The notes beneath the pieces were generated by a model, which had not been told where the DNA came from, ran no database searches, and was given only the letters and a program-made list of their open reading frames with translations. 64,000 nucleotides of DNA, from the IMG/VR virus record IMGVR_UViG_3300031784_000003. The stretch is one strand, 5' to 3'. This DNA is from a virus (taxonomy: Duplodnaviria; Caudoviricetes). Below are positions 1-64,000 of this stretch, one piece after another (positions within the stretch are counted from its first letter, which is position 1; each line of letters starts with the position of its first letter). Position numbers and translations under genes: made by a program.

Positions 1-2
1 AA

Positions 3-638
3 TCAATAGAAAATGGTTCACCTATACATAGGGGAACGGGTGCAGAACCTGGAGTATATAAAGATTTAGGGTTTTTATTTGATGATGTTTTTTGTAGGAC
101 AAATAGGTTTATAAATAGTTTTTTCAGAATATCTTTATACGATAAACCTTATAGTGGGCAAAATAAACTATTAAGTTTTTATGATGTCTATACTCAGGTA
201 GGTAATGATCAGGAAAATTCTTTTGGGTTTACATTACCTATAGAATCTTGTCCGATAACATTCACTTTGGGTGATCCTGTCACACAACCTGATAAAGTTA
301 ATGAAGGATTTCAAATATATTGGTTTAAAGATTTAGTTGATAATGCTCCTAATAAAGAATATGACCTTTATGCCGTTTTACAGTTTAATAATGCAGGTAA
401 TGGTAAGACATATGATATGGCGGCATCAAAAGCCATTAACCCTAATAATATAACAGTTTCTAATTTAGAAGGTAATCAAGGATTATTATATTTAAGAATA
501 ACTTTAAAAAATGATAATGGTGTTTACAAATATATGTTTAAACCAAATTCAAAACAGATTCAATTACCACCAGGGGTTAATTTAAATCCTTCAAACGGAG
601 GGATACCTACATTAACTTTTTGGCAAATAACTCCTTAG
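3..638 (+). CDS. Probable virion structural protein, 5'-truncated
   Basis: Frame is open from position 3 (SIENGSPIHRG...) to TAG at 638, so the TTG start at 267 is not the true start; lies in the structural gene run. Confidence 0.6.
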   Translation, partial: SIENGSPIHRGTGAEPGVYKDLGFLFDDVFCRTNRFINSFFRISLYDKPYSGQNKLLSFYDVYTQVGNDQENSFGFTLPIESCPITFTLGDPVTQPDKVNEGFQIYWFKDLVDNAPNKEYDLYAVLQFNNAGNGKTYDMAASKAINPNNITVSNLEGNQGLLYLRITLKNDNGVYKYMFKPNSKQIQLPPGVNLNPSNGGIPTLTFWQITP

Positions 639-651
639 AATATTTATTAAT

Positions 652-1527
652 ATGGAAATAATTAGAAAAAAAAGGAATTTAGAGAATTATACTGTAAGAA
701 GTATACCTAAAAGTGTTTTAAAAAAAGACGCTGATGGTAAAACTGTTATAGATGAAACAAACCCTAAATATTATTATGGTAAAATTCCTGATTATAAAAT
801 AGATAAAGAAGGTAATTTTATTTTAAATTCTTTTGGGCAAAAAATTGTTAATACTATTGATGTCGACTTGTTTTTGACACAAGATATTGATGATATGGGA
901 TTATTTAGTGATCAAAGTTATATACCTAAAACACCACTTTTAAATAATAAACCTTTAGGGTTTAATTCTTTTGAGTATGGTAGATTGGCTGGTGCACCAC
1001 TTAACTTCTATTTTAGTAATGTAGCAACAATTACGGGGACTACCGATGATGGTTTTTTAAAACAGGTTAAATCTTATAGAAAAGATTCATCTGGTAATGA
1101 TATATACGTTCCTAATTTAAATGTATCACAAGACCCTAAAAATATTTTTGATGGGGTTTTAACGGATAGTTCTACATTCACAACTTATAAAATTGGTGCG
1201 AATGTAAATAACATCCCAAATACAGGGGTTTTATTCACTACATATAAAAATGATTTTGTGAAAACAATTGACGAATTTGGTAAATCTATTACATATAATA
1301 AGACAGAATTTAAGGCATCAAACGGTGGATGGAATCAATATAACACATCTTTAAGTGCGAATATAAAAAAAGAAGAATTTTTAGGTGTAGTTTTTAAACC
1401 AGAAGTTAAGAGTGTAGTATTTATAAATAGAGGTATTGCTGATATATTTGAAAGACACGCAATATTATCTGAAATAAAAACAACTAATGATATTGACACA
1501 AATAGGGGTGGATTTATAAGAATATAA
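652..1527 (+). CDS. Putative virion/baseplate protein
   Basis: 291-aa ORF with ATATTTAT motif upstream, co-oriented with baseplate genes. Confidence 0.5.
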   Translation: MEIIRKKRNLENYTVRSIPKSVLKKDADGKTVIDETNPKYYYGKIPDYKIDKEGNFILNSFGQKIVNTIDVDLFLTQDIDDMGLFSDQSYIPKTPLLNNKPLGFNSFEYGRLAGAPLNFYFSNVATITGTTDDGFLKQVKSYRKDSSGNDIYVPNLNVSQDPKNIFDGVLTDSSTFTTYKIGANVNNIPNTGVLFTTYKNDFVKTIDEFGKSITYNKTEFKASNGGWNQYNTSLSANIKKEEFLGVVFKPEVKSVVFINRGIADIFERHAILSEIKTTNDIDTNRGGFIRI

Positions 1528-1537
1528 AAATAAAGTT

Positions 1538-2440
1538 ATGGCAACAGGAAATTACGGAACAATAAGACCAGCAGATGTATCAACACAGGATATAGAAATT
1601 TTTTACAGTTTCACACCAAATAGAGAATCGGTAACTGAAGTAGATTTACAACCTTTAGATCCTGCTCAAGTTTTGGTACCAGCAGCTAATCCTGATAATG
1701 TGAATGAAATATTTGGTGGTTTATATACGTTAAAATTACCTACTTCAGTATTTGGAACAAAGGGATTTTATAGTATAATAATTAGACCAAAACAAATAAG
1801 AGCGACAATTCAAGATTGTTCGATTTTAATTGATAATCAAGATGTAAAAGGTATTGTTTTCGATATCAATCAGATTCCTTTAGAATTACAAAATAGATTT
1901 GAAAATGGTAATCTTGTTGGTTATAGGATTGAATATTTAAAAGAACAAAGTGGTACTGGACAGGATAAAATACAAAATTTATTTAGAATTATAACATCAA
2001 ATAACAGGGCATTACCAATAACTCAAAATCAAGGTAATTCTAATGCGTCGCAAGCGTATACGTTTAATGATAATTCTACAAGTGTTTTTTGTACGGTTAC
2101 ACCCGCATCAGCACCTTCATTTAAACCTAACGCAACACCGTTTATTGGTAACCCACAACAAGAAGTTATAATAACAAATACGTTTTTTAATCCAGTTATG
2201 TTGGAAATAGAAATGGTAGAGTATGATGAAGAAACTTTAGCATATGCATTATTCTCCAACCAAACAAAATCTTTAGAAGATGGTATTTATACTATATACA
2301 ATTTCGGTAATGAAATTTATAGACAATACAATTTATATGAAGTTAAAGATCAATTTAGTGGTAAACCATTGTTTGAAGTTAGGGAACAAAAATTTACTAT
2401 TGATCCTACAAAAGATTTTGATGACATAACTAATTTTTAA
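1538..2440 (+). CDS. Putative virion/baseplate protein
   Basis: 300-aa beta-rich ORF in structural operon; function from context only. Confidence 0.5.
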   Translation: MATGNYGTIRPADVSTQDIEIFYSFTPNRESVTEVDLQPLDPAQVLVPAANPDNVNEIFGGLYTLKLPTSVFGTKGFYSIIIRPKQIRATIQDCSILIDNQDVKGIVFDINQIPLELQNRFENGNLVGYRIEYLKEQSGTGQDKIQNLFRIITSNNRALPITQNQGNSNASQAYTFNDNSTSVFCTVTPASAPSFKPNATPFIGNPQQEVIITNTFFNPVMLEIEMVEYDEETLAYALFSNQTKSLEDGIYTIYNFGNEIYRQYNLYEVKDQFSGKPLFEVREQKFTIDPTKDFDDITNF

Positions 2441-2447
2441 AACGTAA

Positions 2448-5400
2448 ATGGCAAATAAAAGAATAAAAGTAGCAGGTTACGCCCAAAGAATATTTTTCAA
2501 TGATAACATTGAATATAGGGATTTTAGTCCTGATTTAGTAGGATTACAACTTACTAGTGATGGAGGGACTACTCTATTTACTAATGGTAACTTTACAATA
2601 TCGACAAATTTAGATCCTAAACCTGATACGTTATTTATACAGGGTAAGAAATCTAAATTTTTTACGTTAGAAGATATTGTAGAGTCTGATACACCACAGT
2701 TAGAGATTCAAAAAAATATAAAAACTAAATTAAATATAGATTTAACAAATCCGTTAAGTTATATTTGGTATGGTTCTGCGAAAGAAATGGTAAAGGCTTC
2801 TTTAATTGAAATACAAGAAAAATGGCCTGCAGCGATTTATGTGGATAATAAAGTAGGTAGTGTTACTGGAAACAATATCACTAACTATGTTTATGATATA
2901 GAATCCGATGAATCTACATTTACGGTTAATAGTAATTACTTTATTAACCCTTACGGTATTAAATACACTATTGATGCTCAATATGTGGGTAATAACGATA
3001 GTGCAAATCCTTTAAGAAATTTTACTTTAAATTATGGTTCATATTTAATTGAACATAATGGAATTAGTAAAAAAATTAAAAGTATAACGCCTTCCACTCA
3101 AAAAACTAATTCTACTATTGAATTAGTGGTAGAAGGTAACCCATTTCCTGAATTGACAGGTATATACATACCTCAGTTATCATTTTTATTTAATAATGTA
3201 GATGGTTCAATACCATATTTTATTAAACCTAATGAATCGGAAATAGAAAAATTTTTTAGTGGATTAAATGAATTACAGAGTAATTTATTAAATAGAAACA
3301 TATACCCAAAATATAAATCTGAAGTTATTAGTACAAATTATACTGATGATGGTGTATTATTAACATCTAAATCAGTTTTAACTTTTCCTGTTTTAGATGA
3401 TGGATACAATTTAAACTTTTTTGATAGTTTTTATATTGCCTATATCGATCAATTAAATGATTTAGGTAAAGGTTTAGATGATACAAAAACTGATATCATA
3501 GTAAGAAAATATACTACTGAAGCGATATCTAGTTTTGATACTGTCCCTAGAGCGGATGGAAACGACTTAGTTTTAAACGGTGAGAAAGCAACTAAACTAT
3601 TAAGAATTTATGGTGTTGAGTTTGATTACGTTAAAAAATATATAAATGCAATTAAATTTGCACATGTTGTAACATACGATAAGAAGAATAATGTTCCAGA
3701 TACTTTGATAAAAGATTTGGCATTAATGTTAGGTTTTGAACCTATTAATTTTATTGATAGTTCATCTTTAAGTAAATTATTTTTACCTAGTAATGGGTCA
3801 GGTTTATTTAGCGGGACTTCAACAAATCTAACTGAATCAGAGATTGATGTTGAATTATATAGGAGAATAATTTTAAATATTGCTTGGTTATGGAAAAGTA
3901 AAGGTTCTAGAAAAGCAGTAGAATTTTTATTTAGATTTATTGGGGCACCAGAGTCTTTGGCAAATTTCAATGAATATGTGGTAATTGTCGATAAACCATT
4001 AGATATGGTAGAGATTAAAAAACTTTTATATCTATATACTGGTGACGTAAATTTAGATAATATACCATACGATGAAAACGGTTTTCCGTTACCACCTATT
4101 AATGGAGATATTGTAATATCAAATTATATTGATCCAGAAACTGGAGAAATAGTAGAGAATGATTTTACAGAAATGTACTTCCAAAAAGGGGGTGGTTGGT
4201 ATAGAGAGACTTATGGGTCTAATAGTCCTATTGTTTTAAATGGTAATAATCCACATGTGGGAAAATATGATGGCGGTAATGAATATTTACAATACTTTAG
4301 TAGGTGTTTCATACCTAATTTTGATAATGAACCTACAGTAACTTTAACTGCAAAAACATTAGTACAAAATTATTTTATTAATTATAATTATGGTATTTTT
4401 AATGGTATTAATGATAATTCTGAGATATTTACTAACCAATTAACATTTAACGCACTTACCAATAGTTATCAACCAATTAATGAATGTTTAAACGTTAATT
4501 ATTCGATAATAGAAACACCATTACAAAATGATGGTAAAACTACATTACAACAAGCGTTTTCTGGGGCACAGGCAGAGTATAATAGATACTTACAACTGAT
4601 TAAAGAAAATAGTTATTTACAATATTCACCTGAATGGGAAACAATAAAAAATAATTATGAATTATCTTTAAAAAATTGTTTAAATGAAATATCAACAGAA
4701 AACTGTGATATTAACAAAACATTAGAAATATGTTTATCTGAGAACCCAAAAGATCTTGTGGTATATAGTTGTAATAATTTAAATTTAGAAAATGCTTCCC
4801 CTTTTATATATTACACTAATAGTGATGGTGTAAAAGTATCTTTTGACGAATTCCCATCATGTTGTGCATCACAGGACGCAAAATATGTTTCATATGTAAA
4901 TGAATATGGTAGACAAACAGAATATTGTTCTAGTTTAGCACCTTGTGTTGGTAACCCTATTTCAACTTTACCTAACGGTGTTATAGAATTTGAAATGGTT
5001 AACAACACCACACCAAAAGATATAATACAAATAGAAACTAGGTGTTTTCAATATATTAATACTACCATTAGTTTTGAAGATTTTAGTGCTCGAGTTGATG
5101 CAACATCATATGTTAGCGATTTTTGTTTAGGCTTTGTTGATAGGGAGTTTACTTACCAATATGGTTATGGTCGCACTAATTGTGGAACATATTTTAAAGA
5201 AGTTACTTGTAATAGTACATCGATTGTTAGTAGTCCTGAATGTTGTGCTTGGTATGGGTATGGTTTTGAAATAATTGAACAAGGGGATTATAAATTTATT
5301 GTTTGTAAAGAAAAAAATCAACTTACTACCCCTGGACCTAGAAGAACAGGTATTGGTACAAAATATTATAATGAATATACCCTACCTATAATAGATTTTT

Positions 5401-8400
5401 CAGTAAATAGTAGTTATTATAATTTACAAAACCCAATAGGGGATGTATACAATTATTACTCAACGGAGATTTTTTGGGACAATTTTAATAAGGCAAGAAT
5501 AGTTAAGGAAGTTGTTCCAGGATCAAAATCATTATCTCTGCAACCATCATCTGTATTACAGGATCCTTCCCTTATGACACCATCAAATTGGAAGGTAGAT
5601 TCTATTGATGAATATGGTAGAGTTAGTTTTACACCAAAAACTTTTACTGATAATTTTATATTAGATTGGTATAGTTCTGACTTATTAAGTGATTTATATA
5701 AGACAGTTGCCACATATTATGGTTATAAGTTTAGTAAATTTACTTTTGATTATAATAATAATGTTTTAGTGCCTTTTGTGGGTGATAATTTATATAGTGA
5801 TAGACCTAATTCTGTAATCACTGCGGCAGTGGATTCTAATAGAGTAGCTTGTGGTGATGTAAATAGTGTTGCGGTAGTATTCGCTAGTGAAAAATGGAAA
5901 GGGTTTAATTTACCTAAATTAGATGATTGTAGTTGCACTATAGACTTCTCTTTTGATTACATGTTAAAATATGATGTGAATAACTTAACTAGATGTGCTA
6001 GTGGAATAAGTTGTTATCCTGCATTTATTTACGACAATACTATTGATAACATCAATTGCCTAAATTTTGTTGCATTTACTAATAACGCTAATACGTCAGT
6101 TAATTTACAAAGAAATTTTAATGATTCAACCTTTGTTACCGAAGAATATGTTTTATGGCAAAATTCTACTATATTAGAACCTAATGTAGAGTGTTGTAAG
6201 GCAGTTACAGGTAATGTGGTTGCGTTTAGAGAATGGGCTGAGTCTAATCAGACATGGGTTAAAAAAATAGAGGATACATACATTGCGATTTATCAACGAA
6301 ATACTTCTGTTTTAAATTCTTTAGATTTTGACTATACACCTATATATAATCAGGCAATTAAATATTTTGATTTAAAAAGTATATTTTATGATTCGTTACC
6401 TTATGCGGTAATTTCAGAAGGTGTAGGTGGTTTTGACGGTTCAGGAAAAGAATGTTTTACTCCTGATTTTACGGAAGAACCTTGTAATATACTATATGAG
6501 AATTATATAACTACACAAAATGTATGTTCATTAAATATGCCATTAGAATGTGGTTTATGGAGTAAATTATATGGTGATTATGAAAAATTATCTAGTGAGG
6601 TAACTAGATTAATTGAAGAGTATAATACTAACATTGCAGATTGTGGTGGTACCACTTACAATCAAGTTGTACCTTATTCCTATGAATCTGTTTCACCATC
6701 TGAAAGTAATTACGTTCCCCCAATGGCAGAAATGGTTGTGGTTGATAAAGAAAGGACTTTAAATAGTTTAGAAACTCAGAAAGTAGAACAAATTGCAATT
6801 TTAAGGGCGGATGAAGTAACTTTGACTTCTAATATAAATGATCTTAAAAATACTATTGGGGAAAAAGAATCTACCAACATTGTAATAAGAAAAGCATTAA
6901 CAAGTGTTAATTCGGATTTAGATTGTAGCATATATGAAGTTAGTATAAAAGAGATTGATAATTTTAATTATAAAGAATATTGTAACACTATTATTTATAA
7001 CGGAGGTATTAATGATGGATCTAAAAATGTAGATTATAATAATTGTGTTTCTACTAAAACTATTGAAAATAGTGAACAAAAATTAGTATATTCTGAGTTA
7101 TTAAATTCTTGTATTTTAAAAAACCAACTTAATAGTCAATTAGTAAATTCTAAATTTGAAAATAATCAAGTATTAACTACGACATTAGAAAATCAAATTC
7201 AACAATTAAATGTAAAAATTAATGAATTAACTACTAATGCTAATAGTGTTATCGCAGTAAATGAGTCTTACCAAAATTCTAAATTATTAGAAAATGATAC
7301 TCAAAATACTATTAACGTTGTTTCAGAAATATTGAACGTAAGTCCTCAAAGTATAACAGACAGTAGTGGTAATTTAGTTATTTCTGATTCACAAAAATTA
7401 AAATTAAATGTAGAATTAACTAAAAATGAGTCACAAATATCTGGATTAAATAGAGATGTTCAAAATTATTTTGATTCTTTAAATGAAAATATACAGAATC
7501 AAAAATATATAGAGTATGGTACTAATTTTATTCAAAACGATTTAAAGACTAATATTAATAATATTAATTTGGTTGATCCACCAATAACTCAACCAACTAC
7601 TCAAAGAATAGGTATATCTCCTACCACAGATAATAAAATCTCGAATATGGATTATAATCAATATACGGGAGAGTTTAACAATCTTACTTGGGTTAAACCT
7701 GATTATAACCCAATAACGGAAGAGTTTATTCCAGTTAGAACGGATTATAATCAATTTATTACTGAAGATTTAATTCCGACTAAACCTATTAATAATGGGT
7801 TTGACGCCTCTATAGGGGGAGAGTACAATAAAACTGAAGAAGTTGCTCAAGTAGTTAATGTTGGTACAGGTAATTTTTCAGATTGTTGTTTAGCATACTT
7901 AAAACTTAAAGAAAACAATACAATACAGGTTTTAAATGATATTTTACTTGATGTACAAGAAAGTATTAATTTTATTAAAACAAATGTGTATAATGCGTAT
8001 AATAGATGGAATGATACCTTAGAAAATAGTTATGAAAATTATATTGAAAGTAGTACAAATTATTTAAAATATATCGATGATTTAAAAATCAATTTTAAAT
8101 TATTTGTTGATAATAATAATATTGATGTGAATAATAGTATAGACACATCTTTAACTTATTTACCATACACTCAATCAATAAATCCTATATGGGAATTTAA
8201 TCCATCAGAAGGATATAGTGGTATTTTATTAGAAGGTGATGAACAAAGTTTGGCGTTAGTTGAAGAATCTATTTTTGATACGTTATCGTCTAAAAATATT
8301 AATTACAATTCTAATTTGTTTGAACCAGATTGGAAGACGTTTAATTTTACTATACCTGAATGTGTGTGTGACGATTTAAGAAGATTATATCCTAACAAAG

Positions 8401-10706
8401 ATTTTTATTTTAGTATTGAGATAGAAAATTATGAATGTGATGTGTGTTTATTAGTTGACAATATAATGGTAAACGTATCTGATTGTAAAACAGATAGGAT
8501 AGTTTCGATTAATAATTGTTTAATACCACAATTAAGTTGTGTAATAGATAACAAAAAATCTTGGGTGTATTATGAAGATGGTGTAGTTAAAGAAACCGTT
8601 TATCCTAATGGTGAATGTAATGGTGAATCCATTACTAATTTTGAGGTGGTTAAAATAAATGCACCACAAGAAAGACTATGGACAGATTTAGAATATAGAT
8701 ATACTAATTATGATAACTATCATTCAGATTTATTATTAAATGTTAAAAATACAACTTTTAGTATTGATCCTGCAAAATCTATAGAATGTGACGTATTTAA
8801 TTTTTGGAGAAATATTGATTGTGATAATTGTCCTACATCTAATAATTGCGATTCAGACAATTATATATTCCAAACCGCTGAAGATTATTTGTTTATGGAA
8901 GGTGACGATTACATCTTTCAAGATCAAATTATAACATATAGTAATTTTAATGATACATTAGATGTAACAGGAACTTCATTTAATTATAATTTAAATTTAG
9001 GTAATGCAACATTTAATAGTTTATCATTTAGTTGTGAAACATATACAAACACATTACAAAATCAAGTAATAGAACTTAAAAATAAGTATTATACATTAAC
9101 TTCTAATTATTCAGATTCATTAAATTCAACTTATTACGATTTATTAGAAAAAGGTGAAACACTTTCTAATTTTTATATAAATAAAAATAATTGTGGTGGG
9201 GATACTTTGGTTCTTAATAACAATAACCAAATTGGTAGTTTGTTTAATCTAATAGTAGAAGATAGTGATGGTACTTTAGGGTTATTTGATGTTTATACAT
9301 ATTCAGGTACACCTACATATAGTGGTGGTTATATACAAGAAATTTTATCTGGTGTAACTGCACAAACATTCAACCAAACAAATAATTTGACTAAAGAATG
9401 TTGTGAATCTATTAACACTTTATTAAATGTTAATGGTATTAATGGTTTAGGATTAGGTAAAAATTATCAATGGGACGAAGAAAATAATTCTTGTAATTGG
9501 TACAAAAATGACGATTGTTCTGATTGTAAAGGGGATTGTGAGTATTGTTCTAAAAGTAAAAGTTGTGTAAGTGGGGTAACTTCTGGTGATACATATAGTG
9601 TTTGTATTAACCCATTAGACTTTTTGGATATCGATACATCAAACATCAACATTAAAGATATTTTTGATGATTTAGTTTTAAGTAATTTGATAGATGCGAA
9701 AAGTAGACAAACAATTAGCGATTACCCATTATTAAGATTATTCTACGAACTTTATTTAAAGGCTAATAATTGTGGTAAAAATTTATCAAATAAATTTACA
9801 TATGACAGTATGTTTGAATTTATGGATAAAATAGGTGACTACTGGTTAGATTTAATTGAACAAGTAGTTCCTGCAACTACAATATGGGAAGGTTGTGATA
9901 ATTCAGGTAAAATTTATAGGAATACTATATTCGATCAAAATAAATTTAAATATAAAAAATCTAGTTTAAATTTTGTAGATGCCACAGTAGTTTGTCCTTT
10001 AAGTGCACAAACAGAATATAGTATTGGTTCAAAAACTATTCATTCTTTAGTTGAACAAAAACCAATATACCCTACTAATCCTGAAATTGAGAATTTAAAA
10101 AAACGAATAAAATTTGAAAATATTCGTATCAATAATAATATTAGGGCGTTAAAAAACTATGAAAAAGTATTATGTTCGTTAAAATTAAAAGATGTTGACA
10201 CACCAAATTTAAATAATCAAATACGACTATTAAATAATCAAATACAACTATTAAATAATTCGATAAAAGCTTTAAATAGTAAAGTACTTGGGTTGACATC
10301 TCAATTGGGTACTTTGGAAACAAAATATAAAGAACAACAAAATAATTTTGATAAAAATTTTATGAGTTGTAGTGGTTTATCAGAAACTTTAAAAACTGCG
10401 GAAGATAATTTAACTAATTATGTCCCTGGCACAACATCGTATGAAAGACAAAGAAATTTTATAGCATCGATTAAGGATAAATATTATAGATGTGTTAGAA
10501 AATCAAATGTATTAGTAACTGATTATAACACTGTTTTTATAACTCAAATTTATGATACTAATGAATATGAAGGTAATGTTACTATAATAGGTGATGATGA
10601 TTGGGTTGACGGTGGACCTTTTAATAATAAAGAGTTAATTCATAACTGTGAGTCGTCTTGGGAAAGAGCTAGAAACTATTGGGATTACTTTTACAACAGA
10701 TCTTAA
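2448..10706 (+). CDS. Giant Cys-rich baseplate wedge/tail protein (2752 aa)
   Basis: ELYRRIILNIAWLWKSKGSRKAVEFLFRFIG resembles the P2 gpI/T4 gp7-type wedge signature; coiled-coil stretches; many CC pairs. Confidence 0.6.
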   Translation: MANKRIKVAGYAQRIFFNDNIEYRDFSPDLVGLQLTSDGGTTLFTNGNFTISTNLDPKPDTLFIQGKKSKFFTLEDIVESDTPQLEIQKNIKTKLNIDLTNPLSYIWYGSAKEMVKASLIEIQEKWPAAIYVDNKVGSVTGNNITNYVYDIESDESTFTVNSNYFINPYGIKYTIDAQYVGNNDSANPLRNFTLNYGSYLIEHNGISKKIKSITPSTQKTNSTIELVVEGNPFPELTGIYIPQLSFLFNNVDGSIPYFIKPNESEIEKFFSGLNELQSNLLNRNIYPKYKSEVISTNYTDDGVLLTSKSVLTFPVLDDGYNLNFFDSFYIAYIDQLNDLGKGLDDTKTDIIVRKYTTEAISSFDTVPRADGNDLVLNGEKATKLLRIYGVEFDYVKKYINAIKFAHVVTYDKKNNVPDTLIKDLALMLGFEPINFIDSSSLSKLFLPSNGSGLFSGTSTNLTESEIDVELYRRIILNIAWLWKSKGSRKAVEFLFRFIGAPESLANFNEYVVIVDKPLDMVEIKKLLYLYTGDVNLDNIPYDENGFPLPPINGDIVISNYIDPETGEIVENDFTEMYFQKGGGWYRETYGSNSPIVLNGNNPHVGKYDGGNEYLQYFSRCFIPNFDNEPTVTLTAKTLVQNYFINYNYGIFNGINDNSEIFTNQLTFNALTNSYQPINECLNVNYSIIETPLQNDGKTTLQQAFSGAQAEYNRYLQLIKENSYLQYSPEWETIKNNYELSLKNCLNEISTENCDINKTLEICLSENPKDLVVYSCNNLNLENASPFIYYTNSDGVKVSFDEFPSCCASQDAKYVSYVNEYGRQTEYCSSLAPCVGNPISTLPNGVIEFEMVNNTTPKDIIQIETRCFQYINTTISFEDFSARVDATSYVSDFCLGFVDREFTYQYGYGRTNCGTYFKEVTCNSTSIVSSPECCAWYGYGFEIIEQGDYKFIVCKEKNQLTTPGPRRTGIGTKYYNEYTLPIIDFSVNSSYYNLQNPIGDVYNYYSTEIFWDNFNKARIVKEVVPGSKSLSLQPSSVLQDPSLMTPSNWKVDSIDEYGRVSFTPKTFTDNFILDWYSSDLLSDLYKTVATYYGYKFSKFTFDYNNNVLVPFVGDNLYSDRPNSVITAAVDSNRVACGDVNSVAVVFASEKWKGFNLPKLDDCSCTIDFSFDYMLKYDVNNLTRCASGISCYPAFIYDNTIDNINCLNFVAFTNNANTSVNLQRNFNDSTFVTEEYVLWQNSTILEPNVECCKAVTGNVVAFREWAESNQTWVKKIEDTYIAIYQRNTSVLNSLDFDYTPIYNQAIKYFDLKSIFYDSLPYAVISEGVGGFDGSGKECFTPDFTEEPCNILYENYITTQNVCSLNMPLECGLWSKLYGDYEKLSSEVTRLIEEYNTNIADCGGTTYNQVVPYSYESVSPSESNYVPPMAEMVVVDKERTLNSLETQKVEQIAILRADEVTLTSNINDLKNTIGEKESTNIVIRKALTSVNSDLDCSIYEVSIKEIDNFNYKEYCNTIIYNGGINDGSKNVDYNNCVSTKTIENSEQKLVYSELLNSCILKNQLNSQLVNSKFENNQVLTTTLENQIQQLNVKINELTTNANSVIAVNESYQNSKLLENDTQNTINVVSEILNVSPQSITDSSGNLVISDSQKLKLNVELTKNESQISGLNRDVQNYFDSLNENIQNQKYIEYGTNFIQNDLKTNINNINLVDPPITQPTTQRIGISPTTDNKISNMDYNQYTGEFNNLTWVKPDYNPITEEFIPVRTDYNQFITEDLIPTKPINNGFDASIGGEYNKTEEVAQVVNVGTGNFSDCCLAYLKLKENNTIQVLNDILLDVQESINFIKTNVYNAYNRWNDTLENSYENYIESSTNYLKYIDDLKINFKLFVDNNNIDVNNSIDTSLTYLPYTQSINPIWEFNPSEGYSGILLEGDEQSLALVEESIFDTLSSKNINYNSNLFEPDWKTFNFTIPECVCDDLRRLYPNKDFYFSIEIENYECDVCLLVDNIMVNVSDCKTDRIVSINNCLIPQLSCVIDNKKSWVYYEDGVVKETVYPNGECNGESITNFEVVKINAPQERLWTDLEYRYTNYDNYHSDLLLNVKNTTFSIDPAKSIECDVFNFWRNIDCDNCPTSNNCDSDNYIFQTAEDYLFMEGDDYIFQDQIITYSNFNDTLDVTGTSFNYNLNLGNATFNSLSFSCETYTNTLQNQVIELKNKYYTLTSNYSDSLNSTYYDLLEKGETLSNFYINKNNCGGDTLVLNNNNQIGSLFNLIVEDSDGTLGLFDVYTYSGTPTYSGGYIQEILSGVTAQTFNQTNNLTKECCESINTLLNVNGINGLGLGKNYQWDEENNSCNWYKNDDCSDCKGDCEYCSKSKSCVSGVTSGDTYSVCINPLDFLDIDTSNINIKDIFDDLVLSNLIDAKSRQTISDYPLLRLFYELYLKANNCGKNLSNKFTYDSMFEFMDKIGDYWLDLIEQVVPATTIWEGCDNSGKIYRNTIFDQNKFKYKKSSLNFVDATVVCPLSAQTEYSIGSKTIHSLVEQKPIYPTNPEIENLKKRIKFENIRINNNIRALKNYEKVLCSLKLKDVDTPNLNNQIRLLNNQIQLLNNSIKALNSKVLGLTSQLGTLETKYKEQQNNFDKNFMSCSGLSETLKTAEDNLTNYVPGTTSYERQRNFIASIKDKYYRCVRKSNVLVTDYNTVFITQIYDTNEYEGNVTIIGDDDWVDGGPFNNKELIHNCESSWERARNYWDYFYNRS

Positions 10707-10751
10707 ATAATTATTGGTATCAAAATCAATAAAGAGTAATATTTATTAATA

Positions 10752-13652
10752 ATGGCAAAAATAAGTGGTAAAATAATAAATCCTATAAAAAGTGGTGGTG
10801 AGGTTATTAGAGAAATTGAGACACCTGTTGTTTTAAGAGTTGGTACAGACATTAACTATCAAGCATCATCTCTGTCTTCTTTTTTAGAAACCGAATCAGC
10901 ATTGTTTTTACCAACAAATTTATCTATGATAGATAATATTTTTGTATTATCTAAACCAGAAAAATATGGGCAGTCTATTTTTAGAGATAAATTAATTGAA
11001 AAAACTATTCCATTATATTTTTCTGGTAATAGTAGTGATAGTATTTTAACTACCCCAATAATACCTAATAATCAAATTAGATATATTGATGGGGGTAGAA
11101 AATATCAATTATTGGCTAGTAGGGGAGAAAGTTTACATATTGAAGTGGATATAAGTAATACTGAACCTTATATTCATGTGGAGAGGTCAGATTTTGATAG
11201 TTTTGATTTTCCTCAAATTACGATGAGATCTGTTCGTAAAATTCCTACATCTAGTGCGGAAACTTTATGTGGTCCTGTATCTTATACTGGGTATACATAT
11301 GATAGATTAAACTATAATTGGTTTTTTGGGCAAAATGTGGGTATAAGTTTTAACCCAATACAAAATGGTAATAATCCAATTACGATAAGTGGTGCGATGG
11401 TAACGCAGGAAGGATGCTCATCAATATCTAACGAAGAAGGTAAGTTATTGTTTTACACTAATGGTGAAACAGTATTTACTAGTGCTAATACTATTATGCT
11501 TAGTGGTGATAGTTTATCTAGTTCAGGAACATCAACACAATCGTCAATTATTGTCCCTAGACCGAATACGGATAAATATTATATATTTACTACTAACTAT
11601 AATGGTTTAACAAATGGGTTTAATTATTCTATAGTAGACATGAGTTTACAAAATGGTGACGGTCAAGTTACTACAAAAAATATACAACTAATTAGTAACC
11701 CTTTAACTGAAAAAGTTACTGCTTGTAGCCATAGTAATGGTGAAGATTATTGGGTAATAACACACACAAGTGGTGATAGTACATATTATAGTTATTACGT
11801 TTCGTCTATAGGTTTAACTGCACCAGTAACTACAAATATTGGTAGTGTTCACAATACTGTTAGGGGGTATATGAAAACATCTCCAGATGGTAATAAATTA
11901 ATTTCTTTACTATATGATGAAGACATTATAGATATTTTAGATTTTGAAAGTTCTGCAGGTACACTATCTAATTTGATTAGTATTACGGGAATGACATTTA
12001 ATGTTGGTCCGTATGGTTTAGAATTTTCTTCAGATTCGTCTAAGTTCTATGTTTCTGATGGTGCAGGCGAAAAAATCTACCAATTTGATTTATCATATAC
12101 ATCGGCAACGGAAATGGTTAATAATGTAATAGAGGTGGCAGATATTAGTGGGGCTACTTTAGGTGCATTACAAATGGGTCCTGATGAGAGAATTTATGTG
12201 GCAGATTATAATAGTGATAAATTACATATAATACATAGGCCAAATGGTTTAGGTGTTCAATGTAATTTTCAGGAAGATGGATTCACATTAACATCGTCTA
12301 CAGTGACAGGTACAACATCATTGTGGGGATTACCAAACGTCATCACTTCTAAAAGTATTTCTTGTGATAGATGTGTGTTTATAACCCCAAAAACTCAATC
12401 AGGTTTTCAGTTTGATTTATTGGTTAATAACATAAATGGAGTTATTGAAACAAATAAGTTATCGTATTATGGTGAGATTTATAAATACAATAGTAATACA
12501 CAAGTTTTTAATAATTCTGCATTGTATAATTTTTCACTACCATATGAAACTTTAACTGCAAATACAGGTAACACAATTTTTATACCTTCTTTGAACATAG
12601 GTGAAGGGGAATTTTTATTAAAATCTTATTGGAATTATGATGTCAATACACTTTTGGCTAAACAACAATTAGTAAGAAAGAATAGTTTAGACACATATAA
12701 AAGAGGTAATTTATATGGTATCTACTATCCTGAAACAGATTGGTATTTTATTAATATTTTTTCTGCGGATAAACCACTATTTAATAATAGTGTTGCACCA
12801 TCTCCACCATCTTTAAACACATTTACCGTTTCGACACAATTTACTAATTCAGGACAAACTGATTATTTTATAGATGGGTTATCTGACCCAATAGTAAGTT
12901 ATAATGGTTCTGTATTGGCAAAGGATATTGAGTATAGTGCTATAACAACAGGTGCAACACCATTTATAAGACTTTCATTTAGTCCATTAGATAATCAAAT
13001 ATTAACATACGCATTTATTTCAAACGGTAAAACAAATGATTTATTGGCAGACACATATCCGATAACGTCACCAATCAGTAGTGGGGTAACTCAATCTACG
13101 TCAGATAGAGTATTTTTTAATACAACTACTTTAAAATATGAATTTTATTTAACTAGTTCTCCAGCAACTGATGTAGTTTTATCTTTAAATGGATCAATTT
13201 TGTCTAAAGATATCGAATATTATAGATCAATTAGTGACAATAGAAGAATAATTTTAGAAAATAATTTAAATGTTGGAGATGTATTAGAGGCGTTTTATGT
13301 TCCTAACGCAGCGATTAATGGTGGAATAAGTACAAACACACCAATAATAAGTTGGTCAATAAATAGTGCACCATCTACCGAAATATATGGTCGTTTTACT
13401 GTTGAGATTACTTCTTCAACAGACATAGAGTTCCAAAGTGTCATATATAGTGAAATAGTAGACTATGAATTAAATCAAAAAACTTATAGTAAGATGATAA
13501 CGTTGACAAATGCGGTGGCAGGAGATAAATTTATATATAGAGTTAAAAATGAAAAATTTTATACACCAATTATAGGTGAAACTATTTATGATGTGTCATA
13601 TAGTGATGTAAATAAAATACAAATATTGACAAATGCTGGTAATGCATATTAA
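10752..13652 (+). CDS. Tail/receptor-binding protein with beta-propeller domain
   Basis: NWFFG..GISF, EGCSSISNEEGKLLFYTNG, SSTQSSIIVP and YWVITH motifs resemble the propeller of Bacteroidota T9SS/PKD surface proteins. Confidence 0.55.
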   Translation: MAKISGKIINPIKSGGEVIREIETPVVLRVGTDINYQASSLSSFLETESALFLPTNLSMIDNIFVLSKPEKYGQSIFRDKLIEKTIPLYFSGNSSDSILTTPIIPNNQIRYIDGGRKYQLLASRGESLHIEVDISNTEPYIHVERSDFDSFDFPQITMRSVRKIPTSSAETLCGPVSYTGYTYDRLNYNWFFGQNVGISFNPIQNGNNPITISGAMVTQEGCSSISNEEGKLLFYTNGETVFTSANTIMLSGDSLSSSGTSTQSSIIVPRPNTDKYYIFTTNYNGLTNGFNYSIVDMSLQNGDGQVTTKNIQLISNPLTEKVTACSHSNGEDYWVITHTSGDSTYYSYYVSSIGLTAPVTTNIGSVHNTVRGYMKTSPDGNKLISLLYDEDIIDILDFESSAGTLSNLISITGMTFNVGPYGLEFSSDSSKFYVSDGAGEKIYQFDLSYTSATEMVNNVIEVADISGATLGALQMGPDERIYVADYNSDKLHIIHRPNGLGVQCNFQEDGFTLTSSTVTGTTSLWGLPNVITSKSISCDRCVFITPKTQSGFQFDLLVNNINGVIETNKLSYYGEIYKYNSNTQVFNNSALYNFSLPYETLTANTGNTIFIPSLNIGEGEFLLKSYWNYDVNTLLAKQQLVRKNSLDTYKRGNLYGIYYPETDWYFINIFSADKPLFNNSVAPSPPSLNTFTVSTQFTNSGQTDYFIDGLSDPIVSYNGSVLAKDIEYSAITTGATPFIRLSFSPLDNQILTYAFISNGKTNDLLADTYPITSPISSGVTQSTSDRVFFNTTTLKYEFYLTSSPATDVVLSLNGSILSKDIEYYRSISDNRRIILENNLNVGDVLEAFYVPNAAINGGISTNTPIISWSINSAPSTEIYGRFTVEITSSTDIEFQSVIYSEIVDYELNQKTYSKMITLTNAVAGDKFIYRVKNEKFYTPIIGETIYDVSYSDVNKIQILTNAGNAY

Positions 13653-13691
13653 TAATTAAAAATTAGAATATTTATTTAAAAATAAAGGGAA

Positions 13692-15926
13692 ATGAGTTAC
13701 ATAAATAAACAAAGTACTACGTTAGTAAGAGTAAAACTAACAGATATAGGTAGAGAACAATTAGCAAAAGGACAATTAACCTTCACCAACTACATTATAG
13801 GTGATTCTGAGGTTGATTATAATTACGTAAAGGGTTGGAAAGAATTTGTCCCATCTGCTGGGGCAGCAACAGGACAATTTTATTTTACTAATCCTGATGG
13901 TAACATTCAAAAAAATATATTCTCTAAAGTACTGAGACCAAAAGATGATAATCCATTTTTCTCTACTTTTCTACTTAATCAAAGTAACCAGTTTTTATTT
14001 CCTTTAAATCAACAAAGTAATATACAATTAATTAAAGGTTTAGTGTCTAATAAGGCAGAAGATAGAGGTTTCTTTTCTGGATCAACAGTAGACACAGGAT
14101 TAATTGCTCAATCAGATACTAAATTTATAAAAGAGAGTGGTACTATAGATTTAGGTAAATTTAATGGTAATATTAATTTAAGTACATATACACAAGGGGT
14201 TTTAGTTTTAGATACTCCATTAACTGCAACTAGCGTAAACGATTATATAGTATTTAGATTTAGTAATCCAACATTAGGTAACGTTACTGGAGACACTATG
14301 ACTGCAGCGACAATAAATACTACTTATAGTATCACATATTTAAGTGGTTCGACAATAAGGGTAGATAGAACATTACCTACATTAAGTGCATACTCAGGCA
14401 CAATTATTAGTTATTATACAATACCTGGTGGTGATGATCCCACAGATAGTTATTATGGATTAAATTCACTTACTGCGTATTGGAATACAGGTACACTATC
14501 CTTCGAAAGTAGTTGTGATGTTTGTGTTGAGAACATACCTGTATGGAATATGAATAATGTTTGGACAGAAAACCCCGCAGGACTTTATAAAGATTCGCCA
14601 GTTAATTTTCACGAACATAATTTATTTGGTTCTGAAGAATACACTGGTACAAAACAATATTTAGGGTATAATGAAAATTTAGTTTGTGATACTAATGACG
14701 CTAATTCTATATGTGGTGTTAATGAGTCAATTAGTTATATTGACCCATATAGAAAATCTATTTCTATAATACATTATACGAATAGTTGTATTTCTAATTT
14801 TTATGGTGAACAATTTTACATTGATGCAGAAACTGGTAAACTTTTAAATTTAGATATACCTGTTATGTGGCATAGAAGAAATGATGTTGGTACATCAAGT
14901 GGTACGACATTAGGTATGAGATTTACATCTGATGGAGTTAAGAAAACATTGAGTTCTAATAATGATGTAGAATATTATGATTTAATAGAGTATAGTGGAA
15001 TGTCAGTTACACCTACACTACCTTTAGTAGTTGGTAAAGTTTTCCCTCAATTACAAATAGTTGTTATCGATAATGAGGAATTAATTGCGGCTATGTCATA
15101 TAGATCGAATAGAAATTATACATTACCTGATTTATCAGCGGAATTAATAACATCGGTTAGTGGTAATTGTACGGGAGTTCTTAAAGCTGGTGAGAGAATG
15201 TATTTAACTTATTGGTTAGAGAACGTAGGAACAGGTACGACTAATGTTACAACACCTATATTACCTTGCCAAAGATATTCGGTTATAGATAATAACACTA
15301 GTTCAGATAAAGACGTTCAGTTTAGAATTAACAATCTTGGTCAATTACCATATATGAGGAAAAAAGAAGATGCGTCTTATGACGGATATGGATTCTTTGC
15401 AGATACATTTAAAGTGTTGGCACAAGTGGTTAACCCAAATACTCAGTTAAGACCGATACCATCTAATTGGAAGGTTATGGACTTCACTAGTAATAAAATT
15501 ACAGTCAATAGTGGTGAAACAATTAGTCCATCATTATTAGAAAACCAAAATCCTAATATTACTGGATTTATTATGACAGGTTCACTTTATAGTGGGTCGT
15601 CTACATTTAATTTAGGTGCAGAATTGGATATGCCTAACGCTAGTTACTATGGTAGATTAAACTTTGGTAAAGAAAGATTATTCTATGGTAACCTTAGAAC
15701 ATATATAGGGGCAACAATATACAAGTCACTATTCAATATAAATGTTGATGGGGCAACTATATCATCTAGTAGTAATCCAACATATGAGTTTGGTTATGAC
15801 AGATATATAAGTGAGATTGGTATATTAGATAGTAGTCAAAATTTAGTTTTGGTGGGTAAATTATCCAGACCAATAAGATTGGCTGATTCTACAACCGCTT
15901 CAATAGAATTAACAATAGATTTTTAA
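13692..15926 (+). CDS. Tail-collar/fibre-attachment-like protein
   Basis: N-terminal VKLTDIGREQLAKG..YIIGDSEVDY and C-terminal ISEIGILD..LVLVGKL (DUF3751-like ends). Confidence 0.5.
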   Translation: MSYINKQSTTLVRVKLTDIGREQLAKGQLTFTNYIIGDSEVDYNYVKGWKEFVPSAGAATGQFYFTNPDGNIQKNIFSKVLRPKDDNPFFSTFLLNQSNQFLFPLNQQSNIQLIKGLVSNKAEDRGFFSGSTVDTGLIAQSDTKFIKESGTIDLGKFNGNINLSTYTQGVLVLDTPLTATSVNDYIVFRFSNPTLGNVTGDTMTAATINTTYSITYLSGSTIRVDRTLPTLSAYSGTIISYYTIPGGDDPTDSYYGLNSLTAYWNTGTLSFESSCDVCVENIPVWNMNNVWTENPAGLYKDSPVNFHEHNLFGSEEYTGTKQYLGYNENLVCDTNDANSICGVNESISYIDPYRKSISIIHYTNSCISNFYGEQFYIDAETGKLLNLDIPVMWHRRNDVGTSSGTTLGMRFTSDGVKKTLSSNNDVEYYDLIEYSGMSVTPTLPLVVGKVFPQLQIVVIDNEELIAAMSYRSNRNYTLPDLSAELITSVSGNCTGVLKAGERMYLTYWLENVGTGTTNVTTPILPCQRYSVIDNNTSSDKDVQFRINNLGQLPYMRKKEDASYDGYGFFADTFKVLAQVVNPNTQLRPIPSNWKVMDFTSNKITVNSGETISPSLLENQNPNITGFIMTGSLYSGSSTFNLGAELDMPNASYYGRLNFGKERLFYGNLRTYIGATIYKSLFNINVDGATISSSSNPTYEFGYDRYISEIGILDSSQNLVLVGKLSRPIRLADSTTASIELTIDF

Positions 15927-15936
15927 ATATAAAAAA

Positions 15937-17232
15937 ATGGGATTTATAAATAGTGCAACAACAGTATCAATTAGAGCTAGATTAACTAATCTTGGAAGAG
16001 AAAGATTATTGACTGGTAATAATACAATATTCTCTCACTTTATTTTAGGTGATTCAGATGCAAATTACAATACAGAAACTCCATTACCTACTGGTAGAAT
16101 ACCTGTTGATAGTGGGGATTTAGGTAATGATAACGGAACAAACGATAATATTTCCGCAAATGTAGACATTAATAGTAAATTATTTGTCACTGTTGCACCT
16201 ATTATTAAGAAAACTGTTGAACCTAATTCATCTTCGGTAAGTTTGATTGTTAGTGAAATAGGTGAGACTACATTAACTGGTTCTAATTTAACGTATTTAC
16301 AAATGGATAAAACTAATACGACTAATATAAACACAAACTATTTTAAATCTTTATCCTTACCAATAAAATTAGATACGGTTAACATTTTTACAGGAACTAC
16401 ATCACAAAATGGTGGTTGGTCAGATACACCTTTTAGTGGATTAGGTGTGACAAAAGTGTTGATGGGTATTATTGATAATAGTAAATATGGTGAGATAATA
16501 GATGGTAAAAGTGTTAAAATTAATTTACCTGTTTATACTGGATTTACTAGTGGTGGGGTAGGTACAGGAATAACTACTTATAATATTTATAGTACATTTC
16601 CTAGAACAACTATTTCTAAGACAGAATTAGATAATCATTATATTGATGAGAGTAGTTATCCACAGTCTTTATTTGGTAGAAAAATTAATGTATCTTATTT
16701 AGTTTCCGATCAAATAAAAAAACCAAATAACGATTCAACAAAAAGTTGGTCGACAGGGTATGATACATTTAAACCATTTAGTTTAAATTCTAAGGAATTA
16801 ATTAATGTTCAAACAGTATCATCTACAGGTATTAACGCTGATGAAATAGTGGGTGTTATTTATTTAGATAAAGGTATTTTTGCGATAACTAATCAAACAA
16901 TAGTTAATAATATTGCAACTAATTTTAGTGGTGATACAGACACAAATACTATAAATACTGGTTTAAATCTTTACTATTATAGTGCGAGTACTTATAATAC
17001 GGTAATCGATAGTGTACAAAAAGATTTAGTTCAGAATATTGTTTGTATCGCAGCAAGAGGTGAGTTTTACAATTCACAAAATGAAACATTAACAGTTTAT
17101 GATGATGTTAGAATTAGTGAAGTGGCAATAACAGATACCGCAGGAAATATTTTAGCGATAGGTAAAACAGATAGACATATTGTGAAAAAGAAAAATGATT
17201 TTGTAGTATTCGATGTACAAATTATAATATAA
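15937..17232 (+). CDS. Tail-collar/fibre-attachment-like protein, paralog of 13692..15926
   Basis: ARLTNLGRERLLTG..FILGDSDANY and ISEVAITD..ILAIGK match the same two motifs. Confidence 0.5.
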   Translation: MGFINSATTVSIRARLTNLGRERLLTGNNTIFSHFILGDSDANYNTETPLPTGRIPVDSGDLGNDNGTNDNISANVDINSKLFVTVAPIIKKTVEPNSSSVSLIVSEIGETTLTGSNLTYLQMDKTNTTNINTNYFKSLSLPIKLDTVNIFTGTTSQNGGWSDTPFSGLGVTKVLMGIIDNSKYGEIIDGKSVKINLPVYTGFTSGGVGTGITTYNIYSTFPRTTISKTELDNHYIDESSYPQSLFGRKINVSYLVSDQIKKPNNDSTKSWSTGYDTFKPFSLNSKELINVQTVSSTGINADEIVGVIYLDKGIFAITNQTIVNNIATNFSGDTDTNTINTGLNLYYYSASTYNTVIDSVQKDLVQNIVCIAARGEFYNSQNETLTVYDDVRISEVAITDTAGNILAIGKTDRHIVKKKNDFVVFDVQIII

Positions 17233-17252
17233 CATTTTTTATTAAAGTTTTT

Positions 17253-17885
17253 ATGAGTAGAATATTAGGGTTGGATGTTTCCACCAAAACAATAGGTATA
17301 TCTCTTTTTGAAGATAATGGGGATAATGGTAGGTTACAATTATTAACACACATTACACCTAAAGTTAAACCAAAACCTACTGATAGTATTGAATTACTAA
17401 TTAAAAAAGCACAAATATTTCAGTTTGATTTTTTGGAAAAATATAGTGATATTGATATTAGTAGAGTTATCATTGAAGAACCTTTATTACAATCTAATAA
17501 TGTTAATACTGTTTCTACTCTATTAAGATTTAATGGTATGATATGTCGATCAGTGTATGAAGTTTTAAATATTGTGCCAGAATTTATATCATCTTATGAC
17601 GCTAGAAAATTTGCGTTTCCTGATTTAATGCAGATTAGAACTCACAATAAAAAAGGTGAACCATATAGTGATAAAGAAGTTGATAAGAAACAACCTGTAT
17701 TGTTTGGTTCATATCCTTGGGATATAGATAAAAAAGTAGTTGTTTGGGAAAAAGTTAACGAAAGAGAACCTCAAATAGTATGGATGTATGATAAACATCA
17801 AAAGTTGGCTAAAGAAAATTATGATATGACAGATGCTTACGCTTGTGTTTTAGGACAAATGAGAAAAGAAGGTAAGTGGAAATAA
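17253..17885 (+). CDS. RuvC-like Holliday junction resolvase
   Basis: ILGLDVSTKTIG, VIIEEP and C-terminal D..DA acidic motifs of the RNase H fold. Confidence 0.8.
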   Translation: MSRILGLDVSTKTIGISLFEDNGDNGRLQLLTHITPKVKPKPTDSIELLIKKAQIFQFDFLEKYSDIDISRVIIEEPLLQSNNVNTVSTLLRFNGMICRSVYEVLNIVPEFISSYDARKFAFPDLMQIRTHNKKGEPYSDKEVDKKQPVLFGSYPWDIDKKVVVWEKVNEREPQIVWMYDKHQKLAKENYDMTDAYACVLGQMRKEGKWK

Positions 17886-17913
17886 TATCGTTTATTTTAC
17901 TGATAATTTGAAG

Positions 17914-17941
17914 TATCGTCTTTTTAGGCGATATTTTTTTT
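17914..17941 (+). terminator. Intrinsic terminator
   Basis: TATCGTCT-tttt-AGGCGATA followed by a T8 tract. Confidence 0.75.
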
Positions 17942-17975
17942 GCGTATTAAAAAAATATTATTACATTTGTAATCG

Positions 17976-18932
17976 ATGTCTGAAATAATTGTAGAAATAT
18001 TAGAAGGTATTTTGGGGCAACCCAGAAAACATTATAAAGATAAATCACAAATATCTTTTGATTGTCCTGTCTGCTCATACGATATAAAAGGTTTAGAAAA
18101 GGGTGACGGTAAAGGTAATTTAGAAATTAATTATGAAAGTAACGTCTATAAATGTTGGGCTTGTTCCGAAACAAATAATACACATGGTTCAGTCTATAAA
18201 TTAGTTAAACAATACGGTACCAAATCGGATCTTAAAAAATATAAATTAGTTACACCTGAGTTAGTAGATAATTTTAAAAAGGAAGTTGAGGTAAAAACTT
18301 TAGAAGGTTTACCTAAAGAATTTATACCTTTATCTGTTGAATCTTTCACTACCGCATATAAAAAGTCTATGGAGTATCTTAAAAAGAGGAATATCGGTAT
18401 AGACATTATTGAAAAATATAATATAGGTTATTGTGAAACTGGTGAATATGCGGGTAGGGTAATATTCCCTTCTTATGATATTCATAATGATATTAATTAC
18501 TTTTTAGGTAGGAGTTATGATAAATATAGTAAACTAAAGTATAAGAATCCTGATATACCTAAATCTGAAATTATATTTAATGAGAATAAAATTGTATGGG
18601 ATTCTAATATCTATATAGTAGAGGGTGTATTCGATCACATAGTAGTCCCTAATAGTATACCAATGTTAGGTAAAGTGATGAGTGAAAACTTATTCAGTAA
18701 ATTAGTAAGGAAGGCGGAGTGTAAAGTTATTATTTTATTAGATTCGGATGCCTATAACGATTCAATCAAACTATACAAAAAATTAAATTCTACTAAATTA
18801 ATGGGTAGAGTTATGATTATAAAATTACCAGAAGGTTATGATATATCTGATGTTAATCAGAGGTTAGGTAAAAAAGGTGTTATAGATGTATTAAGTACTG
18901 CAAAAAAGATAAAAGAAAGTTTGTTATATTAA
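17976..18932 (+). CDS. DnaG-type DNA primase
   Basis: Zn finger CPVC..CWAC; TOPRIM motifs YIVEGVFD and LLDSDA. Confidence 0.85.
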   Translation: MSEIIVEILEGILGQPRKHYKDKSQISFDCPVCSYDIKGLEKGDGKGNLEINYESNVYKCWACSETNNTHGSVYKLVKQYGTKSDLKKYKLVTPELVDNFKKEVEVKTLEGLPKEFIPLSVESFTTAYKKSMEYLKKRNIGIDIIEKYNIGYCETGEYAGRVIFPSYDIHNDINYFLGRSYDKYSKLKYKNPDIPKSEIIFNENKIVWDSNIYIVEGVFDHIVVPNSIPMLGKVMSENLFSKLVRKAECKVIILLDSDAYNDSIKLYKKLNSTKLMGRVMIIKLPEGYDISDVNQRLGKKGVIDVLSTAKKIKESLLY

Positions 18933-18968
18933 TATATTTGCATATATTTGTTTTTAAAATTAATAATT

Positions 18969-19232
18969 ATGAAAAAGGGTGGTTTTAAAAGTAATTTTTT
19001 TATTTTTTTAAGAAAAATAAAGTTAATTCCTAAAAAACAAATGGAATTAAAACCTATGAAAGTTAGGACTGTTGTTGGTTATGATGACATATATACTGAT
19101 TTAGAGGTTCAAAGACATGTCTTTATAATTAATAAACTAAGTGTTAGAAAAGGATGTAAGTTTAATCCAGACACAAAAAGTTGTGTTTGTGGTGCAAATC
19201 TCGATGAATTTTTAACTAAAAAATATTGTTAG
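18969..19232 (+). CDS. Hypothetical protein
   Basis: ORF with in-frame ATG at 18969; C-terminal C..C.C cluster. Confidence 0.5.
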   Translation: MKKGGFKSNFFIFLRKIKLIPKKQMELKPMKVRTVVGYDDIYTDLEVQRHVFIINKLSVRKGCKFNPDTKSCVCGANLDEFLTKKYC

Positions 19233-19233
19233 T

Positions 19234-19611
19234 ATGTTATTATTTCTAGACGATAAGAGAGTCCCTTATGATGTTTTTAGGGACACAATAAATCCGTTGT
19301 ATGAGAAAAATGATGATTGGGTTATTGTACGTAATTATTATGAGTTTATAAATGTCATACAAAGAGTTGGTGTCCCTAAATTTATTTCATTTGATCACGA
19401 TTTAGATTATGATCATTATTTAATGGAAAACCAAAAGGATATAAACTATGATGGTTTAAATAGTAAAACAGGATACGATGCAGCTATTTGGTTGTGTAAA
19501 TATTGTTTAACTAACGATTTAGAATTACCTGAATATTATGTTCATTCGGCAAACTTAGAAGGTAAAAAGAATATTGTGGATTACTTAGAGACTTTTAGTA
19601 AATATGTTTAA
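19234..19611 (+). CDS. Cyclic-phosphate-processing receiver-like domain protein
   Basis: LFLDDKR.P, ISFDHDL, TGYDAAIWL and VHSAN motifs; paralog at 63208. Confidence 0.75.
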   Translation: MLLFLDDKRVPYDVFRDTINPLYEKNDDWVIVRNYYEFINVIQRVGVPKFISFDHDLDYDHYLMENQKDINYDGLNSKTGYDAAIWLCKYCLTNDLELPEYYVHSANLEGKKNIVDYLETFSKYV

Positions 19612-20180
19612 AATTTTTTAGTGTCTTTAACAAAGGCTCTTATTTTAACCTTATTCCAATTCTTTAAATCTTCACCGTTATCCCCTAATAGTAATATAGA
19701 CATAGTACGATGCCAACCTTCTATAAGTTCATATTTACCTTTAGGGTTTCTTACTACTATAATAGGCTCGTTCATACCACTAGATTTGGCGAGCCTTTTT
19801 TGTGTTCTCATTCTTTCTTCATCATTTGGGACTAGATAAGAATCTATGTTACCAAAATCTCTTTCTAAAAATGCGTTAACAGTATTATCATCAAAATCTT
19901 CTGGATTAACAGTTAACACTTCTAATTTCCAAGGACCTTTTAGGAAATTATCCCAATACCCCCCCTCAAATCTTGATAAAAATAAAATTGGATCACCATA
20001 ATAGTTATTTTTTATATCTTTAACATTTTGTCTAATAACGTTATTAAAAATGTCTTTTAATACATATTCAGGTGTATTTTTATAATAATTTTTTATTTTT
20101 TCGTATGTTTTTTTTTCTATGGTAGGTTCATATTCACCATAGATAGGTATCGATTCTTTTATAATATTTAAAAATTTCAT
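19608..20180 (-). CDS. ParB/Srx-like domain protein, possible internal head protein
   Basis: EPIIVV..YELIEGWHR motif; N-terminal MKFLNIIKES leader. Confidence 0.6.
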   Translation of the reverse strand: MKFLNIIKESIPIYGEYEPTIEKKTYEKIKNYYKNTPEYVLKDIFNNVIRQNVKDIKNNYYGDPILFLSRFEGGYWDNFLKGPWKLEVLTVNPEDFDDNTVNAFLERDFGNIDSYLVPNDEERMRTQKRLAKSSGMNEPIIVVRNPKGKYELIEGWHRTMSILLLGDNGEDLKNWNKVKIRAFVKDTKKF

Positions 20181-20701
20181 AATTGATATGTGTTTGAAAT
20201 TATTTTACCAGCAACTGTAAGTGCACACCAGTGGTTTGGGCAATCTGTACTTCTACCTGCCACATTTTTACCTGTACAATCATTCAGACCACCTAAAACA
20301 TTTATTCTCGGAACACCATTCGAAACGGCATCGTCTACAGATTTTTTAGTACTTTTTTCACAACTATAAGGTTCTACAATATACATTTTGTTTAGATTTC
20401 CACCATTTTCCTTTAAAAAAGATGAATAATCTTTTGAATAATGCCCTCCTCTACTAAATAAAACTAAAATTGTGTTGGGGTATGTTGAAATAGAATTTTT
20501 TATCTCAGACATACTGTCCCATGCGTGAGCAATTACGTTAAAATACCCTTTACCCAAACCTCTCTCCAAAAGAGACTTTTGTTCTTCCACCCCTTTATAT
20601 TTACCATCATATAATCCACTAACTAAAATAACTGTAGGTGAAGTATTCGTATCTAAATTTTCTATTTCTTCCTTTATTATTTTTTTTATTAATTCTTTCA
20701 T
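20177..20701 (-). CDS. Alpha/beta-hydrolase-like protein, possible internal head protein
   Basis: VILVSG, LFSRGG nucleophile-elbow-like motif, C-terminal HW; MKELIKKIIKEE leader. Confidence 0.45.
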   Translation of the reverse strand: MKELIKKIIKEEIENLDTNTSPTVILVSGLYDGKYKGVEEQKSLLERGLGKGYFNVIAHAWDSMSEIKNSISTYPNTILVLFSRGGHYSKDYSSFLKENGGNLNKMYIVEPYSCEKSTKKSVDDAVSNGVPRINVLGGLNDCTGKNVAGRSTDCPNHWCALTVAGKIISNTYQL

Positions 20702-20722
20702 ATTATGAATAAGTTTATATGA

Positions 20723-21157
20723 TTAATCAATTTTTGTTATATCTACCTCATGATCCCAAGTGTCATGAATATCTGTTTTTACATCGTCTTCATCGATTTG
20801 AAATTCATGTATCATATATTCTAATATGATTGGTAGATAAGTGTCATGTATAAACTCCTCTTCAAAATGAACTGTGGCATAATAACTTTTATTTCCCCTA
20901 TATTTATTTTTTATTGGTATTATTACATCATTTTCACTAAAACTACTTAAATTACCATTTAAATTTTTTAATGTTTCATAAAAAGAGGCATATATAAAAT
21001 CTACTTCATCCGCATCACTAATACCTAAATCATTTTGAATAAAATAGAATACTTCTTCATATACCATTTTATTTGTGTAAAAGTCATGTACGGAATATGT
21101 TTGGTTAAATTCAGAAAACAATAGTTTAATGAATCTATATAGAATTTTTTTGTTCAT
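20723..21157 (-). CDS. Hypothetical protein
   Basis: Likely start MNKKIL at 21157, downstream of a minus-strand ATATTTAT motif. Confidence 0.55.
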   Translation of the reverse strand: MNKKILYRFIKLLFSEFNQTYSVHDFYTNKMVYEEVFYFIQNDLGISDADEVDFIYASFYETLKNLNGNLSSFSENDVIIPIKNKYRGNKSYYATVHFEEEFIHDTYLPIILEYMIHEFQIDEDDVKTDIHDTWDHEVDITKID

Positions 21158-21213
21158 AGTTTGTTTTCCAATAAAAAAATCATTATAATTATTATTTATA
21201 AATATAATCAAAT

Positions 21214-22128
21214 ATGCAAATTTTAAAAGAGTTATCAGTTTTTAATAATATAAAATACTATGATGAACCACACACCTATTATATTAATGGGGTTAAAGCG
21301 ATATCGTGTACAGGACTAATCCATAAATTTGAAGAGGATTTTGAGGATGGTATTTTAAAACCCGATAGATGGGCGGAAAAACAAGGACATATATTCAATG
21401 CCAAAAGTATGGCGGATAGGTACGCTAATAAACAAAATTATTATCCTATGGAATCTGATCCTTATGGTAGACCAGATTACTCTAACCCTAAACCTAAATC
21501 GGAATGGATTACAGAAGAGCAAATTAAATCTGAGTGGAGATATAAAAATATACATGCAACGTATGAAGGTTCTACATTACACGATTATATAGAAAATTAT
21601 ATAAGTAATAAAATAAAACCTGAACCTAAGATAAGTCCTGAAGGTTTAATGTTTGAGGAAATAGAATCTACATACAATATAATGAAAGGGTATTTTCATA
21701 ATTTTTATAATGATACTATCGCACAAGGTAAATTAATTCCTGTTAAATCAGAATTAGTGGTTGGAGATGAGGAATTGATGTTATGTGGGATGGTGGATCA
21801 AATTTTTTGGAATGTTAAATACCAGTGTTTACAAATATGGGATTGGAAAACAAATACCTTATTGAAGATGTATAATGAATATGGTAATAAAATGAAACAT
21901 TGTTTAAAAGATTTGGATGTTTGTGAATTTAATACATATTCATTACAATTAAATGTCTATAAAAAAATAATAGAGAGAAATACTAATTTAAGATTTGGTG
22001 ATTGTTATTTAGTTTGGTATAATGAAGAAAATTCTAATTATGAAATTATTAAATGTGAAGAATATTCACATTATGTAGATGATATGTTTCATATGTTACA
22101 AACAGAAAGAGAATTATTATTTAAATAA
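21214..22128 (+). CDS. PD-(D/E)XK exonuclease
   Basis: GSTLHDYIE, SELVV..LCGMVDQIF..IWDWKTN and YSLQLNVY motifs. Confidence 0.8.
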   Translation: MQILKELSVFNNIKYYDEPHTYYINGVKAISCTGLIHKFEEDFEDGILKPDRWAEKQGHIFNAKSMADRYANKQNYYPMESDPYGRPDYSNPKPKSEWITEEQIKSEWRYKNIHATYEGSTLHDYIENYISNKIKPEPKISPEGLMFEEIESTYNIMKGYFHNFYNDTIAQGKLIPVKSELVVGDEELMLCGMVDQIFWNVKYQCLQIWDWKTNTLLKMYNEYGNKMKHCLKDLDVCEFNTYSLQLNVYKKIIERNTNLRFGDCYLVWYNEENSNYEIIKCEEYSHYVDDMFHMLQTERELLFK

Positions 22129-22166
22129 TACTTTGAATCGGTTAAATAAATTAATATATTTGTATT

Positions 22167-22985
22167 ATGGTAAAAAAATTATTTCACATTGCGGATTTAC
22201 ACTTCAGAACATACAAAAGATTAGATGAGTCTGAAGAAGTCTGTAAACTATTTATAGAAGAAGTTTCTGAATATTTTAAGGAACATAATCTTTCTTATAA
22301 TGAGGCTAGAATTGTTATAGTTGGGGATATAGTCCACCAAAAAATAACTATTTCAAATGAACTATTTGCACTCATAACTTGGTTTTTTAATGAATGTAGT
22401 AAATTATGTCCTGTAGTTATTATTGCTGGAAATCATGATTTGTTAGAGAATAATAAAGATAGGTTAGATAGTATTACTCCAATAGTTAATGCAATTAATA
22501 ATGATAATGTTAGATACTATAAAGATAGCATATGTTATGAGGATGATAATATAGTTTGGTGCGTTTATTCTATATTTGAAGAGAATCATAGACCTAATAT
22601 AGAAGAATTTAAAAAATTAATTGGTAACGATAAAAAATATATTGGACTTTATCATGCACCTGTTACAGGTGCCATTACTTCTATTGGTTTTGAATTTGAA
22701 GAAAGTGTAGAATTATCTCAGTTTGATGGATGTGACGCAGTTCTAATGGGTGATATTCACCATAGACAAAATTTTACTTACAAAGGAATTAACATTGCCT
22801 ATTGTGGGAGTTTAATCCAACAAGATTTTGGAGAAAGAGTTGACAATCATGGTTACTTAATTTGGGACGTTAATGATTTAACTTATACAGAACATAATAT
22901 AAAAAATAATTACGGTTATTATGTTTTTAGAATAAATTCTTTGGATGATATTGAAGAAGAAAGAGAATATATAACAAATTACTAA
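22167..22985 (+). CDS. SbcD/Mre11-like (gp47-like) recombination nuclease
   Basis: HIADLH, GDIVH, AGNHD, GDIH and YCGS metallophosphoesterase motifs; upstream of SbcC-like gene. Confidence 0.85.
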   Translation: MVKKLFHIADLHFRTYKRLDESEEVCKLFIEEVSEYFKEHNLSYNEARIVIVGDIVHQKITISNELFALITWFFNECSKLCPVVIIAGNHDLLENNKDRLDSITPIVNAINNDNVRYYKDSICYEDDNIVWCVYSIFEENHRPNIEEFKKLIGNDKKYIGLYHAPVTGAITSIGFEFEESVELSQFDGCDAVLMGDIHHRQNFTYKGINIAYCGSLIQQDFGERVDNHGYLIWDVNDLTYTEHNIKNNYGYYVFRINSLDDIEEEREYITNY

Positions 22986-23596
22986 TGGAAATACCTAAAA
23001 AAATAAAAGACGATATTTGGGAATATTGTAAAATAAACGATATATCAAACATAGATGAGTTTATCATAAAAATGGTTAAACTAGGGTTTACTTCAGAAAA
23101 ATATGGATCAACACCTTTAGGTACTACACAAACTGTGGAGGTAGAAAAAATTGTAGAAGTACCTGTTGATGTAATAAAGGAGGTTATTGTTGAAAAAGAG
23201 GTAATTAAAGAAGTCCCAGTAGAAAAAATTATCACAAAAATAGAATATGTTAGTGATAAACAAAGTGAAAATGAACTGTTCGGAAAAATCGAACAGTTGG
23301 AACAAGATATTTTCCAATTAAATGAACAAATGGGTTTAGAAAGTAAAAATTTTTCCACTAAAACCAAAGAAATGGAAAAAAATTTCCAAAAAGAGATAGA
23401 TAAAAAAAATAAAGAAATTAAAAATTTATCCTCATCATTAGAAAAGATAAAAGATGATAGTTTAAAAAAAGATATGGAAATTGACGAATTAAAAAAATCG
23501 ATTGAGGAGGGGAATAAAAAGATAAATAATAAACCAGATATCTATGGTGAAGATAGTAAAGGTGGTTGGTTCGGTTCAAATTTATTAAAAAAGTAA
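22985..23596 (+). CDS. Coiled-coil hypothetical protein
   Basis: EKIVEVPV/EVIKEVPV repeats followed by a charged coiled coil. Confidence 0.6.
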   Translation: MEIPKKIKDDIWEYCKINDISNIDEFIIKMVKLGFTSEKYGSTPLGTTQTVEVEKIVEVPVDVIKEVIVEKEVIKEVPVEKIITKIEYVSDKQSENELFGKIEQLEQDIFQLNEQMGLESKNFSTKTKEMEKNFQKEIDKKNKEIKNLSSSLEKIKDDSLKKDMEIDELKKSIEEGNKKINNKPDIYGEDSKGGWFGSNLLKK

Positions 23597-23597
23597 T

Positions 23598-25967
23598 ATG
23601 AGTGTTATAAAAAAAGAAAACAAAATTAAATTACCTGAAAAGGCTCAAATAAGAATTGATTGGAAGGGTTATCCTGAAGAAAGGACTTTAGAGAGTGTAA
23701 ATAGAGTTAAAACCTATTTTTCTGAAAAATATGGTGTACCTAAAGGATCAATCAAAATTAACTTTATTCCTATATTAAAAAATAGTGTTGGTAAAGTAAT
23801 TGATATTACTGATGGTTTAATTGATAATATAATGGATACCGCATACCAAAGAAATTTATTTGTGGAGTGGTTAAAATTAAATGAAGTAAGTATCGAATAT
23901 GATAGATTGTGTAGATTAGACGATAAGGTTAATGAGGTTTTGATAAACAATGAAGAAGAAGATGTTAGGTATAGAAGATGGAGTATTAAAAATATATGGT
24001 TAGATAATTTTTTATCTTTTGGTAATAATAATAATATAACATACAAAAATCTTAACGGGTTAACAGTAGTAAACTCAATACCTGCAAATCAAGGGGGTAA
24101 AACTATTTTTACTATTGATTCACTTTTATTTTTATTTTTTGGAAAAACTACTAAAACAGAAGTCGCTTCAGAAATTTTTAATACTTTTTCTAATAAAGAT
24201 ACTGTTACTGTTGGTGGGCAAATAGAAATTGATGGTGATGAGTATATAATAGAAAGAGGTTTAAGTAGAAAACTATCTAAAACTGGTGAATATAAAGTGT
24301 CTTCATCATTAGATTTTTATAAAATTTTATCTGATGGTTCAAAAGAAAACTTAGAGGGTGAACAAAGAAGGGAAACCGATAAGTTAATTGCAGAAACTAT
24401 TGGTAGTTATGATGATTTTATGTTGACTATAGTTGCCACTGCAAAAAATTTAGAGGACTTAATTGAAACCAAACCGACACAAAGGGGTAGGTTATTAACT
24501 AAATTTATCGGTTTAGAAGTTATAGAGAAAAAAGAAGATATTAATAAGACACTAATGTCAGATTTCAAAAGTAAGATGAAATCAAATCACTATAACACAA
24601 AACAATTAGAAATTGATAATGAAGAATATGGTAGAATTATTAGTGAAAATAGAATAGACATTAAAGAATATGAAAAAACTTTAGAGTCTACTATTGAAAA
24701 AATAAAAGATTCTACAGTTAAAAAAGAAGAAGTGTTGGGTAAGAGATACATTATTGATGAAGAAATTATTAAAGTCAATCCCATCACACTTAATAAAGAA
24801 ATAGAAGATTTAAAAAACACAGGTGTATCATTAAATCAAAAATTAGTTGGTATTGAAAATGATATAAAAAAAATACCTAAATTTTCTTATGATGAACAGG
24901 TTCACGATGAACTTAGAGAAGAAGAGAAAAAAATAATGTTAGATAAAAATAATATAGAAAATGTTATTAAGAATTTAGAAAAAACTATATTAGATTTAAA
25001 AAATGGTGAGATTTGCCCTACCTGTAAAAGATCTTTAGAAGAAGTTGATCACACATCTGAGATACTTGAAAATGAAAAAAATGTTGAAGATAAGAAAAAA
25101 GAATTAGAAAATGTTTCAGAAACATTAGACTCTATACTGAAAAAATTAACAGATATTTCAGAAGAGAAAAAAAATTCAGACTTATTTGATAGATTGAGTA
25201 TGTCTAAAGATAAGACAGATATTGAAATTGAAAAAATGAGAGTAGAATATAAAGAAAAAAATAATTTATTAAAAAATTATGAAAAAAATTCTACTTTTAT
25301 TGAAGAAAATAGAAAATTAGAAAGTACTATTTTAGGGTATAACCAATTAATTGAAACTTTAGAAGTTGAGAAAGATAGTATTAAAAATAAGATACAAACA
25401 TTATCTACCGATATTACATTAAAAGAAAATTCAATTACCGAAAATAAAAAAATTATAGAGATAATTAAAAAGGAAGAAGATGTTCTTAAAATTTTTGAAG
25501 TCTATGGTAAAATGATTGGTAAGAATGGTATATCTAAATTAGTTTTATCTTCTGTAATACCTATCATAAATTACGAACTAACTAGATTATTAGATGAAGT
25601 GTGTGATTTCGAAGTCCAGTTAGAAATAAATGATAAAAATGAAGTAGATTTTCTTATAATAAAGAATGATGTTATTAAAAAACTTAGGACTGGATCTGGT
25701 TTAGAGACAACATTAGCGTCATTAGCCTTACGTTCAGTATTAGGTAGAGTCTCAACGTTACCAAAACCAAATGTGATAGTATTTGATGAGGTGTTAGGTA
25801 AGGTAGCAAACATTAATTTGGATCAGGTAAAAATATTTTTTGATAAGATTAAAAAAATGTATGATACTATTTTATTGATAAGTCATAACCCATTAGTTCA
25901 AGATTGGGCTGACAAAATTATCACTGTAGAGAAAATAGATGACATTTCTACTTTGCAAATTAAATAA
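23598..25967 (+). CDS. SbcC/Rad50-like (gp46-like) ATPase
   Basis: Walker A NQGGKT, CPTC zinc hook, signature-like GSGLE, Walker B VFDEV, H-loop ISH. Confidence 0.9.
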   Translation: MSVIKKENKIKLPEKAQIRIDWKGYPEERTLESVNRVKTYFSEKYGVPKGSIKINFIPILKNSVGKVIDITDGLIDNIMDTAYQRNLFVEWLKLNEVSIEYDRLCRLDDKVNEVLINNEEEDVRYRRWSIKNIWLDNFLSFGNNNNITYKNLNGLTVVNSIPANQGGKTIFTIDSLLFLFFGKTTKTEVASEIFNTFSNKDTVTVGGQIEIDGDEYIIERGLSRKLSKTGEYKVSSSLDFYKILSDGSKENLEGEQRRETDKLIAETIGSYDDFMLTIVATAKNLEDLIETKPTQRGRLLTKFIGLEVIEKKEDINKTLMSDFKSKMKSNHYNTKQLEIDNEEYGRIISENRIDIKEYEKTLESTIEKIKDSTVKKEEVLGKRYIIDEEIIKVNPITLNKEIEDLKNTGVSLNQKLVGIENDIKKIPKFSYDEQVHDELREEEKKIMLDKNNIENVIKNLEKTILDLKNGEICPTCKRSLEEVDHTSEILENEKNVEDKKKELENVSETLDSILKKLTDISEEKKNSDLFDRLSMSKDKTDIEIEKMRVEYKEKNNLLKNYEKNSTFIEENRKLESTILGYNQLIETLEVEKDSIKNKIQTLSTDITLKENSITENKKIIEIIKKEEDVLKIFEVYGKMIGKNGISKLVLSSVIPIINYELTRLLDEVCDFEVQLEINDKNEVDFLIIKNDVIKKLRTGSGLETTLASLALRSVLGRVSTLPKPNVIVFDEVLGKVANINLDQVKIFFDKIKKMYDTILLISHNPLVQDWADKIITVEKIDDISTLQIK

Positions 25968-26008
25968 TAATTAGTATTTTTGACAGTAAATAATTTAATG
26001 TATGATTT

Positions 26009-26509
26009 TTGTTAATATTTATAGGTATGGAAAATAATTTTTTAAAGTCTTACTGTTTAGTTGTGTTAGATGGTAAAGAAAGTTTGATGGACGTTTTAAG
26101 TCATATATCAGAAACTAATGTAAATTTTGTTAGTGGCAAATTTGTCGGTGGTGAGAAATTAGTTATTGCGACATTAAAAAGTTCGTTTAACATCTTAGAA
26201 ATTGAAGAATTACTTAATATGGTTATTAAATCTTATGTGATATTTGAAATGACACCAGGATTTTATGGTGCAAAATTAGAGAATGAATCATATCAAGAGG
26301 CTTTATTTGGTAAAGAAATGAATAAATTACCTTTTATTAAGATACAGGAGGCGTTAAAGAAAATTAATGATGAAATGATTGACACCTTTACTGATTTTAC
26401 TAAAAAAGAATACCCATCTAAAAGTTTAGAGGAAGAATTAAAACATGCGTTAGACAATGAAGATTATGAAACTGCCGCAAAATTACGTGATAAATTAAAA
26501 AATAAATAA
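26009..26509 (+). CDS. Protein with C-terminal UVR (UvrB/C) motif
   Basis: LEEELKHALDNEDYETAAKLRDKL; ATG at 26027 is a likelier start. Confidence 0.7.
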   Translation: MLIFIGMENNFLKSYCLVVLDGKESLMDVLSHISETNVNFVSGKFVGGEKLVIATLKSSFNILEIEELLNMVIKSYVIFEMTPGFYGAKLENESYQEALFGKEMNKLPFIKIQEALKKINDEMIDTFTDFTKKEYPSKSLEEELKHALDNEDYETAAKLRDKLKNK

Positions 26510-26518
26510 AGTTTACAT

Positions 26519-27316
26519 ATGACAAATAAGTATATTGACTTATCAGAAGACTCATTAAATTTGTATTTAAAAGACGTTAGAAAAAACGAAATAATTACGA
26601 TTGATGAAGAAGTAGAATTAGCGAAAAGAATAAAAGATGGTGATGAAGTAGCGTTAAACAAATTAGTTACTGCCAATCTTAGATTTGTTATTAAAATTGC
26701 CAAAGAGTATCAAAATCAAGGGTTACCTGTGGCAGATTTAATATCTGAAGGTAATTACGGTTTAATAACTGCAGCGAAAAAATTTGATCACACTAAAGGG
26801 TTTAGATTTATATCTTATGCAATATGGTGGATTAAACAATCTATTCTACAATCATTAAATGATAATTCTAGGACAGTTAGATTACCTGGTAATATAATTA
26901 ACAAATTATCTAAGATAAAAAAACAAATTGAGTTTTTTGAAAAACAAAATCATAGAGGTCCACAGAATGATGAGGTAGAACAGATTAGTACACCCACTTG
27001 TATATCTTATAATGTGACAATAAATGAGGATGGTGATGAAATGATTAATTTAATTGAAGATAAATTCTTTAATAGTCCTGATACATTTCACGATGAAGAA
27101 GAATACCTTAAAGCAAGAGAAATGTCTAAGGCAATAAGAGGGTTATCATCTAGAGAAATTGAAATTGTTAATTGTTATTATGGTATTAATGGAGAACCTA
27201 TGACATTAGAAATGATTGGGGATGAAGTAGGTTTAACAAAAGAAAGGGTTAGACAAATTAAAGAAGGGGCAATAAGGAAAATAAGGAATAATATAGGTGG
27301 GGTATTTAATATCTAA
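26519..27316 (+). CDS. RpoD/sigma-70-family sigma factor
   Basis: Region 1.2 LNLYLKDV, region 2 ANLRFV..DLISEGNYGL..RFISYAIWWIKQ, region 4 TLEMIGDEVGLTKERVRQI. Confidence 0.92.
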   Translation: MTNKYIDLSEDSLNLYLKDVRKNEIITIDEEVELAKRIKDGDEVALNKLVTANLRFVIKIAKEYQNQGLPVADLISEGNYGLITAAKKFDHTKGFRFISYAIWWIKQSILQSLNDNSRTVRLPGNIINKLSKIKKQIEFFEKQNHRGPQNDEVEQISTPTCISYNVTINEDGDEMINLIEDKFFNSPDTFHDEEEYLKAREMSKAIRGLSSREIEIVNCYYGINGEPMTLEMIGDEVGLTKERVRQIKEGAIRKIRNNIGGVFNI

Positions 27317-27324
27317 CAGTAAAT

Positions 27325-27347
27325 GAGGGGGTTCTATACCCCCTTTT
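27325..27347 (+). terminator. Intrinsic terminator
   Basis: GAGGGGG-ttctata-CCCCCTT followed by Ts. Confidence 0.65.
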
Positions 27348-27397
27348 CTATTTACTTTAAAATTTAAAATTATTATATTTATAAATAAAAATTAGTT

Positions 27398-27727
27398 ATG
27401 AAAAAAATTATTGAGTTTGTTAAAAATTATAAGATTTATATCTTATCTACGTTATTGTTCATTTTCTTACTTCGATCTTGTGTAAAATCTGGTGAGGTTA
27501 GAAAATTAGAAAAAGAAAACATCAAAACAGAAAAAGTTATAGATAGTTTAAATTTATTGGTTAACGGTCAAAGTGATACAATTAAAAATATAACTGAGGT
27601 TATTAGAGTTGAAAAATTAAAGGTTCATAGAGATTATGATAATTTTATTTCTAAAAAAGATAGAGGTGAACAATTAATGGAACTTCATATGGTTGTTAAA
27701 GAAAACATTAAGAAACTTGAAAAATAA
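27398..27727 (+). CDS. Membrane-anchored coiled-coil protein (possible lysis accessory)
   Basis: N-terminal hydrophobic helix ending LLRSC. Confidence 0.5.
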   Translation: MKKIIEFVKNYKIYILSTLLFIFLLRSCVKSGEVRKLEKENIKTEKVIDSLNLLVNGQSDTIKNITEVIRVEKLKVHRDYDNFISKKDRGEQLMELHMVVKENIKKLEK

Positions 27728-27733
27728 ATTAAT

Positions 27734-28810
27734 ATGATTGGTATTTGGAATTGGATAAAAAATAATCCTAATAGGGCTATGTTTTTAGTACCTATTTTAT
27801 TAGTTGCTGGTATATCTATTTCTCACGTAGTTACTTGGTATGATATTGCAAACCCATTAAATTGGGCGATTTATTTATCTATTGCAATTGAAGTTGGTGC
27901 GATGACTGCGTTAGTTGCTGCAACTAATAAGATTAAAGGGGGTGTTTGGTTTATGTTTGGGTTAGTTACATTAATTCAAATGATAGGAAATATATTTTTC
28001 TCATTTAAAGAGATAGACAGTAATGGTGATTTATTTAAATCATGGGTTGAATTAACTGGTCCATTATGGGAAATGGTTGGTTCTGACCCTACTGACTCTA
28101 TTTCTATGAAAAGATGGTTATCATTCTTAGAAGGTGGTTTATTACCTATCATTTCATTAACATCATTACATTTCTTTGTTAAATATGACACTGTAAATGA
28201 CACTGTAAATGATGATACGAAATCGATTATTGAAACTACTGAAACAATTAATGACAATATCAGAGTTATATTGGAAGACATTGGTGATGAGGGAATGGGT
28301 GAGGGTGTGTCTGAAACTGTAAATGATGAAGTTGTTGATAAACTAACAAAATTACAAGGTGATAATATAAGGGTAAAGGGAGAAGAGACTGAAGATGTAC
28401 CTCATACTGACTCAATTGAAAACGGAACATACGAAACAACTAAATTGGTTAATGAATATAATGAAGAATCCAAAAAAGTTTGGGATAAAGTTCGTGAATT
28501 AAGAGAAGAAGGTAAATTACCAACTCAGGAAGAAATTGAGGATGAACCAACGGCATTAGCGTTCACACCATATGAAAATGAGGAAGATGATTTTTCTGAT
28601 TTAGACAATACATTATTAGATGGGATAGAAGAAGAAAATATTATCTCATTGAGTGAAGAAGATACTAATGTTTTTGTGGAAGAAGTTACTAAAGAACCTG
28701 AATCACCGAATGAAGTTTTAGAAAATGCCTTAAAAAAGTATAAAGAATCTAAAGGTATTTTCGAATCACCAATTAAAAATAAAAAAACTAATATTAAAAG
28801 GATTGATTAA
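27734..28810 (+). CDS. Multi-pass membrane protein with acidic tail
   Basis: About four hydrophobic segments in the first 150 aa followed by an E/D-rich tail. Confidence 0.6.
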   Translation: MIGIWNWIKNNPNRAMFLVPILLVAGISISHVVTWYDIANPLNWAIYLSIAIEVGAMTALVAATNKIKGGVWFMFGLVTLIQMIGNIFFSFKEIDSNGDLFKSWVELTGPLWEMVGSDPTDSISMKRWLSFLEGGLLPIISLTSLHFFVKYDTVNDTVNDDTKSIIETTETINDNIRVILEDIGDEGMGEGVSETVNDEVVDKLTKLQGDNIRVKGEETEDVPHTDSIENGTYETTKLVNEYNEESKKVWDKVRELREEGKLPTQEEIEDEPTALAFTPYENEEDDFSDLDNTLLDGIEEENIISLSEEDTNVFVEEVTKEPESPNEVLENALKKYKESKGIFESPIKNKKTNIKRID

Positions 28811-29418
28811 TGGACATCAACTTAGAAAAGTATAAGTTAGATGATAAAAATTATTATTTAACTGAATTTAATAAAAGACAGATTGTTATAGGTAATAGTT
28901 TTTCAGAAAAAGATTATCACATAAAAGGATGGCAAAATAGAATGGGTGGAGATTATAAAAAAACCTCCACCTTTACTATTTTTAAAAATGGGGAAATACA
29001 CCAACACTTTGAACCGTCTATGTATTCTGATTTTTTAGATAATAAGTCTATCGATAAAAAGATAATTTCAATATCAATAGAAAATCAAGGTTGGTTACAA
29101 AAAGATTTAACCAGTAATGAGTATTTTAATTGGGTTGGTAATATTTATAAAAAGAATAAAGTTGTATTTGAAAAAAGATGGCGTGGTTATACCTATTGGG
29201 ATAATTACACTAAAAAACAAATTACTGCTTGTTCAGAATTAGTAAGATATCTTTGTGATAAGTATGATATACCAAAGAATTGTGTCGGACATAATACATA
29301 TATTGATGGTATAGAATATTTTGAAGGTGTGACATACAGAAGTAATTATTATAAAGATAGTACAGATTTAAATCCTAGTTGGGATTTTAAAAAATTTAAA
29401 GAATTAATTGAAAAATAA
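28810..29418 (+). CDS. N-acetylmuramoyl-L-alanine amidase-like protein (Amidase_2 fold)
   Basis: STFTI..GEIHQHF, SISIENQG, YTKKQITACSELVRYLCDKYDIP, VGHN; the first Zn ligand looks degenerate. Confidence 0.65.
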   Translation: MDINLEKYKLDDKNYYLTEFNKRQIVIGNSFSEKDYHIKGWQNRMGGDYKKTSTFTIFKNGEIHQHFEPSMYSDFLDNKSIDKKIISISIENQGWLQKDLTSNEYFNWVGNIYKKNKVVFEKRWRGYTYWDNYTKKQITACSELVRYLCDKYDIPKNCVGHNTYIDGIEYFEGVTYRSNYYKDSTDLNPSWDFKKFKELIEK

Positions 29419-29429
29419 AAAATAGAGAT

Positions 29430-29951
29430 ATGAGTGAACATGATGTAACTAAAAAAATGTTAGATATCATAAGAGAATCTAAAGAAAATAGAAAAAATGT
29501 AATCAATGAAAGTTTAAAAAGAAAAAGATTTTTATTTGAGGCAGACAATAAAGAAGATAGAGATTTAGATACTAGCGAACTTACTGAAGAAGAAAAAAAA
29601 TTTAGAGACACTGTTTCACCTAGAGTTAAATTTAATAGATTTAAATTATATCCTAAAGCTCAGAATGTGGAATTTAGTGGTAAATTTACTGATAGTAACA
29701 TTGAGTGGTTTTATTCTTTAGACGATACTAGAGGTGTTTATATTACTGCAGATTTATTACAGTTAAATGATCAAACATTACAACAAATACAAAAATTAGT
29801 TGCGTATTACGAATCTTGGTCAAATGAATGGGCAACTAAAATTGCAGAAGAATATAAAAACGACAATAAAGACGAAGAAAACGCTGAGAAGGGTCCTGAA
29901 AATTTAGAAAATACTGAAGAGACTGAAGACGAAGAAGGTGGTGCGCTATAA
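29430..29951 (+). CDS. Hypothetical protein, probable virion core protein
   Basis: IIRES/VINES leader motifs and acidic tail. Confidence 0.5.
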   Translation: MSEHDVTKKMLDIIRESKENRKNVINESLKRKRFLFEADNKEDRDLDTSELTEEEKKFRDTVSPRVKFNRFKLYPKAQNVEFSGKFTDSNIEWFYSLDDTRGVYITADLLQLNDQTLQQIQKLVAYYESWSNEWATKIAEEYKNDNKDEENAEKGPENLENTEETEDEEGGAL

Positions 29952-30736
29952 TGAAAAATTTTAAAGATATATTATTAATATCATTATCTATTGTTATAAT
30001 AGTTTTATTGTTATTTGGTTGGGTAAAATATAATCAGATGCAAAAAGATTTGCGTGATGAGATAGATGGGGCAAATAAAGCCATATTAAGTATGGATAAA
30101 ACCACAAAAGAATCACAAGGACAATATGCAAAACTAATTAATTATTTTAATACTGAAAAAGATTTAAACCAACAGTTAAAAGAACAAAATGAGGGTTTAT
30201 ATAAGTTAATTAAAAAACAAGACGAAAGACTTCTAATGATAAATAATACAATAGTTACATTAGAAGATAAAATGATGGAAGGTTTTGGTAGTGTTAATAA
30301 AAATGATACAAATAAAATAGATTTAAAATTAACTTACCCTTCTAAAGAAAATAGTTTTATCACTTGGAATGGTTACGTCAATAAAAAAACTGCCTTTTAT
30401 AAGGGTGAATTTTCTTTTGGAAAATTACCATTACAAATTGTTTTAACTGAAACCCAAAGAGGAATATGGAAATCTAGATTAATCGGTCCTGAATGGTTAA
30501 TTGTAGATTCTATGGATATAAATAGTCTACCGTTACCTACACCAGAAAAAGTAAGTAATTGGGGATTATTTTTTGGTGGAGGATACCAAAAAAGTTTTAG
30601 TGTTAATATATCTAACGCATTTTCTTTATCGTTGGCTGCACAATATAGAAGACATATGTTAGTCTTTGATGCAACAACAAATATGCAATTAGGTTTAAGA
30701 TATCTATATAAAATAGAAAATTTTAAAAATAAATAA
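29951..30736 (+). CDS. Membrane-anchored protein, spanin-like candidate
   Basis: N-terminal TM helix, coiled coil, C-terminal amphipathic beta strands (WGLFFGGGY...LGLRYLY). Confidence 0.4.
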   Translation: MKNFKDILLISLSIVIIVLLLFGWVKYNQMQKDLRDEIDGANKAILSMDKTTKESQGQYAKLINYFNTEKDLNQQLKEQNEGLYKLIKKQDERLLMINNTIVTLEDKMMEGFGSVNKNDTNKIDLKLTYPSKENSFITWNGYVNKKTAFYKGEFSFGKLPLQIVLTETQRGIWKSRLIGPEWLIVDSMDINSLPLPTPEKVSNWGLFFGGGYQKSFSVNISNAFSLSLAAQYRRHMLVFDATTNMQLGLRYLYKIENFKNK

Positions 30737-30781
30737 TCATAACTTTTAATTTTTTATAATATTTATATAAAAACATTTTAT

Positions 30782-31042
30782 ATGGATAAAAATCGCTTGA
30801 GATATATTATTGAAGAATCGTTAACACAGACAGACGAAAATCAAATAGGGGTTTTGATAAGAAAAGAAATTAAAAAAGCTTTTGGGGATGATCTTGAAAA
30901 AAAAGTGATACAAATAATAAAAAAAGAACTAAAAGGTAAAGATCTAAGAAAAGATATTACTGATATTAACAAAGATGTTTTAGTTCAACTATACAAAGAA
31001 TTGTGGACTAAAAGACAATTCTGGATAAGCTCAATAAAATAA
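30782..31042 (+). CDS. Small hypothetical protein, probable head protein
   Basis: MDKNRLRYIIEES leader; ATATTTAT upstream. Confidence 0.5.
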   Translation: MDKNRLRYIIEESLTQTDENQIGVLIRKEIKKAFGDDLEKKVIQIIKKELKGKDLRKDITDINKDVLVQLYKELWTKRQFWISSIK

Positions 31043-31047
31043 AAGGT

Positions 31048-32298
31048 ATGGATAAAATGATGAGTGATTATGAAAGGACTAAGAATGTTATTCTTTCGTG
31101 TAACAATTTAGACCAATTAAAAGTTGCAGTTAAAATGTATAACCAATTAAATAAAAAACATTCATTATCGGATGATAAATTAGATAAATTAGAAAATCTA
31201 ATTGGGTTAATGAGGATTAAATTTGGGGAACAAAATGTCGATGAAGGTATTTCTAATATTGGTAAGGAATTTAATAAGGCGGCAATGTCTACAGGTGTGC
31301 CAGAGTTAAAAAAAATTAGATTTAGTGAGTCAACTAAAAAACTTACCGAAAAAGATATTGCAGATTTACATAATAAAGATATAAAAGATATTAAGAGAGA
31401 AATATCTATAGGTACTACTATTGAGATGGAACATACTGATGATAAAGAAGAGGCTAAAAAAATAGCGATGGAACATATAAAAGAAGTTCCTGACTATTAC
31501 ACCGATTCTGAATATGGTATAATAGCGATAGAAGATAAACAAAAACAAAAAAGAAAAACTGTTAGAGTATCTAAAAAAGAAATGGATAGATTACATGATA
31601 AAGGTAAAATTACTGTAGATGGTGTTGAAATACGTTTTAATGAAAAAATAAATGAGGATTTGGATTTAAATGATATATCAAAAACATTAAGAGATCAATT
31701 AAGAAAAAAATCTGAAAAAAGATTTAGTAAAGATCAAATCTTTGATGTAATTAGACAAAGAAGAGAAGAAGAAGAACTAAGGAGAAAAAAGGAAATTGAA
31801 GACTTTAATAAATTTAAAGATGAAGAGTTTGAAGAAGTTGATGATGAAGATGAAAATGTAGATGAAGCAACAGGGGCATCCTCATCAGGATCTTTTGTTG
31901 GTAAAGCTGGTGGACCAATTAATAGGTTATTTAGTAAACAATCTGAAATGATTTCCGAAGATGAAGTAGTAAATTATTGTGATGAGTGTGATAGACTTAA
32001 AGAACATTGTATTTGTGATGATAGTTCAGTTGATGAAGCGACAGGGGCATCTTCAAATGCGACATATGCGACATCACCTTGGGGAAAAAGTAAATTTATG
32101 TTGACAGATAAAGGTCCTGGTAAAGTGCCAGTTAAAACAACACAACCAGATATGTCAAATTTAGGGTATCAAAAAGTTAGGGTAAAGGAAAAATGTAAAA
32201 CCTTTCCTTACTGTAACGAAGATCCTAATGCGATAGGATTTTACAATGAAAGTAGAGTAATTAAAAAAATAAAAAAAGGTAATTTAAAATTAAAGTAA
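31048..32298 (+). CDS. Prohead core/scaffold-like protein with DUF5661-like segment
   Basis: IGTTIEMEHTDDKEEAKKIAMEHIKEVPDYY motif; repeated VDEATGASS segments. Confidence 0.55.
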   Translation: MDKMMSDYERTKNVILSCNNLDQLKVAVKMYNQLNKKHSLSDDKLDKLENLIGLMRIKFGEQNVDEGISNIGKEFNKAAMSTGVPELKKIRFSESTKKLTEKDIADLHNKDIKDIKREISIGTTIEMEHTDDKEEAKKIAMEHIKEVPDYYTDSEYGIIAIEDKQKQKRKTVRVSKKEMDRLHDKGKITVDGVEIRFNEKINEDLDLNDISKTLRDQLRKKSEKRFSKDQIFDVIRQRREEEELRRKKEIEDFNKFKDEEFEEVDDEDENVDEATGASSSGSFVGKAGGPINRLFSKQSEMISEDEVVNYCDECDRLKEHCICDDSSVDEATGASSNATYATSPWGKSKFMLTDKGPGKVPVKTTQPDMSNLGYQKVRVKEKCKTFPYCNEDPNAIGFYNESRVIKKIKKGNLKLK

Positions 32299-32299
32299 A

Positions 32300-32941
32300 A
32301 TGGGAAGAATTGGTAAAATAAAAAGAGATTTAATAATGGAAGCTAATAAAAAATTATTAAATGAGTCAGAAGTGGGCATAGATTTATCTACATGTCATTG
32401 GTTTTTTATGAATGTAACTTTTTTAGACGGTAAATTAGGTGAATTACATTTAACTCAAAAAGATAAAGGATTTTGGTATCTAAAAAAATACACTAATCAA
32501 AAAAATGTTAATGATTTTACTCAAGATACCATAGAAGTACCTCAAGAAAGTGAAATTGAGGTATATTGGGATAAAGATAAAGGAAGAATAGAATTAGTAG
32601 GTAAAAGTTTAGATGGTTTAGACGCATACAATAAAATACTTCGAGGGAATAATGACAAATATTCGGGTAAATTAATTTATGCTACTGAACAACCATCTGA
32701 TAAATATGGTTTTAATAAAGATTATCAGTATTTACGTTTTGCTAATGTTAAATTAGTTGAGTCTAGTAAATTGCTAGCTTGGAAAAAAGATGAAGTTAAA
32801 ATGGAAAACGGCGCAATACTTAATGATAGTAGTTATTTTGTTAAAAACAATTTATTCGGTAAACCAACATATTATTATATTACGATAAATCAAGAGGATC
32901 AATATAATGATTTGTTAAAACCGTGTGAAAATTATAAATAA
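32300..32941 (+). CDS. Putative internal head protein
   Basis: Leader MGRIGKIKRDLIMEANKKLLNES is shared with 33463..33993. Confidence 0.5.
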   Translation: MGRIGKIKRDLIMEANKKLLNESEVGIDLSTCHWFFMNVTFLDGKLGELHLTQKDKGFWYLKKYTNQKNVNDFTQDTIEVPQESEIEVYWDKDKGRIELVGKSLDGLDAYNKILRGNNDKYSGKLIYATEQPSDKYGFNKDYQYLRFANVKLVESSKLLAWKKDEVKMENGAILNDSSYFVKNNLFGKPTYYYITINQEDQYNDLLKPCENYK

Positions 32942-32944
32942 AAG

Positions 32945-33358
32945 TTAATAATATTCAACTAGAACTAACGTTGTAACACCATCTTTATAGAAGTACTCTA
33001 AGTCAAATAGACTATGAGGTAGTTTGTTTTTACTAATATTTTTTTGCATACATTCTATTTGCTTGTCTCTATCATTTACAAAGTAAACTTTTCGTGAATA
33101 GTAATCCCATCCGTTCTTATGACAAACATAAATTAAGTCAGTAGGGTACATCCATTGGATACTATCCGTATTTACGCCTATAGAACTGAATAATTCATTT
33201 ACCAGAGAGTCACAAGTGTCATCCAAATGATCGATATACCATTCATAAACTCCTTCATTGGATTTTGCCCTAAGAGGAACGTCAAAGTCATATTGTCTTT
33301 GAGAAAATACACTTAAAGTTGTAAGTGTTAATAGTGAAGTTAAAATTAAAGTTTTCAT
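32945..33358 (-). CDS. Secreted protein with Sec signal peptide
   Basis: Likely start MKTLILTSLLTLTTLSVFSQ at 33358, after a TTG..TATATTTG promoter. Confidence 0.6.
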   Translation of the reverse strand: MKTLILTSLLTLTTLSVFSQRQYDFDVPLRAKSNEGVYEWYIDHLDDTCDSLVNELFSSIGVNTDSIQWMYPTDLIYVCHKNGWDYYSRKVYFVNDRDKQIECMQKNISKNKLPHSLFDLEYFYKDGVTTLVLVEYY

Positions 33359-33446
33359 AGTGTTTGATTTTATATAAACAAATATAATACAAATATTTTT
33401 ATCTGCCAAAATTTTATATGGAAAAGTGATATTTATTAATAAAAAA
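33342..33446. repeat. Duplicated divergent promoter cassette, copy 1
   Basis: About 105 nt closely similar to 34311..34415. Confidence 0.8.
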
Positions 33447-33462
33447 CTAAAATTAAGATATT

Positions 33463-33993
33463 ATGGGTAGAATTGAAAAACAAAAAAGAGAAATGATAAT
33501 GGAGGCGAATATGAGATTATTAAATGAGAGTGACATATCAATAGCCGAACCTGAAATGAATAATGCAACAGTTTCTAAAACTAGTGTAGGAGGATTATCT
33601 TTAGAATGTGTTAAAATAAATGAAACAGATCCTAGAAATTCAGAATTTTCATACGCAGGACCATATCCTTGGGATTTAGTAGAATATAGTAAAGATTCTA
33701 GACCAGTTAAAATTTTTCTTTATAGAGATAAACCTAGAGATGTAGTGTATGGTGGATCGAATGAGGCAGAAATGACTCTTCACTTTGAAGAGATTACTGA
33801 TAGGGTACTTAGAAATTTTTTAGGTATGAATAAAAAATATATTATGGCAACAAATAATGCGCCTGGAGTCACTGGACCACAATATTGTAGAGTAGACGGT
33901 AATATGGATAAAGATTGGGATGAAAACTTCTTTAGTTATCAGAATAATGGTAATGTTATAGAACCATATCCTGATTTTTCACAATTTAAATAA
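33463..33993 (+). CDS. Putative internal head protein
   Basis: Leader MGRIEKQKREMIMEANMRLLNES. Confidence 0.5.
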   Translation: MGRIEKQKREMIMEANMRLLNESDISIAEPEMNNATVSKTSVGGLSLECVKINETDPRNSEFSYAGPYPWDLVEYSKDSRPVKIFLYRDKPRDVVYGGSNEAEMTLHFEEITDRVLRNFLGMNKKYIMATNNAPGVTGPQYCRVDGNMDKDWDENFFSYQNNGNVIEPYPDFSQFK

Positions 33994-34007
33994 AATGGAT
34001 ATAAAAT

Positions 34008-34034
34008 AAAAAAGGGGTTTTAAACCCCTTTTTT
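34008..34034. terminator. Bidirectional intrinsic terminator
   Basis: AAAAAAGGGGTTT-t-AAACCCCTTTTTT between convergent genes. Confidence 0.8.
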
Positions 34035-34327
34035 TAATTTGTCTTTTTATAATCGATAGTATCTACTAAATTCTTTACTTCTTTTTCAGAGAAAGAACCA
34101 CTGGATCTCCATTTTTGTTGTTCTTCTTCAGGTAGACTCATTAAAAAATATGCAAATGCCCTTTGTCTTGGGTTGTAGCCTGGTTCTTGTGTACTATCAG
34201 CGACAACAACATTGTTACTGATTTCGTAATTCTTATTAGTATTAGATAAAACTTTTTTAGAATTTCCACAACTAACGAGTAGAATAGTTATATAAACGAC
34301 TCCGATAATTAAAATTAAATTTTTCAT
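34034..34327 (-). CDS. Putative lipoprotein
   Basis: MKNLILIIGVVYITILLVS-C lipobox-like signal at the likely start 34327. Confidence 0.6.
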   Translation of the reverse strand: MKNLILIIGVVYITILLVSCGNSKKVLSNTNKNYEISNNVVVADSTQEPGYNPRQRAFAYFLMSLPEEEQQKWRSSGSFSEKEVKNLVDTIDYKKTN

Positions 34328-34415
34328 AGTGTTTGATTTTATATATACGAATATAATATAAATATTTTTGTCTACCAAAATTTTTTAAAAAAAAGTGATA
34401 TTTATTAATAAAAAA
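34311..34415. repeat. Duplicated divergent promoter cassette, copy 2
   Basis: Matches 33342..33446. Confidence 0.8.
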
Positions 34416-34419
34416 GAAA

Positions 34420-35256
34420 ATGGAAAGAAGATTCTTAACTAAAAAAACCAAAATTACTATAACAGAAAATAAAAGTGTTCCTGGTTTAAACACTGCGATG
34501 GATAATAGATCTAAAAGTGGTGAATTTAATTCTGACTCATTAAAAGATTTTAATAAAAAAATATCTGATTATTATCAATTCGATAATAAAGATGATTTTA
34601 AAACACCTAAATATAATAGATCTGAATACGAAGAGGCTTACGAAATAGAAGATTTAGGTGCTGGTAAAATGTCTGGTTTAAAATATGATAATGAAGAAAC
34701 AGAAGTATTTAAATCCTTTACTGAAAGAATGAATAAATTAAATGATAATTCAGAATACGATAAAGAATTTGGTACGTATGATGGTTTTGGTGAAGGGGAA
34801 AAAGAAGATGATACGTATGATACATTAAAAGATAATAGTGAAAAATATATTAAACATAAGTACGAAAAACCAGAGGAGTATCACTATACACCAAAAGTTA
34901 GAGTAACAAACGAATCTAAAACAAATAAAATGAAAAGATTAAATTTTAAAAATGAGTTTACATCTGAATATGATATGAAAAAACTTATTCCTGAACATTA
35001 TAAATATGATGGTCACGTATTTTTAATGGATGACGGTAACCAAACTTATAAAGTTAGATGGGACGATTCAATTAATGAAGGTACGGTTATGTCTTATAAA
35101 AATAAGACTATGATTAATGAAGATATGAATAAGATGAAAAAATTATTCAGTTATTCTTATGAAGATTCTATGGGTAAAACAAATAACTATAGTGAAGAAA
35201 CTAATAAGTTTAAAACTTTATTTGAATCAACAAAAAAGGGTAAAAATATCATTTAA
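34420..35256 (+). CDS. Hypothetical acidic protein, probable virion core protein
   Basis: ITE, TNE and INE motifs; ATATTTAT upstream. Confidence 0.5.
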   Translation: MERRFLTKKTKITITENKSVPGLNTAMDNRSKSGEFNSDSLKDFNKKISDYYQFDNKDDFKTPKYNRSEYEEAYEIEDLGAGKMSGLKYDNEETEVFKSFTERMNKLNDNSEYDKEFGTYDGFGEGEKEDDTYDTLKDNSEKYIKHKYEKPEEYHYTPKVRVTNESKTNKMKRLNFKNEFTSEYDMKKLIPEHYKYDGHVFLMDDGNQTYKVRWDDSINEGTVMSYKNKTMINEDMNKMKKLFSYSYEDSMGKTNNYSEETNKFKTLFESTKKGKNII

Positions 35257-35276
35257 ATATAAAAAATTAAATATAG

Positions 35277-35305
35277 AAAAGGTGTCTAATGTGGACACCT
35301 TTTTT
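35277..35305 (+). terminator. Intrinsic terminator
   Basis: AAAAGGTGTCT-aatgt-GGACACCTTTTTT. Confidence 0.75.
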
Positions 35306-35327
35306 GTTTTATATAATATTTATTATT

Positions 35328-36080
35328 ATGAAGTTTAAAAATTTAATAACGGAATCTATTATAGATACATTAAAATTATCTAAAGAAGAAAAGGCAATTC
35401 TAAAAACTTTTAATATTGTTGACGGTGATAAAAACACTTACTCATCAGGAACTTTTGATTTGACTGACGGAGAAAAAATAATTAAAGTTTCTGATATGAC
35501 AGGTGTAAATGATTTAGATAAATTATATACTTTATATAAATTTTTTAAAAAATATAAAGATATTTTGTTTAAAGATGAGGTGGGAGGAATCCAGTATGGT
35601 AGTATAGATACAAAAGATTATGAGATATTATCTCCACTATTTTTAAAATATTTTTATGATAATTTTAATGGTAATACACTATTAAATGTTGATGGTGGTG
35701 AGTGGAAAGTGACTACTATGTATGATATGGAGGAACAAATGGCAGAAGAAGATTATTCGATATTTGTTTATCTATCCTCTGAAACTTTACCACAAGTATC
35801 ATTATTTAGTGGTATTTATAAAGGAGATAAAGAAGGTATAGGTTGGGACTTAATAGCTCAAGATGAAGATCTATCAGTTTTTAACGCAGAAAAGATAAAA
35901 AAGAAAGGTAAGTATGAAGAAATATTAGGTGGTGGGATTATTGACATACCCACACCAAAAAACCTTTCAAAAACAGAGATGGATAAGTACTTCCGTTTAT
36001 TATTTTTAAATTTAGAAGATGGTATTTTAGATCAAATGTGGATAATTGAGGATTTTATGGAATATAAGACAAATAATTAA
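35328..36080 (+). CDS. Putative internal head protein
   Basis: Likely start MKFKNLITES at 35328. Confidence 0.55.
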   Translation: MKFKNLITESIIDTLKLSKEEKAILKTFNIVDGDKNTYSSGTFDLTDGEKIIKVSDMTGVNDLDKLYTLYKFFKKYKDILFKDEVGGIQYGSIDTKDYEILSPLFLKYFYDNFNGNTLLNVDGGEWKVTTMYDMEEQMAEEDYSIFVYLSSETLPQVSLFSGIYKGDKEGIGWDLIAQDEDLSVFNAEKIKKKGKYEEILGGGIIDIPTPKNLSKTEMDKYFRLLFLNLEDGILDQMWIIEDFMEYKTNN

Positions 36081-36096
36081 AATTAATAATAAATTT

Positions 36097-36702
36097 ATGT
36101 ACACAAGAGAACAAATAAAATCAGCCGTTGAAAAGAAAGGCTACAAATGGTTTAATGACGATGCAAATAAATCCTATGATGTAAATATCGTAGGTATTAG
36201 AAATAGTTCCCCATCAGTTTACAAAAAAGTGACTAACGTATTTGACGATTATATTACTATATCTTTTAAAGATGAAAAAGGTGTGTGGCAATTTTATTGT
36301 TGGCAAGCAACTTGTGATCCAGGAAAAAAAGGTGTACAACAATTCCATAATAAAAAAGGTGTTGCTAGATTAGTTACTGGACAATATAGAACTGTGTGGG
36401 CGGTAGATAAACATCAGGGTAAATATGATGCACTATGTCAAAGATTGGGTAATGTTACAGTTTGGAGAGATGGTAACAAAGATCTTGTTTTTGATGAGGT
36501 GGTAAAAGATACTGGTATGTTTGGTATTAATATACACAAAGCGGGACAAGATTCTACTTGGGTAGAAAATTGGTCGGAAGGGTGTCAAGTGTTTAAAAGA
36601 GTAAAAGATTTTGATGAGTTTATGAAAATATGTAAGAAGGCGGTTAAAATTTATGGTAATAAATTTTCTTACACTTTATTAGAATCTACTGATATAAAAT
36701 AA
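36097..36702 (+). CDS. L,D-transpeptidase (YkuD)-like cell-wall enzyme
   Basis: GINIHKAG...WSEGCQV (H-x(12)-S-x-G-C); ATG at 36097. Confidence 0.7.
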   Translation: MYTREQIKSAVEKKGYKWFNDDANKSYDVNIVGIRNSSPSVYKKVTNVFDDYITISFKDEKGVWQFYCWQATCDPGKKGVQQFHNKKGVARLVTGQYRTVWAVDKHQGKYDALCQRLGNVTVWRDGNKDLVFDEVVKDTGMFGINIHKAGQDSTWVENWSEGCQVFKRVKDFDEFMKICKKAVKIYGNKFSYTLLESTDIK

Positions 36703-36714
36703 AAATAAAAAGTT

Positions 36715-37605
36715 ATGTTATTAAAATTAGGTAGTAAAAGTGAGGATGTTAAAATCCTACAAAGATTTTTAAAATTAAAAGATGATGGTTCTTTTGGGTC
36801 AAAAACTGAATCTGCAGTTAAAAAGTGGCAAAAAGAAAATAAGTTAAAAGATGATGGTATTGTTGGACCTAAAACTTGGGTCGCAATGGGATTAGATCAA
36901 TTAGTAACTACAGATAATAGCGAAAGATTAAATGAATCTACAAATGGTTTAGTGGTTGAGCAATATTTTTTACCTAAAGGAGAATATTTGGTTGGCCCAA
37001 CTAACAAAGAATATGTTTTTTTACACCATACTGCTGGTGGACATAATCCTTATCAAGTTGTTGATATGTGGGGAAGAGATACTAGAGGTAAAATTGCTAC
37101 TGAATTTATTTTAGGTGGACAAAGTGCTGCGGGTAATAATACTAAATTTGATGGTAAGTTAATCCAATGTATGCCGACTGGTTCATATGGATGGCATTTA
37201 GGTGATAATGGATCACAACATATGCATTCACATTCAGTAGGTATTGAAGTTTGTAATTTTGGTTATGTAGTAAATGGGAAGACATATGCTAACACAATTG
37301 TTGATAAATCACAAATAGTCACATTATCTCAACCATTTAGAGGACATAAAGATTGGCAACGATATTCAGATAAACAAATTGAAGTTTTAAAACAATGGAT
37401 TCTTTTTGTTGCGGATAGAGATAATATTGACGTAAGAAAAGGTTTGGTTGAGGAAATTAGAAAAAATGGTGCTAAAGGTTTTGAATTTAACGATAACGCT
37501 TATTATGGTAGAGTAAAAGGTATGTGGACGCATACAAATACTAGAAAAGATAAAGTGGATATGTTTCCACAACAGGAATTAATTGATATGTTATTATCTT
37601 TATAA
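36715..37605 (+). CDS. Endolysin: peptidoglycan-binding domain plus Amidase_2
   Basis: LKLGS..VKILQRFL..DG.FG..TESAVKKWQ..DGIVGPKTW; LHHTAG, SVGIEVCN, HTN. Confidence 0.85.
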   Translation: MLLKLGSKSEDVKILQRFLKLKDDGSFGSKTESAVKKWQKENKLKDDGIVGPKTWVAMGLDQLVTTDNSERLNESTNGLVVEQYFLPKGEYLVGPTNKEYVFLHHTAGGHNPYQVVDMWGRDTRGKIATEFILGGQSAAGNNTKFDGKLIQCMPTGSYGWHLGDNGSQHMHSHSVGIEVCNFGYVVNGKTYANTIVDKSQIVTLSQPFRGHKDWQRYSDKQIEVLKQWILFVADRDNIDVRKGLVEEIRKNGAKGFEFNDNAYYGRVKGMWTHTNTRKDKVDMFPQQELIDMLLSL

Positions 37606-37632
37606 TTTCTTAAATTACATTATTATTGTTTT

Positions 37633-38100
37633 ATGGATAGTTTTGAATTTATTAGTTATATGATTGATCCTCTAACAAACGAGCAAATGAATCTTTTGTA
37701 TAAAGCAAATGACGTAAAATATGATAAATGTAATTTGTATTACGATGTAATTAAAACATTGAACAAATTAATTGTTGACACATACTTAGGTGATGAATAC
37801 ATTACCAATGAGGAACAAAAAATAGAACACTATAATTGGTGTTTTAATACGGTTATAGAAAATTTTAAGAAGGAAAAGATAATCTTTGGGAATATTAATG
37901 ATTTAAAAGAATATTTTTTCTTTTTTTATGATGAGTTGTTTTATAAAGATAAACATAAGAATATAGAAAAAATTGATAATCTACCAGAACTTTCTTTTAA
38001 ATTTTATAGGTTGAAGTCTAGATCAGATATGGATATTATGATAGAACTTTACAAATTATTTGAAAAAAGTTTAAACGAAAAAATAAAAAATAAGGTTTAG
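37633..38100 (+). CDS. Hypothetical protein
   Basis: 155-aa ORF in gene run. Confidence 0.55.
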   Translation: MDSFEFISYMIDPLTNEQMNLLYKANDVKYDKCNLYYDVIKTLNKLIVDTYLGDEYITNEEQKIEHYNWCFNTVIENFKKEKIIFGNINDLKEYFFFFYDELFYKDKHKNIEKIDNLPELSFKFYRLKSRSDMDIMIELYKLFEKSLNEKIKNKV

Positions 38101-38102
38101 TA

Positions 38103-38381
38103 TTGATTTTTTTACTTTTTTTCATTATATTGGTTCATATGAATACAAAAATAAAGTTTTTGGAGATAGTTTTATCTGACTTAGTTTCACAAAGAGACAC
38201 TTTTGAACTAGAACTTAACAGAATTATTAATAATGATGAAAAAATATCTGTTAAGAAAGTTGATTTCGAAAGTGTGTTAACACAAATCACTATTACAAAT
38301 AGTAAAATACAAACGTTAAGTGATTATTTAACTACTTTGAGTAATTTAGAAAGTAAAACTGAAAATAATAACAATGATTAA
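38103..38381 (+). CDS. Hypothetical coiled-coil protein
   Basis: ORF; ATG at 38140 is a likelier start. Confidence 0.5.
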   Translation: MIFLLFFIILVHMNTKIKFLEIVLSDLVSQRDTFELELNRIINNDEKISVKKVDFESVLTQITITNSKIQTLSDYLTTLSNLESKTENNNND

Positions 38382-38393
38382 AATAAATTAAAA

Positions 38394-38576
38394 ATGGAAT
38401 TGTACGAACAATTAGTTAAATTAGTAGGTGAACTTAATGAAAATGTCACTAAATTTTATGACAAAGGTAATAAAGCTGCAGGTACTAGAGTAAGAAAAAC
38501 TTGTCAAGACATTAAAAATCTTTGTCAAGACATTAGAGTTGATGTTTCTAATAAAAAAACAGAAGTTAACGCTTAA
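38394..38576 (+). CDS. Histone H1-like (Hc1 family) protein
   Basis: KFYDKGNKAAGTRVRKTCQDIKNLCQDIR matches the Hc1-like motif. Confidence 0.8.
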   Translation: MELYEQLVKLVGELNENVTKFYDKGNKAAGTRVRKTCQDIKNLCQDIRVDVSNKKTEVNA

Positions 38577-38582
38577 TTTGAT

Positions 38583-38774
38583 ATGGATATACTTAATAGC
38601 ATATATATGTTTCTTTTCGTATTCTCAACATTGAATATACTAAGAAATTTATTTTTCTTAATAAAAAATGTTAGAGATGAAGAAAGATTTACTATGGGTA
38701 AATTACCATTATTTGTTTTAGGTATATCCATTTCATACTTTATCACTTCAATAATAACAGTATTAATAAATTGA
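38583..38774 (+). CDS. Small two-TM membrane protein
   Basis: Two hydrophobic helices. Confidence 0.55.
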   Translation: MDILNSIYMFLFVFSTLNILRNLFFLIKNVRDEERFTMGKLPLFVLGISISYFITSIITVLIN

Positions 38775-38777
38775 TAA

Positions 38778-39239
38778 ATGTTTCACGAAAAATTAAATGA
38801 AATGAGACCTTATGTGACGGGTATTAGATTTGTAAAAGATCTACCTGTTGTAGATGTTGTCTTATTAGATGGTTGGGATATGTTTGAATCTGATACTGTT
38901 TCATATAAGCTTGGTAGTAGTAACAAAAATTATTTTATGGTATTCCCACAACAAAATGGGGGTACTATTGATAGTGTTATGGAACACGTACAATTCGTGA
39001 TCGAATTTAACATTGAAAAAGAAAATAAGTTGTCATTACTAAAGGCTAAGATAGAAGAACTTAAAAATTTGTTTAGTGAGAAATCTCTATCTGAATTAGA
39101 AAAATTAAAGTTTGTTATAGAAACAGTCAATGAACCAACATTAAAAGATATTTCCAAAGTACCAAAAATACACAACGGGGTGGAGTTACCACCTACGAAT
39201 GGTAGTATGGTTATGGTAGAAGAAGAAAAAGAGGGTTAA
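38778..39239 (+). CDS. Hypothetical protein
   Basis: 153-aa ORF. Confidence 0.55.
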   Translation: MFHEKLNEMRPYVTGIRFVKDLPVVDVVLLDGWDMFESDTVSYKLGSSNKNYFMVFPQQNGGTIDSVMEHVQFVIEFNIEKENKLSLLKAKIEELKNLFSEKSLSELEKLKFVIETVNEPTLKDISKVPKIHNGVELPPTNGSMVMVEEEKEG

Positions 39240-39251
39240 ACCCTCTTTTTT
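39229..39251. terminator. Bidirectional terminator
   Basis: AAAAAGAGGGTT-a-AACCCTCTTTTT between convergent genes. Confidence 0.7.
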
Positions 39252-39571
39252 TATACTTCTAATTTTTCTTGAATTGTATGGATTAACCAAGTGGTACCTG
39301 ATATTAAACAGGCATCTAAGAAAATCGATACTGGTGCAAATTCTAAACCATAATGGTAGAATGGTGAAAATTGAGTGAATCCACTAATTTGTGATCCTAA
39401 AGATAGGAAAAACCCTACCCACCAAGGTGTACACATCATACAACCCAAAAGTTTACCAAAAAAGTTTGGGCTATAGACTTCGGCAGTCTCTCTCAAACCA
39501 TCAAAAATTGCCCCGTAAACGATAATGTTAGAAATTCCATAACTAACTAAAATAACTAATAATAATTCCAT
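39251..39571 (-). CDS. DUF1360-like membrane protein
   Basis: IFDGLR..FFGKLLGCMMCTPWWVGF motif with TM helices. Confidence 0.65.
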   Translation of the reverse strand: MELLLVILVSYGISNIIVYGAIFDGLRETAEVYSPNFFGKLLGCMMCTPWWVGFFLSLGSQISGFTQFSPFYHYGLEFAPVSIFLDACLISGTTWLIHTIQEKLEV

Positions 39572-39625
39572 AATGATTACTTTTTTATTAAAAAAATTGA
39601 TATTTATTATTAAAGTATACTAAAT

Positions 39626-40537
39626 ATGAAGGTAATTGTAAATAGAAGACAATACAATAAAGTTATTAATGAAACAAGAGGGTATTCTAAAAATGTTGAA
39701 GAATGGGCTGATTATGTTGCAGATGAGTTATTACCGTTAATTATTAAACAAGATGTGGAAGAAGATGTATATACTCTAAAAAAATTGTCTTTAAAACTTA
39801 AAAATAAAAAATTTTATGAGGATATCCCTATTGATAGTATTATTATGACAGTTATAATAAATGATGTTGAAGGCGATTCTGCGGATATTAGTATAGGGTA
39901 TAATCCATTTTACACACAAATTGTAGATAACGATGATAATAGTTATAACATTTTAGATGTTGAGTTTGATGTTGTGATGAATTTACCTTCAAATAGAGAG
40001 GATATTGATTATAATACTTTACAATATTATTTTTCTTCATTCTTATCGCATGAATTTATGCATGTATATGAATGGGTTAGTAGAAATTTAGAAACCCCTA
40101 GTTCAATAAAAGGGTGTGAGGACTTTTATAAAAATGGAGATATTAGTGGGGATGCGATAGAAAGAATTGCATATATGTTATATGTAACACAGTCTTTTGA
40201 GATAAACGCTTTTGTTCAACAAGCGGCGACTATGTTATCTAAAATAAATCCAAAAAATAACGATGATTTTATGGTTCATTTAAAGAGTTTACCTATGTAT
40301 TTATTTGCGGAAACTATGATAAATTTTAATTCGGAAGAATATTTAAATGAAATAAATGAATTATCTAACGATAAAAAAAGTGAACTTTACAATATTATTA
40401 TGTGCTTTTATTATGTTGATGGGAGTTTACCAAAAATAAAATCTGTTGATAGATTTTTATATGATTTAGAAAAGAAATTTAAAATTGTTGGTGAATCATT
40501 TAAAAGAAAATTATTAAGATTAATAACCGTAATATGA
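39626..40537 (+). CDS. Zincin-like metalloprotease, probable head cargo
   Basis: LSHEFMHVY (HExxH) and EINAF; leader MKVIVNRRQYNKVINET. Confidence 0.6.
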   Translation: MKVIVNRRQYNKVINETRGYSKNVEEWADYVADELLPLIIKQDVEEDVYTLKKLSLKLKNKKFYEDIPIDSIIMTVIINDVEGDSADISIGYNPFYTQIVDNDDNSYNILDVEFDVVMNLPSNREDIDYNTLQYYFSSFLSHEFMHVYEWVSRNLETPSSIKGCEDFYKNGDISGDAIERIAYMLYVTQSFEINAFVQQAATMLSKINPKNNDDFMVHLKSLPMYLFAETMINFNSEEYLNEINELSNDKKSELYNIIMCFYYVDGSLPKIKSVDRFLYDLEKKFKIVGESFKRKLLRLITVI

Positions 40538-43335
40538 AAAGAATATTAATTACTGAAAAACAATATAAAAATTTATTAAATTTAGTTAATGAACAATTTG
40601 TTAAATATAATAATCCTGAAGATGAAAAAGATCTTAGTCACGATATTGTAGATACTTTAACATATTTAACTGTTGTATTTAGAGAAAACAACATCAATAA
40701 AGATGTCTTTGTTGATAAAATAGAGGATGGTGTGGTTTATTTGGATCCGACTAAATATACTCAAGAAGAAAAAGACATAATTGAAAAAAGATTACAAACT
40801 TATGTGGATTACCAAAAAAATCCTAGAGATAAAGTTTTAACAAATGCTTTAGGATTCGATAGTGGATTTGATAGTGATTGGACAGGTGGGGATATTGCGG
40901 ATGTAGAAGATAATAGTGATGTTGCGGATGTAGAAGATAATAGTGATGTTGCGGATGTGGAAGATGACAGTGATGTTGCGGTTATTGAAGATGAAGCGGA
41001 AAAAATATATAAACAAATAGAGGCTTGTGATTTTGGAAGAAATTCTAAAGGTAATAAAAGAAAAGTTATATTACCACCTACAATGGATATTAGATTTTAT
41101 CAGGATTTACTTAAAAAGTTAGGTGCAAATTTTACTTGTCAAAAGATGTTATTCTTTTTTGCGTGGAGAGATGGGGAAAGTTCTAAATCAACATATAACC
41201 CTTTTGCGACAACATATAGAGATGAGAAAAACGAAGGTTGTTATTACAATTGTTTAAAAAGTGGTAAGGGATATAAACCTACTGGTTGTAGGACATGTCC
41301 TCCAGGTACAAATCCTGGTGTTAGGAATTATAAAACTTATAGTTCTGGATTAGATGCGACATATAAAACACTAACTAATGGATTGTATCAGAATGTAATT
41401 AAAAAATTAAAAAATGATAATATTACTGCGGTAGAAATTGCTTCAGAAAAGTCTGAGTTAAAGACTTGGGGAACAGGAGGATTAGTTCTGGATATACTTA
41501 AATATACTAATACTATTAGGGTTAATAGAATAGAAAAATATGGAGGAGGTTCGATAGTTGATGATGAGTGTGTTTTAACTACTGCAGAATACAACTTTTA
41601 TAAACAACATATAAAAAATAAAAGTGATGGTGACGCATTTAGAGGGTGGGTTAATTCAGATAGTAGTAGATTAAATTATGTGAATAGAAAATTATCTGAT
41701 TGTTCTTTATTTACTGGTTTAGAAAAGACAGGTGAACTTAATGACTATGTTGAAATCGCCTTCAAACATAAGGGTAAAGAATGGGTTAAATTAGGTAAAC
41801 CAGGTAAAGAAAGTGAAAATGTAGTAGTTGATAGTAAAAAAGATGAGGAAATAAGAAATAGAATTATAAAATATGCAGAAACTAAATTAGGGCAACCATA
41901 TATTTGGGGTAAAGAATTTGATGGTGTAGGTGGAGATTGTTCTGGTTTTATTGATAATGTTTTAAGAAATGTAAATGGTATTACCTCACCTTATGATGGT
42001 AGAGAAACGTCAGCAGTTTTAAAGAAATTAGTTTTAGGGAAAAATGTGGGTAAGAAATCTGGACTTAAAAGGGGTGACATCTTAGTGTTTAACCCTAGAG
42101 CTGGTGGAAGTATAGGTCATGTTGGGTTTGTCCATAACGTAAATAGTGATGGGACAGTAGATATGATACACTCCTCTTCATCAAAAGGGGTAATAATCCA
42201 AAAAGATATATTAAATAGTGGTATAGGTAAAAGGTATTATGGGGCACTACCAATCGTAAACGGTAGGTATGAGTCATCGAGTACTGGTGAAATTAGTAGT
42301 AACGTTAATGTTAATAATTCTAGGAAAGATGAAGATGATTGTCCTAACTATGATTGTTGGTCATATTTTGGTAAAGAAAGTTTTTGGAATGGTACAAGTA
42401 AAATAAATAATAAAACTGTACCTAAAATTACAATAGAAAAATCTAATAGTTTATTTAAAATAACTTATAAGGGTACATCATCAGGATTTTTACTTAAACA
42501 TAGTAAAGGTGGTAAAAATGATACCATTCATCAGTTGTTAAATGTTCTTACATTAGAATTGAATGATTATTTAAAAACCCGTTATTTAAAACCTGTTATT
42601 AAATCTATTAAAATGGATTTGGTTGGTAATAGTTTAACTGTTGAAGTCCCTTTAATTGATAGTGGTAATAAAAAATATATTATAAATAGGAGAGGTAGAT
42701 TAGGTGGTGGATCAATAGATGAAAGTGGGTTAGTTAAATATGAAGATATGGATGGGTATGAAGAGGTATACCATACTTCTGGCTCACTTAGAGAGAAATT
42801 TATAACAGTAATTGACACAAACGTTGGTTTTGGTAATAAAAATGAAGGAATAGAACAACCTAAAAAGGGAACTGATATCACTAAACCTAGTGATGCTAGA
42901 TTAACATCTCTACCACAAAGTAGTAGATGGGGTAGACCACATCATGGGTATGATATAGTGGGTCCTTATAGTGGTAAAAAATGTTTAATAGTTTGTAATA
43001 ATCCAGGAATAGTTACACATGCTGGTAGATGTGGAGGTTATGGTAACCTAGTTGAGATTGATCATGGTATGGGGAAATTTTCAGCATACGCACATCTTCA
43101 TAAAATATTTGTTACTGAAGGTCAACAAATAAATGTAGGTGATGTTATAGGTATTGAAGGAAATACTGGTGGTTCTATGGGTAGACATTTACATTTTGAA
43201 GAAAGGGTAAGAAGACCTAAAAATTTAAAGAATAGATGTGGAAATGGGTCACCATATAATGAAGCTTATGGTTACGATACCGTAAAACCATTAAGTAATT
43301 TAGATAACTACTTTTATTTTCAACAAGGTATATGA
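40534..43335 (+). CDS. Multidomain virion peptidoglycan hydrolase (lysozyme-like, NlpC/P60, M23)
   Basis: AWRDGES..YNPFAT; QPYIWG..DCSG..HVG; HHGYD..YGNLV..YAHL..GNTG..HLHFE. Confidence 0.8.
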   Translation: MKRILITEKQYKNLLNLVNEQFVKYNNPEDEKDLSHDIVDTLTYLTVVFRENNINKDVFVDKIEDGVVYLDPTKYTQEEKDIIEKRLQTYVDYQKNPRDKVLTNALGFDSGFDSDWTGGDIADVEDNSDVADVEDNSDVADVEDDSDVAVIEDEAEKIYKQIEACDFGRNSKGNKRKVILPPTMDIRFYQDLLKKLGANFTCQKMLFFFAWRDGESSKSTYNPFATTYRDEKNEGCYYNCLKSGKGYKPTGCRTCPPGTNPGVRNYKTYSSGLDATYKTLTNGLYQNVIKKLKNDNITAVEIASEKSELKTWGTGGLVLDILKYTNTIRVNRIEKYGGGSIVDDECVLTTAEYNFYKQHIKNKSDGDAFRGWVNSDSSRLNYVNRKLSDCSLFTGLEKTGELNDYVEIAFKHKGKEWVKLGKPGKESENVVVDSKKDEEIRNRIIKYAETKLGQPYIWGKEFDGVGGDCSGFIDNVLRNVNGITSPYDGRETSAVLKKLVLGKNVGKKSGLKRGDILVFNPRAGGSIGHVGFVHNVNSDGTVDMIHSSSSKGVIIQKDILNSGIGKRYYGALPIVNGRYESSSTGEISSNVNVNNSRKDEDDCPNYDCWSYFGKESFWNGTSKINNKTVPKITIEKSNSLFKITYKGTSSGFLLKHSKGGKNDTIHQLLNVLTLELNDYLKTRYLKPVIKSIKMDLVGNSLTVEVPLIDSGNKKYIINRRGRLGGGSIDESGLVKYEDMDGYEEVYHTSGSLREKFITVIDTNVGFGNKNEGIEQPKKGTDITKPSDARLTSLPQSSRWGRPHHGYDIVGPYSGKKCLIVCNNPGIVTHAGRCGGYGNLVEIDHGMGKFSAYAHLHKIFVTEGQQINVGDVIGIEGNTGGSMGRHLHFEERVRRPKNLKNRCGNGSPYNEAYGYDTVKPLSNLDNYFYFQQGI
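40891..40980 (+). repeat. 27-nt in-frame tandem repeat (about 3.3 copies)
   Basis: gatgttgcggatgtagaagataatagt units encoding DVADVEDNS. Confidence 0.9.
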
Positions 43336-43715
43336 GAAAAAAAATATATGGTGGAGTTTTATTAATTGATATTAATAGTAATGAATTTTTATTAGGGCAG
43401 AGGGGTAAAAATACTACCTTTGCCAATTCTTGGTCACTATTTGGGGGTAAAATAGAAGAAGGTGAAGATGTTTTAGATGGGATAAAAAGAGAGTTATTGG
43501 AAGAAACAGGTATTAGTTCTAAAGGTATAACGTTCAAACCATTTGAGGTTCAGTATACTATGGGGTATCCTTACCATTTTTTTATTGGTTATTGTGACGG
43601 ACAGAAAAAATGTATATTAAATGATGAGAATCAAGATTGGGGATGGTTTAATTTAGATAATTTACCTAAACCATTATTTCCTACACTTTATTCTTCACTA
43701 GTTAGAATTTTTTAA
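43332..43715 (+). CDS. NUDIX hydrolase
   Basis: GGKIEEGEDVLDGIKRELLEETG Nudix box. Confidence 0.9.
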   Translation: MRKKIYGGVLLIDINSNEFLLGQRGKNTTFANSWSLFGGKIEEGEDVLDGIKRELLEETGISSKGITFKPFEVQYTMGYPYHFFIGYCDGQKKCILNDENQDWGWFNLDNLPKPLFPTLYSSLVRIF

Positions 43716-43728
43716 TTATAATTATCTT

Positions 43729-43920
43729 ATGAATGAATTAAAAAAAATAGAATCTGACATACAGTTAGAAAAATTAAAAACAGAACTTAAAAAAGAAAAA
43801 TTTATAAAAGATATTAAAAATGGGTTAGGTGATCATATTAAAGTTAATGGTGGTTCAGTTAAAAAAATAAAAAAATCATTTATTAAACGTATTTGGGAAA
43901 AAGTTTTAAAAATATTTTAA
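43729..43920 (+). CDS. Hypothetical protein
   Basis: 63-aa basic ORF. Confidence 0.5.
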   Translation: MNELKKIESDIQLEKLKTELKKEKFIKDIKNGLGDHIKVNGGSVKKIKKSFIKRIWEKVLKIF

Positions 43921-43921
43921 T

Positions 43922-44143
43922 ATGAATTTAGAAAAAGTTTTAGAAATTGCGAATGAATGTATTGGGAATGAATTAATCCCTACAGAAAATCTAACTATAA
44001 CATATAAGTTAGATAAAGAAATACATAAAAAATTAGATGAGGAATTGTTTTATAATACAAACAATAACTTAAATAATTTTATCCATAATGATTTAATCGA
44101 AATTAATATTGCGGGAATTACATTTATCTTCGAAATAAAGTAA
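43922..44143 (+). CDS. Hypothetical protein
   Basis: 73-aa ORF. Confidence 0.5.
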   Translation: MNLEKVLEIANECIGNELIPTENLTITYKLDKEIHKKLDEELFYNTNNNLNNFIHNDLIEINIAGITFIFEIK

Positions 44144-44189
44144 TTTGACATTTGATAAAAAAATCTATAACATTAGAAAAAAATAATGT

Positions 44190-45200
44190 ATGGAAGAAAA
44201 TAATACGCACAAAGATTTTATGGATTATCTATTAAATGATGATAAAGAAACTTACGACAATGGTTTATCTCATCCTAGTGTTGAATCTGAAGAAAATGAA
44301 CGTAAAGTGGTTGATGAAATTCTCGAAAGTAGAATGATAGAATATTATTGTTGTGATAGATTTTATGGTAATGAAAAATTAGTATGTGATAATATAAAAA
44401 AATTAAGTAGTTGGGTGTGTGATGAGGATGGACTTAATATGAAAGAAAATATTAACTTTATATTACAGGACATTGTAGAATGTGAAAACCTAAACGAAAT
44501 GTATCAAAAACCATTAGAATATCTACATAGGACAGGAATCGTAAACGATATTATAAAAAAATCGGATGGTAGTTATTATACTAAAAAACTAAATAATTGT
44601 TGTTTAGTTAAAAACTCTAATGGTGAATGGAGTTATGTTAATAAATTAAATACCAACTACAGTGATTTATCAGAATTACTTACCACACTATTCATAAAAG
44701 GTGGACAGATAGAAAAACTATCTAAAATGAATAGTTCTGAAATAAAAAAGTTTTTACTTACAATTAAAGGTGGTACATTGACTAAACTATTGCAGAAATA
44801 TTTTACGTTAGATGATTATGAAGATTATACTTATAACACTAAGAATAATACTAAGGTTGGTGATTATGTAGAAAATCTAACTAAAGAATTGTTACAAGAA
44901 GATGGATTTACTTTATTATATGAAGGGTGTAACGGTAATTTTATTGATATGATTTATGGTGTGGATCTTATTATGGAAAAAGAAGGTGAAATATATTTGG
45001 TGCAAGTTAAAAGGAGATCATCCGTTGCAAAACAAAGTACTACTAATGTGAAGTATAGATATATTGATATTTTTGCAGGAGAATCACCTGACTATAATGG
45101 TATTATGTTATATAATAGACATGAAAAATTCGTAGAAAAATTTATGGGTAGAAATGTTTTAAAAAAGAATATGAATTATTTAAAAGAAATATATAAATAA
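44190..45200 (+). CDS. Protein with C-terminal PD-(D/E)XK-like nuclease motif
   Basis: GDYVE...GVDLIM..YLVQVK. Confidence 0.5.
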   Translation: MEENNTHKDFMDYLLNDDKETYDNGLSHPSVESEENERKVVDEILESRMIEYYCCDRFYGNEKLVCDNIKKLSSWVCDEDGLNMKENINFILQDIVECENLNEMYQKPLEYLHRTGIVNDIIKKSDGSYYTKKLNNCCLVKNSNGEWSYVNKLNTNYSDLSELLTTLFIKGGQIEKLSKMNSSEIKKFLLTIKGGTLTKLLQKYFTLDDYEDYTYNTKNNTKVGDYVENLTKELLQEDGFTLLYEGCNGNFIDMIYGVDLIMEKEGEIYLVQVKRRSSVAKQSTTNVKYRYIDIFAGESPDYNGIMLYNRHEKFVEKFMGRNVLKKNMNYLKEIYK

Positions 45201-45247
45201 TTTTGTTTTTTAAAAAGATATATCATATATTTGTAGAAAATATTATT

Positions 45248-45874
45248 ATGGGTTGCGATGTTCATATGTTTGTTGAAAGGAAAAATTCTGAAACTAATAG
45301 TTGGGAAAAAGTAAATGATGAATTTTTTTGTGATTATAGTCTAAAAAGTGCGGAGGATTATATAATACATAATTTAGGTTTAACTAGAGAAGAATCTAAT
45401 CATATGTTAAAGAAATTTTTTAAAGGGGATAAACCTAACTCTAAATTAGAGGAGTACGTCATCAATAAGTTTTTGGTAGATGTGTTTTCTGATAATTGGA
45501 CTGAAATAAATGGGTTAGGTAAATTACCTGATCCTAGAACTGATCAACCTTATAACGGTAGAAATTATACATTGTTTGGTGTATTGGCTGGAGTAAGAGA
45601 CACTTATATGCATATGATTAGTGATGAACTTAGAGGGTTACCTATTGATGTGTCTAAAGAAATTTCTGATTTAAGTGATGATTGGGATGTGGACGGACAT
45701 TCACACAATCACTTATATTTGGATGAAATAATAAATAGTGAATATTATGAAATGAGTGATGACGAATTAGATGATATAGGTTTAGGTACTCATTTTTTTA
45801 GATATACAGTTAATTCACTTTTAGAAATAGGTGATACTAAGGACATTAGAATAGTATTTTGGTTCGACAATTAA
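45248..45874 (+). CDS. Conserved phage hypothetical protein
   Basis: MGCDVHMFVE start at 45248; RNYTLFGVLAGVR and HSHNH motifs. Confidence 0.6.
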   Translation: MGCDVHMFVERKNSETNSWEKVNDEFFCDYSLKSAEDYIIHNLGLTREESNHMLKKFFKGDKPNSKLEEYVINKFLVDVFSDNWTEINGLGKLPDPRTDQPYNGRNYTLFGVLAGVRDTYMHMISDELRGLPIDVSKEISDLSDDWDVDGHSHNHLYLDEIINSEYYEMSDDELDDIGLGTHFFRYTVNSLLEIGDTKDIRIVFWFDN

Positions 45875-45953
45875 AAAAAATAATTTTTTTTTAAAAAACA
45901 TTTGACTTTTTAGAAAATAGTATATAAATTTGTATTCAGAAATAAAAAAAGAT

Positions 45954-47369
45954 ATGGAAACACAGTTGACTAATATTGAGAAAGAGAACGTAACATTAAC
46001 TAAAAACGGTATGGTTACTAACCCAACAACACTTAATAAGTGTGTTGACTTATTCTTCTCTATTGGTTCAATGAGAGGTAAGTCAAAAGATAAATTAATT
46101 AAAATGTTTAATGAGGCATTTGAAGAAAATCCTTTGATTACGACAAAAATTCTTTTTTGGGTTAGAGATATTAGAGGTGGTGCGGGTGAAAGAAAAGTGT
46201 TCAGAGATATTATTGAATACTTGGTAACTAACTCACCAGAAACAGTTAGAAAAAATATTAATCTAATACCTGAGTTCGGAAGATGGGATGACATATTGAT
46301 TCTTTTGGGTACAGAATTAGAAGAAGATATGTTTTACCATATCAGAGCAGCGTTAATCAACCGTACCGATGGTTTATGTGCTAAATGGATGCCTAGAAAA
46401 GGTGAGTTGGCAAACAAACTTAGAAAATTGTTTAAGATGACACCTAAACAATATAGAAAAATGTTAGTTGAATTAACTAATGTTGTTGAAACTAAGATGT
46501 GTGATAAGGATTGGGAATCTATTGATTATTCTAAATTACCTTCTTTAGCGTCATCTAGATATCAAAAATCTTTTAAGAGAAACGATACTGTTAGATATGA
46601 GGATTATAAAAATGCGTTGGTTGATGGTACCGCTAAGGTAAATGCTGGGGCAGTATATCCATATGATATCATTAAATCTATGAGATATGGTGGTGACGAT
46701 GTTGTCAACAATAAACAATGGGAATCCCTACCAAATTTTATGGAAGGATCCACTGAAAGAATATTACCAGTGGTAGACGTTTCTGGATCTATGACTTGTT
46801 CAGCAGGAGGAAATCCAAACCTAACATGTATAGATGTGGCAATATCATTAGGTATGTATATATCTGAAAGAAGTGAAGGTAATTTTAAAGATGCGTTTAT
46901 CACATTCTCTGAGAATCCACAACTACAGTATTTAAAAGGTGATTTAAAACAAAGATTGAACCAGTTACTTAGTGCGGAGTGGGGTATGACTACTAATTTA
47001 GAAAAAGTATTTAAATTAATACTTACACAGGCTAAGAACAACAAAATATCTGAAGATATGATGCCGACTAAAATAATTATTTTATCGGATATGGAGTTCA
47101 ACGAAGCAACTCGTAAAGATAGTAGTTCACAATCTATGATTGAAGCTATGTATGAGGAGGCAGGGTATAAAAAACCTGATATCATCTACTGGAATTTAAA
47201 TGCGACTGGAGGTAACTTTCCTGTTGAGTTTGATGAAAACGGAACTGCGTTAGTTTCAGGATTTAGTCCGTCAATTCTTAAATCTTTATTAGGTGGTAAG
47301 AATATGACACCAGAATCCATATTGTTGGATACTGTGAATAGTGAAAGATATGGTGTTATAACCGTATAA
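45954..47369 (+). CDS. TROVE/Ro60-like protein (DUF2828-type helical domain plus vWA)
   Basis: RDIRGGAGER, FGRWDD, CAKWMPR; vWA MIDAS DVSGS, FITFS, ILSDMEF. Confidence 0.75.
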   Translation: METQLTNIEKENVTLTKNGMVTNPTTLNKCVDLFFSIGSMRGKSKDKLIKMFNEAFEENPLITTKILFWVRDIRGGAGERKVFRDIIEYLVTNSPETVRKNINLIPEFGRWDDILILLGTELEEDMFYHIRAALINRTDGLCAKWMPRKGELANKLRKLFKMTPKQYRKMLVELTNVVETKMCDKDWESIDYSKLPSLASSRYQKSFKRNDTVRYEDYKNALVDGTAKVNAGAVYPYDIIKSMRYGGDDVVNNKQWESLPNFMEGSTERILPVVDVSGSMTCSAGGNPNLTCIDVAISLGMYISERSEGNFKDAFITFSENPQLQYLKGDLKQRLNQLLSAEWGMTTNLEKVFKLILTQAKNNKISEDMMPTKIIILSDMEFNEATRKDSSSQSMIEAMYEEAGYKKPDIIYWNLNATGGNFPVEFDENGTALVSGFSPSILKSLLGGKNMTPESILLDTVNSERYGVITV

Positions 47370-47391
47370 AAAGTTCTTTGAAAAAAAATAT

Positions 47392-47548
47392 TTGTGATAG
47401 TTAAGGAATAATTGCAGCAAAATTTAAAACTAAAATTTATAGCTACATACAAAGGGCTTGATAACCCTCCTAACTATAAGGGTGTAAACCACGAAAGTGG
47501 GGGACCACTCACGGTTAGGTAAAGTGTCAAACTATTCCGATATCACAA
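47392..47548 (+). ncRNA. Y-RNA-like structured RNA A
   Basis: Closing helices TTGTGATA/TATCACAA and GGAATA/TATTCC followed by TTGCAGCAA; internal hairpins CCTAAC/GTTAGG and CCAC-gaaa-GTGG. Confidence 0.55.
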
Positions 47549-47556
47549 TCATATTA

Positions 47557-47878
47557 GGTGTAATGGATTGGAGGTTAACGAACCTCCTTTAAGTCCGATA
47601 AACGAATGGTTTCTGCAACTCTTATTCTAGGAACTATGTAGATCAGAAGTTTTACCACTTTACTTCAAAAAAAATATAAAGTGGCGACCATAGGTGAGTT
47701 TAAACGTGGGAAATTCCCACACTTTAGGTCGTAAAACATACCTCTTGTTTATCTCAAGTTAAAAAGGTAGTTGGATTTGTCTCAATTAAAAAAAAGACAC
47801 CCGAACCAGAATGGGCCAATAATATTGGGGTGGGTACTCTACCACCTAAAATAAAAACAGGACCACCATTCCGACACC
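47557..47878 (+). ncRNA. Large Y-RNA-like structured RNA B
   Basis: GGTGT/ACACC and GAATGGT/ACCATTC closing helices, TTCTGCAAC motif, at least 7 internal helices, no ORF. Confidence 0.55.
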
Positions 47879-47886
47879 GACATTTA

Positions 47887-47913
47887 AAAGGGAAGAGAAA
47901 TCTTCCCTTTTTT
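47887..47913 (+). terminator. Intrinsic terminator
   Basis: AAAAGGGAAGA-gaaa-TCTTCCCTTTTTT. Confidence 0.85.
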
Positions 47914-47986
47914 ATTTTATAACATTTACAGTTTAAATTATTTTCAGTAACATTGTTTATAATAACAAAGTTAAGAAATTATATAT

Positions 47987-48460
47987 ATGAAAATTGTTAC
48001 AAAAAACATTAAATTAGAAAAAGGGGATAGACATTATTTAATTTATCTAATGGATCATAACAATAACCCTATTGAATGTAAAGAGGCTATCGGAGAAGAG
48101 GATAGATTAGGTAAGGAAAATGAATTAAGTAAACAATATAGTATTACTACTGAAAACATTGAGTTTGTGTCCTTAGATAAATTTAAAAGTCAAAATAGTG
48201 ATTATACCCCACTAATTCTTGTATTTTATTTAGAAAGACACTTATTCTCTAATAGAGATATGATCCAAACCTATGGAGATAGTGTGAGAAAGTATTTGGA
48301 GGATAAAGGTGATGACGTAAGATTATTCTTTTTACCAACGGATGATAAAGAAGAAATAAAATGTATTAATCCTGTTTATATAGAAGATAATGATGAGTTG
48401 GAAAAATTAAATGATCTGATTGAAGATCTTAATGATAAATTTCAAGTTGGTGTTGAATAG
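47987..48460 (+). CDS. Hypothetical protein
   Basis: 157-aa ORF. Confidence 0.55.
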   Translation: MKIVTKNIKLEKGDRHYLIYLMDHNNNPIECKEAIGEEDRLGKENELSKQYSITTENIEFVSLDKFKSQNSDYTPLILVFYLERHLFSNRDMIQTYGDSVRKYLEDKGDDVRLFFLPTDDKEEIKCINPVYIEDNDELEKLNDLIEDLNDKFQVGVE

Positions 48461-49111
48461 TTAAGGGCGGGTGGATGATCTATATGTTTTATTTATTGTC
48501 CACCCAGTCTTTTCCACAATTCTTTTATATGTTTTAGTTCTATTCTTTCTATTTATTGGACCTGTGAATAAGATATTTTTAACTTTATTAGTTTCACAAA
48601 ATTCTAATAAAACCCTATATAATCTTTTAGTATCATAAGGGTTTTTACAAACTATAATATTAAAATCGTAATTTTGATGTATTAATAGTTTATTATTAAT
48701 ATAATTAATTTGTTTGATGTTGTCTTCTTTAGATTTATTTAGTATGAACAACCGTAACAATTTTTTAGTATCCATTCTTTCTTTAAACCCATATACAGTA
48801 AATTTCTCCTCATAAAAATATTCTGATTTATGTATCAGACTCCATTTTTCACTATTTAATTTTACTGGTATAGTTCTACCTAATTCATCTCTATCATAAT
48901 AATCTATATCAGTCTCCTCCTTTTCTTTCAGTAAAAGTAGTTCGTATAAAACTGGTTTTATTTTCTTATAGGCATTATTTTTTTTAGGTAATAGTACAAT
49001 ATTTTTATCCCTAGTTTTGAAGTATTTTTCTTTCGCATTGTTTTCATTACTACCTTCGTATACTATTTTTCTTTTTTTACCGTTCTGAGTAATAATAATT
49101 CTGTAACGCAT
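48461..49111 (-). CDS. Hypothetical basic protein
   Basis: 216-aa ORF filling the gap between plus-strand genes. Confidence 0.6.
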   Translation of the reverse strand: MRYRIIITQNGKKRKIVYEGSNENNAKEKYFKTRDKNIVLLPKKNNAYKKIKPVLYELLLLKEKEETDIDYYDRDELGRTIPVKLNSEKWSLIHKSEYFYEEKFTVYGFKERMDTKKLLRLFILNKSKEDNIKQINYINNKLLIHQNYDFNIIVCKNPYDTKRLYRVLLEFCETNKVKNILFTGPINRKNRTKTYKRIVEKTGWTINKTYRSSTRP

Positions 49112-49166
49112 ATCTTTATTTTCTATTTAAGTATAGTTATACTTTATAAAAAATAAATATAAAATA

Positions 49167-50165
49167 ATGAATAAAGATTATTACCAAATTTTAGGAGTAG
49201 ATAGAAGTGCGAATGAATCCGACATAAAAAAAGCATATAGAAAATTATCTAAAGAGTATCATCCAGATCTAAACCCAAATAATAAAGAGGCAGAAGAAAA
49301 GTTTAAAAGTATTGCCGAAGCGTATTCTGTGTTGTCAGACAAAGAAAAAAAAATAAATTATGATAGATTTGGGACTGCGGATGGTAGAACAAATCCTTTT
49401 GGTGGTATGAATATGGATGACATATTTTCTTCTTTTTATGGTAATATGAAATATGGAAGAAATATGAAAGGTGGAGACATTAGAATTAATGTAAAACTTA
49501 CATTAGAAGAAATGTATAATGGAGTCCAAAAGAAAATAATATATAGAAAATTATCTAAATGTGAACCTTGTATTGGTAGAGGTGGAGAAACAATTAGTTG
49601 CGTTACTTGTAATGGTATTGGTGTGGTAAATAATATTCAAAACACACCATTCGGTAAAATACAAACTACTACACATTGTCCTAACTGTTCTGGTAGTGGG
49701 CAAATCATTACTAAAAAATGTGGTATTTGTTCAGGTAATGGAGTTAGTCAACAAGAAATTCCTTTTGAGTTTGATTTACCTAGAGGAGTTATGGATGGTG
49801 AAATGTTAAGAGTTTTTGGTATGGGTAATTCAGTTAGAAATGGGGTGGAAGGAGATTTATTAATTAATATTATAGAAATACCACATGAAAAATTTAAGAG
49901 GGTAGGTTTAGATATACACCAAAAGATTAATTTAACGTATAAAGATTTAGTTTTAGGTAATGATTCTGTTGAGATAGATACTATAGACAATAAAATAAGG
50001 TTTAAAATACATCCTGGGACTAAGATTGGAACAATGTTAAGGGTACCTAATAAAGGGTTCATTAGAGAAAATTTAAACGGTGATATGTTATTGGAGATAT
50101 GGTTAGATATACCAACAAATATCGATGAAGAAGAAAAAGAAAAAATTAATTTATTAAAAATTTGA
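49167..50165 (+). CDS. dnaJ: DnaJ chaperone
   Basis: J-domain HPD, four CxxCxGxG motifs, C-terminal substrate-binding domain. Confidence 0.93.
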
Positions 50166-50221
50166 TTTTTCGGAAATTAATAGATAAATTTGTGTATTAT
50201 TAATTAAAAAATATAAAAATT

Positions 50222-50647
50222 ATGGCAAAATTTGAAGAAGTCTTTGAAGACACATTAGAATTGTTTCAAAAACACATTGATGAAAGTTCTATCCCTAAAT
50301 TCCTTAAAATTAAAATTTTATCGAATAACAATCTTAAAAAAGATTTTGGTGTAGTTAGTAAATCACAAGATATTGTGAAATATATGACTGACTATGATAT
50401 CATCATTCAAGTTAATGAACCAATATTCGATCAATTAGAAAATACTCAAAAAGAGTATATCGTTAGTGATCTTTTGGCTCAGATTGTATATGATATGGAT
50501 AAGGATAAAGTTAGTATTGTGAAACCTGATGTTAACACATTTAGTGGTGTATTAAGAAAATATGGTATCGATACATATTTATCAATTAAAGAAAGTATTT
50601 CAGTACTTTTAGAACAAAAACAAATTGAAGAAGATGCAGTTAGATAA
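50222..50647 (+). CDS. Phage metallopeptidase-like fold, apparently lacking HExxH
   Basis: YDIIIQVNEPIFDQL..QKEYIVSDLLAQI..KPDVNTF..VLRKYG pattern. Confidence 0.45.
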   Translation: MAKFEEVFEDTLELFQKHIDESSIPKFLKIKILSNNNLKKDFGVVSKSQDIVKYMTDYDIIIQVNEPIFDQLENTQKEYIVSDLLAQIVYDMDKDKVSIVKPDVNTFSGVLRKYGIDTYLSIKESISVLLEQKQIEEDAVR

Positions 50648-50837
50648 TAGTAATGGTATAAATAAAATTGCCACCGATCCAACCCTATCTAAACAAGAAA
50701 AGAATTGGGAGTTGATGAGTGTTTTAGGAATGAAATGGTCAGAAACAGTTTCTCTTACTGATGAAGACAGAGATTTTTTATTAACTAAGGTGGAGAAGAT
50801 TAAAATTCATATTGAAAAAAGTAGAAAATTACAATGA
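50625..50837 (+). CDS. Hypothetical protein
   Basis: 70-aa ORF overlapping its neighbours. Confidence 0.5.
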   Translation: MKKMQLDNSNGINKIATDPTLSKQEKNWELMSVLGMKWSETVSLTDEDRDFLLTKVEKIKIHIEKSRKLQ

Positions 50838-51745
50838 TAAGTTATATTGGTGGCAAGGCTAGGATTTCTAAATGGATAGTACCATTTATATCCGAAGATA
50901 TAGAAACATACGTAGAACCTTTTAGTGGTATGTTTTGGGTATTTTTTAGAATGGATTTAAAAAAATATCCTAATTTGAAGACTGTGGTTTATAACGACTT
51001 CAACGGGTTAAACGCAAATTTATTTTCTTGTTGTAAGGAGTATGATAAATTATGGGATGAAATAATTAAATATCCTTGTCAACAATTAGGGGTGACAGAT
51101 ACACCTCAGATTTATTCAGAAATGTTTAAACAATACCAGAATGAGTTATTCAGCTCGTCTGGTATTGTTATTACGGAAGAAAATAAATATGATATTGCAG
51201 CAAAATATGTGTACGTATTAACTCAAATATTTTCTGGTTCTAAACCTGAGACATCTAATTATATGGATTATAAAGGTAAATACAGATGTAAAGTATTAAT
51301 ATTTTTAGATAAACTTAAAGATAAAAAATATAGAGAACATTTTGATAAAATCACATTTATAGAAAATTTAGATTTTAGTGATGTTATACAGAAATATGAT
51401 TCCGAAAAAACTTATTTTTATGTCGATCCACCGTATTGGAAAACAGAAAATTACTATTCCAATCATGACTTTGATAGAAACGATCACGAAAGATTGGCAA
51501 TCGTATTAAAAAACATTAAAGGTAGATTTTCTTTAAGTTATTATGATTTTCCATTACTTAAAGAATGGTTTCCTAAAACAGAATATGTTTGGGAAATGAA
51601 AGAGTTTGCTAAAGCAGCAGCCGCTAAAAGTGGTGTAAAACAAAATATGGGTGAAGAATTACTCATTATGAATTATGGTGAGAACAAATACGTATTACCA
51701 TCTGAAGGGACTCAGTTAGATTTATTTAATCATACATTTTTATAG
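50834..51745 (+). CDS. Dam-like (D12 class) N6-adenine DNA methyltransferase
   Basis: SYIGGK, YVEPFSG, YNDFN, YVDPPY. Confidence 0.88.
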   Translation: MISYIGGKARISKWIVPFISEDIETYVEPFSGMFWVFFRMDLKKYPNLKTVVYNDFNGLNANLFSCCKEYDKLWDEIIKYPCQQLGVTDTPQIYSEMFKQYQNELFSSSGIVITEENKYDIAAKYVYVLTQIFSGSKPETSNYMDYKGKYRCKVLIFLDKLKDKKYREHFDKITFIENLDFSDVIQKYDSEKTYFYVDPPYWKTENYYSNHDFDRNDHERLAIVLKNIKGRFSLSYYDFPLLKEWFPKTEYVWEMKEFAKAAAAKSGVKQNMGEELLIMNYGENKYVLPSEGTQLDLFNHTFL

Positions 51746-51747
51746 AC

Positions 51748-52638
51748 ATGGGAAGAATACCTAAGAAAAGAAAAATTGAACAATTAGCATTGTTTAGTGC
51801 AGAAACTATGGAGGAAATAACAATATTTAAAGGGGAAGAAACTATAGATGATGTAGTTTTGATAGACGTAGTAGAATCCAAAGAGGTTGGGTTAGTAACC
51901 AATCAAATTTATTGTGGGGATACTGTTGAAACTATGAAAAAAATTAAAGACAAAAGTATTAATTTAATTTTAACTTCTCCACCATATTTGGCATCGATAA
52001 GAAAAGATAATCATAAATATCCAGGTGCTAAAGACCTAATTAAAGATAACCAACCAGTAAAAGAATATATTAGTTGGTTAATAGAAGTGTTTAAACAATA
52101 TGAAAGAATTTTGACAGATGAGGGTGTAATTGTATTTAATTATAGTTATACCACATTTAATCCATCTTTACCGTATATGTTAATTAATGAGGTGTTTGAA
52201 AATACATCATTAGAGATATATGATACGGCATCTTGGAAAAAGAAATCTTGTGTACCTTTAAGTGGGCATCCAAATAGAATGACTAGAATTGTTGAAATGG
52301 TTTATATTTTTGCGAAAACACCTAACTTTAGTGCAAATAAAATAGTATCTTCAGTATCTAAAACTGGACAGAAGTATTTCAATACGTATTATAATTTTAT
52401 TGAGGCAAAAAATAATGATGGTAAAGTGGAAGGACATGAGGCAACATTTTCTACAGAGTTTGCAAATTACTTTATAGATTTATACTCAAAACCGAATGAC
52501 ATTGTATTAGATAACTTTTCTGGTACGGGTACAACACCCTACGCCGCATCCAAAATGGGTAGACAGTATATTGGGATAGATTTAGTCGAAGATTACTGTG
52601 ACTACGCTAAGGAAAGACTTTCTAAACTATATAAATAA
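51748..52638 (+). CDS. N4-cytosine/N6-adenine DNA methyltransferase (beta class)
   Basis: LTSPPY precedes VLDNFSGTGTT. Confidence 0.88.
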   Translation: MGRIPKKRKIEQLALFSAETMEEITIFKGEETIDDVVLIDVVESKEVGLVTNQIYCGDTVETMKKIKDKSINLILTSPPYLASIRKDNHKYPGAKDLIKDNQPVKEYISWLIEVFKQYERILTDEGVIVFNYSYTTFNPSLPYMLINEVFENTSLEIYDTASWKKKSCVPLSGHPNRMTRIVEMVYIFAKTPNFSANKIVSSVSKTGQKYFNTYYNFIEAKNNDGKVEGHEATFSTEFANYFIDLYSKPNDIVLDNFSGTGTTPYAASKMGRQYIGIDLVEDYCDYAKERLSKLYK

Positions 52639-52656
52639 AATAGTAAATAATTTAGG

Positions 52657-53082
52657 ATGGACTGGTTAAAAAAATATTTAAAATATAAATTTAAACGATT
52701 TATAGTAAAATATAAATTATTTGAAGGTCATTTTTTAAAAGAAAATTTTGAGTATACTGGTTATGAAAGAATATGTACCGCAATAGTTCGTAAAACAATA
52801 AATCATACAGATACTAAATATACCATCGCACCACTTTCAAATAAAAGATACCTAATCAACAAAACTTTAGATATTTTTATTATTATGGAAGATAGTAAAG
52901 TAGAGATAACTAATCATGTGTATCATTATGTCATTACTTTACCAAAAAAAGAAATGATTAAATTAATTAATAGATTTGATAAAAAGGTTGATGAGGAAAG
53001 GATCATGTATGAAAATCAAATTAAATCTCAGATAGATTATACCCTACATAAAATTTATGACAAAATAAATTTTTTTAATTGA
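52657..53082 (+). CDS. Hypothetical protein
   Basis: 141-aa ORF. Confidence 0.55.
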   Translation: MDWLKKYLKYKFKRFIVKYKLFEGHFLKENFEYTGYERICTAIVRKTINHTDTKYTIAPLSNKRYLINKTLDIFIIMEDSKVEITNHVYHYVITLPKKEMIKLINRFDKKVDEERIMYENQIKSQIDYTLHKIYDKINFFN

Positions 53083-53117
53083 ATTTTTATTATATATTTG
53101 TACAATAATTTATTTTT

Positions 53118-53516
53118 ATGGAAAAAGTGGAAGAAAAGTTATTAGAGTATTTAAATGATAAACCTAATTACGAAAAATTTAAAATACTACATAATGAGAT
53201 GGGTTACGATTTCGATTTCATTAAAAAATTATACCCAAAAGAACTTAAAACCTTTTCAGATTTAAAATTTGGAAAGCATGGTAATAGTTGGATGGTAGGT
53301 GCGATTCAAGCAATTTTAAATTTCGATAATGGACACTTTGTTTCAGTAGTTGGTGGGGGTAATGGTTTATATGGTGATGGGGTTAAAACCTTTGAAGTAG
53401 GGTTTCCGTTACCTGGTGATAGTATAGATGTTGAGGGTTGGTTGTCACCTGAAGAAGTAACAACGTTAATGATTAACATTCAAATGAAAGAACCATATGG
53501 GACAAACCGAATATAA
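53118..53516 (+). CDS. Hypothetical protein
   Basis: 132-aa ORF after a TATATTTG promoter. Confidence 0.55.
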   Translation: MEKVEEKLLEYLNDKPNYEKFKILHNEMGYDFDFIKKLYPKELKTFSDLKFGKHGNSWMVGAIQAILNFDNGHFVSVVGGGNGLYGDGVKTFEVGFPLPGDSIDVEGWLSPEEVTTLMINIQMKEPYGTNRI

Positions 53517-53937
53517 GAGAAGGTTAGAATTTATTAATGAAGACGTAAAAATATTATACGGATCATTAACAGACGAAGTAATTAATACACCTGTCCCTAA
53601 TTATGAAAGTGTAGGTGTTCTTTTAAGTAATATAGAAATCGCCTCTAATTTAAATGATGATGAATCTTTGGGTTGGAAAACTAAATTTAACATCCCTACT
53701 CATGATCCACAAACAGGTGACATTAACCCTTATTATGAAGAACTAACTGGTAGTAAAAACCCATTGGTTGTCTCTAATATAGATAAGATGCCCAATCAAA
53801 AGTGGCATCAGATAATATCATTTATTAAATCTGGAGTTAGAATAGTTGGTTATTGTTTTATACCATTTAATTTAGTTTTGGCAACAGTTTTATTGGTATT
53901 AAGTGAAGTTATTGGTATCGTAGAAGAATTAGTATAG
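53497..53937 (+). CDS. Hypothetical protein with C-terminal hydrophobic segment
   Basis: 146-aa ORF. Confidence 0.5.
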   Translation: MGQTEYKRRLEFINEDVKILYGSLTDEVINTPVPNYESVGVLLSNIEIASNLNDDESLGWKTKFNIPTHDPQTGDINPYYEELTGSKNPLVVSNIDKMPNQKWHQIISFIKSGVRIVGYCFIPFNLVLATVLLVLSEVIGIVEELV

Positions 53938-53938
53938 T

Positions 53939-54214
53939 ATGGAAGGGAAAAAAATTATTACTATCGTATCAGAAGTGAAAGAAGACGGTAGACTTTATTT
54001 AGATTTTGGAATAGATAAAATAAGTGGTATAACAAAGTTAGAATTATTGTCTATAATGACTAATAGTCTGGTTATGTCAACAAAAATGGTTTGTGAGGAT
54101 TTAGATTATGAATCTCAAGGTAAACTAATAACTGATGTACTTGATTTACTTAAAAATAACTTATTTGATGGTGATTCTTTTAAAGATTTAGATGTAAAAA
54201 TAAAAGAATTGTAA
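53939..54214 (+). CDS. Hypothetical protein
   Basis: 91-aa ORF. Confidence 0.5.
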   Translation: MEGKKIITIVSEVKEDGRLYLDFGIDKISGITKLELLSIMTNSLVMSTKMVCEDLDYESQGKLITDVLDLLKNNLFDGDSFKDLDVKIKEL

Positions 54215-54401
54215 AAAAATATTTGTTTTTAAGTAAATTATATATATATTTGTAGATATAATAATAACACTAATGAGTTTATCTAAAAAAATATACGAAG
54301 AAATCAAGTATGAGGAAGAAAATATTTCTTACGATGAGAGTGGTTGGGTTGATAGAGTATTGTATACTAAAGATAAATTAAAAGAAAGTTCTTTGAAAAA
54401 T

Positions 54402-54802
54402 GGGGATGGTTTTGGATTTGACAATCAAAGGTTGAGTTCGGAATGATGCAAGCAGGGTTAGATGGAAACCCTTAAACACCTATCAAAACATAAATGCAAA
54501 CGCATACAACGTAGAGGATATCATGAGTATCCCAACTTCTATTACTCGCTCAGCGGTAGTTGAAGAGATTGAATTAATGGAATTAGTTTAATCGGTGGGT
54601 CACACTTACCTAGAAACAGAAAGGTGTAAAAAATAGAGTTGATCGTCAATACTCTATAAACAATTGACGAAAACAGGGTTGTTGGATAACCATGTTATAA
54701 ATAAAACCAAATATTTTGTTTATTTAGAAAAATAAACTAAGCTTGTGAATGATTTTCTTATGGCGATTTGATTGGACGAGGGTTCGACTCCCTCCATCTC
54801 CA
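54402..54802 (+). ncRNA. ssrA: tmRNA
   Basis: 5' GGGGATG..GGATTTGAC; 3' T-arm GAGGG-TTCGACT-CCCTC and CATCTCCA with G3:U; resume codon GCA at 54496, tag ORF ends 54591. Confidence 0.92.
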
Positions 54803-54872
54803 CTAGTGTTGTCGGTTTCTTTGTTCCCTAAAAACAAAGTGGTGGAAGTTGATAGTAATCCTATCGGCCCTT

Positions 54873-54903
54873 TAACCCCTCAGAGTGAGGGGTTATTTTT
54901 TTT
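54873..54903 (+). terminator. Intrinsic terminator
   Basis: TAACCCCTCA-gag-TGAGGGGTTA followed by a T tract. Confidence 0.85.
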
Positions 54904-54944
54904 ATAATTTTAATATTTTGGGAAGGTACAAATTTGAAAATAAA

Positions 54945-55439
54945 ATGGATAAGGTATTAGTTTTAAATAATGACTATACTCCATTAAACTTGACTACACT
55001 TAAAAGGGGGTTTAAATTAGTATATAAAGGTAAGGCAGAAATAATTTATTATGATGAGTCAAATCCTATTATATCTAGTTTTAAAAATTTTAATAGACCT
55101 TCTGTAATTAGATTACACAGATTTATTTATACACCTTATAAAAAAGTACCTTTAAGTAGATATAATGTTTTTAGGAGGGATGATCATAAATGTGTATATT
55201 GTGGGACAAATAAAAATTTAACTATTGATCACGTAATACCTAAATCTAGGGGTGGTGATAATACTTGGAAAAATTTAGTTACGTGTTGTGGTGTATGTAA
55301 CCTTAAAAAAGATGATAGAACACCAGAAGAGGCTGGTATGTTGTTATTAAGAAAACCATATACTCCTACATATATTCAGTTTATTGAAAGAATGAATGGT
55401 GTAATTAAAGAAGAGTGGAAACAATTTTTAATGGTATGA
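54945..55439 (+). CDS. HNH endonuclease (McrA-like)
   Basis: VLVLNNDY start at 54945; CVYCG..TIDHVIPKSRGG..W.NLVTCC..CN.KK. Confidence 0.9.
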   Translation: MDKVLVLNNDYTPLNLTTLKRGFKLVYKGKAEIIYYDESNPIISSFKNFNRPSVIRLHRFIYTPYKKVPLSRYNVFRRDDHKCVYCGTNKNLTIDHVIPKSRGGDNTWKNLVTCCGVCNLKKDDRTPEEAGMLLLRKPYTPTYIQFIERMNGVIKEEWKQFLMV

Positions 55440-55606
55440 AAAAATTTTTTAGTTATCATAAACAAAAAGGGTATTTTAGGTTCAGAATATTTGGATATGG
55501 TTTAACAATTTCCGATAGATTTACACTTAATCAAAAAAGAGGGCATGTGAAATACATTTACTTTTATGGATATGTAATTACTTTTTTAAAACCTAATAAA
55601 TTTTAA
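55415..55606 (+). CDS. Hypothetical protein
   Basis: Short ORF. Confidence 0.4.
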   Translation: METIFNGMKKFFSYHKQKGYFRFRIFGYGLTISDRFTLNQKRGHVKYIYFYGYVITFLKPNKF

Positions 55607-55607
55607 T

Positions 55608-56198
55608 ATGATAGAAAGAATAAAATTGTGGTGGGACTTTGATGGTAGATACTACCATAAAGATTTCATTCAAGGAGTAAAAAATCTTTGGAAATGGTTT
55701 CCTACAATATGGAGAGATCGTGATTGGGACACCAACTTTATCTATGAAATAATTAAAGTAAAATTAAATAACCAATCGGATTATATTGGGGGTAAAAATA
55801 GACACACAAGAGCAAAACGTGATGCCGAATTAATGAAATTATGTTCTCGTTTAATCCAACGTTGTCAAGATGACCACTATGATATGGAATATATGGATTA
55901 TCACGAATCAAATTACAATTTTTTAGATATCACCGATGAAGATGATATTCCTGAAAAATACAGAAAAGGTAAAAAATTGGATATTGAATTAGTTAGTGAA
56001 AACTTTGACGACTACTTTAAAAAATACTCGCGTCAATACAAACGTGTAATGTCAGGTGAGGTTAGTAGATTCAGAAGACCAATTGAAGAAAAAGACAAAC
56101 AACTAATCGCAATGGAGATTGCACATGAGAATCAGTATAGATGTCGTAAGTTACTTTTTAAAATAATGGAAAGATATATTGAAGGATGGTGGGATTAG
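55608..56198 (+). CDS. Hypothetical protein
   Basis: 196-aa ORF, WFPTIWRDRDWD..GWWD. Confidence 0.6.
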   Translation: MIERIKLWWDFDGRYYHKDFIQGVKNLWKWFPTIWRDRDWDTNFIYEIIKVKLNNQSDYIGGKNRHTRAKRDAELMKLCSRLIQRCQDDHYDMEYMDYHESNYNFLDITDEDDIPEKYRKGKKLDIELVSENFDDYFKKYSRQYKRVMSGEVSRFRRPIEEKDKQLIAMEIAHENQYRCRKLLFKIMERYIEGWWD

Positions 56199-56581
56199 TT
56201 TATAAAATTAATTTGTTTTTTTAAAAAAAAGTATTTACATTTGTTTTAAATTAGAAAATTATGAAATCAGGTGCAAGTGGTAAAACTACTCATAGTAGAG
56301 TATCAGCAAAAGAACAATTGAGAGAAATAGAATTGAAAAGGGCATTAAAAATTTTGTCCCAATCTATGTTGAATTATATTAAGAATAATCCTAATTAAGA
56401 TGGTAAGGGTTAGATTTCCAAATGAGACTTATTACGATGTTATCCCAAACTTCAATTGGAATGAATTCAAACCTGGTAAAATTAATAGTGAATTCGTTTT
56501 TGGGTGGTATCAAGATGTTTATATATCTGTCGATAGAGAAGATTACGATGAATATGTTACTAAAAAAAATAATTAATTAAT

Positions 56582-56806
56582 ATGAAAAAAATTTTATTAG
56601 ATACCTTAATTATGTTATCAACAGGAATTGTTTCAGGAATTGGTTTTACTGCATTAACTATTGCATTGGATATGGGTATAAATAATTATTTTATATTTAT
56701 TCCTTCTATTATAGTTAGTTGGTTAATACTTTACCCTTCATATAAATTTTGGTCGGATATCTTTAAAAAAATGTTAAATTATGAAAAATATAATCAAAAA
56801 GATTAA
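56582..56806 (+). CDS. Small membrane protein
   Basis: Two hydrophobic helices. Confidence 0.5.
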   Translation: MKKILLDTLIMLSTGIVSGIGFTALTIALDMGINNYFIFIPSIIVSWLILYPSYKFWSDIFKKMLNYEKYNQKD

Positions 56807-56908
56807 AGATCATATTTCATTGTGGTGGAGAAGAAATATTGTGGATTACTGCCCACCAGAATTAGAAGACGAGGAATTTTCAGAAAAATATAGATAAAAA
56901 ATATAATT

Positions 56909-57679
56909 ATGTCGAATTTTATTTATTCTAGAGTTACAATTGAGCCTTTAGGGGCTATGGACAAAATTTGCAACTTAATAATGGGTATGCCTGAATATGA
57001 GTATGGAAAAGAAACTACAACGGTAGTAAAAACATTTTATACAGAAGAAGAAATAAGAAAACCTTATAAAGGAGAAGAAACTGAATACCCAATAACTGAA
57101 GAGGGAGTTAATCACGGTTGGTTGTATGATAATGTAGGGACTAAATGGATTATAGTGAGTATTGATGATGATATTAGAATTGAATCACCATACTATATAC
57201 CTGATGGTTTTCTTATTAAACTATATAGTTTATGTGTTGATGAATTTGAGGGTGTTAGTATAACATGTAAGTGGTATGACGAAACAGAAACTCAGTGTGG
57301 TACTGCATTAATTTGGAATGGTATCTATACAGAAGATGAAGAAAATTTAATCGGTGAAGAAATTTCTGATCCTGTTTATGAAGTTACTGGAGAAGAAAAC
57401 ATTGATGAAGTTAAAAAATGGATTTTAAGTGAAATTTCTGAAAACTCTTATATTAAATCTGAAGAAGTTGAGGAAATGGATGAGGAAAGACTTCGTGAGT
57501 TATTTGAAGATTGGAAAAGACAAGGTAAATGGGATCATATTGTTGAACGTCAGGAATCTATGTATTATTCTTGTGAAGAAGCAATAGAAACAGAGGACTT
57601 CAATTTCCCTATAACAAAAGTTAAAAAGATTGCAAATAGAAAGTATGAAATGATAACAAATTGTTACCCATTTCAATAA
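56909..57679 (+). CDS. Acidic hypothetical protein (possibly DUF1281/YubB-like)
   Basis: WLYDNVGTKW resembles the W..NWGTKW motif. Confidence 0.4.
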   Translation: MSNFIYSRVTIEPLGAMDKICNLIMGMPEYEYGKETTTVVKTFYTEEEIRKPYKGEETEYPITEEGVNHGWLYDNVGTKWIIVSIDDDIRIESPYYIPDGFLIKLYSLCVDEFEGVSITCKWYDETETQCGTALIWNGIYTEDEENLIGEEISDPVYEVTGEENIDEVKKWILSEISENSYIKSEEVEEMDEERLRELFEDWKRQGKWDHIVERQESMYYSCEEAIETEDFNFPITKVKKIANRKYEMITNCYPFQ

Positions 57680-57727
57680 ATAAGAAATAAATGAAAGTAA
57701 AGTTATTAATAAAATATTAGTTAGAGA

Positions 57728-58036
57728 TTGATTATGTTTGAGATTATTGGTATTGTGTCTTTATTTGCGGTAGTATCTTTTTTACTGTTTATACAATATA
57801 GTTTAGTTGGTGCAGGTGTAATGAAAGAAAGTTTAAAGTGGTATGGGAAAGTTATTAGTTGGATCCCATTATTACCTTTTATTATATTTATTTTATTTTT
57901 TTTAAATTTTATGGTTATGATAGTGTTAAATAAATTAGTTAAGTGGTTTGAATTAAATTGGGGATGGTTTTTTATAAATGGTAGAAATCAAGCGGTTTGG
58001 GCAGAATATTTAAGAAAAAAATATGGTGAAGAATAA
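57728..58036 (+). CDS. Membrane protein
   Basis: Two long hydrophobic segments. Confidence 0.5.
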   Translation: MIMFEIIGIVSLFAVVSFLLFIQYSLVGAGVMKESLKWYGKVISWIPLLPFIIFILFFLNFMVMIVLNKLVKWFELNWGWFFINGRNQAVWAEYLRKKYGEE

Positions 58037-58040
58037 AAAA

Positions 58041-58086
58041 TAAAAAAATATTTTTAAAATATTGACTTTTTAGATAAACTTTTGTA
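58041..58086 (+). promoter_or_regulatory. Promoter of tRNA operon 1 (46-bp repeat, copy 1)
   Basis: taaaaaaatatttttaaaatattgactttttagataaacttttgta, identical to 59495..59540. Confidence 0.8.
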
Positions 58087-58117
58087 TAATTGGTTATATT
58101 TAATTAAAACAGTGAAA

Positions 58118-58204
58118 ATGAAAATACATAATATACATATTAATTTTAGCCAATGGTGTCAACCGTATATCGGCGGATTGGGGTATATTATGGATATAAT
58201 TTAA
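58118..58204 (+). CDS. Attenuator leader peptide 1 (MKIHNIHINFSQWCQPYIGGLGYIMDII)
   Basis: 28-codon ORF between promoter and terminator (in-frame GTG also at 58112); codons match operon 1 tRNAs. Confidence 0.75.
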   Translation: MKIHNIHINFSQWCQPYIGGLGYIMDII

Positions 58205-58230
58205 TTGATAGTTAAATAAAATCAAAGTGA

Positions 58231-58265
58231 AACCCCAATTCAGAAATGATTTGGGGTTTTTTAAT
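58231..58265 (+). terminator. Attenuator terminator 1
   Basis: AAACCCCAATTCA-gaaa-TGATTTGGGGTTT plus U tract; competing strand ATTGGGGT at 58177..58184. Confidence 0.85.
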
Positions 58266-58271
58266 TTATTA

Positions 58272-58347
58272 CGGTATGTGGCCAAGTAGGTTTAAGGCAT
58301 CTCGCTGATATCGAGAAGATTCGTAGGTTCGATCCCTACCATACCGA
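58272..58347 (+). tRNA. tRNA-Ile(GAT)
   Basis: Cloverleaf; TCTCG-CTGATAT-CGAGA. Confidence 0.9.
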
Positions 58348-58356
58348 CAGAACAAA

Positions 58357-58370
58357 AGTTCTTTGACATA
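58357..58370 (+). promoter_or_regulatory. boxA-like antitermination element
   Basis: AGTTCTTTGACATA; also at 59742, with variants at about 47372 and 54387. Confidence 0.6.
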
Positions 58371-58387
58371 TTGTTATAAAAGTGAAT

Positions 58388-58460
58388 GACTCAGTAGCTC
58401 AGTTGGTAGAGCAATTGACTGTTAATCAATCGGTCGCAGGTTCGAATCCTGCCTGAGTCG
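58388..58460 (+). tRNA. tRNA-Asn(GTT)
   Basis: Cloverleaf; loop CTGTTAA. Confidence 0.95.
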
Positions 58461-58461
58461 C

Positions 58462-58523
58462 AAACTAACACAGAATGAATGATACGAGCCTCACAAGTTC
58501 GAAAGGAGTCAGGGTGTTAGTTT
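58462..58523 (+). ncRNA. Small structured element with anticodon-like stem-loop (CAC)
   Basis: 10-bp stem AAACTAACAC/GTGTTAGTTT enclosing CGAGC-CTCACAA-GTTCG. Confidence 0.4.
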
Positions 58524-58527
58524 AAAT

Positions 58528-58611
58528 GGGAATACGCCAAAGTTGGAGAGTTGGGGCAGACTGTAAATCTGTTGTCTTATGATTGAGTAGGTTCGAATCC
58601 TACTATTCTCA
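58528..58611 (+). tRNA. tRNA-Tyr(GTA)
   Basis: Cloverleaf with long variable arm; loop CTGTAAA. Confidence 0.92.
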
Positions 58612-58612
58612 C

Positions 58613-58693
58613 AAAATATTAAAAGGAAGATTTCAGCAAAAATAACTACGAACTGCAAATTTGGATATGTAAAAACATTTTCCTGAATATTTT
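58613..58693 (+). ncRNA. Minimal Y-RNA-like element with Cys anticodon-loop mimic
   Basis: AAAATATT/AATATTTT and AGGAAGAT/ATTTTCCT stems, TTCAGCAA motif, CGAA-CTGCAAA-TTTG hairpin. Confidence 0.5.
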
Positions 58694-58697
58694 ATTA

Positions 58698-58768
58698 GCG
58701 TCTCTGGTGTAACGGTAGCACCAACGGCTCCAACCCGTTAAGTAAGAGTTCGAATCTTTTGGGGCGCG
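58698..58768 (+). tRNA. tRNA-Trp(CCA)
   Basis: AACGG-CTCCAAC-CCGTT. Confidence 0.9.
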
Positions 58769-58773
58769 CAAAT

Positions 58774-58849
58774 GGTGATGTAGCTCAGTTGGTAGAGCAA
58801 TGGACTGAAAATCCTTGTGTCGGTGGTTCGATTCCGTCCATCACCACCA
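58774..58849 (+). tRNA. tRNA-Phe(GAA)
   Basis: Cloverleaf with encoded CCA. Confidence 0.95.
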
Positions 58850-58857
58850 AATTTTAA

Positions 58858-58932
58858 CTGGGTATTGGCTAATTGGTAAGCCGCCACATTTGGGATGTGG
58901 ACATAGTGTGAGTTCGAGTCTCGCTACCCAGA
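58858..58932 (+). tRNA. tRNA-Pro(TGG)
   Basis: CCACA-TTTGGGA-TGTGG. Confidence 0.92.
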
Positions 58933-58939
58933 CTAATAT

Positions 58940-59013
58940 TGTCCTGTAGACGAATTGGCAAAGTCATCACGCTTTGAACGTGAAGTTTGGAAGTTCGAGC
59001 CTTCCCAGGACAA
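58940..59013 (+). tRNA. tRNA-Gln(TTG)
   Basis: TCACG-CTTTGAA-CGTGA. Confidence 0.9.
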
Positions 59014-59015
59014 CT

Positions 59016-59089
59016 GTGTATGAAGCTAAAGAGGTCGAGGCGTCGGGTTGTGATTCCGATAATAGTGGGTTCGAGTCCCATCGTACACC
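59016..59089 (+). tRNA. tRNA-His(GTG)
   Basis: TCGGG-TTGTGAT-TCCGA; C73 discriminator. Confidence 0.9.
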
Positions 59090-59093
59090 TAAT

Positions 59094-59180
59094 GGAAAGA
59101 TGACAGAGTGGTTTATTGTGGCACCCTGCTAAGGTGTTGTACTCGAAAGGGTACCATAGGTTCAAATCCTATTCTTTCCG
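59094..59180 (+). tRNA. tRNA-Ser(GCT)
   Basis: GCACC-CTGCTAA-GGTGT; long variable arm. Confidence 0.92.
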
Positions 59181-59186
59181 CAATAT

Positions 59187-59258
59187 GGGGATGTGATGTA
59201 ACGGTGAACATGCTACTCTTATACAGTAGTCTCGGTGGTTCGACTCCACCCATCCCTA
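59187..59258 (+). tRNA. tRNA-Ile(TAT)
   Basis: CTACT-CTTATAC-AGTAG; GGGGATG/CATCCCT acceptor stem. Confidence 0.85.
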
Positions 59259-59262
59259 CAAC

Positions 59263-59335
59263 ACACTCTTAGTTCAATGGATTAGAACCTATGACTACGG
59301 ATCATAAAATGGGAGTTCGAATCTCTCAGAGTGTA
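59263..59335 (+). tRNA. tRNA-Arg(ACG)
   Basis: TATGA-CTACGGA-TCATA. Confidence 0.9.
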
Positions 59336-59404
59336 CAATAAACTTATTTTTGCTACAATAAACAGATAAAGTTTATCATGCAAAATCTAGTTTAGTGAAC
59401 TAAT

Positions 59405-59478
59405 GGTCAGATGCCTGAGTGGTTTAAAGGGGTAGTCTGCAAAACTATTTTTCGGGGGTTCGAATCCCTCTCTGACCT
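59405..59478 (+). tRNA. tRNA-Cys(GCA)
   Basis: GTAGT-CTGCAAA-ACTAT; U73. Confidence 0.92.
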
Positions 59479-59494
59479 CATAAATAAAAAAAAT

Positions 59495-59540
59495 TAAAAA
59501 AATATTTTTAAAATATTGACTTTTTAGATAAACTTTTGTA
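59495..59540 (+). promoter_or_regulatory. Promoter of tRNA operon 2 (46-bp repeat, copy 2)
   Basis: Identical to 58041..58086; followed by Bacteroidota -7 element TAACTTTG. Confidence 0.8.
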
Positions 59541-59578
59541 ACTTTGTGTATATTTAATTAAAAACGAAATAAAATTCA

Positions 59579-59677
59579 GTGAAAACTACAATGACATACA
59601 GATTAGAGGTTGCTAAGGCAAAAATGGATGGGGCGGATTCGCTTCTACCAAATCTTAGGGTATATCATTATAGTTAA
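59579..59677 (+). CDS. Attenuator leader peptide 2 (MKTTMTYRLEVAKAKMDGADSLLPNLRVYHYS)
   Basis: 32-codon GTG-start ORF in the same cagtgaaaa context as leader 1; codons match operon 2 tRNAs. Confidence 0.75.
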   Translation: MKTTMTYRLEVAKAKMDGADSLLPNLRVYHYS

Positions 59678-59706
59678 TCAAAAAAATTTAAAATACTATA
59701 TTATGG

Positions 59707-59740
59707 AAACCCTAAGTGAAAACTTAGGGTTTTTTGTTTT
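59707..59740 (+). terminator. Attenuator terminator 2
   Basis: AAACCCTAAGT-gaaa-ACTTAGGGTTT plus U tract; competing CTTAGGGT at 59654..59661. Confidence 0.88.
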
Positions 59741-59741
59741 T

Positions 59742-59755
59742 AGTTCTTTGACATA
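59742..59755 (+). promoter_or_regulatory. boxA-like element
   Basis: AGTTCTTTGACATA immediately after terminator 2. Confidence 0.6.
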
Positions 59756-59766
59756 TTAAAAAAAAT

Positions 59767-59852
59767 GGAAGAGTGGCAGAGTTGGTTTATTGCACCTGTC
59801 TTGAAAATAGGAGTACTTAACGGTACCGTAGGTTCGAATCCTACCTCTTCCT
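59767..59852 (+). tRNA. tRNA-Ser(TGA)
   Basis: CCTGT-CTTGAAA-ATAGG; long variable arm. Confidence 0.92.
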
Positions 59853-59855
59853 CAA

Positions 59856-59999
59856 AATGATAATAAAGGGATTGTTTCTGCAACAATTATTTTAGCCTTT
59901 TAAGCTCGGGGTCGTAGGTTCGAATCCTACCTGAGGACATTTATTGTCTTCAGTAGCTTAGTGGTAGAGCACGTATACAACCCAATCCTGATTATCATT
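59856..59999 (+). ncRNA. YrlA-like Y RNA (circularly permuted tRNA mimic)
   Basis: Closing stems AATGATAAT/ATTATCATT and GGGATTG/CAATCCT; T-arm precedes loop-closed acceptor stem CTGAGGAC/GTCTTCAG, then D-arm. Confidence 0.8.
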
Positions 60000-60004
60000 T
60001 ATTA

Positions 60005-60080
60005 GGTCCATTGGTGTAATGGTTTAACATACATCACTGTCTATGATGTGCTGAGAGTTCGATTCTCTCATGGACCGCCA
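60005..60080 (+). tRNA. tRNA-Asp(GTC)
   Basis: Cloverleaf with CCA. Confidence 0.93.
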
Positions 60081-60081
60081 C

Positions 60082-60154
60082 AGTCTCTTAACTCAGTTGG
60101 TAGAGTGCTTGTTTTACATGCAAGATGTCGTAGGTTCGAATCCTACAGAGACTA
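60082..60154 (+). tRNA. tRNA-Val(TAC)
   Basis: CTTGT-TTTACAT-GCAAG. Confidence 0.92.
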
Positions 60155-60162
60155 CTAAATAC

Positions 60163-60236
60163 CGCCCGTTGGACAAGTGGTTTAAGTCGTTTCCCTTTCA
60201 CGGAAAAGATCATGGGTTCGAATCCCATACGGGTGA
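60163..60236 (+). tRNA. tRNA-Glu(TTC)
   Basis: TTTCC-CTTTCAC-GGAAA. Confidence 0.92.
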
Positions 60237-60242
60237 CTATTA

Positions 60243-60314
60243 GGTTTTGTAGTTTAGTCGGTAAAACTCTTGATTTGTAATCAAGTGTCCTCAGTTCGAA
60301 TCTGAGCGAAACCT
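60243..60314 (+). tRNA. tRNA-Thr(TGT)
   Basis: CTTGA-TTTGTAA-TCAAG. Confidence 0.9.
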
Positions 60315-60320
60315 CAACAA

Positions 60321-60395
60321 TCCTTCGTAGCTCAGTTGGTTTAGAGCAGTACACTTTTAATGTACGGGTCACAGGTTCGATTCCTGTCGGGGGAA
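60321..60395 (+). tRNA. tRNA-Lys(TTT)
   Basis: GTACA-CTTTTAA-TGTAC. Confidence 0.93.
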
Positions 60396-60429
60396 CTTAA
60401 ATATACCGAATTCGGTGTAATTAAAAAAT

Positions 60430-60507
60430 AGCGGGGTAGACTGGAGGTGGTTCCAGCTCGGTCTCATAAGCCGAATTACGTGGGTTCGAGTCCCATCCCC
60501 GCAACCA
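60430..60507 (+). tRNA. tRNA-Met(CAT), initiator-like
   Basis: TCGGT-CTCATAA-GCCGA; unpaired A1:A72; CCA encoded. Confidence 0.85.
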
Positions 60508-60510
60508 ATT

Positions 60511-60584
60511 GGGTCATTGGTGAAGATGGCTATCACACCTGATTTGCACTCAGGAGTCCTCGGTTCGATGCCGAGATGTATCCA
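60511..60584 (+). tRNA. tRNA-Ala(TGC) with bulged acceptor stem
   Basis: CCTGA-TTTGCAC-TCAGG; G3:U70 present; one extra T in the 3' acceptor strand. Confidence 0.8.
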
Positions 60585-60750
60585 CTAATAATAAAAATAA
60601 AAATAAAAAGTATGAAAGAAGTAATGTCTGGGACAATTAAGTCCTCAAAGGAAAATTTTAATATGTTGAGACATAGAAAAAATTCAATCGATTTAAGTAA
60701 GTTGGTAGAATTTATTAAATTTAAAAAGATTAGGAAAAAATAATCTTAAT

Positions 60751-60823
60751 GCAGGTATCGTATAGTGGTTTATTATGTCTGACTTCCAATCAGAGGACGA
60801 GAGTTCGATTCTCTCTACCTGCT
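60751..60823 (+). tRNA. tRNA-Gly(TCC)
   Basis: TCTGA-CTTCCAA-TCAGA; U73. Confidence 0.92.
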
Positions 60824-60829
60824 CAAAAT

Positions 60830-60904
60830 GCCAAAGTGACGGGAAATGGTATACCTCTTTGTCTTAGAAACAAAGGTTTGTGAGTTCGAATCTCACCTTT
60901 GGTA
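60830..60904 (+). tRNA. tRNA-Leu(TAG) with short variable loop
   Basis: TTTGT-CTTAGAA-ACAAA; 5-nt variable region GGTTT. Confidence 0.8.
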
Positions 60905-61134
60905 CAATTATTATTAAAATATTTGTTTTTTAATTTAATAGTTTTTATATTTGTTAAAAAAATATTATGGGAATACCTCAAATCACTTTAATTTTATTAT
61001 TTTCTTTAAGTTTATTAGCTGCAGCTCATTTGCACGGTAAAGAAAGAACCCCACATAACTTTTGGGTTACATTTATTGCAGTCATCATCGAAGTATCTAT
61101 TTTAATATGGGGTGGGTTTTTTTAAATTAGTATT

Positions 61135-61488
61135 ATGAGTAAAAGAACTATAGAGGATGTAGAAAGAGAACTTTATATGGCACAATTCAGAGTTAAAAAA
61201 TGTCAATATAATGATCACCTTTATGATATGGAAAAATGGGAATATGAAGTTGAAATTCTTAAAGATGAATTAAAAAATATGAAAATGGAACAAACACCAG
61301 TAGAATGGTTTTTTAAACAACTTACAGAGGTTGATTATGGATGTATAAACAAAACATTCTTACAAAACAATAACAGTTTAGCGGGCCATAAGTTGAGAGA
61401 ACTTCTTGAACAAGCCAAAGAAATGGAAAAAGAAAGATTAGAATCTCTTAAAGATTTTGATAATTGGAAAGAATGGAAAAACTCATAA
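61135..61488 (+). CDS. Hypothetical protein
   Basis: 117-aa ORF; QTPVEWF and LLEQAKEMEKE motifs. Confidence 0.55.
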   Translation: MSKRTIEDVERELYMAQFRVKKCQYNDHLYDMEKWEYEVEILKDELKNMKMEQTPVEWFFKQLTEVDYGCINKTFLQNNNSLAGHKLRELLEQAKEMEKERLESLKDFDNWKEWKNS

Positions 61489-61643
61489 TAATATGTCATA
61501 CTATAGAATCAAAATTAGAATGGATTAAAGAAGATGGTAAAGATTGGTTAGAACCATTTGTTGAAGCGGTATATAAAGTTTGGGACAAATTTAACATCCA
61601 ATATGTGAGATATTCTTGGTGATATTAAAAACTTTTAGTATAT

Positions 61644-61910
61644 TTGTATTATGAAAAATTGAAACCAATGGCAAAAATAAGTAAATTAGCACAAAGACAA
61701 GTTGTATCAAATCATCACGATATTCATGTTGGATTGACTGGTGACATCGGTTACATATCAATAACTGATAACGGATTGTACCCAGATAATGATAGCAGAA
61801 CACATAGACGTGATTTGAACTTTCATACAATGATGGTTCCTCTCATGACCAGACAACAACTCAAAGATTTGAAAATAGCAATTGAAGAAGTCTTAAAAAA
61901 TTCTAAATGA
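61644..61910 (+). CDS. Hypothetical protein
   Basis: ORF; ATG of MAKISK is the likelier start. Confidence 0.5.
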   Translation: MYYEKLKPMAKISKLAQRQVVSNHHDIHVGLTGDIGYISITDNGLYPDNDSRTHRRDLNFHTMMVPLMTRQQLKDLKIAIEEVLKNSK

Positions 61911-62185
61911 TTATGAGTACGAATAAACGAATAAAAGAAACTTTTGAAAAGTTAGGTAAAGATTTGATTATATCTAAACAAGGATGTGATACAAAAAAGA
62001 TGTTGGAGAACATCAAAAATAAAGTAGAGATAAAAAAAATTGTTGCAGAAATAATTGACACACTAACAGTATCTTCTATTATGGTAGATGCGTGGTGGAT
62101 GGATTTAAGTGATGAACAAGAACAAGAAGTTTACAACAAATTAGAAGAAATTATTACTAGAAGAATTGGTAAAATGAAGATTTAA
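61907..62185 (+). CDS. Hypothetical protein
   Basis: 92-aa ORF. Confidence 0.5.
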   Translation: MIMSTNKRIKETFEKLGKDLIISKQGCDTKKMLENIKNKVEIKKIVAEIIDTLTVSSIMVDAWWMDLSDEQEQEVYNKLEEIITRRIGKMKI

Positions 62186-62213
62186 TAATAATTTTATTAA
62201 AAAATAAATTTAA

Positions 62214-62906
62214 ATGAAGAAAAAAATTACTTTTATTAGCGATACCCACACCAAACACGAAAAACTAAATAGTTTTTTACCTGGTGGAGACATCCTTATT
62301 TGTGGGGGTGATATTAGTAGTAGAGGTTATGTCTCAGAAATAGAAAACTTTTTAAAATGGTTTGATAATATAGATAATTACGATTTTAAAATTTTTATCG
62401 CAGGAAATCACGATTTTGGGTTTCAAGATGATTATGAAAAAATTATGGGGTTATTAACTGGTTACAAAAATATCGATTATCTTCAGGATGAAAAAATGGA
62501 ACTTTGGGACGATGAAGATATGCAGTTGATTGTATATGGATCCCCTTGGCAACCTGAATTTCATAATTGGGCATTTAATTTACCTAGAGGTGAGAAAATA
62601 AAAGAAAAATGGGATATGATTCCACACAATACAGATATTTTAATTACTCACGGCCCACCATACGGTAAATTAGACTATGTAAATTATGACAACATCAATG
62701 TTGGTTGCGAAGAACTATTAAAAGTTGTGGAGGATATAAAACCTAAAATACATGTGTTTGGACATATTCATGAAGGGTTTGGTTATGTTTTTGACGGTAA
62801 CACACATTATATTAATGCGGCAGTATTAAATGGTAGATATGAATTTAGAAATAAACCAGTAAATGTTGAGTGGGACATGATAACTAACGAAATACAATTT
62901 TTATGA
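62214..62906 (+). CDS. Calcineurin-like metallophosphoesterase (MPPED-like)
   Basis: ISDTH, GGDIS, AGNHD, ITHGPP, FGHIHE. Confidence 0.9.
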   Translation: MKKKITFISDTHTKHEKLNSFLPGGDILICGGDISSRGYVSEIENFLKWFDNIDNYDFKIFIAGNHDFGFQDDYEKIMGLLTGYKNIDYLQDEKMELWDDEDMQLIVYGSPWQPEFHNWAFNLPRGEKIKEKWDMIPHNTDILITHGPPYGKLDYVNYDNINVGCEELLKVVEDIKPKIHVFGHIHEGFGYVFDGNTHYINAAVLNGRYEFRNKPVNVEWDMITNEIQFL

Positions 62907-63211
62907 AATCCATAAGACAAATTTTTAAAACTAACGATTCACTTATGGAAGAACCTGAGGTTTCAGAATTAATTGATTATTGTAAAGATTTAGAAGATGA
63001 AGTTGTAGAATGTATCCAAAAAAATGATCAGACAATAGTTTTAAAACAACTAATTTCAGAAATTAGTAAAAGTTGTTATGAATTAATTGAGGAAGATAAA
63101 AAGTCTGAACGATGGGAACATGATTTTGAAAAGATTGACTTTAAAAAATCTATAATTAATTTAAGAGAATATATAATAAAATATTGTTTAGATAATAAAA
63201 TAAAATTATGA
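62903..63211 (+). CDS. Hypothetical protein
   Basis: 102-aa ORF overlapping both neighbours by 4 nt. Confidence 0.55.
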   Translation: MKSIRQIFKTNDSLMEEPEVSELIDYCKDLEDEVVECIQKNDQTIVLKQLISEISKSCYELIEEDKKSERWEHDFEKIDFKKSIINLREYIIKYCLDNKIKL

Positions 63212-63645
63212 TAAAGTATAGAATATATTTGGATGACATAAGAACTCCAGTGAGTCCTAATAACGAATGGGTTGAAGGTGTTGAAGAATGGACAGTTGTT
63301 CGTTCATATGATGAATTCGTTCAAAAAGTAAATTCGGTAGGGTTAGAAAATATTGAAATAATTTCGTTGGATCACGATTTGGGTGATACTGCGATGAACG
63401 AGTGGTTATATGGTGTAACTAAAAACTACTCAATTAATTATGATAATATTACCGAAAAGACTGGTTACGACTGTGCTAAATGGTTAGTTAATGAGTGGAT
63501 GGATGGTAAACCAGTTGTTAGGGTAGTAACACATTCGGCAAATGCAATCGGTAGTGCCAACATTATGGGTTATGTAAATAATTATTTACACTTAAATCGT
63601 TTACCGCAAAATTGTGTAAGAGTACAAATAGAACATACAGTTTAA
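63208..63645 (+). CDS. Cyclic-phosphate-processing receiver-like domain protein
   Basis: IYLDDIRTP, ISLDHDLG, TGYDCAKWL, THSAN. Confidence 0.78.
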   Translation: MIKYRIYLDDIRTPVSPNNEWVEGVEEWTVVRSYDEFVQKVNSVGLENIEIISLDHDLGDTAMNEWLYGVTKNYSINYDNITEKTGYDCAKWLVNEWMDGKPVVRVVTHSANAIGSANIMGYVNNYLHLNRLPQNCVRVQIEHTV

Positions 63646-63646
63646 T

Positions 63647-64000
63647 ATGAAAGTAATATTTTTAGATCACGATGGTGTGATATGTTTATCTGATCAGTGG
63701 GGTGGTCGTTATAAGAAAAAAGGATTTAACTCTAATCCTGAAACCCCTTTAGATATTAGAATGGATAATTTTGACACTAAGGCAGTTAAAGTTCTTAATA
63801 AAATTATTGAGGAAACTGGTTGTGAGTTGGTTATTAGTTCAGATTGGAAGAGATGGGGAACGTTAGAACAAATGAAGGAAATGTATGTGACTAGAGGTAT
63901 TAAACCACCGATAGATCTAACACCAATGATACAAGAATGTACGGTACATAGTGATACATTTATATGGTCACCTATGTGGGAGTTGGAACAAACCAGATCA
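63647..64000 (+). CDS. HAD-superfamily phosphatase (RNA-repair SAK-type), 3'-truncated
   Basis: MKVIFLDHDGVI, LNKIIEETGCELVISSDWK; runs off the window end. Confidence 0.78.
   Translation, partial: MKVIFLDHDGVICLSDQWGGRYKKKGFNSNPETPLDIRMDNFDTKAVKVLNKIIEETGCELVISSDWKRWGTLEQMKEMYVTRGIKPPIDLTPMIQECTVHSDTFIWSPMWELEQTRS

Follow-up and report, generated by a model that had tools for sequence, protein, structure and literature searches.

Background

Bacteriophage T4 combines a tRNA cluster with Pnkp and Rnl1, enzymes that repair tRNA-Lys by healing and sealing it after cleavage by PrrC, an anticodon nuclease of the host (reviewed in PMC7824862). The trpL, hisL and ilvGMEDA leaders are multivalent leader-peptide attenuators of amino-acid operons. 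The Salmonella rsr-yrlBA-rtcBA operon encodes a Ro60 orthologue, the Y RNAs YrlA and YrlB, the RtcB ligase and the RtcA cyclase, and is induced by damaged tRNAs via RtcR (PMC7790460, PMC4201824). Thermus phage phiLo encodes a Ro60 with the RNAs Yrl1 and Yrl2 (PDB 9KOP, 9L5Y); this Ro60 binds host PNPase and is proposed to capture and damp it (PMC12135203). In Escherichia phage Bas63 (JohannRWettstein), gp130 counters the Ppl defence, an ATPase plus PHP domain proposed to act on DNA (bioRxiv 10.1101/2024.10.10.617714). Iyer et al. 2021 (PMC7824862) made a phyletic survey of the jumbo-phage RNA-repair repertoire. That survey and Burroughs and Aravind 2016 set out the idea that phage tRNAs, RNA ligases, cRec, SAK-HAD phosphatases and ROT/TROVE proteins jointly answer host attacks on translation, and the general concept is already published.

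We analyzed 64 kb (hereafter the window) of the 273-kb genome of a freshwater T4-like jumbo phage. An earlier note had read a part of it (45954-64000) as one integrated module against translation-targeting defences, composed of attenuators, 22 tRNAs, Y-like RNAs with a TROVE protein, a tmRNA and phosphoesterases. All of these components are present in the sequence, at or near the positions proposed for them, and tRNA supply and RNA damage are their common theme. The analysis directly shows the sequence, the folds, the family matches, the codon statistics, the conservation and the covariation; from these we infer leader translation, switching, RNA-protein binding, enzyme substrates and the trigger. 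All features of the window given with positions below lie on the plus strand.

A Ro60-like protein and its adjoining RNAs

The putative RNA-binding protein encoded at 45954..47369 consists of a HEAT-repeat ring and a vWA domain with an intact DxSxS MIDAS motif, whose residues are invariant. Pfam assigns it to DUF2828 and DUF7788, and, unlike the Salmonella protein, it belongs to the DUF2828 branch and not to Pfam TROVE. However, the best 13 PDB matches to its AlphaFold model (pLDDT 91) are all Ro60/TROVE structures (E down to 8e-10, TM 0.54-0.63), and the protein is modelled with confidence as a Ro60/TROVE ring, in agreement with the TROVE identity first proposed for it. The phage-encoded Ro60-fold ring of phiLo is the best structural match, although sequence identity to it is only ~17%. 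Bas63 gp130 is a true homologue, with 40% identity over 94% of the protein.

The RNA 3' of this gene, with two conserved structured RNAs at 47392-47878, shows a folding z of -4.4, conservation equal to that of the protein and compensatory changes at 21 of 130 predicted pairs. The ends of RNA-A (47392..47548) pair as a long stem, with a 5' strand of GGAAU followed by AAUUGCAGCAA, while RNA-B (47557..47878) has a bulged basal stem whose 5' strand carries a CGAA motif and then GGUUUCUGCAAC. A motif of the type UUCUGCAA persists 3' of the gene in relatives down to ~53% protein identity. Neither RNA-A nor RNA-B matched an Rfam family. As in phiLo, two Y-like RNAs adjoin the gene and a CGAA motif lies in or near the basal stem, but the phiLo RNAs are upstream of the gene and a tRNA-array context is not described for that phage. 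The first transcription unit would run from one promoter through the Ro60-like gene and a boxA-like motif to the two Y-like RNAs, ending at an intrinsic terminator (47886..47913). The protein probably assembles with the RNAs into a ribonucleoprotein for dealing with damaged or misfolded RNA; alternatively, this particle may engage a host exoribonuclease, as has been described in other Ro60/Y RNA pairs.

tRNA operons with proposed gating by leader peptides

As expected, 22 tRNAs covering all 20 amino acids lie at 58272-60905 in two operons. Operon 1 (58272..59479) has 12 tRNAs: Ile-GAT, Asn, Tyr, Trp, Phe, Pro, Gln, His, Ser-GCT, Ile-TAT, Arg-ACG and Cys. Operon 2 (59767..60905) has 10: Ser-TGA, Asp, Val, Glu, Thr, Lys, Met, Ala, Gly and Leu-TAG. 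AGA/AGG and TTA/TTG, the phage's main Arg and Leu codons, are not read by the tRNAs in the window.

Each operon is preceded by a promoter, a short leader ORF and a terminator. Promoter 1 (58062..58090; TTGACT, 17 nt, TATAAT) precedes leader ORF 1 (58118..58204; 28 codons, antiterminator strand 58175-58184) and attenuator terminator 1 (58229..58262). Promoter 2 (59516..59544) shares its 25-mer with promoter 1 and precedes leader ORF 2 (59579..59677; 32 codons, antiterminator strand 59652-59661) and attenuator terminator 2 (59705..59735). The leader codons list the downstream tRNAs, and the match is far above chance. In leader 1, tRNAs of array 1 read all 16 consecutive codons from 3 to 18, and 11 of these 12 tRNAs are represented (iid probability 3e-7), a level reached by none of 15,135 real 16-codon windows; in leader 2, 20 of 23 codons cover all 10 array-2 tRNAs, which none of 14,848 windows equalled. 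The leaders are kept in relatives with the order of the peptide reshuffled and the amino-acid set unchanged. Pairing of the antiterminator with the 5' arm of the terminator is predicted in all six leaders examined, although their sequences differ. The attenuators of the earlier reading are upheld, although inspection of the sequence revealed no clear Shine-Dalgarno ahead of the leaders.

Like the trpL, hisL and ilvGMEDA leaders, the phage leaders are short ORFs rich in regulatory codons, with mutually exclusive antiterminator and terminator hairpins and a U-tract terminator. However, they regulate tRNAs and a Y-like RNA rather than biosynthetic enzymes, and each samples 10-11 tRNAs, mostly once or twice each. 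We found no published account of leader-peptide attenuators gating tRNAs. In the proposed mechanism, both operons, with the same promoter type, would be gated in this way: when matching charged tRNAs are scarce, the leader would be decoded slowly, the antiterminator would form and the tRNA operon would be transcribed, whereas fast decoding would let the terminator form. Switching might be triggered by a host tRNase defence, or by tRNA depletion that the infection itself brings about.

Operon 2 also holds, between tRNA-Ser and tRNA-Asp, a YrlA-like RNA (RNA-C; 59855..60000) with a 17-bp basal stem and the motif GUUUCUGCAAC. Beyond this motif lie, in order, a hairpin whose loop is CUUUUAA (59894-59906), a T arm, an acceptor-like hairpin that is closed, and a D arm. 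In a local search RNA-C matched the tRNA-like core of YrlA with 30.9 bits (E 2.8e-5), well under the YrlA gathering score of 69. The acceptor-like hairpin shows compensatory changes. RNA-B and RNA-C carry one copy each of GTTTCTGCAAC, the only two exact copies in the window. With RNA-C, the Y-like RNAs of the earlier note are accounted for, and the place of one of them within an attenuator-gated operon supports its reading: since operon 2 holds RNA-C, we propose that one Y-like RNA is made on the signal that calls for replacement tRNAs.

tmRNA and putative RNA-end repair

The second unit is a tmRNA (54402..54805), confirmed by a score of 104 bits where the gathering score is 47. Its predicted tag is unusually long, at 31 residues, and ends in ELV. 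This tmRNA has its own boxA-like motif and an intrinsic terminator (54873..54903), and would free ribosomes stuck on mRNAs. The term tmRNA does not occur in the text of PMC7824862.

The phosphoesterases are likewise present, in a cassette at the end of the window. A promoter-like site (62055-62082) precedes a calcineurin-like metallophosphoesterase (Metallophos; 62214..62906), followed by a conserved 102-residue protein with a weak DUF7893 match (62903..63211), a protein with a cREC (cyclic-phosphate-processing receiver-like) domain (63208..63645) and the N-terminal part of HAD_SAK_2, a 'Swiss Army Knife' RNA-repair phosphatase (63647..64000), whose gene runs past the window end. This fifth unit would trim the 2',3'-cyclic or 3'-phosphate ends of cut RNA. 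There is no kinase or ligase gene inside the 64-kb window. Beyond its end, the phage's own contig carries HAD_SAK_2, a second HAD, Band_7 and PolyA_pol, and in the downstream region of a relative there are a further six tRNAs along with an Fmt-like gene, a CCA enzyme and a ligase resembling Rnl1. In the phage's own contig and the relative, the themed region continues past the cassette and the window end with further tRNAs, a CCA-adding enzyme and a ligase of the Rnl1 type.

Shared control signals

The promoter and boxA motifs said to link several of these parts are indeed shared. TTGACTTTTTA has exactly three copies in the 64 kb, ahead of the TROVE gene and of both leaders, and the promoter core TTGACTTTTTAGA, an exact 11-mer, likewise has three, confined to the upstream regions of the Ro60-like gene (promoter-like site 45902..45930; TTGACT, 17 nt, TAAATT) and of tRNA operons 1 and 2. 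The boxA-like motif GTTCTTTGA has four copies, all on the plus strand and 5-30 nt 5' of stable RNAs, so placed ahead of all four stable-RNA units and conserved in relatives: 4 nt past the Ro60-like stop codon and 5' of RNA-A (47373..47381), 5 nt upstream of the tmRNA 5' end (54388..54396), in tRNA operon 1 (58358-58366) and, for operon 2, after attenuator terminator 2 (59743-59751).

Recurrence in other phages

Co-occurrence across phages was supported in part. The Ro60-like gene is enriched near tRNA arrays: of 11 cultured phages, drawn from several families, 9 have tRNAs no more than 3.5 kb from the DUF2828 gene. The recurrence of the Ro60-like gene beside tRNA arrays in unrelated phage families argues against independent distribution, the pattern that the earlier note had named as one that would refute it. 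The association is loose among 80 uncultured relatives: 16 have a tRNA within 2 kb of the gene, 36 have one within 10 kb, 9 have a tmRNA and 5 have homologues of the window's repair proteins. Across phages, tmRNA and repair genes occur beside the Ro60-like gene only occasionally; its steady neighbours in the 80 relatives are two unknown proteins, DnaJ and a metallopeptidase. Gene order is kept among close relatives, as common descent alone would predict. In individual phages, a YrlA-like RNA lies 140 nt 3' of the DUF2828 gene (Mycobacterium phage Whirlwind), RtcB, RNA ligase, HAD and phosphoesterase genes lie just 3' of it (Listeria phage LP-064), and tRNAs, an unannotated tmRNA and two YrlA-like RNAs occur together with it (Enterococcus phage EFDG1).

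Discussion

The locus resembles the Salmonella rsr-yrlBA-rtcBA operon in having a Ro60-type ring protein with Y RNAs alongside, one Y RNA with and one without a permuted tRNA-like module, associated RNA end-processing and ligation enzymes, and expression that would be tied to tRNA damage. However, RtcB and RtcA are absent in the phage, its parts are spread over ~30 kb in several units, and in place of the RtcR activator its sensor would be two leader-peptide attenuators gating tRNAs and one Y-like RNA. Like T4, this is a T4-like phage with its own tRNAs and a HAD-type end-healing phosphatase, and an Rnl1-type ligase is found in the relative's downstream region. Unlike in T4, a polynucleotide kinase domain was not found in this phage, the phosphatase is of the HAD_SAK family and is accompanied by cREC and a metallophosphoesterase, the tRNAs number 22 rather than 8 and are attenuator-gated, and a tmRNA and a Ro60-like ribonucleoprotein are added. 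As for the earlier survey, the portions of Iyer 2021 considered here do not mention attenuator sensors, a Y-like RNA within a tRNA operon, or promoter and boxA-like motifs that several units share.

A single integrated module can be set aside, as the stretch from 45954 to 64000 has at least five transcription units, counted as separate because their own terminators delimit them, with DnaJ, a metallopeptidase, two DNA methylases, HNH genes and many unknowns between; nor do the sensors control the whole, since only the tRNAs and RNA-C are behind attenuators.

One alternative, which we consider unlikely as a whole, is a circuit dedicated to countering host defences such as anticodon nucleases and systems like them. 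Here the attenuators would sense the attack, the tRNAs would replace cleaved host tRNAs, Y-like RNAs with an anticodon-like loop would act with the TROVE ring as nuclease decoys, the tmRNA would free stalled ribosomes, and the phosphoesterases and ligase would mend cut tRNAs. The CUUUUAA loop of RNA-C exactly matches the anticodon loop in the phage's tRNA-Lys, its hairpin is invariant in three relatives and RNA-C comes from an attenuator-gated operon. tRNA-Lys is the classical target of PrrC-type nucleases. Against this, the anticodon-like stem is just 3 base pairs long and offers no covariation, and Ro60 and Y RNAs are known to act in RNA quality control and in tethering or inhibiting PNPase rather than as decoys; a decoy role and an anti-tRNase purpose are inferences. 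The cREC and HAD_SAK families are predicted, in the portions of PMC7824862 considered here, to process the 2',3'-cyclic phosphate ends left by anticodon nucleases, and a relative has an Rnl1-type ligase and a CCA enzyme further downstream, but the parts are loosely linked across relatives. The theme of counter-defence is supported by Bas63 gp130, a family member reported experimentally as a counter-defence gene and, as here, associated with tRNAs, lying directly upstream of a tRNA array. However, Ppl, the defence that it counters, is proposed to act by degrading DNA rather than tRNA, and attenuators, a tmRNA and a phosphoesterase cassette were not seen in the 6.4-kb stretch around gp130. Moreover, the sensors would answer equally to tRNA loss from infection or to codon-usage mismatch.

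It is just as doubtful that the parts are independent, co-located only as stable-RNA and early/middle accessory genes gather in a plastic T4-like region. The tRNAs would then tune codon usage, the Ro60-like ribonucleoprotein would manipulate a host RNase for unrelated reasons, the tmRNA would be a hitchhiker and the phosphoesterases would act on other substrates. The several transcription units with unrelated genes between them fit this account, as do HNH homing endonucleases, typical of plastic regions, both here and in other phages, the rarity of repair homologues near the Ro60-like gene and of tmRNA in the 80 relatives, and Xanthomonas phage XbC2 and Staphylococcus phage Alsa_3, which carry the DUF2828 gene without nearby tRNAs. 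However, only these units have the promoter core and the boxA-like motif, an RNA next to the Ro60-like gene has a motif in common with the RNA within tRNA operon 2, at least six unrelated phage families have the gene beside tRNA arrays, and the four-way co-location of tRNAs, tmRNA, YrlA-like RNAs and gene recurs in EFDG1. Nearest-tRNA distances among the 80 uncultured relatives also pile up below 2 kb (16 loci, versus 3-8 per further 2-kb shell).

The explanation that we favor, with some reserve, is a themed island of ~30 kb devoted to translation maintenance and RNA damage, of which the stretch from 45954 to 64000 would be the first two thirds. On balance, its parts are best seen as a loosely linked toolkit of separately transcribed units, which would be held together by a common theme and some control signals rather than wired into a single module.

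Leader units and tRNA operons

The 22 tRNA genes at 58272-60905, on which ARAGORN and Rfam are concordant, serve all 20 amino acids and, under the wobble rules applied, read 90.5% of the codons in the long ORFs of the window. AGA/AGG and TTA/TTG, the main arginine and leucine codons of the phage, are left unread by these tRNAs. One relative has a third tRNA region downstream, with tRNA-Arg(TCT) and five others, where the phage's own contig has a 1.5-kb gene-free gap. In this relative's locus (L019:12378-15772 and 17947-20612) the tRNA genes (Glu, Met, Arg-TCT, Met, Val and Thr-AGT) are scattered and are accompanied by further boxA-like motifs of the kind described below. A 43-codon ORF was called inside operon 2 of the window, between tRNA-Ala and tRNA-Gly (60612-60743), as well as in the phage's own contig and in L005, a locus of a relative (15629-15760).

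The tRNA genes are arranged in two arrays, each of which ends a paralogous sensor unit consisting of a short ORF, a terminator (58229-58262 and 59705-59735, respectively) and the array itself, and an identical 25-nt promoter segment is found in both units. The codons of the short ORFs correspond closely to the tRNAs that follow. Codons 3-18 of leader 1 are all read by array-1 tRNAs (16/16), covering 11 of the 12 tRNAs in that array; the probability of such a match under an iid model is 3e-7, and none of 15,135 16-codon windows from the phage's own ORFs reached the same level. In leader 2, each of the 10 array-2 tRNAs is represented among 20 of the first 23 codons, a level attained by 0 of 14,848 windows. 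The leader ORFs are retained with proper ATG starts in relatives, in one of which the order of the leader peptide is reshuffled and its set of amino acids unchanged. No clear Shine-Dalgarno sequence was found ahead of the leaders. Codons 7-9 of leader 2 (59597-59605) are TAC, AGA and TTA (CTA in one relative), none of which is served by array 2; TAC is read by the tRNA-Tyr of array 1, and AGA and TTA, the commonest arginine and leucine codons of the phage, have no reader tRNA in the window.

An antiterminator of 8-12 bp, in which the 3' part of the ORF pairs with the 5' arm of the terminator, was predicted in all six leaders folded with the terminator 3' arm left out, and the pairing sequences differ and covary between the units. 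Equilibrium folding of the full leaders always kept the terminator. The antiterminator emerged only in folds lacking the 3' arm, the condition that a co-transcriptional reading calls for. Leader-peptide attenuators are characterized by an ORF rich in codons that report on the product, a terminator, and an alternative pairing that overlaps the ORF, and both units have all three. The sensor units therefore have the classical leader-peptide attenuator architecture, applied here to tRNA genes, with switching predicted from the sequence. Our literature search found no paper on attenuator-gated tRNA genes.

A Ro60-like protein and its candidate RNA partners

For the ORF at 45954-47369, DUF2828 and DUF7788 were the only Pfam assignments obtained, with no TROVE domain among them; the ORF also matches PHROG 850, annotated as 'RNA-binding protein'. 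No meaningful PDB match was obtained with phmmer, and a profile of the family matched TROVE chains only at E 0.05-0.6, a weak match that comes from the MIDAS region. The AlphaFold model (pLDDT 91.3, pTM 0.90) has the hallmark of Ro60/TROVE proteins, a ring of HEAT-like helical repeats with a C-terminal vWA domain, and the best 13 Foldseek matches in the PDB were all Ro60/TROVE, including the Ro60 of Thermus phage phiLo, with full-length alignments of about 500 columns (E 8e-10 to 1e-5, TM 0.42-0.63). The vWA MIDAS motif (DxSxS; D283, S285 and S287) is invariant in 43 diverse members of the family, which comprises 711 deposited phage records and thousands of metagenomic clusters and numbers 6,822 clusters at 50% identity. 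By its predicted structure, DUF2828 is a Ro60-fold family, one that tends to adjoin tRNA arrays in unrelated phage families.

The stop codon of the Ro60-like gene is followed by a boxA-like motif and then by about 490 nt of non-coding DNA that folds far better than its shuffles (z = -4.4), is as conserved as the protein, and has a consensus fold of 130 pairs, 21 of them with compensatory changes. Two RNAs with paired ends were resolved within it, RNA-A (47392-47548) and RNA-B (47557-47878), with a terminator after them. An Rfam search of 47370-47990 at a permissive threshold returned neither YrlA nor any other family. Relatives down to about 53% protein identity have a shorter RNA with the motif UUCUGCAA at the same place. 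RNA-A and RNA-B are candidate Y RNA partners of the Ro60-like protein, to which they may bind.

A third RNA, RNA-C (59855-60000), lies in operon 2, where it fills the space from tRNA-Ser to tRNA-Asp. Its basal stem is 17 bp long, and it shares with RNA-B the motif GUUUCUGCAAC, which has no other exact copy in the window. RNA-C matches YrlA (Rfam RF02553) with 30.9 bits (local E 2.8e-5), over model positions 24-84 only and below the gathering threshold of 69 bits. It has the permuted tRNA-like module of YrlA, namely a T arm, a closed acceptor-like hairpin and a D arm on a long end-paired stem, with order and arms aligning to the model; in relatives a different hairpin takes the place of the acceptor-like one. 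The loop of a small hairpin in RNA-C, CUUUUAA, is identical to the anticodon loop of the phage tRNA-Lys and is presumably what the earlier note had called an anticodon loop. The stem of this hairpin has only three pairs and is invariant, so that it yields no covariation. YrlA-like RNAs also adjoin the Ro60-like gene homologues of the phages Whirlwind and EFDG1. In Cronobacter phage S13 (L009:21868-22110), two over-long annotated 'tRNAs' of 121 and 113 nt lie about 500 nt downstream of the DUF2828 homologue; they were scored as tRNA rather than YrlA by Rfam and were not called by ARAGORN, and they could be tRNA-like partner RNAs.

The tmRNA, shared motifs and transcription units

The tmRNA at 54402-54805 (Rfam RF00023) scores 104.4 bits against a threshold of 47 and covers model positions 1-374. 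ARAGORN assigned it an atypical tag frame of 31 residues that ends in ELV, not Ala-Ala. The tag region is strongly diverged in the tmRNA of a relative (L007:8600-8969), in which a frame ending in VFA is open for about 29 codons and ARAGORN calls an 8-residue tag only. A called 57-residue ORF (54273-54446) crosses the boxA-like motif into the 5' end of the window's tmRNA.

The earlier note had claimed that shared promoter and boxA motifs link several of these parts, and this is borne out. The promoter core TTGACTTTTTA has three exact copies in the 64 kb, one ahead of the Ro60-like gene and one ahead of each leader. The boxA-like motif GTTCTTTGA has four, all on the plus strand and 5-30 nt before RNA-A, the tmRNA, tRNA-Asn and tRNA-Ser, and relatives retain it at each of these places. 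The form GTTCTTTGACA agrees at 9 of 11 positions with the E. coli boxA core GCTCTTTAACA. By this resemblance the motif is a putative Nus-factor antitermination site like those of rRNA operons, which NusB/NusE may bind. We rejected the alternative that it is a promoter -35 element because it lies too near the mature 5' ends, such that transcription would begin within the tmRNA and tRNA sequences themselves. Literature hits to the string were confined to unrelated primers and sequences.

These motifs bear on whether the parts belong together. The earlier note had read 45954-64000 as one integrated module of sensing, replacement, decoy, rescue and repair against defenses that target translation. 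All of its listed components, the tRNAs, tmRNA, attenuators, TROVE-like protein, Y-like RNAs and phosphoesterases, are present. Integration itself holds in part: besides the shared motifs, RNA-C is part of an attenuator-gated operon in which no terminator is predicted from the attenuator to RNA-C. However, the Ro60/Y unit and the tmRNA unit are each closed by a strong terminator, the repair cassette has its own promoter-like site, and between the units lie genes for DnaJ, a metallopeptidase, two DNA methylases, HNH and many unknown proteins. Pure co-location of the parts, for which these separations speak and against which the shared motifs do, is unlikely.

Repair genes

The cassette of Metallophos (62214-62906), a 102-residue protein, cREC and the start of HAD_SAK_2 (to 64000) is kept in relatives. 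Beyond the window, the phage's own contig carries a second HAD, Band_7 and a PolyA_pol-family (CCA-adding) gene. In the relative with the third tRNA region (L019), a formyltransferase-like (Fmt-like) gene, a CCA-adding enzyme and an Rnl1-type RNA ligase follow that region. No polynucleotide kinase domain was found in any protein scanned. T4-type healing and sealing (Pnkp and Rnl1) needs a 5' kinase, a 3' phosphatase and an RNA ligase, whereas the window has phosphoesterases only, and an Rnl1-type ligase was found in a relative alone, about 13 kb farther along.

Distribution among phages

The window is AT-rich (about 28% G+C), and its transcription runs almost wholly on the plus strand. Megablast of the region found no close relative among deposited phages. 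The window's genes are also on a 272,978-nt metagenome contig, which is the phage's own, and the relatives are contigs of 144-288 kb from lake samples; an IMG/VR scan with a single-protein query gave nothing, and an alignment-based query recovered relatives. Runs with near-identical DNA are mostly of freshwater type (lake, reservoir and drinking water) and come from 16 studies in all, with wastewater and 'fungus metagenome' labels among them. Sequencing-run matches, in which assembled contigs only are represented, were mostly tRNA cross-hits from other organisms; one metatranscriptome run contains pieces of a relative's tRNA arrays, again as assembled contigs, in which missing coverage of the leaders carries no evidential weight.

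The earlier note had proposed gene co-occurrence across jumbo phages as a check, with independent distribution of the components among the refuting outcomes. In 9 of 11 cultured phages with a homologue of the Ro60-like gene, tRNAs lie at most 3.5 kb from it (S13, KVP40, SUSP1, Bas63, LP-064, EFDG1, Chewbecca, CP30A and Whirlwind). In Bas63 and SUSP1, the homologue (gp130 in Bas63) is directly upstream of the tRNA array. Of the other two, XbC2 has no nearby tRNAs and carries an adjacent RNA ligase gene and, at a distance of 3.8 kb, a CCA/cyclic-phosphodiesterase gene, and Alsa_3 has neither tRNAs nor repair neighbors of the XbC2 type near the gene. In LP-064 the gene is followed by RtcB, an RNA ligase, a HAD and a phosphoesterase. 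Enterococcus phage EFDG1 repeats a four-way set of tRNAs, an unannotated tmRNA, two YrlA-like RNAs and the DUF2828 gene.

The EFDG1 and CP30A loci hold unannotated RNAs. The EFDG1 tmRNA (NC_029009.1, L014:2086-2436; 140.6 bits) is inside the tRNA array, and its two YrlA-like RNAs (44.9 and 34.2 bits; L014:5438-5739) are just upstream of the DUF2828 gene. Campylobacter phage CP30A has four tRNA genes (L013:4889-5302) about 700 nt upstream of its DUF2828 homologue, in a 1.27-kb annotation-free gap. In Listeria phage LP-064, the stretch upstream of the DUF2828 gene, as far as the tRNA array, contains a ROOL-like large RNA (L011:5468-6019; 87.4 bits, E 3e-16, just short of the gathering score, 99.1).

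Co-occurrence is looser in 80 uncultured relatives. A tRNA was present in the available flank (up to 10 kb) of 36/80 and within 2 kb in 16/80, against a rough expectation, estimated from array and genome sizes and not a computed control, of about 13% and 5%, respectively, for the proximity of a random gene in such genomes to a tRNA cluster. The nearest-tRNA distances peak within 2 kb (16 loci), with 4, 5, 8 and 3 loci in the next 2-kb shells. A tmRNA was found in 9/80 loci and homologues of the repair proteins in 5/80, the latter by tblastn with the window's own proteins, a search that other ligase or phosphatase families would escape. The steady neighbors of the Ro60-like gene in these relatives are two unknown proteins, DnaJ and a metallopeptidase. 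The corresponding block of the window (47987-50647) encodes proteins of 157 and, on the minus strand, 216 residues along with DnaJ and a phage metallopeptidase; no other neighbor is as constant, at 17-24 of the 80 loci. The 157- and 216-residue proteins matched no known family, and atlas look-ups of three unknown neighboring proteins (256, 216 and 157 residues) gave no usable lead. Taken with the cultured phages, this distribution means that the parts of the island are not independently distributed, yet they do not form a fixed module.

Interpretation

Phage tRNAs, ligases, cRec, SAK-HAD and ROT/TROVE proteins have already been put forward as an answer to attacks on translation (PMC7824862). 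Y RNAs beside Ro60 have been published for mycobacteriophages (PMC4201824), a phage Ro60 that comes with two Y-like RNAs has been described as binding and damping the PNPase of the host (PMC12135203), and Bas63 gp130 is reported to counter the Ppl defense (bioRxiv 10.1101/2024.10.10.617714). To this the present locus adds its sensor layer, a Y-like RNA within a gated operon, motifs common to several parts, and a wide-ranging link between DUF2828 genes and tRNA arrays.

We read the locus as, probably, a themed and partly co-regulated island for translation maintenance and the handling of RNA damage. A specific circuit of decoys against tRNases, which would draw on the tRNA-Lys anticodon loop of RNA-C, is unlikely. 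Improbable too is a closed-loop circuit in which a single transcriptional signal couples sensing, replacement, decoy or capture, and repair. Slow decoding of a leader would switch on the replacement tRNAs together with the YrlA-like RNA that bears the tRNA-Lys loop; this RNA would load the phage Ro60-like ring; and the resulting particle would titrate anticodon nucleases or pass cut tRNAs to the cREC, HAD_SAK and Rnl1 enzymes.

Phage tRNAs, RNA-repair enzymes and Ro60-like proteins have so far been proposed as responses to attack mostly from gene lists. This locus supplies concrete, testable wiring: sensors that would gate tRNA operons, a Y-like RNA that would be produced with them, a motif that RNA-C has in common with the RNAs next to the Ro60-like gene, a shared promoter core, and a boxA-like element at all of the stable-RNA units. 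Since the counter-defense phenotype of Bas63 gp130 is already experimental, tractable coliphages may be used to learn the role of the phage Ro60-like particle.

Follow-up and report, generated by a model that had tools for sequence, protein, structure and literature searches.

Two leader-terminator units precede the tRNA arrays

The window analysed here is a stretch of 64,000 nucleotides from a freshwater giant phage with an AT-rich genome (28% G+C). All features described below lie on its + strand. In unit 1, the order is promoter, 28-codon open reading frame (ORF), intrinsic terminator and 12 tRNA genes. Promoter block 1 (58041-58099) contains TTGACT at 58062-58067 (the -33/-35 element) and TATAATTG at 58085-58092 (the -7/-10 box); read as TTGACT and TATAAT spaced by 17 nucleotides, it matches the consensus at 11 of 12 positions, and transcription would start near 58098-58100. 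Leader ORF 1 (58118-58204, 28 codons plus stop, MKIHNIHINFSQWCQPYIGGLGYIMDII) begins with an ATG that is kept in the orthologous contigs L025 and L026; an in-frame GTG at 58112 was rejected as the start codon, as it reads GTA in orthologues. Terminator 1 (58229-58265) comprises regions 3 and 4 and a U-tract, its hairpin (58229-58260) having a predicted energy of -17.1 kcal/mol. It is among only nine strong + strand terminators in the 64 kb and lies 7 nucleotides from the first tRNA. Array 1 (58272-59479) encodes Ile-GAT, Asn, Tyr, Trp, Phe, Pro, Gln, His, Ser-GCT, Ile-TAT, Arg-ACG and Cys, the tRNA genes of this array and of array 2 being called by ARAGORN and Rfam RF00005. The order of elements and the anticodons are thus as first noted, with the terminator now placed at 58229-58265.

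Unit 2 consists of a paralogous promoter, a 32-codon ORF and a terminator upstream of array 2. Its promoter block (59489-59553) is a duplicate of block 1, with TTGACT at 59516-59521 and TAACTTTG at 59539-59546. About 70 nucleotides are near-identical between the two blocks and a 27-mer is repeated exactly (58060-58086 and 59514-59540); these are its only two matches in the window, where none is expected. TAACTTTG, the -7 box of unit 2 and of the orthologues, is of the type TAnnTTTG, which is the consensus of the Bacteroidota -7 box; the host of the phage is probably a member of the Bacteroidota. Leader ORF 2 (59579-59677) has 32 codons counted from GTG 59579. At that position, L025, L026 and a metagenomic variant have ATG, and in L026 the internal ATG at 59591 is replaced by TTC; the internal codon was therefore rejected as the start in favour of 59579. 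Terminator 2 (59705-59740, about -17 kcal/mol) is 27 nucleotides from the first tRNA, and its 5’ arm (59709-59716) can pair with 59654-59661 in the leader. Array 2 (59767-60905) encodes Ser-TGA, Asp, Val, Glu, Thr, Lys, Met, Ala, Gly and Leu-TAG. The motif GTTCTTTGACATATT, which is conserved and has TTGACA at its core, is found 3’ of terminator 2 and again 3’ of the first tRNA.

Leader codons list the tRNAs of the downstream array

Codons 3-18 of leader 1 (58124-58171) form an unbroken run of 16 codons, all read by array-1 tRNAs only, that covers 11 of the 12 species; Arg-ACG is the sole array-1 tRNA without a codon in the leader. Codons 2-23 of leader 2 list all ten array-2 tRNAs, and this leader has a run of 14 array-2-only codons representing nine species (P ~3e-4). 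For leader 1, chance was assessed by counting single-array runs with at least 11 species. Such a run occurred in none of 100,000 draws from the codon usage of the window (maximum nine species), in none of 1,523 stop-free tiles of 28 codons taken from the six frames of the real sequence (maximum nine), and in none of ~29,000 Markov sequences of the leaders’ own composition. The 16-codon listing reported in the first-pass annotation, including the absence of Arg-ACG, is thus confirmed, all three null models giving zero.

Could base composition alone produce such a list? Ile, Asn, Tyr and Phe codons abound in short AT-rich ORFs, array 1 reads five of the seven AT-only sense codons, and the first eight listing codons of leader 1 are indeed AT-rich. 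However, no Markov sequence and no real tile of the window attains such a run (P < 1e-5), the list of leader 1 is completed by the rare codons AGC, CCG, TGG and TGT, and leader 2, which matches the other array, is rich in G; nor was the observed match attained in any of 100,000 permutations over 20 units (see below). A coincidence of composition is thus exceedingly improbable. The serine codons are split in the same manner as the tRNAs: AGC is found in leader 1, upstream of Ser-GCT in array 1, and TCG in leader 2, upstream of Ser-TGA in array 2. This partition of isoacceptors between the two leaders excludes a simple explanation by the codon usage of the phage.

The correspondence is imperfect: Arg-ACG is missing, and the lists are interrupted by Lys AAA in unit 1 and by Tyr, Arg-AGA and Leu-TTA codons in unit 2. 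Most tRNA species are represented by a single codon in the leaders, fewer than in classical attenuators.

The leaders are predicted to form mutually exclusive helices with the terminators

Folding predictions yield 1:2, 2:3 and 3:4 alternatives in both units, in agreement with the attenuator layout that had been proposed for unit 1. Region 1 of unit 1, the 5’ strand of the anti-antiterminator (58127-58146), is located by folding within the listing codons, and region 2 (58175-58192) has two alternative partners, namely region 1 and, for its part 58175-58184, the 5’ terminator arm. The sequences of regions 2, 3 and 4 are ATTGGGGT, ACCCCAAT and TTTGGGGT in unit 1 and CTTAGGGT, ACCCTAAG and CTTAGGGT in unit 2, i.e. 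all three covary between the paralogues. In both units, the minimum free energy (MFE) structure of the full-length transcript combines helix 1:2 with the terminator, and that of a transcript without arm 4 is the 2:3 antiterminator.

In unit 1, helix 1:2 in the MFE structure pairs 58127-58136 with 58183-58192 and 58140-58146 with 58175-58181. The antiterminator, predicted for a transcript ending before arm 4, joins 58175-58184 and 58232-58241 in a 10-bp duplex of -16.9 kcal/mol, for which comparison with dinucleotide shuffles gives z = -4.4. Within it, ATTGGGGT lies at 58177-58184 as originally described, and its complement ACCCCAAT at 58232-58239, one base away from where the first-pass annotation had put it. 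CCAAT is likewise present at 58150-58154, but its suggested role as the sequestering region 1 was rejected, as it is outside the MFE structure and absent from L026. The corresponding elements of unit 2 are an antiterminator of 59654-59661 with 59709-59716 (z = -2.2 against shuffles) and a helix 1:2 of 59585-59604 with 59651-59674.

Folding was repeated with a ribosome modelled as a 30-nucleotide mask. With the A site on codons 1-15 of unit 1 or 1-17 of unit 2, the antiterminator is left intact; with the mask at codons 16-27 or 18-28, respectively, it is lost. The outcome thus switches at codons 15/16 and 17/18, indicating that the listing codons end where region 2 starts. Ribosome masking had been put forward as a check of the attenuator, and stalls on the listing codons do spare the antiterminator while later positions remove it. 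With the ribosome at the stop codon of leader 1 (codon 29), the 10-nucleotide core of the antiterminator lies just beyond the 30-nucleotide footprint and the thermodynamic mask model gives the antiterminator; termination upon fast translation must therefore depend on timing or on steric exclusion.

Peptide sequences diverge within the tRNA set of the array

Searching with a 20-mer of the Ile-TAT tRNA led to orthologues in four viral contigs. In their leaders, codons are altered or reordered, mostly non-synonymously, and yet remain within the tRNA set of the array; orthologues and variants preserve the reading frame and the start codon, with an exchange of GTG and ATG at 59579, and the orthologues also preserve the helices. 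In the L026-type leader 1, eight of 15 aligned codons differ (six of them non-synonymously) and two codons are inserted, the indel of 6 nucleotides being therefore in frame; 14 of the 15 codons nevertheless belong to the array-1 set and cover 11 of 12 species (P 0.01-0.02 against random substitution). In leader 2 of L025, seven codons differ, all within the array-2 set (P ~0.04). Array 2 of L023, L024 and L026 lacks the Asp and Glu tRNAs (6.8 kb away) and the leader retains two Glu codons and one Asp codon. This loss without a change of the leader is a counter-example to the tracking of arrays by leaders. Whether the leaders of relatives follow array content had been named as a check of the proposal: set membership is preserved despite changes in the peptide, with the L023-type Asp/Glu exception.

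Several substitutions concern the helices themselves. Pair 58132/58187 of helix 1:2 is T-A in this phage and C-G in L026 (a compensatory exchange), and a variant contig carries the compensatory changes 59709 A>G and 59730 T>C in terminator 2 together with parallel A>G changes at 59657 and 59726. A natural variant, 58250 T>G, converts the U-U mismatch of terminator 1 into a U-G pair, as is also the case in L025 and L026. This covariation is thin, each unit being represented by three or four different sequences in which most pairs do not vary, and L026 has a degraded lower half of helix 1:2.

These comparisons bear on whether the upstream region might instead be a free-standing small gene, encoding a micropeptide or a small RNA, with the tRNAs expressed by constitutive readthrough or from other promoters. 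The region has its own promoter and terminator, from which a discrete transcript of ~165 nucleotides is predicted, and the TTGACA-containing motif after terminator 2 and after the first tRNA might be taken for such other promoters. That motif is, however, too near the next tRNA to act as a promoter. The peptide is not conserved (six of the eight changed L026 codons are non-synonymous) whereas membership of the tRNA set is, the region has no Rfam match, and neither the array-specific codons nor the complementarity to the terminator arm would be explained. We therefore regard a small gene as very unlikely.

Beyond these contigs, an exact promoter 25-mer had no match in viral_contigs or metagenome_contigs. 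The flanking 256-amino-acid protein has four relatives, none with tRNAs at the corresponding site; the closest of them, L003, has protein genes at the position of the arrays and therefore no orthologous leaders there. Searching cultured phages with blastn returned generic tRNA matches and one promoter-like match, and no cultured relative. The promoter-like match lies in a Flavobacterium phage, at a place that has no tRNAs. In public sequencing runs, the phage occurs as assembled contigs, with a small share in the one RNA run.

Leader-array correspondence in other huge phages

Another 18 ORF-terminator units lie upstream of tRNA arrays in the unrelated huge phages LR745206, LR756502 and LR756501, for example a leader with a run of Gln codons before Gln tRNAs and a His/Lys/Phe/Trp leader before the matching tRNAs. 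The test of tracking spans 20 units in four phages. The fraction of leader codons decoded by the leader’s own array is 0.378, compared with 0.163 +/- 0.033 when leaders and arrays are permuted within genomes, and the observed value was reached in none of 100,000 permutations. Leaders in other phages thus match their own arrays, as expected from the initial proposal. Significant complementarity between the 3’ portion of the leader and the 5’ terminator arm is seen in 12 of the 20 units.

A translation-coupled attenuator might also sense amino-acid starvation, the availability of ribosomes or the phase of infection, the codon list being a mere sample of decoding capacity. A stalled ribosome reports the delivery of charged tRNA and, as in trp and his attenuation, low tRNA and low charging are indistinguishable to it; a stall on these leaders would be equally unable to separate the two. 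Such general sensing would also fit the single codon present for most species and the Asp and Glu codons that L023-type leaders 2 retain without those tRNAs in the array. But lists that are specific to an array down to the serine isoacceptor, and that track arrays over 20 units in four phages, would be needless for a general sensor. Moreover, extra tRNA gives no relief of amino-acid starvation, so feedback makes sense for tRNA supply alone. General sensing is thus an unlikely account, and we favour attenuators that respond to the supply of the listed tRNAs.

Proposed mechanism

Both units display an open in-frame ORF, a cluster of cognate codons, a terminator, a predicted exclusive antiterminator and a predicted region 1. 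The sequence itself shows this anatomy, together with codons that are non-random and specific to the array and with predicted alternative helices that are conserved. The attenuator interpretation of the first-pass annotation is supported in that every prediction testable at the sequence level, be it on codons, paralogue, folds, orthologues or other phages, was borne out. We conclude, with a probability of about 0.8, that transcription of each of the two arrays is gated by leader-peptide attenuation, mediated by the ribosome. Because a leader made of array codons stands before a switchable terminator, the tRNAs are probably made only when those codons are read slowly, i.e. their transcription would be governed by how fast the cognate codons are decoded. 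Leader translation, its coupling to the polymerase, the direction of the response and its physiological trigger are what we infer from this arrangement.

In the mechanism we propose, transcription from the strong duplicated promoter would enter the short ORF, the first two thirds of which contain almost only codons for the downstream array (11/12 species in unit 1, 10/10 in unit 2). When decoding is fast, the ribosome would cover the last third of the ORF (region 2), the terminator hairpin would form and the array would be off. When charged tRNA for any listed codon is scarce, the ribosome would stall on region 1, region 2 would capture the 5’ terminator arm, and the polymerase would continue into the entire array. 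If the leader is not translated, helices 1:2 and 3:4 would form and transcription would stop. The supply would thus be OR-gated and self-limiting, phage tRNAs being made when host and phage tRNAs are short and less so once they are plentiful.

More tentatively, and with a good deal less confidence than in the gating of each array, the two units may together constitute a surveillance circuit of the tRNA pool that covers all 20 amino acids over two independently gated arrays, with each leader as an OR gate for 10-11 tRNA species, and in which the loss of any host tRNA would elicit a full, self-limiting replacement. Such a counter-defence or homeostasis device might be general to giant phages of Bacteroidota and beyond. 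The losses may be caused by anticodon-nuclease defence, by phage-induced decay of host tRNAs or by the codon demand of a genome with 28% G+C.

Phage tRNA genes are usually viewed as passively expressed helpers. If the proposed mechanism is correct, large phages possess an intrinsic sensor of the cellular tRNA pool together with a feedback loop, leader-peptide attenuation is widened from amino-acid supply to the tRNAs themselves, the grouping of tRNA arrays is explained, and a direct, testable link is made to host defences that target tRNAs. It would also provide an annotation rule, whereby the leader peptide predicts the array, and the leaders could act as compact synthetic sensors of the depletion of single tRNAs.

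Comparison with known systems

To our knowledge, published work treats phage tRNA arrays as simply expressed. The first-pass annotation knew of no attenuators controlling tRNA arrays, and a full-text literature search likewise retrieved no published description of demand-sensing or attenuator control of such arrays. In cmscan searches, 58041-58271 and 59489-59766 matched no Rfam family at E <= 1, including the Trp, His, Leu and Thr leaders.

T-box riboswitches also choose between terminator and antiterminator on translation-related genes according to tRNA status. In them, however, a specifier codon and the T-box sequence contact uncharged tRNA directly, and neither a ribosome nor an ORF takes part; no T-box match was obtained by cmscan at E <= 1 and the design found here is ORF-based instead. 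The pheM leader of Escherichia coli pheST, which encodes phenylalanyl-tRNA synthetase, is a leader-peptide attenuator that responds to decoding of the cognate codon. It likewise controls a component of the translation apparatus, but that component is a synthetase protein gene, one amino acid is sensed and no tRNA genes are involved.

The trpL and hisL leaders follow the same four-region logic, including termination without leader translation, but sense a single amino acid. The trpL stop codon places the ribosome on region 2, whereas the stop codon of the phage leader is 18 nucleotides past the antiterminator core. The enterobacterial ilvGMEDA, ilvBN and thrL leaders similarly comprise a promoter, a short multi-amino-acid ORF, a terminator and exclusive 1:2, 2:3 and 3:4 helices, and in them, as proposed here, a stall at any listed codon leads to readthrough. 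The phage units have neither sequence nor Rfam similarity to these leaders, and their host is probably a member of the Bacteroidota instead of the Enterobacteria. Those leaders contain codons for two or three amino acids in runs, while the phage leaders list 10-11 tRNA species, mostly once each. The phage units also differ from classical amino-acid leaders in the genes regulated: ilvGMEDA, ilvBN and thrL control biosynthetic enzymes and the phage leaders precede tRNA genes. In function, these genes resemble the phage tRNA sets that are regarded as making up for lost host tRNAs or mismatched codon usage, with a near-complete set here. As the regulated genes are tRNAs, their product would feed directly back on the sensor.

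Architecture of the two leader–tRNA units

Two paralogous units were delineated, units 1 and 2. In unit 1, a promoter block (TTGACT-17-TATAAT) precedes leader ORF 1 (58118-58204, 28 codons), the start of which was assigned to ATG 58118 by orthologue comparison. It is followed by terminator 1 (58229-58265), a hairpin with a U-tract (-17.1 kcal/mol), and by tRNA array 1 (58272-59479), 12 genes beginning seven bases past the terminator. The order promoter, leader, terminator and 12 tRNAs claimed by the first-pass annotation was thus borne out. In unit 2, tRNA array 2 (59767-60905) is preceded by the same promoter, a second ORF and terminator 2 (59705-59740), located between leader ORF 2 and the array. 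An exact repeat in the promoter block (58060-58086 and 59514-59540) has two matches in the window versus none in 100 shuffles, and the two units are near-identical over about 70 nt spanning it. The promoter block of unit 2 and of the orthologues contains TAACTTTG, which, from the established consensus, we take to be a Bacteroidota-type -7 box. Only nine strong + strand terminators are present in the 64 kb, two of them being terminators 1 and 2. Leader 2 starts at GTG 59579, which is ATG in the orthologue contigs L025 and L026 and in a metagenomic variant; the internal ATG at 59591 was ruled out as start since it is TTC in L026 while 59579 is ATG in the relatives.

The tRNA arrays are preceded, at a distance of 3.2 kb, by a phage-encoded tmRNA (54402-54805; Rfam RF00023, 104 bits, E 1e-40) that has its own terminator (54873-54895) and, as called by ARAGORN, an unusually long tag of 31 residues. 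Between tRNA-Ser-TGA and tRNA-Asp, we observed a circularly permuted tRNA-like element (59886-59998) in the order T-arm, loop-closed acceptor stem, D-arm and closing stem. Its Rfam match to YrlA (Y RNA-like) is weak and below threshold (30.9 bits); compensatory changes relative to the L025 orthologue affect 6 of 25 pairs, indicating a real structured RNA. The tRNA-Ala/tRNA-Gly interval of array 2 contains a 43-codon basic ORF (60612-60743) starting MKEVMSGTIKSSKENFN, which is kept open in L025 and in three further viral contigs (L023, L024 and L026) and is therefore probably a real small protein gene within the tRNA operon. The motif GTTCTTTGACATATT, conserved in orthologues, is found past the first array-1 tRNA (58355-58371) and past terminator 2 (59741-59757). 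The distance to the following tRNA is too short for it to act as that gene's promoter; it may serve in processing or in binding a protein.

Leader codons match the tRNAs of the array behind

Every one of codons 3-18 of leader 1 is decoded by array-1 tRNAs, covering 11 of the 12 species and omitting Arg-ACG; the codon census thereby confirms what had been read from the sequence alone. Leader 2 contains a 14-codon run read only by array 2, with 9 species inside (P ~3e-4), and the whole ORF covers all 10 array-2 species. Serine is split by isoacceptor, AGC being in leader 1 (Ser-GCT in array 1) and TCG in leader 2 (Ser-TGA in array 2). Combined, the two arrays provide tRNAs for all 20 amino acids.

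At baseline, array-1 tRNAs read about 39% of window codons and array-2 tRNAs 52%. None of 100,000 draws from window codon usage gave a single-array run with 11 species (maximum 9), the kind of permutation test that the first-pass annotation had suggested. Such a run was also absent from 1,523 real stop-free 28-codon tiles in six frames (maximum 9) and from ~29,000 stop-free Markov stretches of the leaders' own composition, the last of these nulls being important given the bias of AT-only codons towards array 1.

Predicted RNA switch

We denote the early and late ORF as regions 1 and 2, and the terminator 5' and 3' arms as regions 3 and 4. In both units, the full-length minimum-energy fold is predicted to contain the 1:2 and 3:4 helices. 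Without the terminator 3' arm, a 2:3 antiterminator is predicted instead, pairing 58175-58184 with 58232-58241 in unit 1 and 59654-59661 with 59709-59716 in unit 2. These duplexes beat dinucleotide shuffles (z = -4.4 and -2.2, respectively), and regions 2, 3 and 4 covary at two positions between the paralogous units. The previously described complementarity of ATTGGGGT to the terminator 5' arm stands, but its complement is at 58232-58239, one base away from where it had been placed. CCAAT (58150-58154), previously proposed to sequester region 2, was rejected as region 1: folding and orthologue comparison place the partner at 58127-58146.

Ribosome stalling was simulated with a 30-nt mask placed over each A-site position in turn. 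In unit 1, the antiterminator was kept for stalls at codons 1-15 and lost on codons 16-27; in unit 2 (codons counted from ATG 59591), it was kept at 1-17 and lost on 18-28. Thus, the listing codons stop just where region 2 starts; in these models, it is the off-list tail codons of the leaders that build the RNA helices. Once a ribosome has reached the stop codon, its 30-nt mask just misses the antiterminator core, and termination under fast translation must therefore rest on timing or steric exclusion.

Conservation and variation among relatives

Homologous arrays were found in four contigs using a 20-mer of the Ile-TAT tRNA. L025 has the identical set of 22 tRNAs and nearly identical leaders; seven codons are changed in its leader 2, all seven within the array-2 set (P ~0.04). 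In L023, L024 and L026, leader 1 is MIMNNIHSNPIQWCQPFYIYGRMGYVMSLFKF, with 8 of 15 aligned codons changed (6 non-synonymously) and two codons inserted in frame. Nevertheless, 14 of 15 codons are within the array-1 set, again representing 11 of 12 species (P 0.01-0.02 versus random substitution). The expectation that orthologous leaders track array content holds for set membership in these leaders, but not throughout: the L023-type array 2 is without Asp and Glu tRNAs, both being 6.8 kb away beside Leu-TAA, Arg-TCT and Met, while its leader 2 still has codons for both, two for Glu and one for Asp, which counts against strict tracking.

At the RNA level, the helix 1:2 pair 58132/58187 changes from T-A to C-G in L026. 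Unit 1 variants from three runs carry 58250 T>G, which closes the sole mismatch of terminator 1. In a variant contig from a wastewater run, terminator 2 has 59709 A>G paired with 59730 T>C, parallel A>G changes occur at 59657 and 59726, both partners of 59713, and all three indels are outside leader ORF 2.

In L023, L024 and L026, array 1 is separated from promoter 2 by an inserted ORF of 124 codons. Relatives also have a third tRNA cluster (1300-2600 in the viral sequence L008; 9369-10439 in L023, reverse complement) holding Leu-TAA, Arg-TCT and others, i.e. the TTA/AGA decoders missing from both window arrays. It has no leader ORF and is embedded in long, structured-looking non-coding stretches; the window stops ~4.5 kb short of the equivalent position. 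At the protein level, L003 is the nearest viral contig (75-97% identity). Where the arrays would be (12030-14510), it carries protein genes, namely a lipoprotein-like gene together with a large ORF, and the tRNA module is therefore accessory. Metagenomes with the phage came from lakes, reservoirs, drinking water and wastewater (16 studies), and a related contig of 126 kb, rated 39% complete, points to a genome size of roughly 300 kb.

Leader–array units in other huge phages

Three uncultured huge phages (LR745206, LR756502 and LR756501; 635-735 kb), with 45-62 tRNAs in arrays, were reached through a methylase encoded in the window. Units were picked blind to codons, as the longest ATG ORF ending <=70 nt from a perfect-stem terminator that is itself <=300 nt upstream of tRNAs, yielding 18 units. 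Among these phages, a His/Lys/Phe/Trp-rich leader is upstream of His, Phe, Trp and Lys tRNAs, a MTTTQQIQQQQINQTD leader upstream of three Gln tRNAs, a Tyr/Glu-rich leader upstream of Glu and Tyr tRNAs, and an Asn/Leu/Met/Thr/Val/Ile leader upstream of precisely those tRNAs. When all 20 units are pooled, those of the window included, own-array tRNAs decode a fraction of 0.378 of the leader codons, versus 0.163 +/- 0.033 in within-genome permutation. The observed fraction was reached in none of 100,000 permutations, and the leader 3' part is significantly complementary to the terminator 5' arm in 12 of the 20. Within the arrays of LR745206 and LR756501, ARAGORN called four-base anticodons (GTAG, TTAC; L012 1465-1538 and L021 4168-4258, reverse complement), which could be frameshift-suppressor-like tRNAs or miscalls.

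Mechanistic model and relation to known attenuators

Anatomy, statistics, predicted helices and conservation make ribosome-mediated attenuation, with tRNA genes as the regulated product, the best-supported reading (probability of about 0.8), and all structural features of leader-peptide attenuators that were tested for were found. Leader translation, coupling, response direction and trigger are what we infer. A stall at any one listed codon would free region 2, allowing the antiterminator to form and the whole array to be transcribed, while fast decoding or absence of translation would result in termination. The leader would be read by phage as well as host tRNAs, which would make the circuit self-limiting. 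Natural triggers may include anticodon-nuclease attack, host tRNA decay or demand from the genome, the G+C content of which is 28%.

Full-text literature searches and the huge-phage paper (PMC7162821) did not turn up any attenuator described for tRNA arrays, in agreement with the initial claim of novelty. The device is set apart from known amino-acid leader families and the T-box by having tRNAs as the regulated genes and by the absence of any Rfam match at E <= 1. Its nearest analogues are multivalent leaders, those of ilv and thr, and, among translation components, the pheM leader of pheST.

Follow-up and report, generated by a model that had tools for sequence, protein, structure and literature searches.

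Two blocks hold the 22 tRNA genes of a freshwater giant phage, and each block is headed by a cassette that, with good confidence, can be read as an attenuator. The two cassettes are paralogous and appear to take a census of codons, one cassette per tRNA array, by sensing slow decoding of the codons which that array serves. Production of either tRNA set is probably confined to times at which ribosomes are slow in reading the corresponding codons. The analysis covered a stretch of 64,000 nucleotides (the window), on whose plus strand the promoters, leaders, terminators, tRNA arrays, paired boxA-like motifs, Y RNA-like element and Ro60-like gene described below are located.

In each cassette, a host-type promoter would be followed by a short leader that is translated and by an intrinsic terminator; the 5′ arm of the latter (region 3) has an alternative pairing partner. 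This partner, region 2, is a segment of the leader that copies the terminator's 3′ arm (region 4), so that it could pair with the 5′ arm. Should a charged tRNA become scarce, its census codon would be read slowly and the ribosome would be held on the census codons, leaving region 2 free. Free region 2 would then pair with region 3, the terminator would fail to form and RNA polymerase would enter the tRNA array. With all census codons read fast, the ribosome would have advanced onto region 2 as region 3 emerges; the terminator would form and the array would not be made. Each array would thus supply its own 10-12 tRNAs in a loop that limits itself. By analogy with trp, his and ilv attenuation, we infer that the leaders are translated and that read-through is regulated. 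Two cassettes may be needed because the zone in which a stalled ribosome would keep off region 2 has room for only about 15-20 codons; the division of the 20 amino acids would follow from this limit and would not be a principle in itself.

Promoters and tRNA arrays

An exact direct repeat of 46 bp heads both arrays, at 58041-58086 and 59495-59540, as stated in the preliminary description. Its 46 bp are the maximal exact length and lie within a looser similarity of 81 nt at 90% identity (58029-58109 versus 59483-59563). Each copy comprises the A/T-rich upstream part, the −33 element and the spacer of a promoter. In promoter 1 (58062-58092), a −33 TTG(AC) and a 20-nt spacer are followed by the −7 box TATAATTG, which is imperfect, with one mismatch to TAnnTTTG; relatives have TAACTTTG or TATATTTG at this position. 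Promoter 2 (59516-59546) has the same −33 element and spacer length, and its −7 box, TAACTTTG, matches TAnnTTTG perfectly. This promoter is of the Bacteroidota, host type (TTG-N20-TAnnTTTG), a pattern found 10 times in the window versus 2.0 expected, a 5-fold enrichment (0/100 shuffles reached 10). Transcription is predicted to start near 58097 and near 59551. A reading of the repeat as a TTGACT/TATAAT sigma-70 promoter was rejected; the TATAAT of copy 1 is not kept in relatives. The 46-bp identity ends exactly at the −7 box, where the copies differ (TATAATTG versus TAACTTTG). The two promoter segments are 0.96 identical within the genome; orthologous segments are 0.79-0.93 identical between genomes. 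Hence, of the proposal that the operons share a duplicated promoter, it holds that a promoter heads each array, but the two −7 boxes are not alike and the class is that of the Bacteroidota.

The window contains three exact copies of the 13-mer TTGACTTTTTAGA, at 58062 and 59516 within the repeat and at 45902, with a chance expectation of about 0.01 (our estimate) for any one exact copy. With two mismatches allowed, 11 matches were found versus 8 expected, which is the chance level. The A/T-rich intergenic DNA yields many weak repeats. The stretch is also present in independent DNA assemblies from many freshwater samples, whose contigs are interrupted at the repeat. RNA-labelled runs contained only assembled contigs of relatives' tRNAs, without starts or ends.

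As called by ARAGORN and Rfam, array 1 (58272-59479) contains 12 genes (Ile-GAU, Asn, Tyr, Trp, Phe, Pro, Gln, His, Ser-GCU, Ile-UAU, Arg-ACG and Cys) and array 2 (59767-60905) contains 10 (Ser-UGA, Asp, Val, Glu, Thr, Lys, Met, Ala, Gly and Leu-UAG). The gene order of array 1 is identical in relatives L005, L006, L008 and L044; array 2 is the same in L005, L006 and L032. In the window the arrays jointly cover 20/20 amino acids, with Ser alone divided between them, by codon box (Ser-GCU in array 1, Ser-UGA in array 2), both in agreement with the preliminary description; Ile is doubled inside array 1. The complete partition is not a conserved design, however. Array 2 of L007, L008, L009 and L044 is without Asp and Glu, and Ser-UGA was not called there; moreover, relatives carry a third cluster, without such a leader, of Leu-UAA, Arg-UCU, Asp, Glu and Met. 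Neither array provides for TTR and AGR, the codons that the phage mainly uses for Leu and Arg. Inside the arrays, no further TAnnTTTG promoter with a −33 element was found. Nor was there a terminator between tRNA-Cys and cassette 2, so that read-through of array 1 would also reach attenuator 2. Thus, the operons are separately gated insofar as each has its own promoter, leader ORF and terminator/antiterminator, but they are not insulated from one another.

Leader codons and the putative terminator switch

Leader ORF 1 (58118-58204) has 28 codons (MKIHNIHINFSQWCQPYIGGLGYIMDII), of which codons 3-18 make up the census of array 1. Starting at 58124, 16 consecutive codons are read by 11 of the 12 array-1 species and all 16 belong to set 1, placing this segment at rank 1 of the 46,676 stop-free 16-codon windows in the six frames of the window (Monte Carlo P = 2e-6 for coverage and 2.5e-7 for 16/16 codons in the set). 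Leader ORF 2 (59579-59677), which carries the census of array 2, has 32 codons from a GTG at 59579 or 28 from an ATG at 59591 (MTYRLEVAKAKMDGADSLLPNLRVYHYS); five of the six variants have ATG as the upstream start, and in L008 the frame persists although the inner ATG has gone. Its 18 codons from 59591 cover 10/10 array-2 species and again rank first (P = 5.5e-4). Overall, the leaders match their own arrays in 16/16 and 19/22 codons, and the codon sets are mutually exclusive. The same census ranking was obtained in L005, L006 and L008. The leader 1 ORF is conserved in relatives with its order shuffled and its set unchanged, an in-frame 6-nt insertion included; in L008 (MIMNNIHSNPIQWCQPFYIY), 17/17 codons are in set 1. 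None of the leader 1 variants includes a codon for Arg-ACG. The common context described for the start of both leaders is indeed present, as CAGTGAAAA at 58110-58118 and 59576-59584.

Matching extends to the level of codons, as had been suggested, for the split families Ser, Leu and Ile. Ser is represented by AGY in every leader 1 variant (AGC in the window) and by TCG in every leader 2 variant, that of the window included. Leu codons in the census part of leader 2 are CTN, although CTN makes up only 17% of the phage's Leu codons, and leader 1 contains both ATA and ATY. The leaders are also enriched in rare synonymous codons such as CCG, TCG, AGC, ATC, GTC and ACG (P = 0.03 to 0.0002). When array changes were compared with leader codons, a check put forward in the preliminary description, each leader was found to match its own array, but leader 2 of L007, L008, L009 and L044 retains GAT, GAA/GAG and TCG despite the losses from array 2. 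The leader thus does not track its array closely over short times.

Folding identified the elements of the putative switch. In leader 1, region 1 (58127-58146) pairs with region 2 in the minimum-free-energy fold without a ribosome, as a candidate anti-antiterminator; in L008 the alignment, judged by eye, has C-G in place of one T-A pair, a compensatory change. Region 2 (58175-58192), delimited with a fold model of ribosome positions, contains GGAUUGGGGU (58175-58184), which pairs with region 3, and GUAUAUUAUG, which pairs with region 1. Terminator 1 (58232-58263) is formed by region 3 (ACCCCAAUUC), region 4 (GAUUUGGGGU) and a U tract, and ends 9 nt before tRNA-Ile. In leader 2, region 2 (59654-59661; CUUAGGGU) pairs with ACCCUAAG of region 3; terminator 2 (59708-59737) consists of AACCCUAAGU, a GAAA loop, ACUUAGGGUU and a U tract. 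A clearly conserved 1:2 stem is missing from leader 2.

In the model, region 3 is paired with region 2 while the A site is at any of codons 1-15 of leader 1, and is available to the terminator when the ribosome is on codons 16-27 or absent. In leader 2 it takes a ribosome on codon 23 or beyond to prevent the antiterminator. This result is clean in L005 and L008/L044; in the window's leader 2, as in L006/L032, a ribosome at codon 23 or beyond leaves region 3 mostly paired upstream (6-9 of 10 bases). The equilibrium folds contain the terminator at every ribosome position, so the model depends on kinetics, with the customary assumption that the capture of region 3 precedes the synthesis of region 4. 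In a simple footprint model, a ribosome waiting at the stop codon frees region 2 again.

Comparison of the paralogues revealed matched changes in regions 2/3/4 (TTGGGG/CCCCAA/TTGGGG versus TTAGGG/CCCTAA/TTAGGG) and, at the helix end, A-U versus C-G. Of the cells, 98.4% are paired in the antiterminator and 98.6% in the terminator, with two pairs altered on both sides in each, and sliding the partners by one column lowers pairing to 47-65%; this covariation rests on few events, the collections providing four to six distinct variants per cassette. Both cassettes are present at both places in every array-bearing relative, down to 78% identity.

Part of this evidence would also suit real ribosome-dependent gates that report the general status of translation or the time of infection (the slowing of host translation after shut-off, for example, or ribosome availability) and not the levels of particular tRNAs, the census merely making the leader slow. 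The excess of rare synonymous codons would slow any ribosome, and such a gate would account for a leader that has not followed the disappearance of Asp and Glu genes from the L008 type and lacks a codon for Arg-ACG. It would have no need, however, of mutually exclusive codon sets that each match their own array, nor of a set that is retained while its order changes, and we regard this explanation as unlikely.

We give still less credence to the idea that promoter, small ORF and terminator are independent small genes for a micropeptide or a small RNA of about 165-185 nt, with the arrays transcribed through unregulated terminator leak or from upstream and the codon match devoid of a regulatory role. 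Each unit is complete, with a promoter, an ORF and a strong terminator, and other bacteria offer known cases of terminated attenuator RNAs and leader peptides that have their own functions (10.1101/606483). Small genes would nevertheless leave unexplained the census statistics, the mimicry of region 4 by region 2 with its matched changes between paralogues, and the 9 nt that separate terminator 1 from tRNA-Ile without another promoter. That the repeat is a functionless by-product of recent recombination or duplication, the rest being coincidence in an A/T-rich genome, is highly improbable. The abundance of weak repeats in such DNA and the chance-level frequency of two-mismatch matches to the 13-mer are in keeping with it, but the maintenance of the cassettes at both places in all array-bearing relatives, the enrichment of the promoter pattern and the combination of census and covariation all argue against it. 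Codon-census attenuation thus remains the preferred explanation.

boxA-like motifs, Y RNA-like element and Ro60-like protein

A boxA-like motif after each attenuator is new here. The 15-mer GTTCTTTGACATATT is found exactly twice in the window, between tRNA-Ile-GAU and tRNA-Asn (58358-58372) and between terminator 2 and tRNA-Ser-UGA (59743-59757); the latter copy is kept as GTTCTTTGACGTATT in all relatives. Many Bacteroidota have the same 15-mer in the 16S-23S spacer, some 120 nt ahead of the conserved 23S 5′ region, and a variant directly precedes the phage tmRNA gene (54388-54402). Placed past the gate, an rrn-type motif of this kind probably makes the polymerase resistant to further termination over the untranslated array.

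The third copy of TTGACTTTTTAGA is intergenic and belongs to a putative promoter (45902-45932; −7 box TAAATTTG); it begins 52 nt upstream of the ATG of a gene (45954-47369) for a DUF2828/DUF7788 protein (PHROG 850, 'RNA-binding protein'). The AlphaFold2 model of this protein is poor (pLDDT 55.6); its top 13 Foldseek PDB matches are all Ro60/TROVE, and by this ranking the protein looks Ro60-like. Co-regulation of this gene with the arrays had been proposed from the shared motif. Motif and likeness both stand, but promoters of this class occur about 10 times in the window and define no specific regulon, which makes a promoter-based link weak. A better basis for a link is the fold ranking together with a YrlA-like Y RNA inside array 2 (59856-59997), also new here. 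The element has a long closing stem and a permuted tRNA-like module (T arm, acceptor-like hairpin, D arm), scores 30.9 bits with Rfam RF02553 (E 3e-5 in a local search, below the gathering score of 69), has a fold z-score of −3.3 and shows compensatory changes in relatives.

Comparison with known systems

In a published account of Ro60 (Rsr) with YrlA-type Y RNAs in bacteria and phages, the Y RNAs are encoded adjacent to Ro60 (PMC4201824); the phage element resembles these RNAs in joining a closing stem to a tRNA-like module, and the best structural matches of the phage protein are Ro60/TROVE, one of them from a Thermus phage. Unlike in those systems, the Y RNA lies 12.5 kb from the protein gene, within a tRNA array behind an attenuator, its score is under the Rfam gathering value, and the protein matches Pfam DUF2828/DUF7788 and not the TROVE model. 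With rrn antitermination, in which NusB/NusE bind boxA in the rRNA leader and the 16S-23S spacer, the phage shares GTTCTTTGACATATT, identical to the Bacteroidota spacer motif. The motif also resembles E. coli boxA, TGCTCTTTAACAA. In the phage, by contrast, the candidate boxA heads tRNA arrays and a variant precedes the tmRNA gene. The tRNA clusters of other large phages (T4, T5, phiCbK-like and others) are likewise compact one-strand arrays with small ORFs and other small RNAs, but a search of the literature found no leader-peptide control described for these clusters or for tRNA genes. T-box riboswitches, too, sense tRNA status and switch a leader between terminator and antiterminator. A T-box, however, binds one uncharged tRNA directly through a specifier codon, free of translation, and one T-box could not read ten to twelve tRNAs; Rfam T-box and riboswitch models gave no match to either leader at E up to 1.

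Multivalent leader-peptide attenuators are known from the ilvGMEDA and thr operons of E. coli and Salmonella, whose leaders sense several amino acids simultaneously, alongside trpL, hisL, pheL and leuL. The phage cassettes have in common with the attenuators of amino-acid operons a promoter-proximal short ORF rich in the sensed codons and a terminator with a 5′ arm that can pair instead with part of the leader, the position of the ribosome selecting the helix. They differ in that the leader has about one codon for each of 10-12 tRNA species instead of runs for one to three amino acids, that two paralogous cassettes divide the whole code, and that the leader ORF spans region 2 in a host type without Shine-Dalgarno sequences. 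Furthermore, the genes gated are tRNA genes and not biosynthetic or synthetase genes, so that the product sensed, charged tRNA, would also be the product made.

Promoters, tRNA arrays and their distribution

The exact 46-bp direct repeat that the preliminary description had placed at the head of both tRNA arrays was found, at its maximal length, at 58041-58086 (copy 1) and 59495-59540 (copy 2), with looser similarity spanning 81 nt around it. A partial repeat at 63123-63142 was rejected as a further copy, as it lies inside an ORF and lacks a −7 box. ARAGORN and Rfam agreed on 12 tRNA genes in array 1 (58272-59479) and 10 in array 2 (59767-60905), and returned the anticodons previously claimed for both. 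Together the arrays cover all 20 amino acids, and serine is indeed divided by codon box: Ser-GCU belongs to array 1, Ser-UGA to array 2. Array 2 also contains all five of the GNN-box tRNAs (Val, Ala, Asp, Glu, Gly; P about 0.01, a post-hoc hypergeometric estimate), while anticodons start with G in 7 of the 12 tRNAs of array 1 and with U in 8 of the 10 of array 2; this grouping and this bias may stem from the history of the arrays or from modification requirements. Between tRNA-Ala and tRNA-Gly, a 167-nt gap holds a 55-aa ORF (60576-60743; 43 aa from an inner ATG at 60612) for which no PHROG match was found. The 66-nt tRNA-Asn/tRNA-Tyr spacer (58462-58527) could fold into a hairpin (AAACUAACAC...GUGUUAGUUU) that includes a GUUCGAA loop-like motif; a 630-nt insertion occupies this place in the related contig L006.

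Bacteroidota sigma-A promoters have the consensus TTTG at −33 and TAnnTTTG at −7, as established by Bacteroides fragilis promoter studies. The window's TTG-N20-TAnnTTTG element presumably belongs to this type. Its conserved elements are TTG or TTTG, a 20-nt spacer and TAnnTTTG; the −33 element of the relatives is TTTG, and their −7 box, like that of copy 2, reads TAACTTTG or TATATTTG. Promoter 2 matches perfectly, and the −7 box of promoter 1 deviates at one position. Across the window the pattern was counted 10 times where 2.0 matches were expected, mostly ahead of plus-strand genes; the window's genes lack Shine-Dalgarno sequences. Copy 1 can also be read as a sigma-70 promoter (TTGACT-17-TATAAT). 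This reading was discarded as a conserved feature, since copy 2 and all relatives lack TATAAT and keep TAnnTTTG; only the window's phage has TATAAT in copy 1. The 46-bp identity stops exactly at the −7 box, so that the two promoters may differ in strength. Promoter copies are 0.96, 0.99 and 0.91 alike within the window's genome, L005 and L008, respectively, and orthologous copies 0.79-0.93 alike between genomes; the closer match within genomes points to concerted evolution. The sequence TTGACTTTTTAGA has exactly three copies in the window, the third of which, at 45902 and with a proper −7 box (TAAATTTG), precedes the Ro60-like gene at 45954-47369. The suggestion that this gene is co-regulated with the arrays thus holds as far as a common promoter class, and not as a private regulon.

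The source of the window (28% G+C) is an uncultured giant phage with IMG/VR relatives of 250-326 kb, and the stretch is present in runs from 16 studies, labelled mostly as lake, reservoir, drinking or other fresh water. The arrays are present in seven IMG/VR contigs and three metagenome contigs, in which cassette 1 takes four distinct forms and cassette 2 takes six (a cassette being promoter, leader ORF and terminator/antiterminator), with identity down to 78%. A metagenome scan with the terminator-1 tail as query recovered just three relatives, L038, L041 and L044, among its 12 loci. The search pattern CARTGGTGTCAACCG proved too unspecific, returning at least 114 loci, mostly by chance, with L132 as the sole new one. 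Deposited phages in INPHARED gave generic tRNA similarity only and no relative, and no occurrence of the exact promoter 25-mer was found in IMG/VR. Among RNA-labelled data, one metatranscriptome and two doubtful RNA runs contain small shares of the stretch. These matches are Logan contigs at 90-99% identity, mostly tRNA bodies of relatives or other organisms, and are silent on transcript starts, ends and levels.

Leader reading frames and array content

Leader ORF 1 (58118-58204) has 28 codons (MKIHNIHINFSQWCQPYIGGLGYIMDII). Leader ORF 2 (MTYRLEVAKAKMDGADSLLPNLRVYHYS) extends over 59591-59677 from an ATG (28 codons) or over 59579-59677 from an in-frame GTG (32 codons). It is probably read from the GTG at 59579; the upstream start is an ATG in five of six relatives. 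Both ORFs are open in every variant despite a 6-nt insertion and the loss of the inner ATG.

Standard wobble rules were used to decide which codons the tRNAs of each array read. In leader 1, every codon from 3 to 18 is read by array 1; 11 of the 12 species of that array are represented, Arg-ACG being the exception. In leader 2, none of the 10 species of array 2 lacks a codon, and 19 of the 22 codons from the GTG to codon 23 are read by that array. Of 46,676 stop-free stretches of 16 codons across all six frames of the 64-kb window, that of leader 1 ranks first for array 1; likewise, leader 2 ranks first for array 2 among stop-free 18-codon windows, and the leaders of the relatives come first or tied first in each genome. 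With codons drawn from the phage's own usage, the probability of such coverage is 2e-6 for leader 1 and 5.5e-4 for leader 2, and that of 16 out of 16 codons being read by array 1 is 2.5e-7. The codon sets are kept in the relatives. Thus, leader 1 of L008 (MIMNNIHSNPIQWCQPFYIY...) has a changed order and an in-frame 6-nt insertion, yet 17 of its 17 codons are read by array 1.

The proposal that matching operates on codons rather than amino acids was borne out wherever a family is split (Ser, Leu, Ile). Serine is encoded as AGY in leader 1, though AGC makes up 1% of the phage's Ser codons, and as TCG in leader 2, though TCG makes up 5%; leucine in leader 2 is CTT CTA, though CTN accounts for 17% of Leu codons. 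Leader 1 contains both ATA and ATY. More generally, both leaders over-use rare synonymous codons (CCG, 4% of Pro; TCG, 5%, and AGC, 1%, of Ser), with P values from 0.03 to 0.0002 across variants, an excess that could stem from RNA-structure constraints or from tuning for slow decoding.

A comparison of array rearrangements with leader codon changes had also been suggested as a check. One group of contigs (L007, L008, L009 and L044) is informative here. Its array 2 is without tRNA-Asp, tRNA-Glu and the Y RNA-like element, and Ser-UGA is called by neither ARAGORN nor Rfam; its leader 2 still has GAT, GAA/GAG and TCG. This natural variant speaks against strict leader-array tracking. The Asp and Glu genes of these contigs lie 7 kb downstream in a third cluster, with Leu-UAA, Arg-UCU and Met (L009, 16150-16610), which is also present in L005 (13950-14430) and L006 (18450-18950); the window stops short of the corresponding place. 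Upstream of this cluster are G+C-rich structured sequence and homing-endonuclease-like ORFs, and no cassette of the attenuator kind was found there. The cluster itself lies amid endonuclease-like ORFs and G+C-rich sequence that is probably structured, with a GTTCATTGACATATTGG motif in L006. More distant relatives have the same flanking genes, with other genes in place of the arrays. The closest array-less relative, L003, has the same flanks (12058-14460) around two ORFs, one for a lipoprotein-like product of 62 aa behind a TTTG...TATATTTG promoter and one of 657 aa that matches nothing in Pfam, which marks the array region as a variable island.

A predicted terminator/antiterminator switch

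Strong hairpins followed by U tracts form terminator 1 (58232-58263) and terminator 2 (59708-59737). Terminator 1 ends 9 nt from tRNA-Ile-GAU, which leaves no room for a promoter in between, and no other TAnnTTTG box with a −33 element was found inside the arrays. A T-box or other riboswitch was considered as the sensor and dropped, as 57900-61000 gave no match to the T-box model, and the leaders none to any other riboswitch model, at E values up to 1.

The switch was modelled by RNA folding with a ribosome footprint. In leader 1 without a ribosome, region 1 (58127-58146) is predicted to pair with region 2 (58175-58192) as an anti-antiterminator, leaving region 3 free for the terminator hairpin (regions 3:4). 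Placing the A site on codons 1-15 lets region 2 (GGAUUGGGGU) form the antiterminator with region 3 (ACCCCAAUUC); on codons 16-27 the ribosome covers region 2, leaving the terminator arm free. The antiterminator of leader 1 thus formed only when the ribosome was modelled on the codons that match the array. The leader 2 antiterminator (CUUAGGGU:ACCCUAAG) forms unless the ribosome is at codon 23 or later. This switch is clear in L005 and in L008/L044; in the window and in L006/L032, region 3 keeps 6-9 upstream partners with a ribosome at codon 23 or later. The region 1:2 stem of leader 1 is strong and has one compensatory change, and the corresponding pairing in leader 2 is weak and not conserved. 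Two features of the model qualify it. The terminator is the equilibrium winner in every modelled state, so that the switch needs a kinetic argument; and in the simple footprint model region 2 is exposed when a ribosome stands at the stop codon.

Cassettes 1 and 2 are paralogous throughout, with matched differences between them in all three of regions 2, 3 and 4; region 2 essentially duplicates region 4. Across eight cassettes, 98.4% of cells are paired in the antiterminator helix, which has 8-10 bp, and 98.6% in the terminator; each has two pairs changed on both sides, with few independent covariation events behind these counts. Sliding the partners by one column lowers pairing to 47-65%. Taken with the codon matches, these predicted structures make it likely that twin ribosome-mediated attenuators would render each tRNA array a self-limiting supply loop.

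Associated RNA elements and comparison with known attenuators

The 15-mer GTTCTTTGACATATT occurs exactly after tRNA-Ile-GAU (58358-58372) and after terminator 2 (59743-59757), and a variant, GTTCTTTGAAAAATG, abuts the tmRNA gene (54388-54402). In a search of 185,579 species genomes, exact matches came mostly from Bacteroidota. With enough context, 36 of 90 occurrences fell within 1200 nt downstream of a 16S 3′ end and 42 of 103 upstream of the conserved 23S 5′ region (median 121.5 nt); about 40% thus lie in the 16S-23S spacer, the place of the spacer boxA. A search on boxA sequences returned nothing usable. From its positions we infer that the motif is a boxA-like element that would load antitermination factors after the gate. 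That it is shared with Bacteroidota genomes (exact matches include Chitinophagia or Sphingobacteriia) suggests a host from the Bacteroidota. The tmRNA itself (54402-54805, 104 bits with Rfam) has an unusually long tag peptide according to ARAGORN (ANAYNVEDIMSIPTSITRSAVVEEIELMELV), near-identical in L132; that of the L008 type is short (AKEEVVFA).

The 150-nt gap between tRNA-Ser-UGA and tRNA-Asp in array 2 contains a YrlA-like Y RNA gene (59856-59997), predicted to fold into a long closing stem and a tRNA-like module. It scores 30.9 bits with YrlA (Rfam RF02553), under the gathering score of 69, and the aligned part is the tRNA-like module (model positions 24-84). L005, L006 and L032 retain the element with compensatory changes: by eye, their T arm and acceptor-like hairpin differ in sequence and keep their pairing. 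It is absent from L008-type relatives. YrlA RNAs are known beside Ro60 genes in bacteria and phages (PMC4201824).

The product of the Ro60-like gene matches DUF2828 and DUF7788 as well as PHROG 850 ("RNA-binding protein"); there was no Pfam TROVE match and no sequence match to any PDB chain. With an AlphaFold2 model built from 15 close homologues as a Foldseek query, the best 13 PDB matches were all Ro60/TROVE proteins, over the full length, at E values of 1.5e-7 to 1.4e-3. The model is of low confidence (pLDDT 55.6), which keeps the TM scores at only 0.32-0.39, and the ranking of matches alone was used. The protein has a DVSGS MIDAS motif at residues 275-279. It is very widespread in aquatic metagenomes, with at least 7981 matches at E≤1e-10 among 8000 candidates scored, the best 120 of which are 76-98% identical. 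Literature searches on DUF2828/TROVE gave nothing usable. The genes at 49167-50165, 50834-52638 and 54885-55439 include a full-length DnaJ (J domain, zinc-finger and C-terminal domains), two DNA methyltransferases (D12 class N6-adenine; N6/N4 type) and an HNH endonuclease.

Attenuators, boxA-like elements, Y RNA and Ro60-like gene might conceivably constitute one phage-borne module monitoring decoding codon by codon, although we regard this as rather unlikely as a whole. Under such a scheme, once host tRNAs run short or are cleaved, for instance by anticodon nucleases that defend against phages or through shut-off by the phage itself, stalled leader ribosomes would switch on exactly the missing tRNA set, and RNA quality control would be drawn from the same promoter class.

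The preliminary description held that the 20 amino acids are partitioned between two separately gated operons. The observation was confirmed and its interpretation borne out in part; the partition probably follows from the limited capacity of a leader, and is not a conserved principle. If the attenuators act as proposed, phage tRNA genes would not simply be constitutive cargo adjusting codon usage. Their expression would be subject to closed-loop control that senses the decoding state itself, one codon per tRNA species, and the cassettes would make up a compact natural sensor of how available each of 22 tRNAs is. The timing of tRNA expression by large phages and the reasons for it, including as a response to tRNA-cleaving host defences, would become directly testable. 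The twin paralogous cassettes are a favourable test object, having a common promoter and backbone, and different codon sets and matched stem positions.

To our knowledge, classical attenuation has so far been described for amino-acid and synthetase genes; its extension to tRNA genes would follow if the loops operate, and no description of leader-peptide control of tRNA genes was found in the literature searched. Several parts of known leader-peptide attenuators have candidate counterparts here: a short ORF, codons matched to the supply, a terminator ahead of the genes and an exclusive antiterminator on the 5′ arm of the terminator. The difference lies in the target. All described leader-peptide attenuators that we know of control amino-acid biosynthesis or related protein genes, whereas 22 tRNA genes and a Y RNA-like gene stand behind the present ones. 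As read from sequence, the putative mechanism is leader-peptide attenuation, and what is new is the tRNA-gene target, the census of one codon per species and the splitting of the code between two paralogous cassettes.
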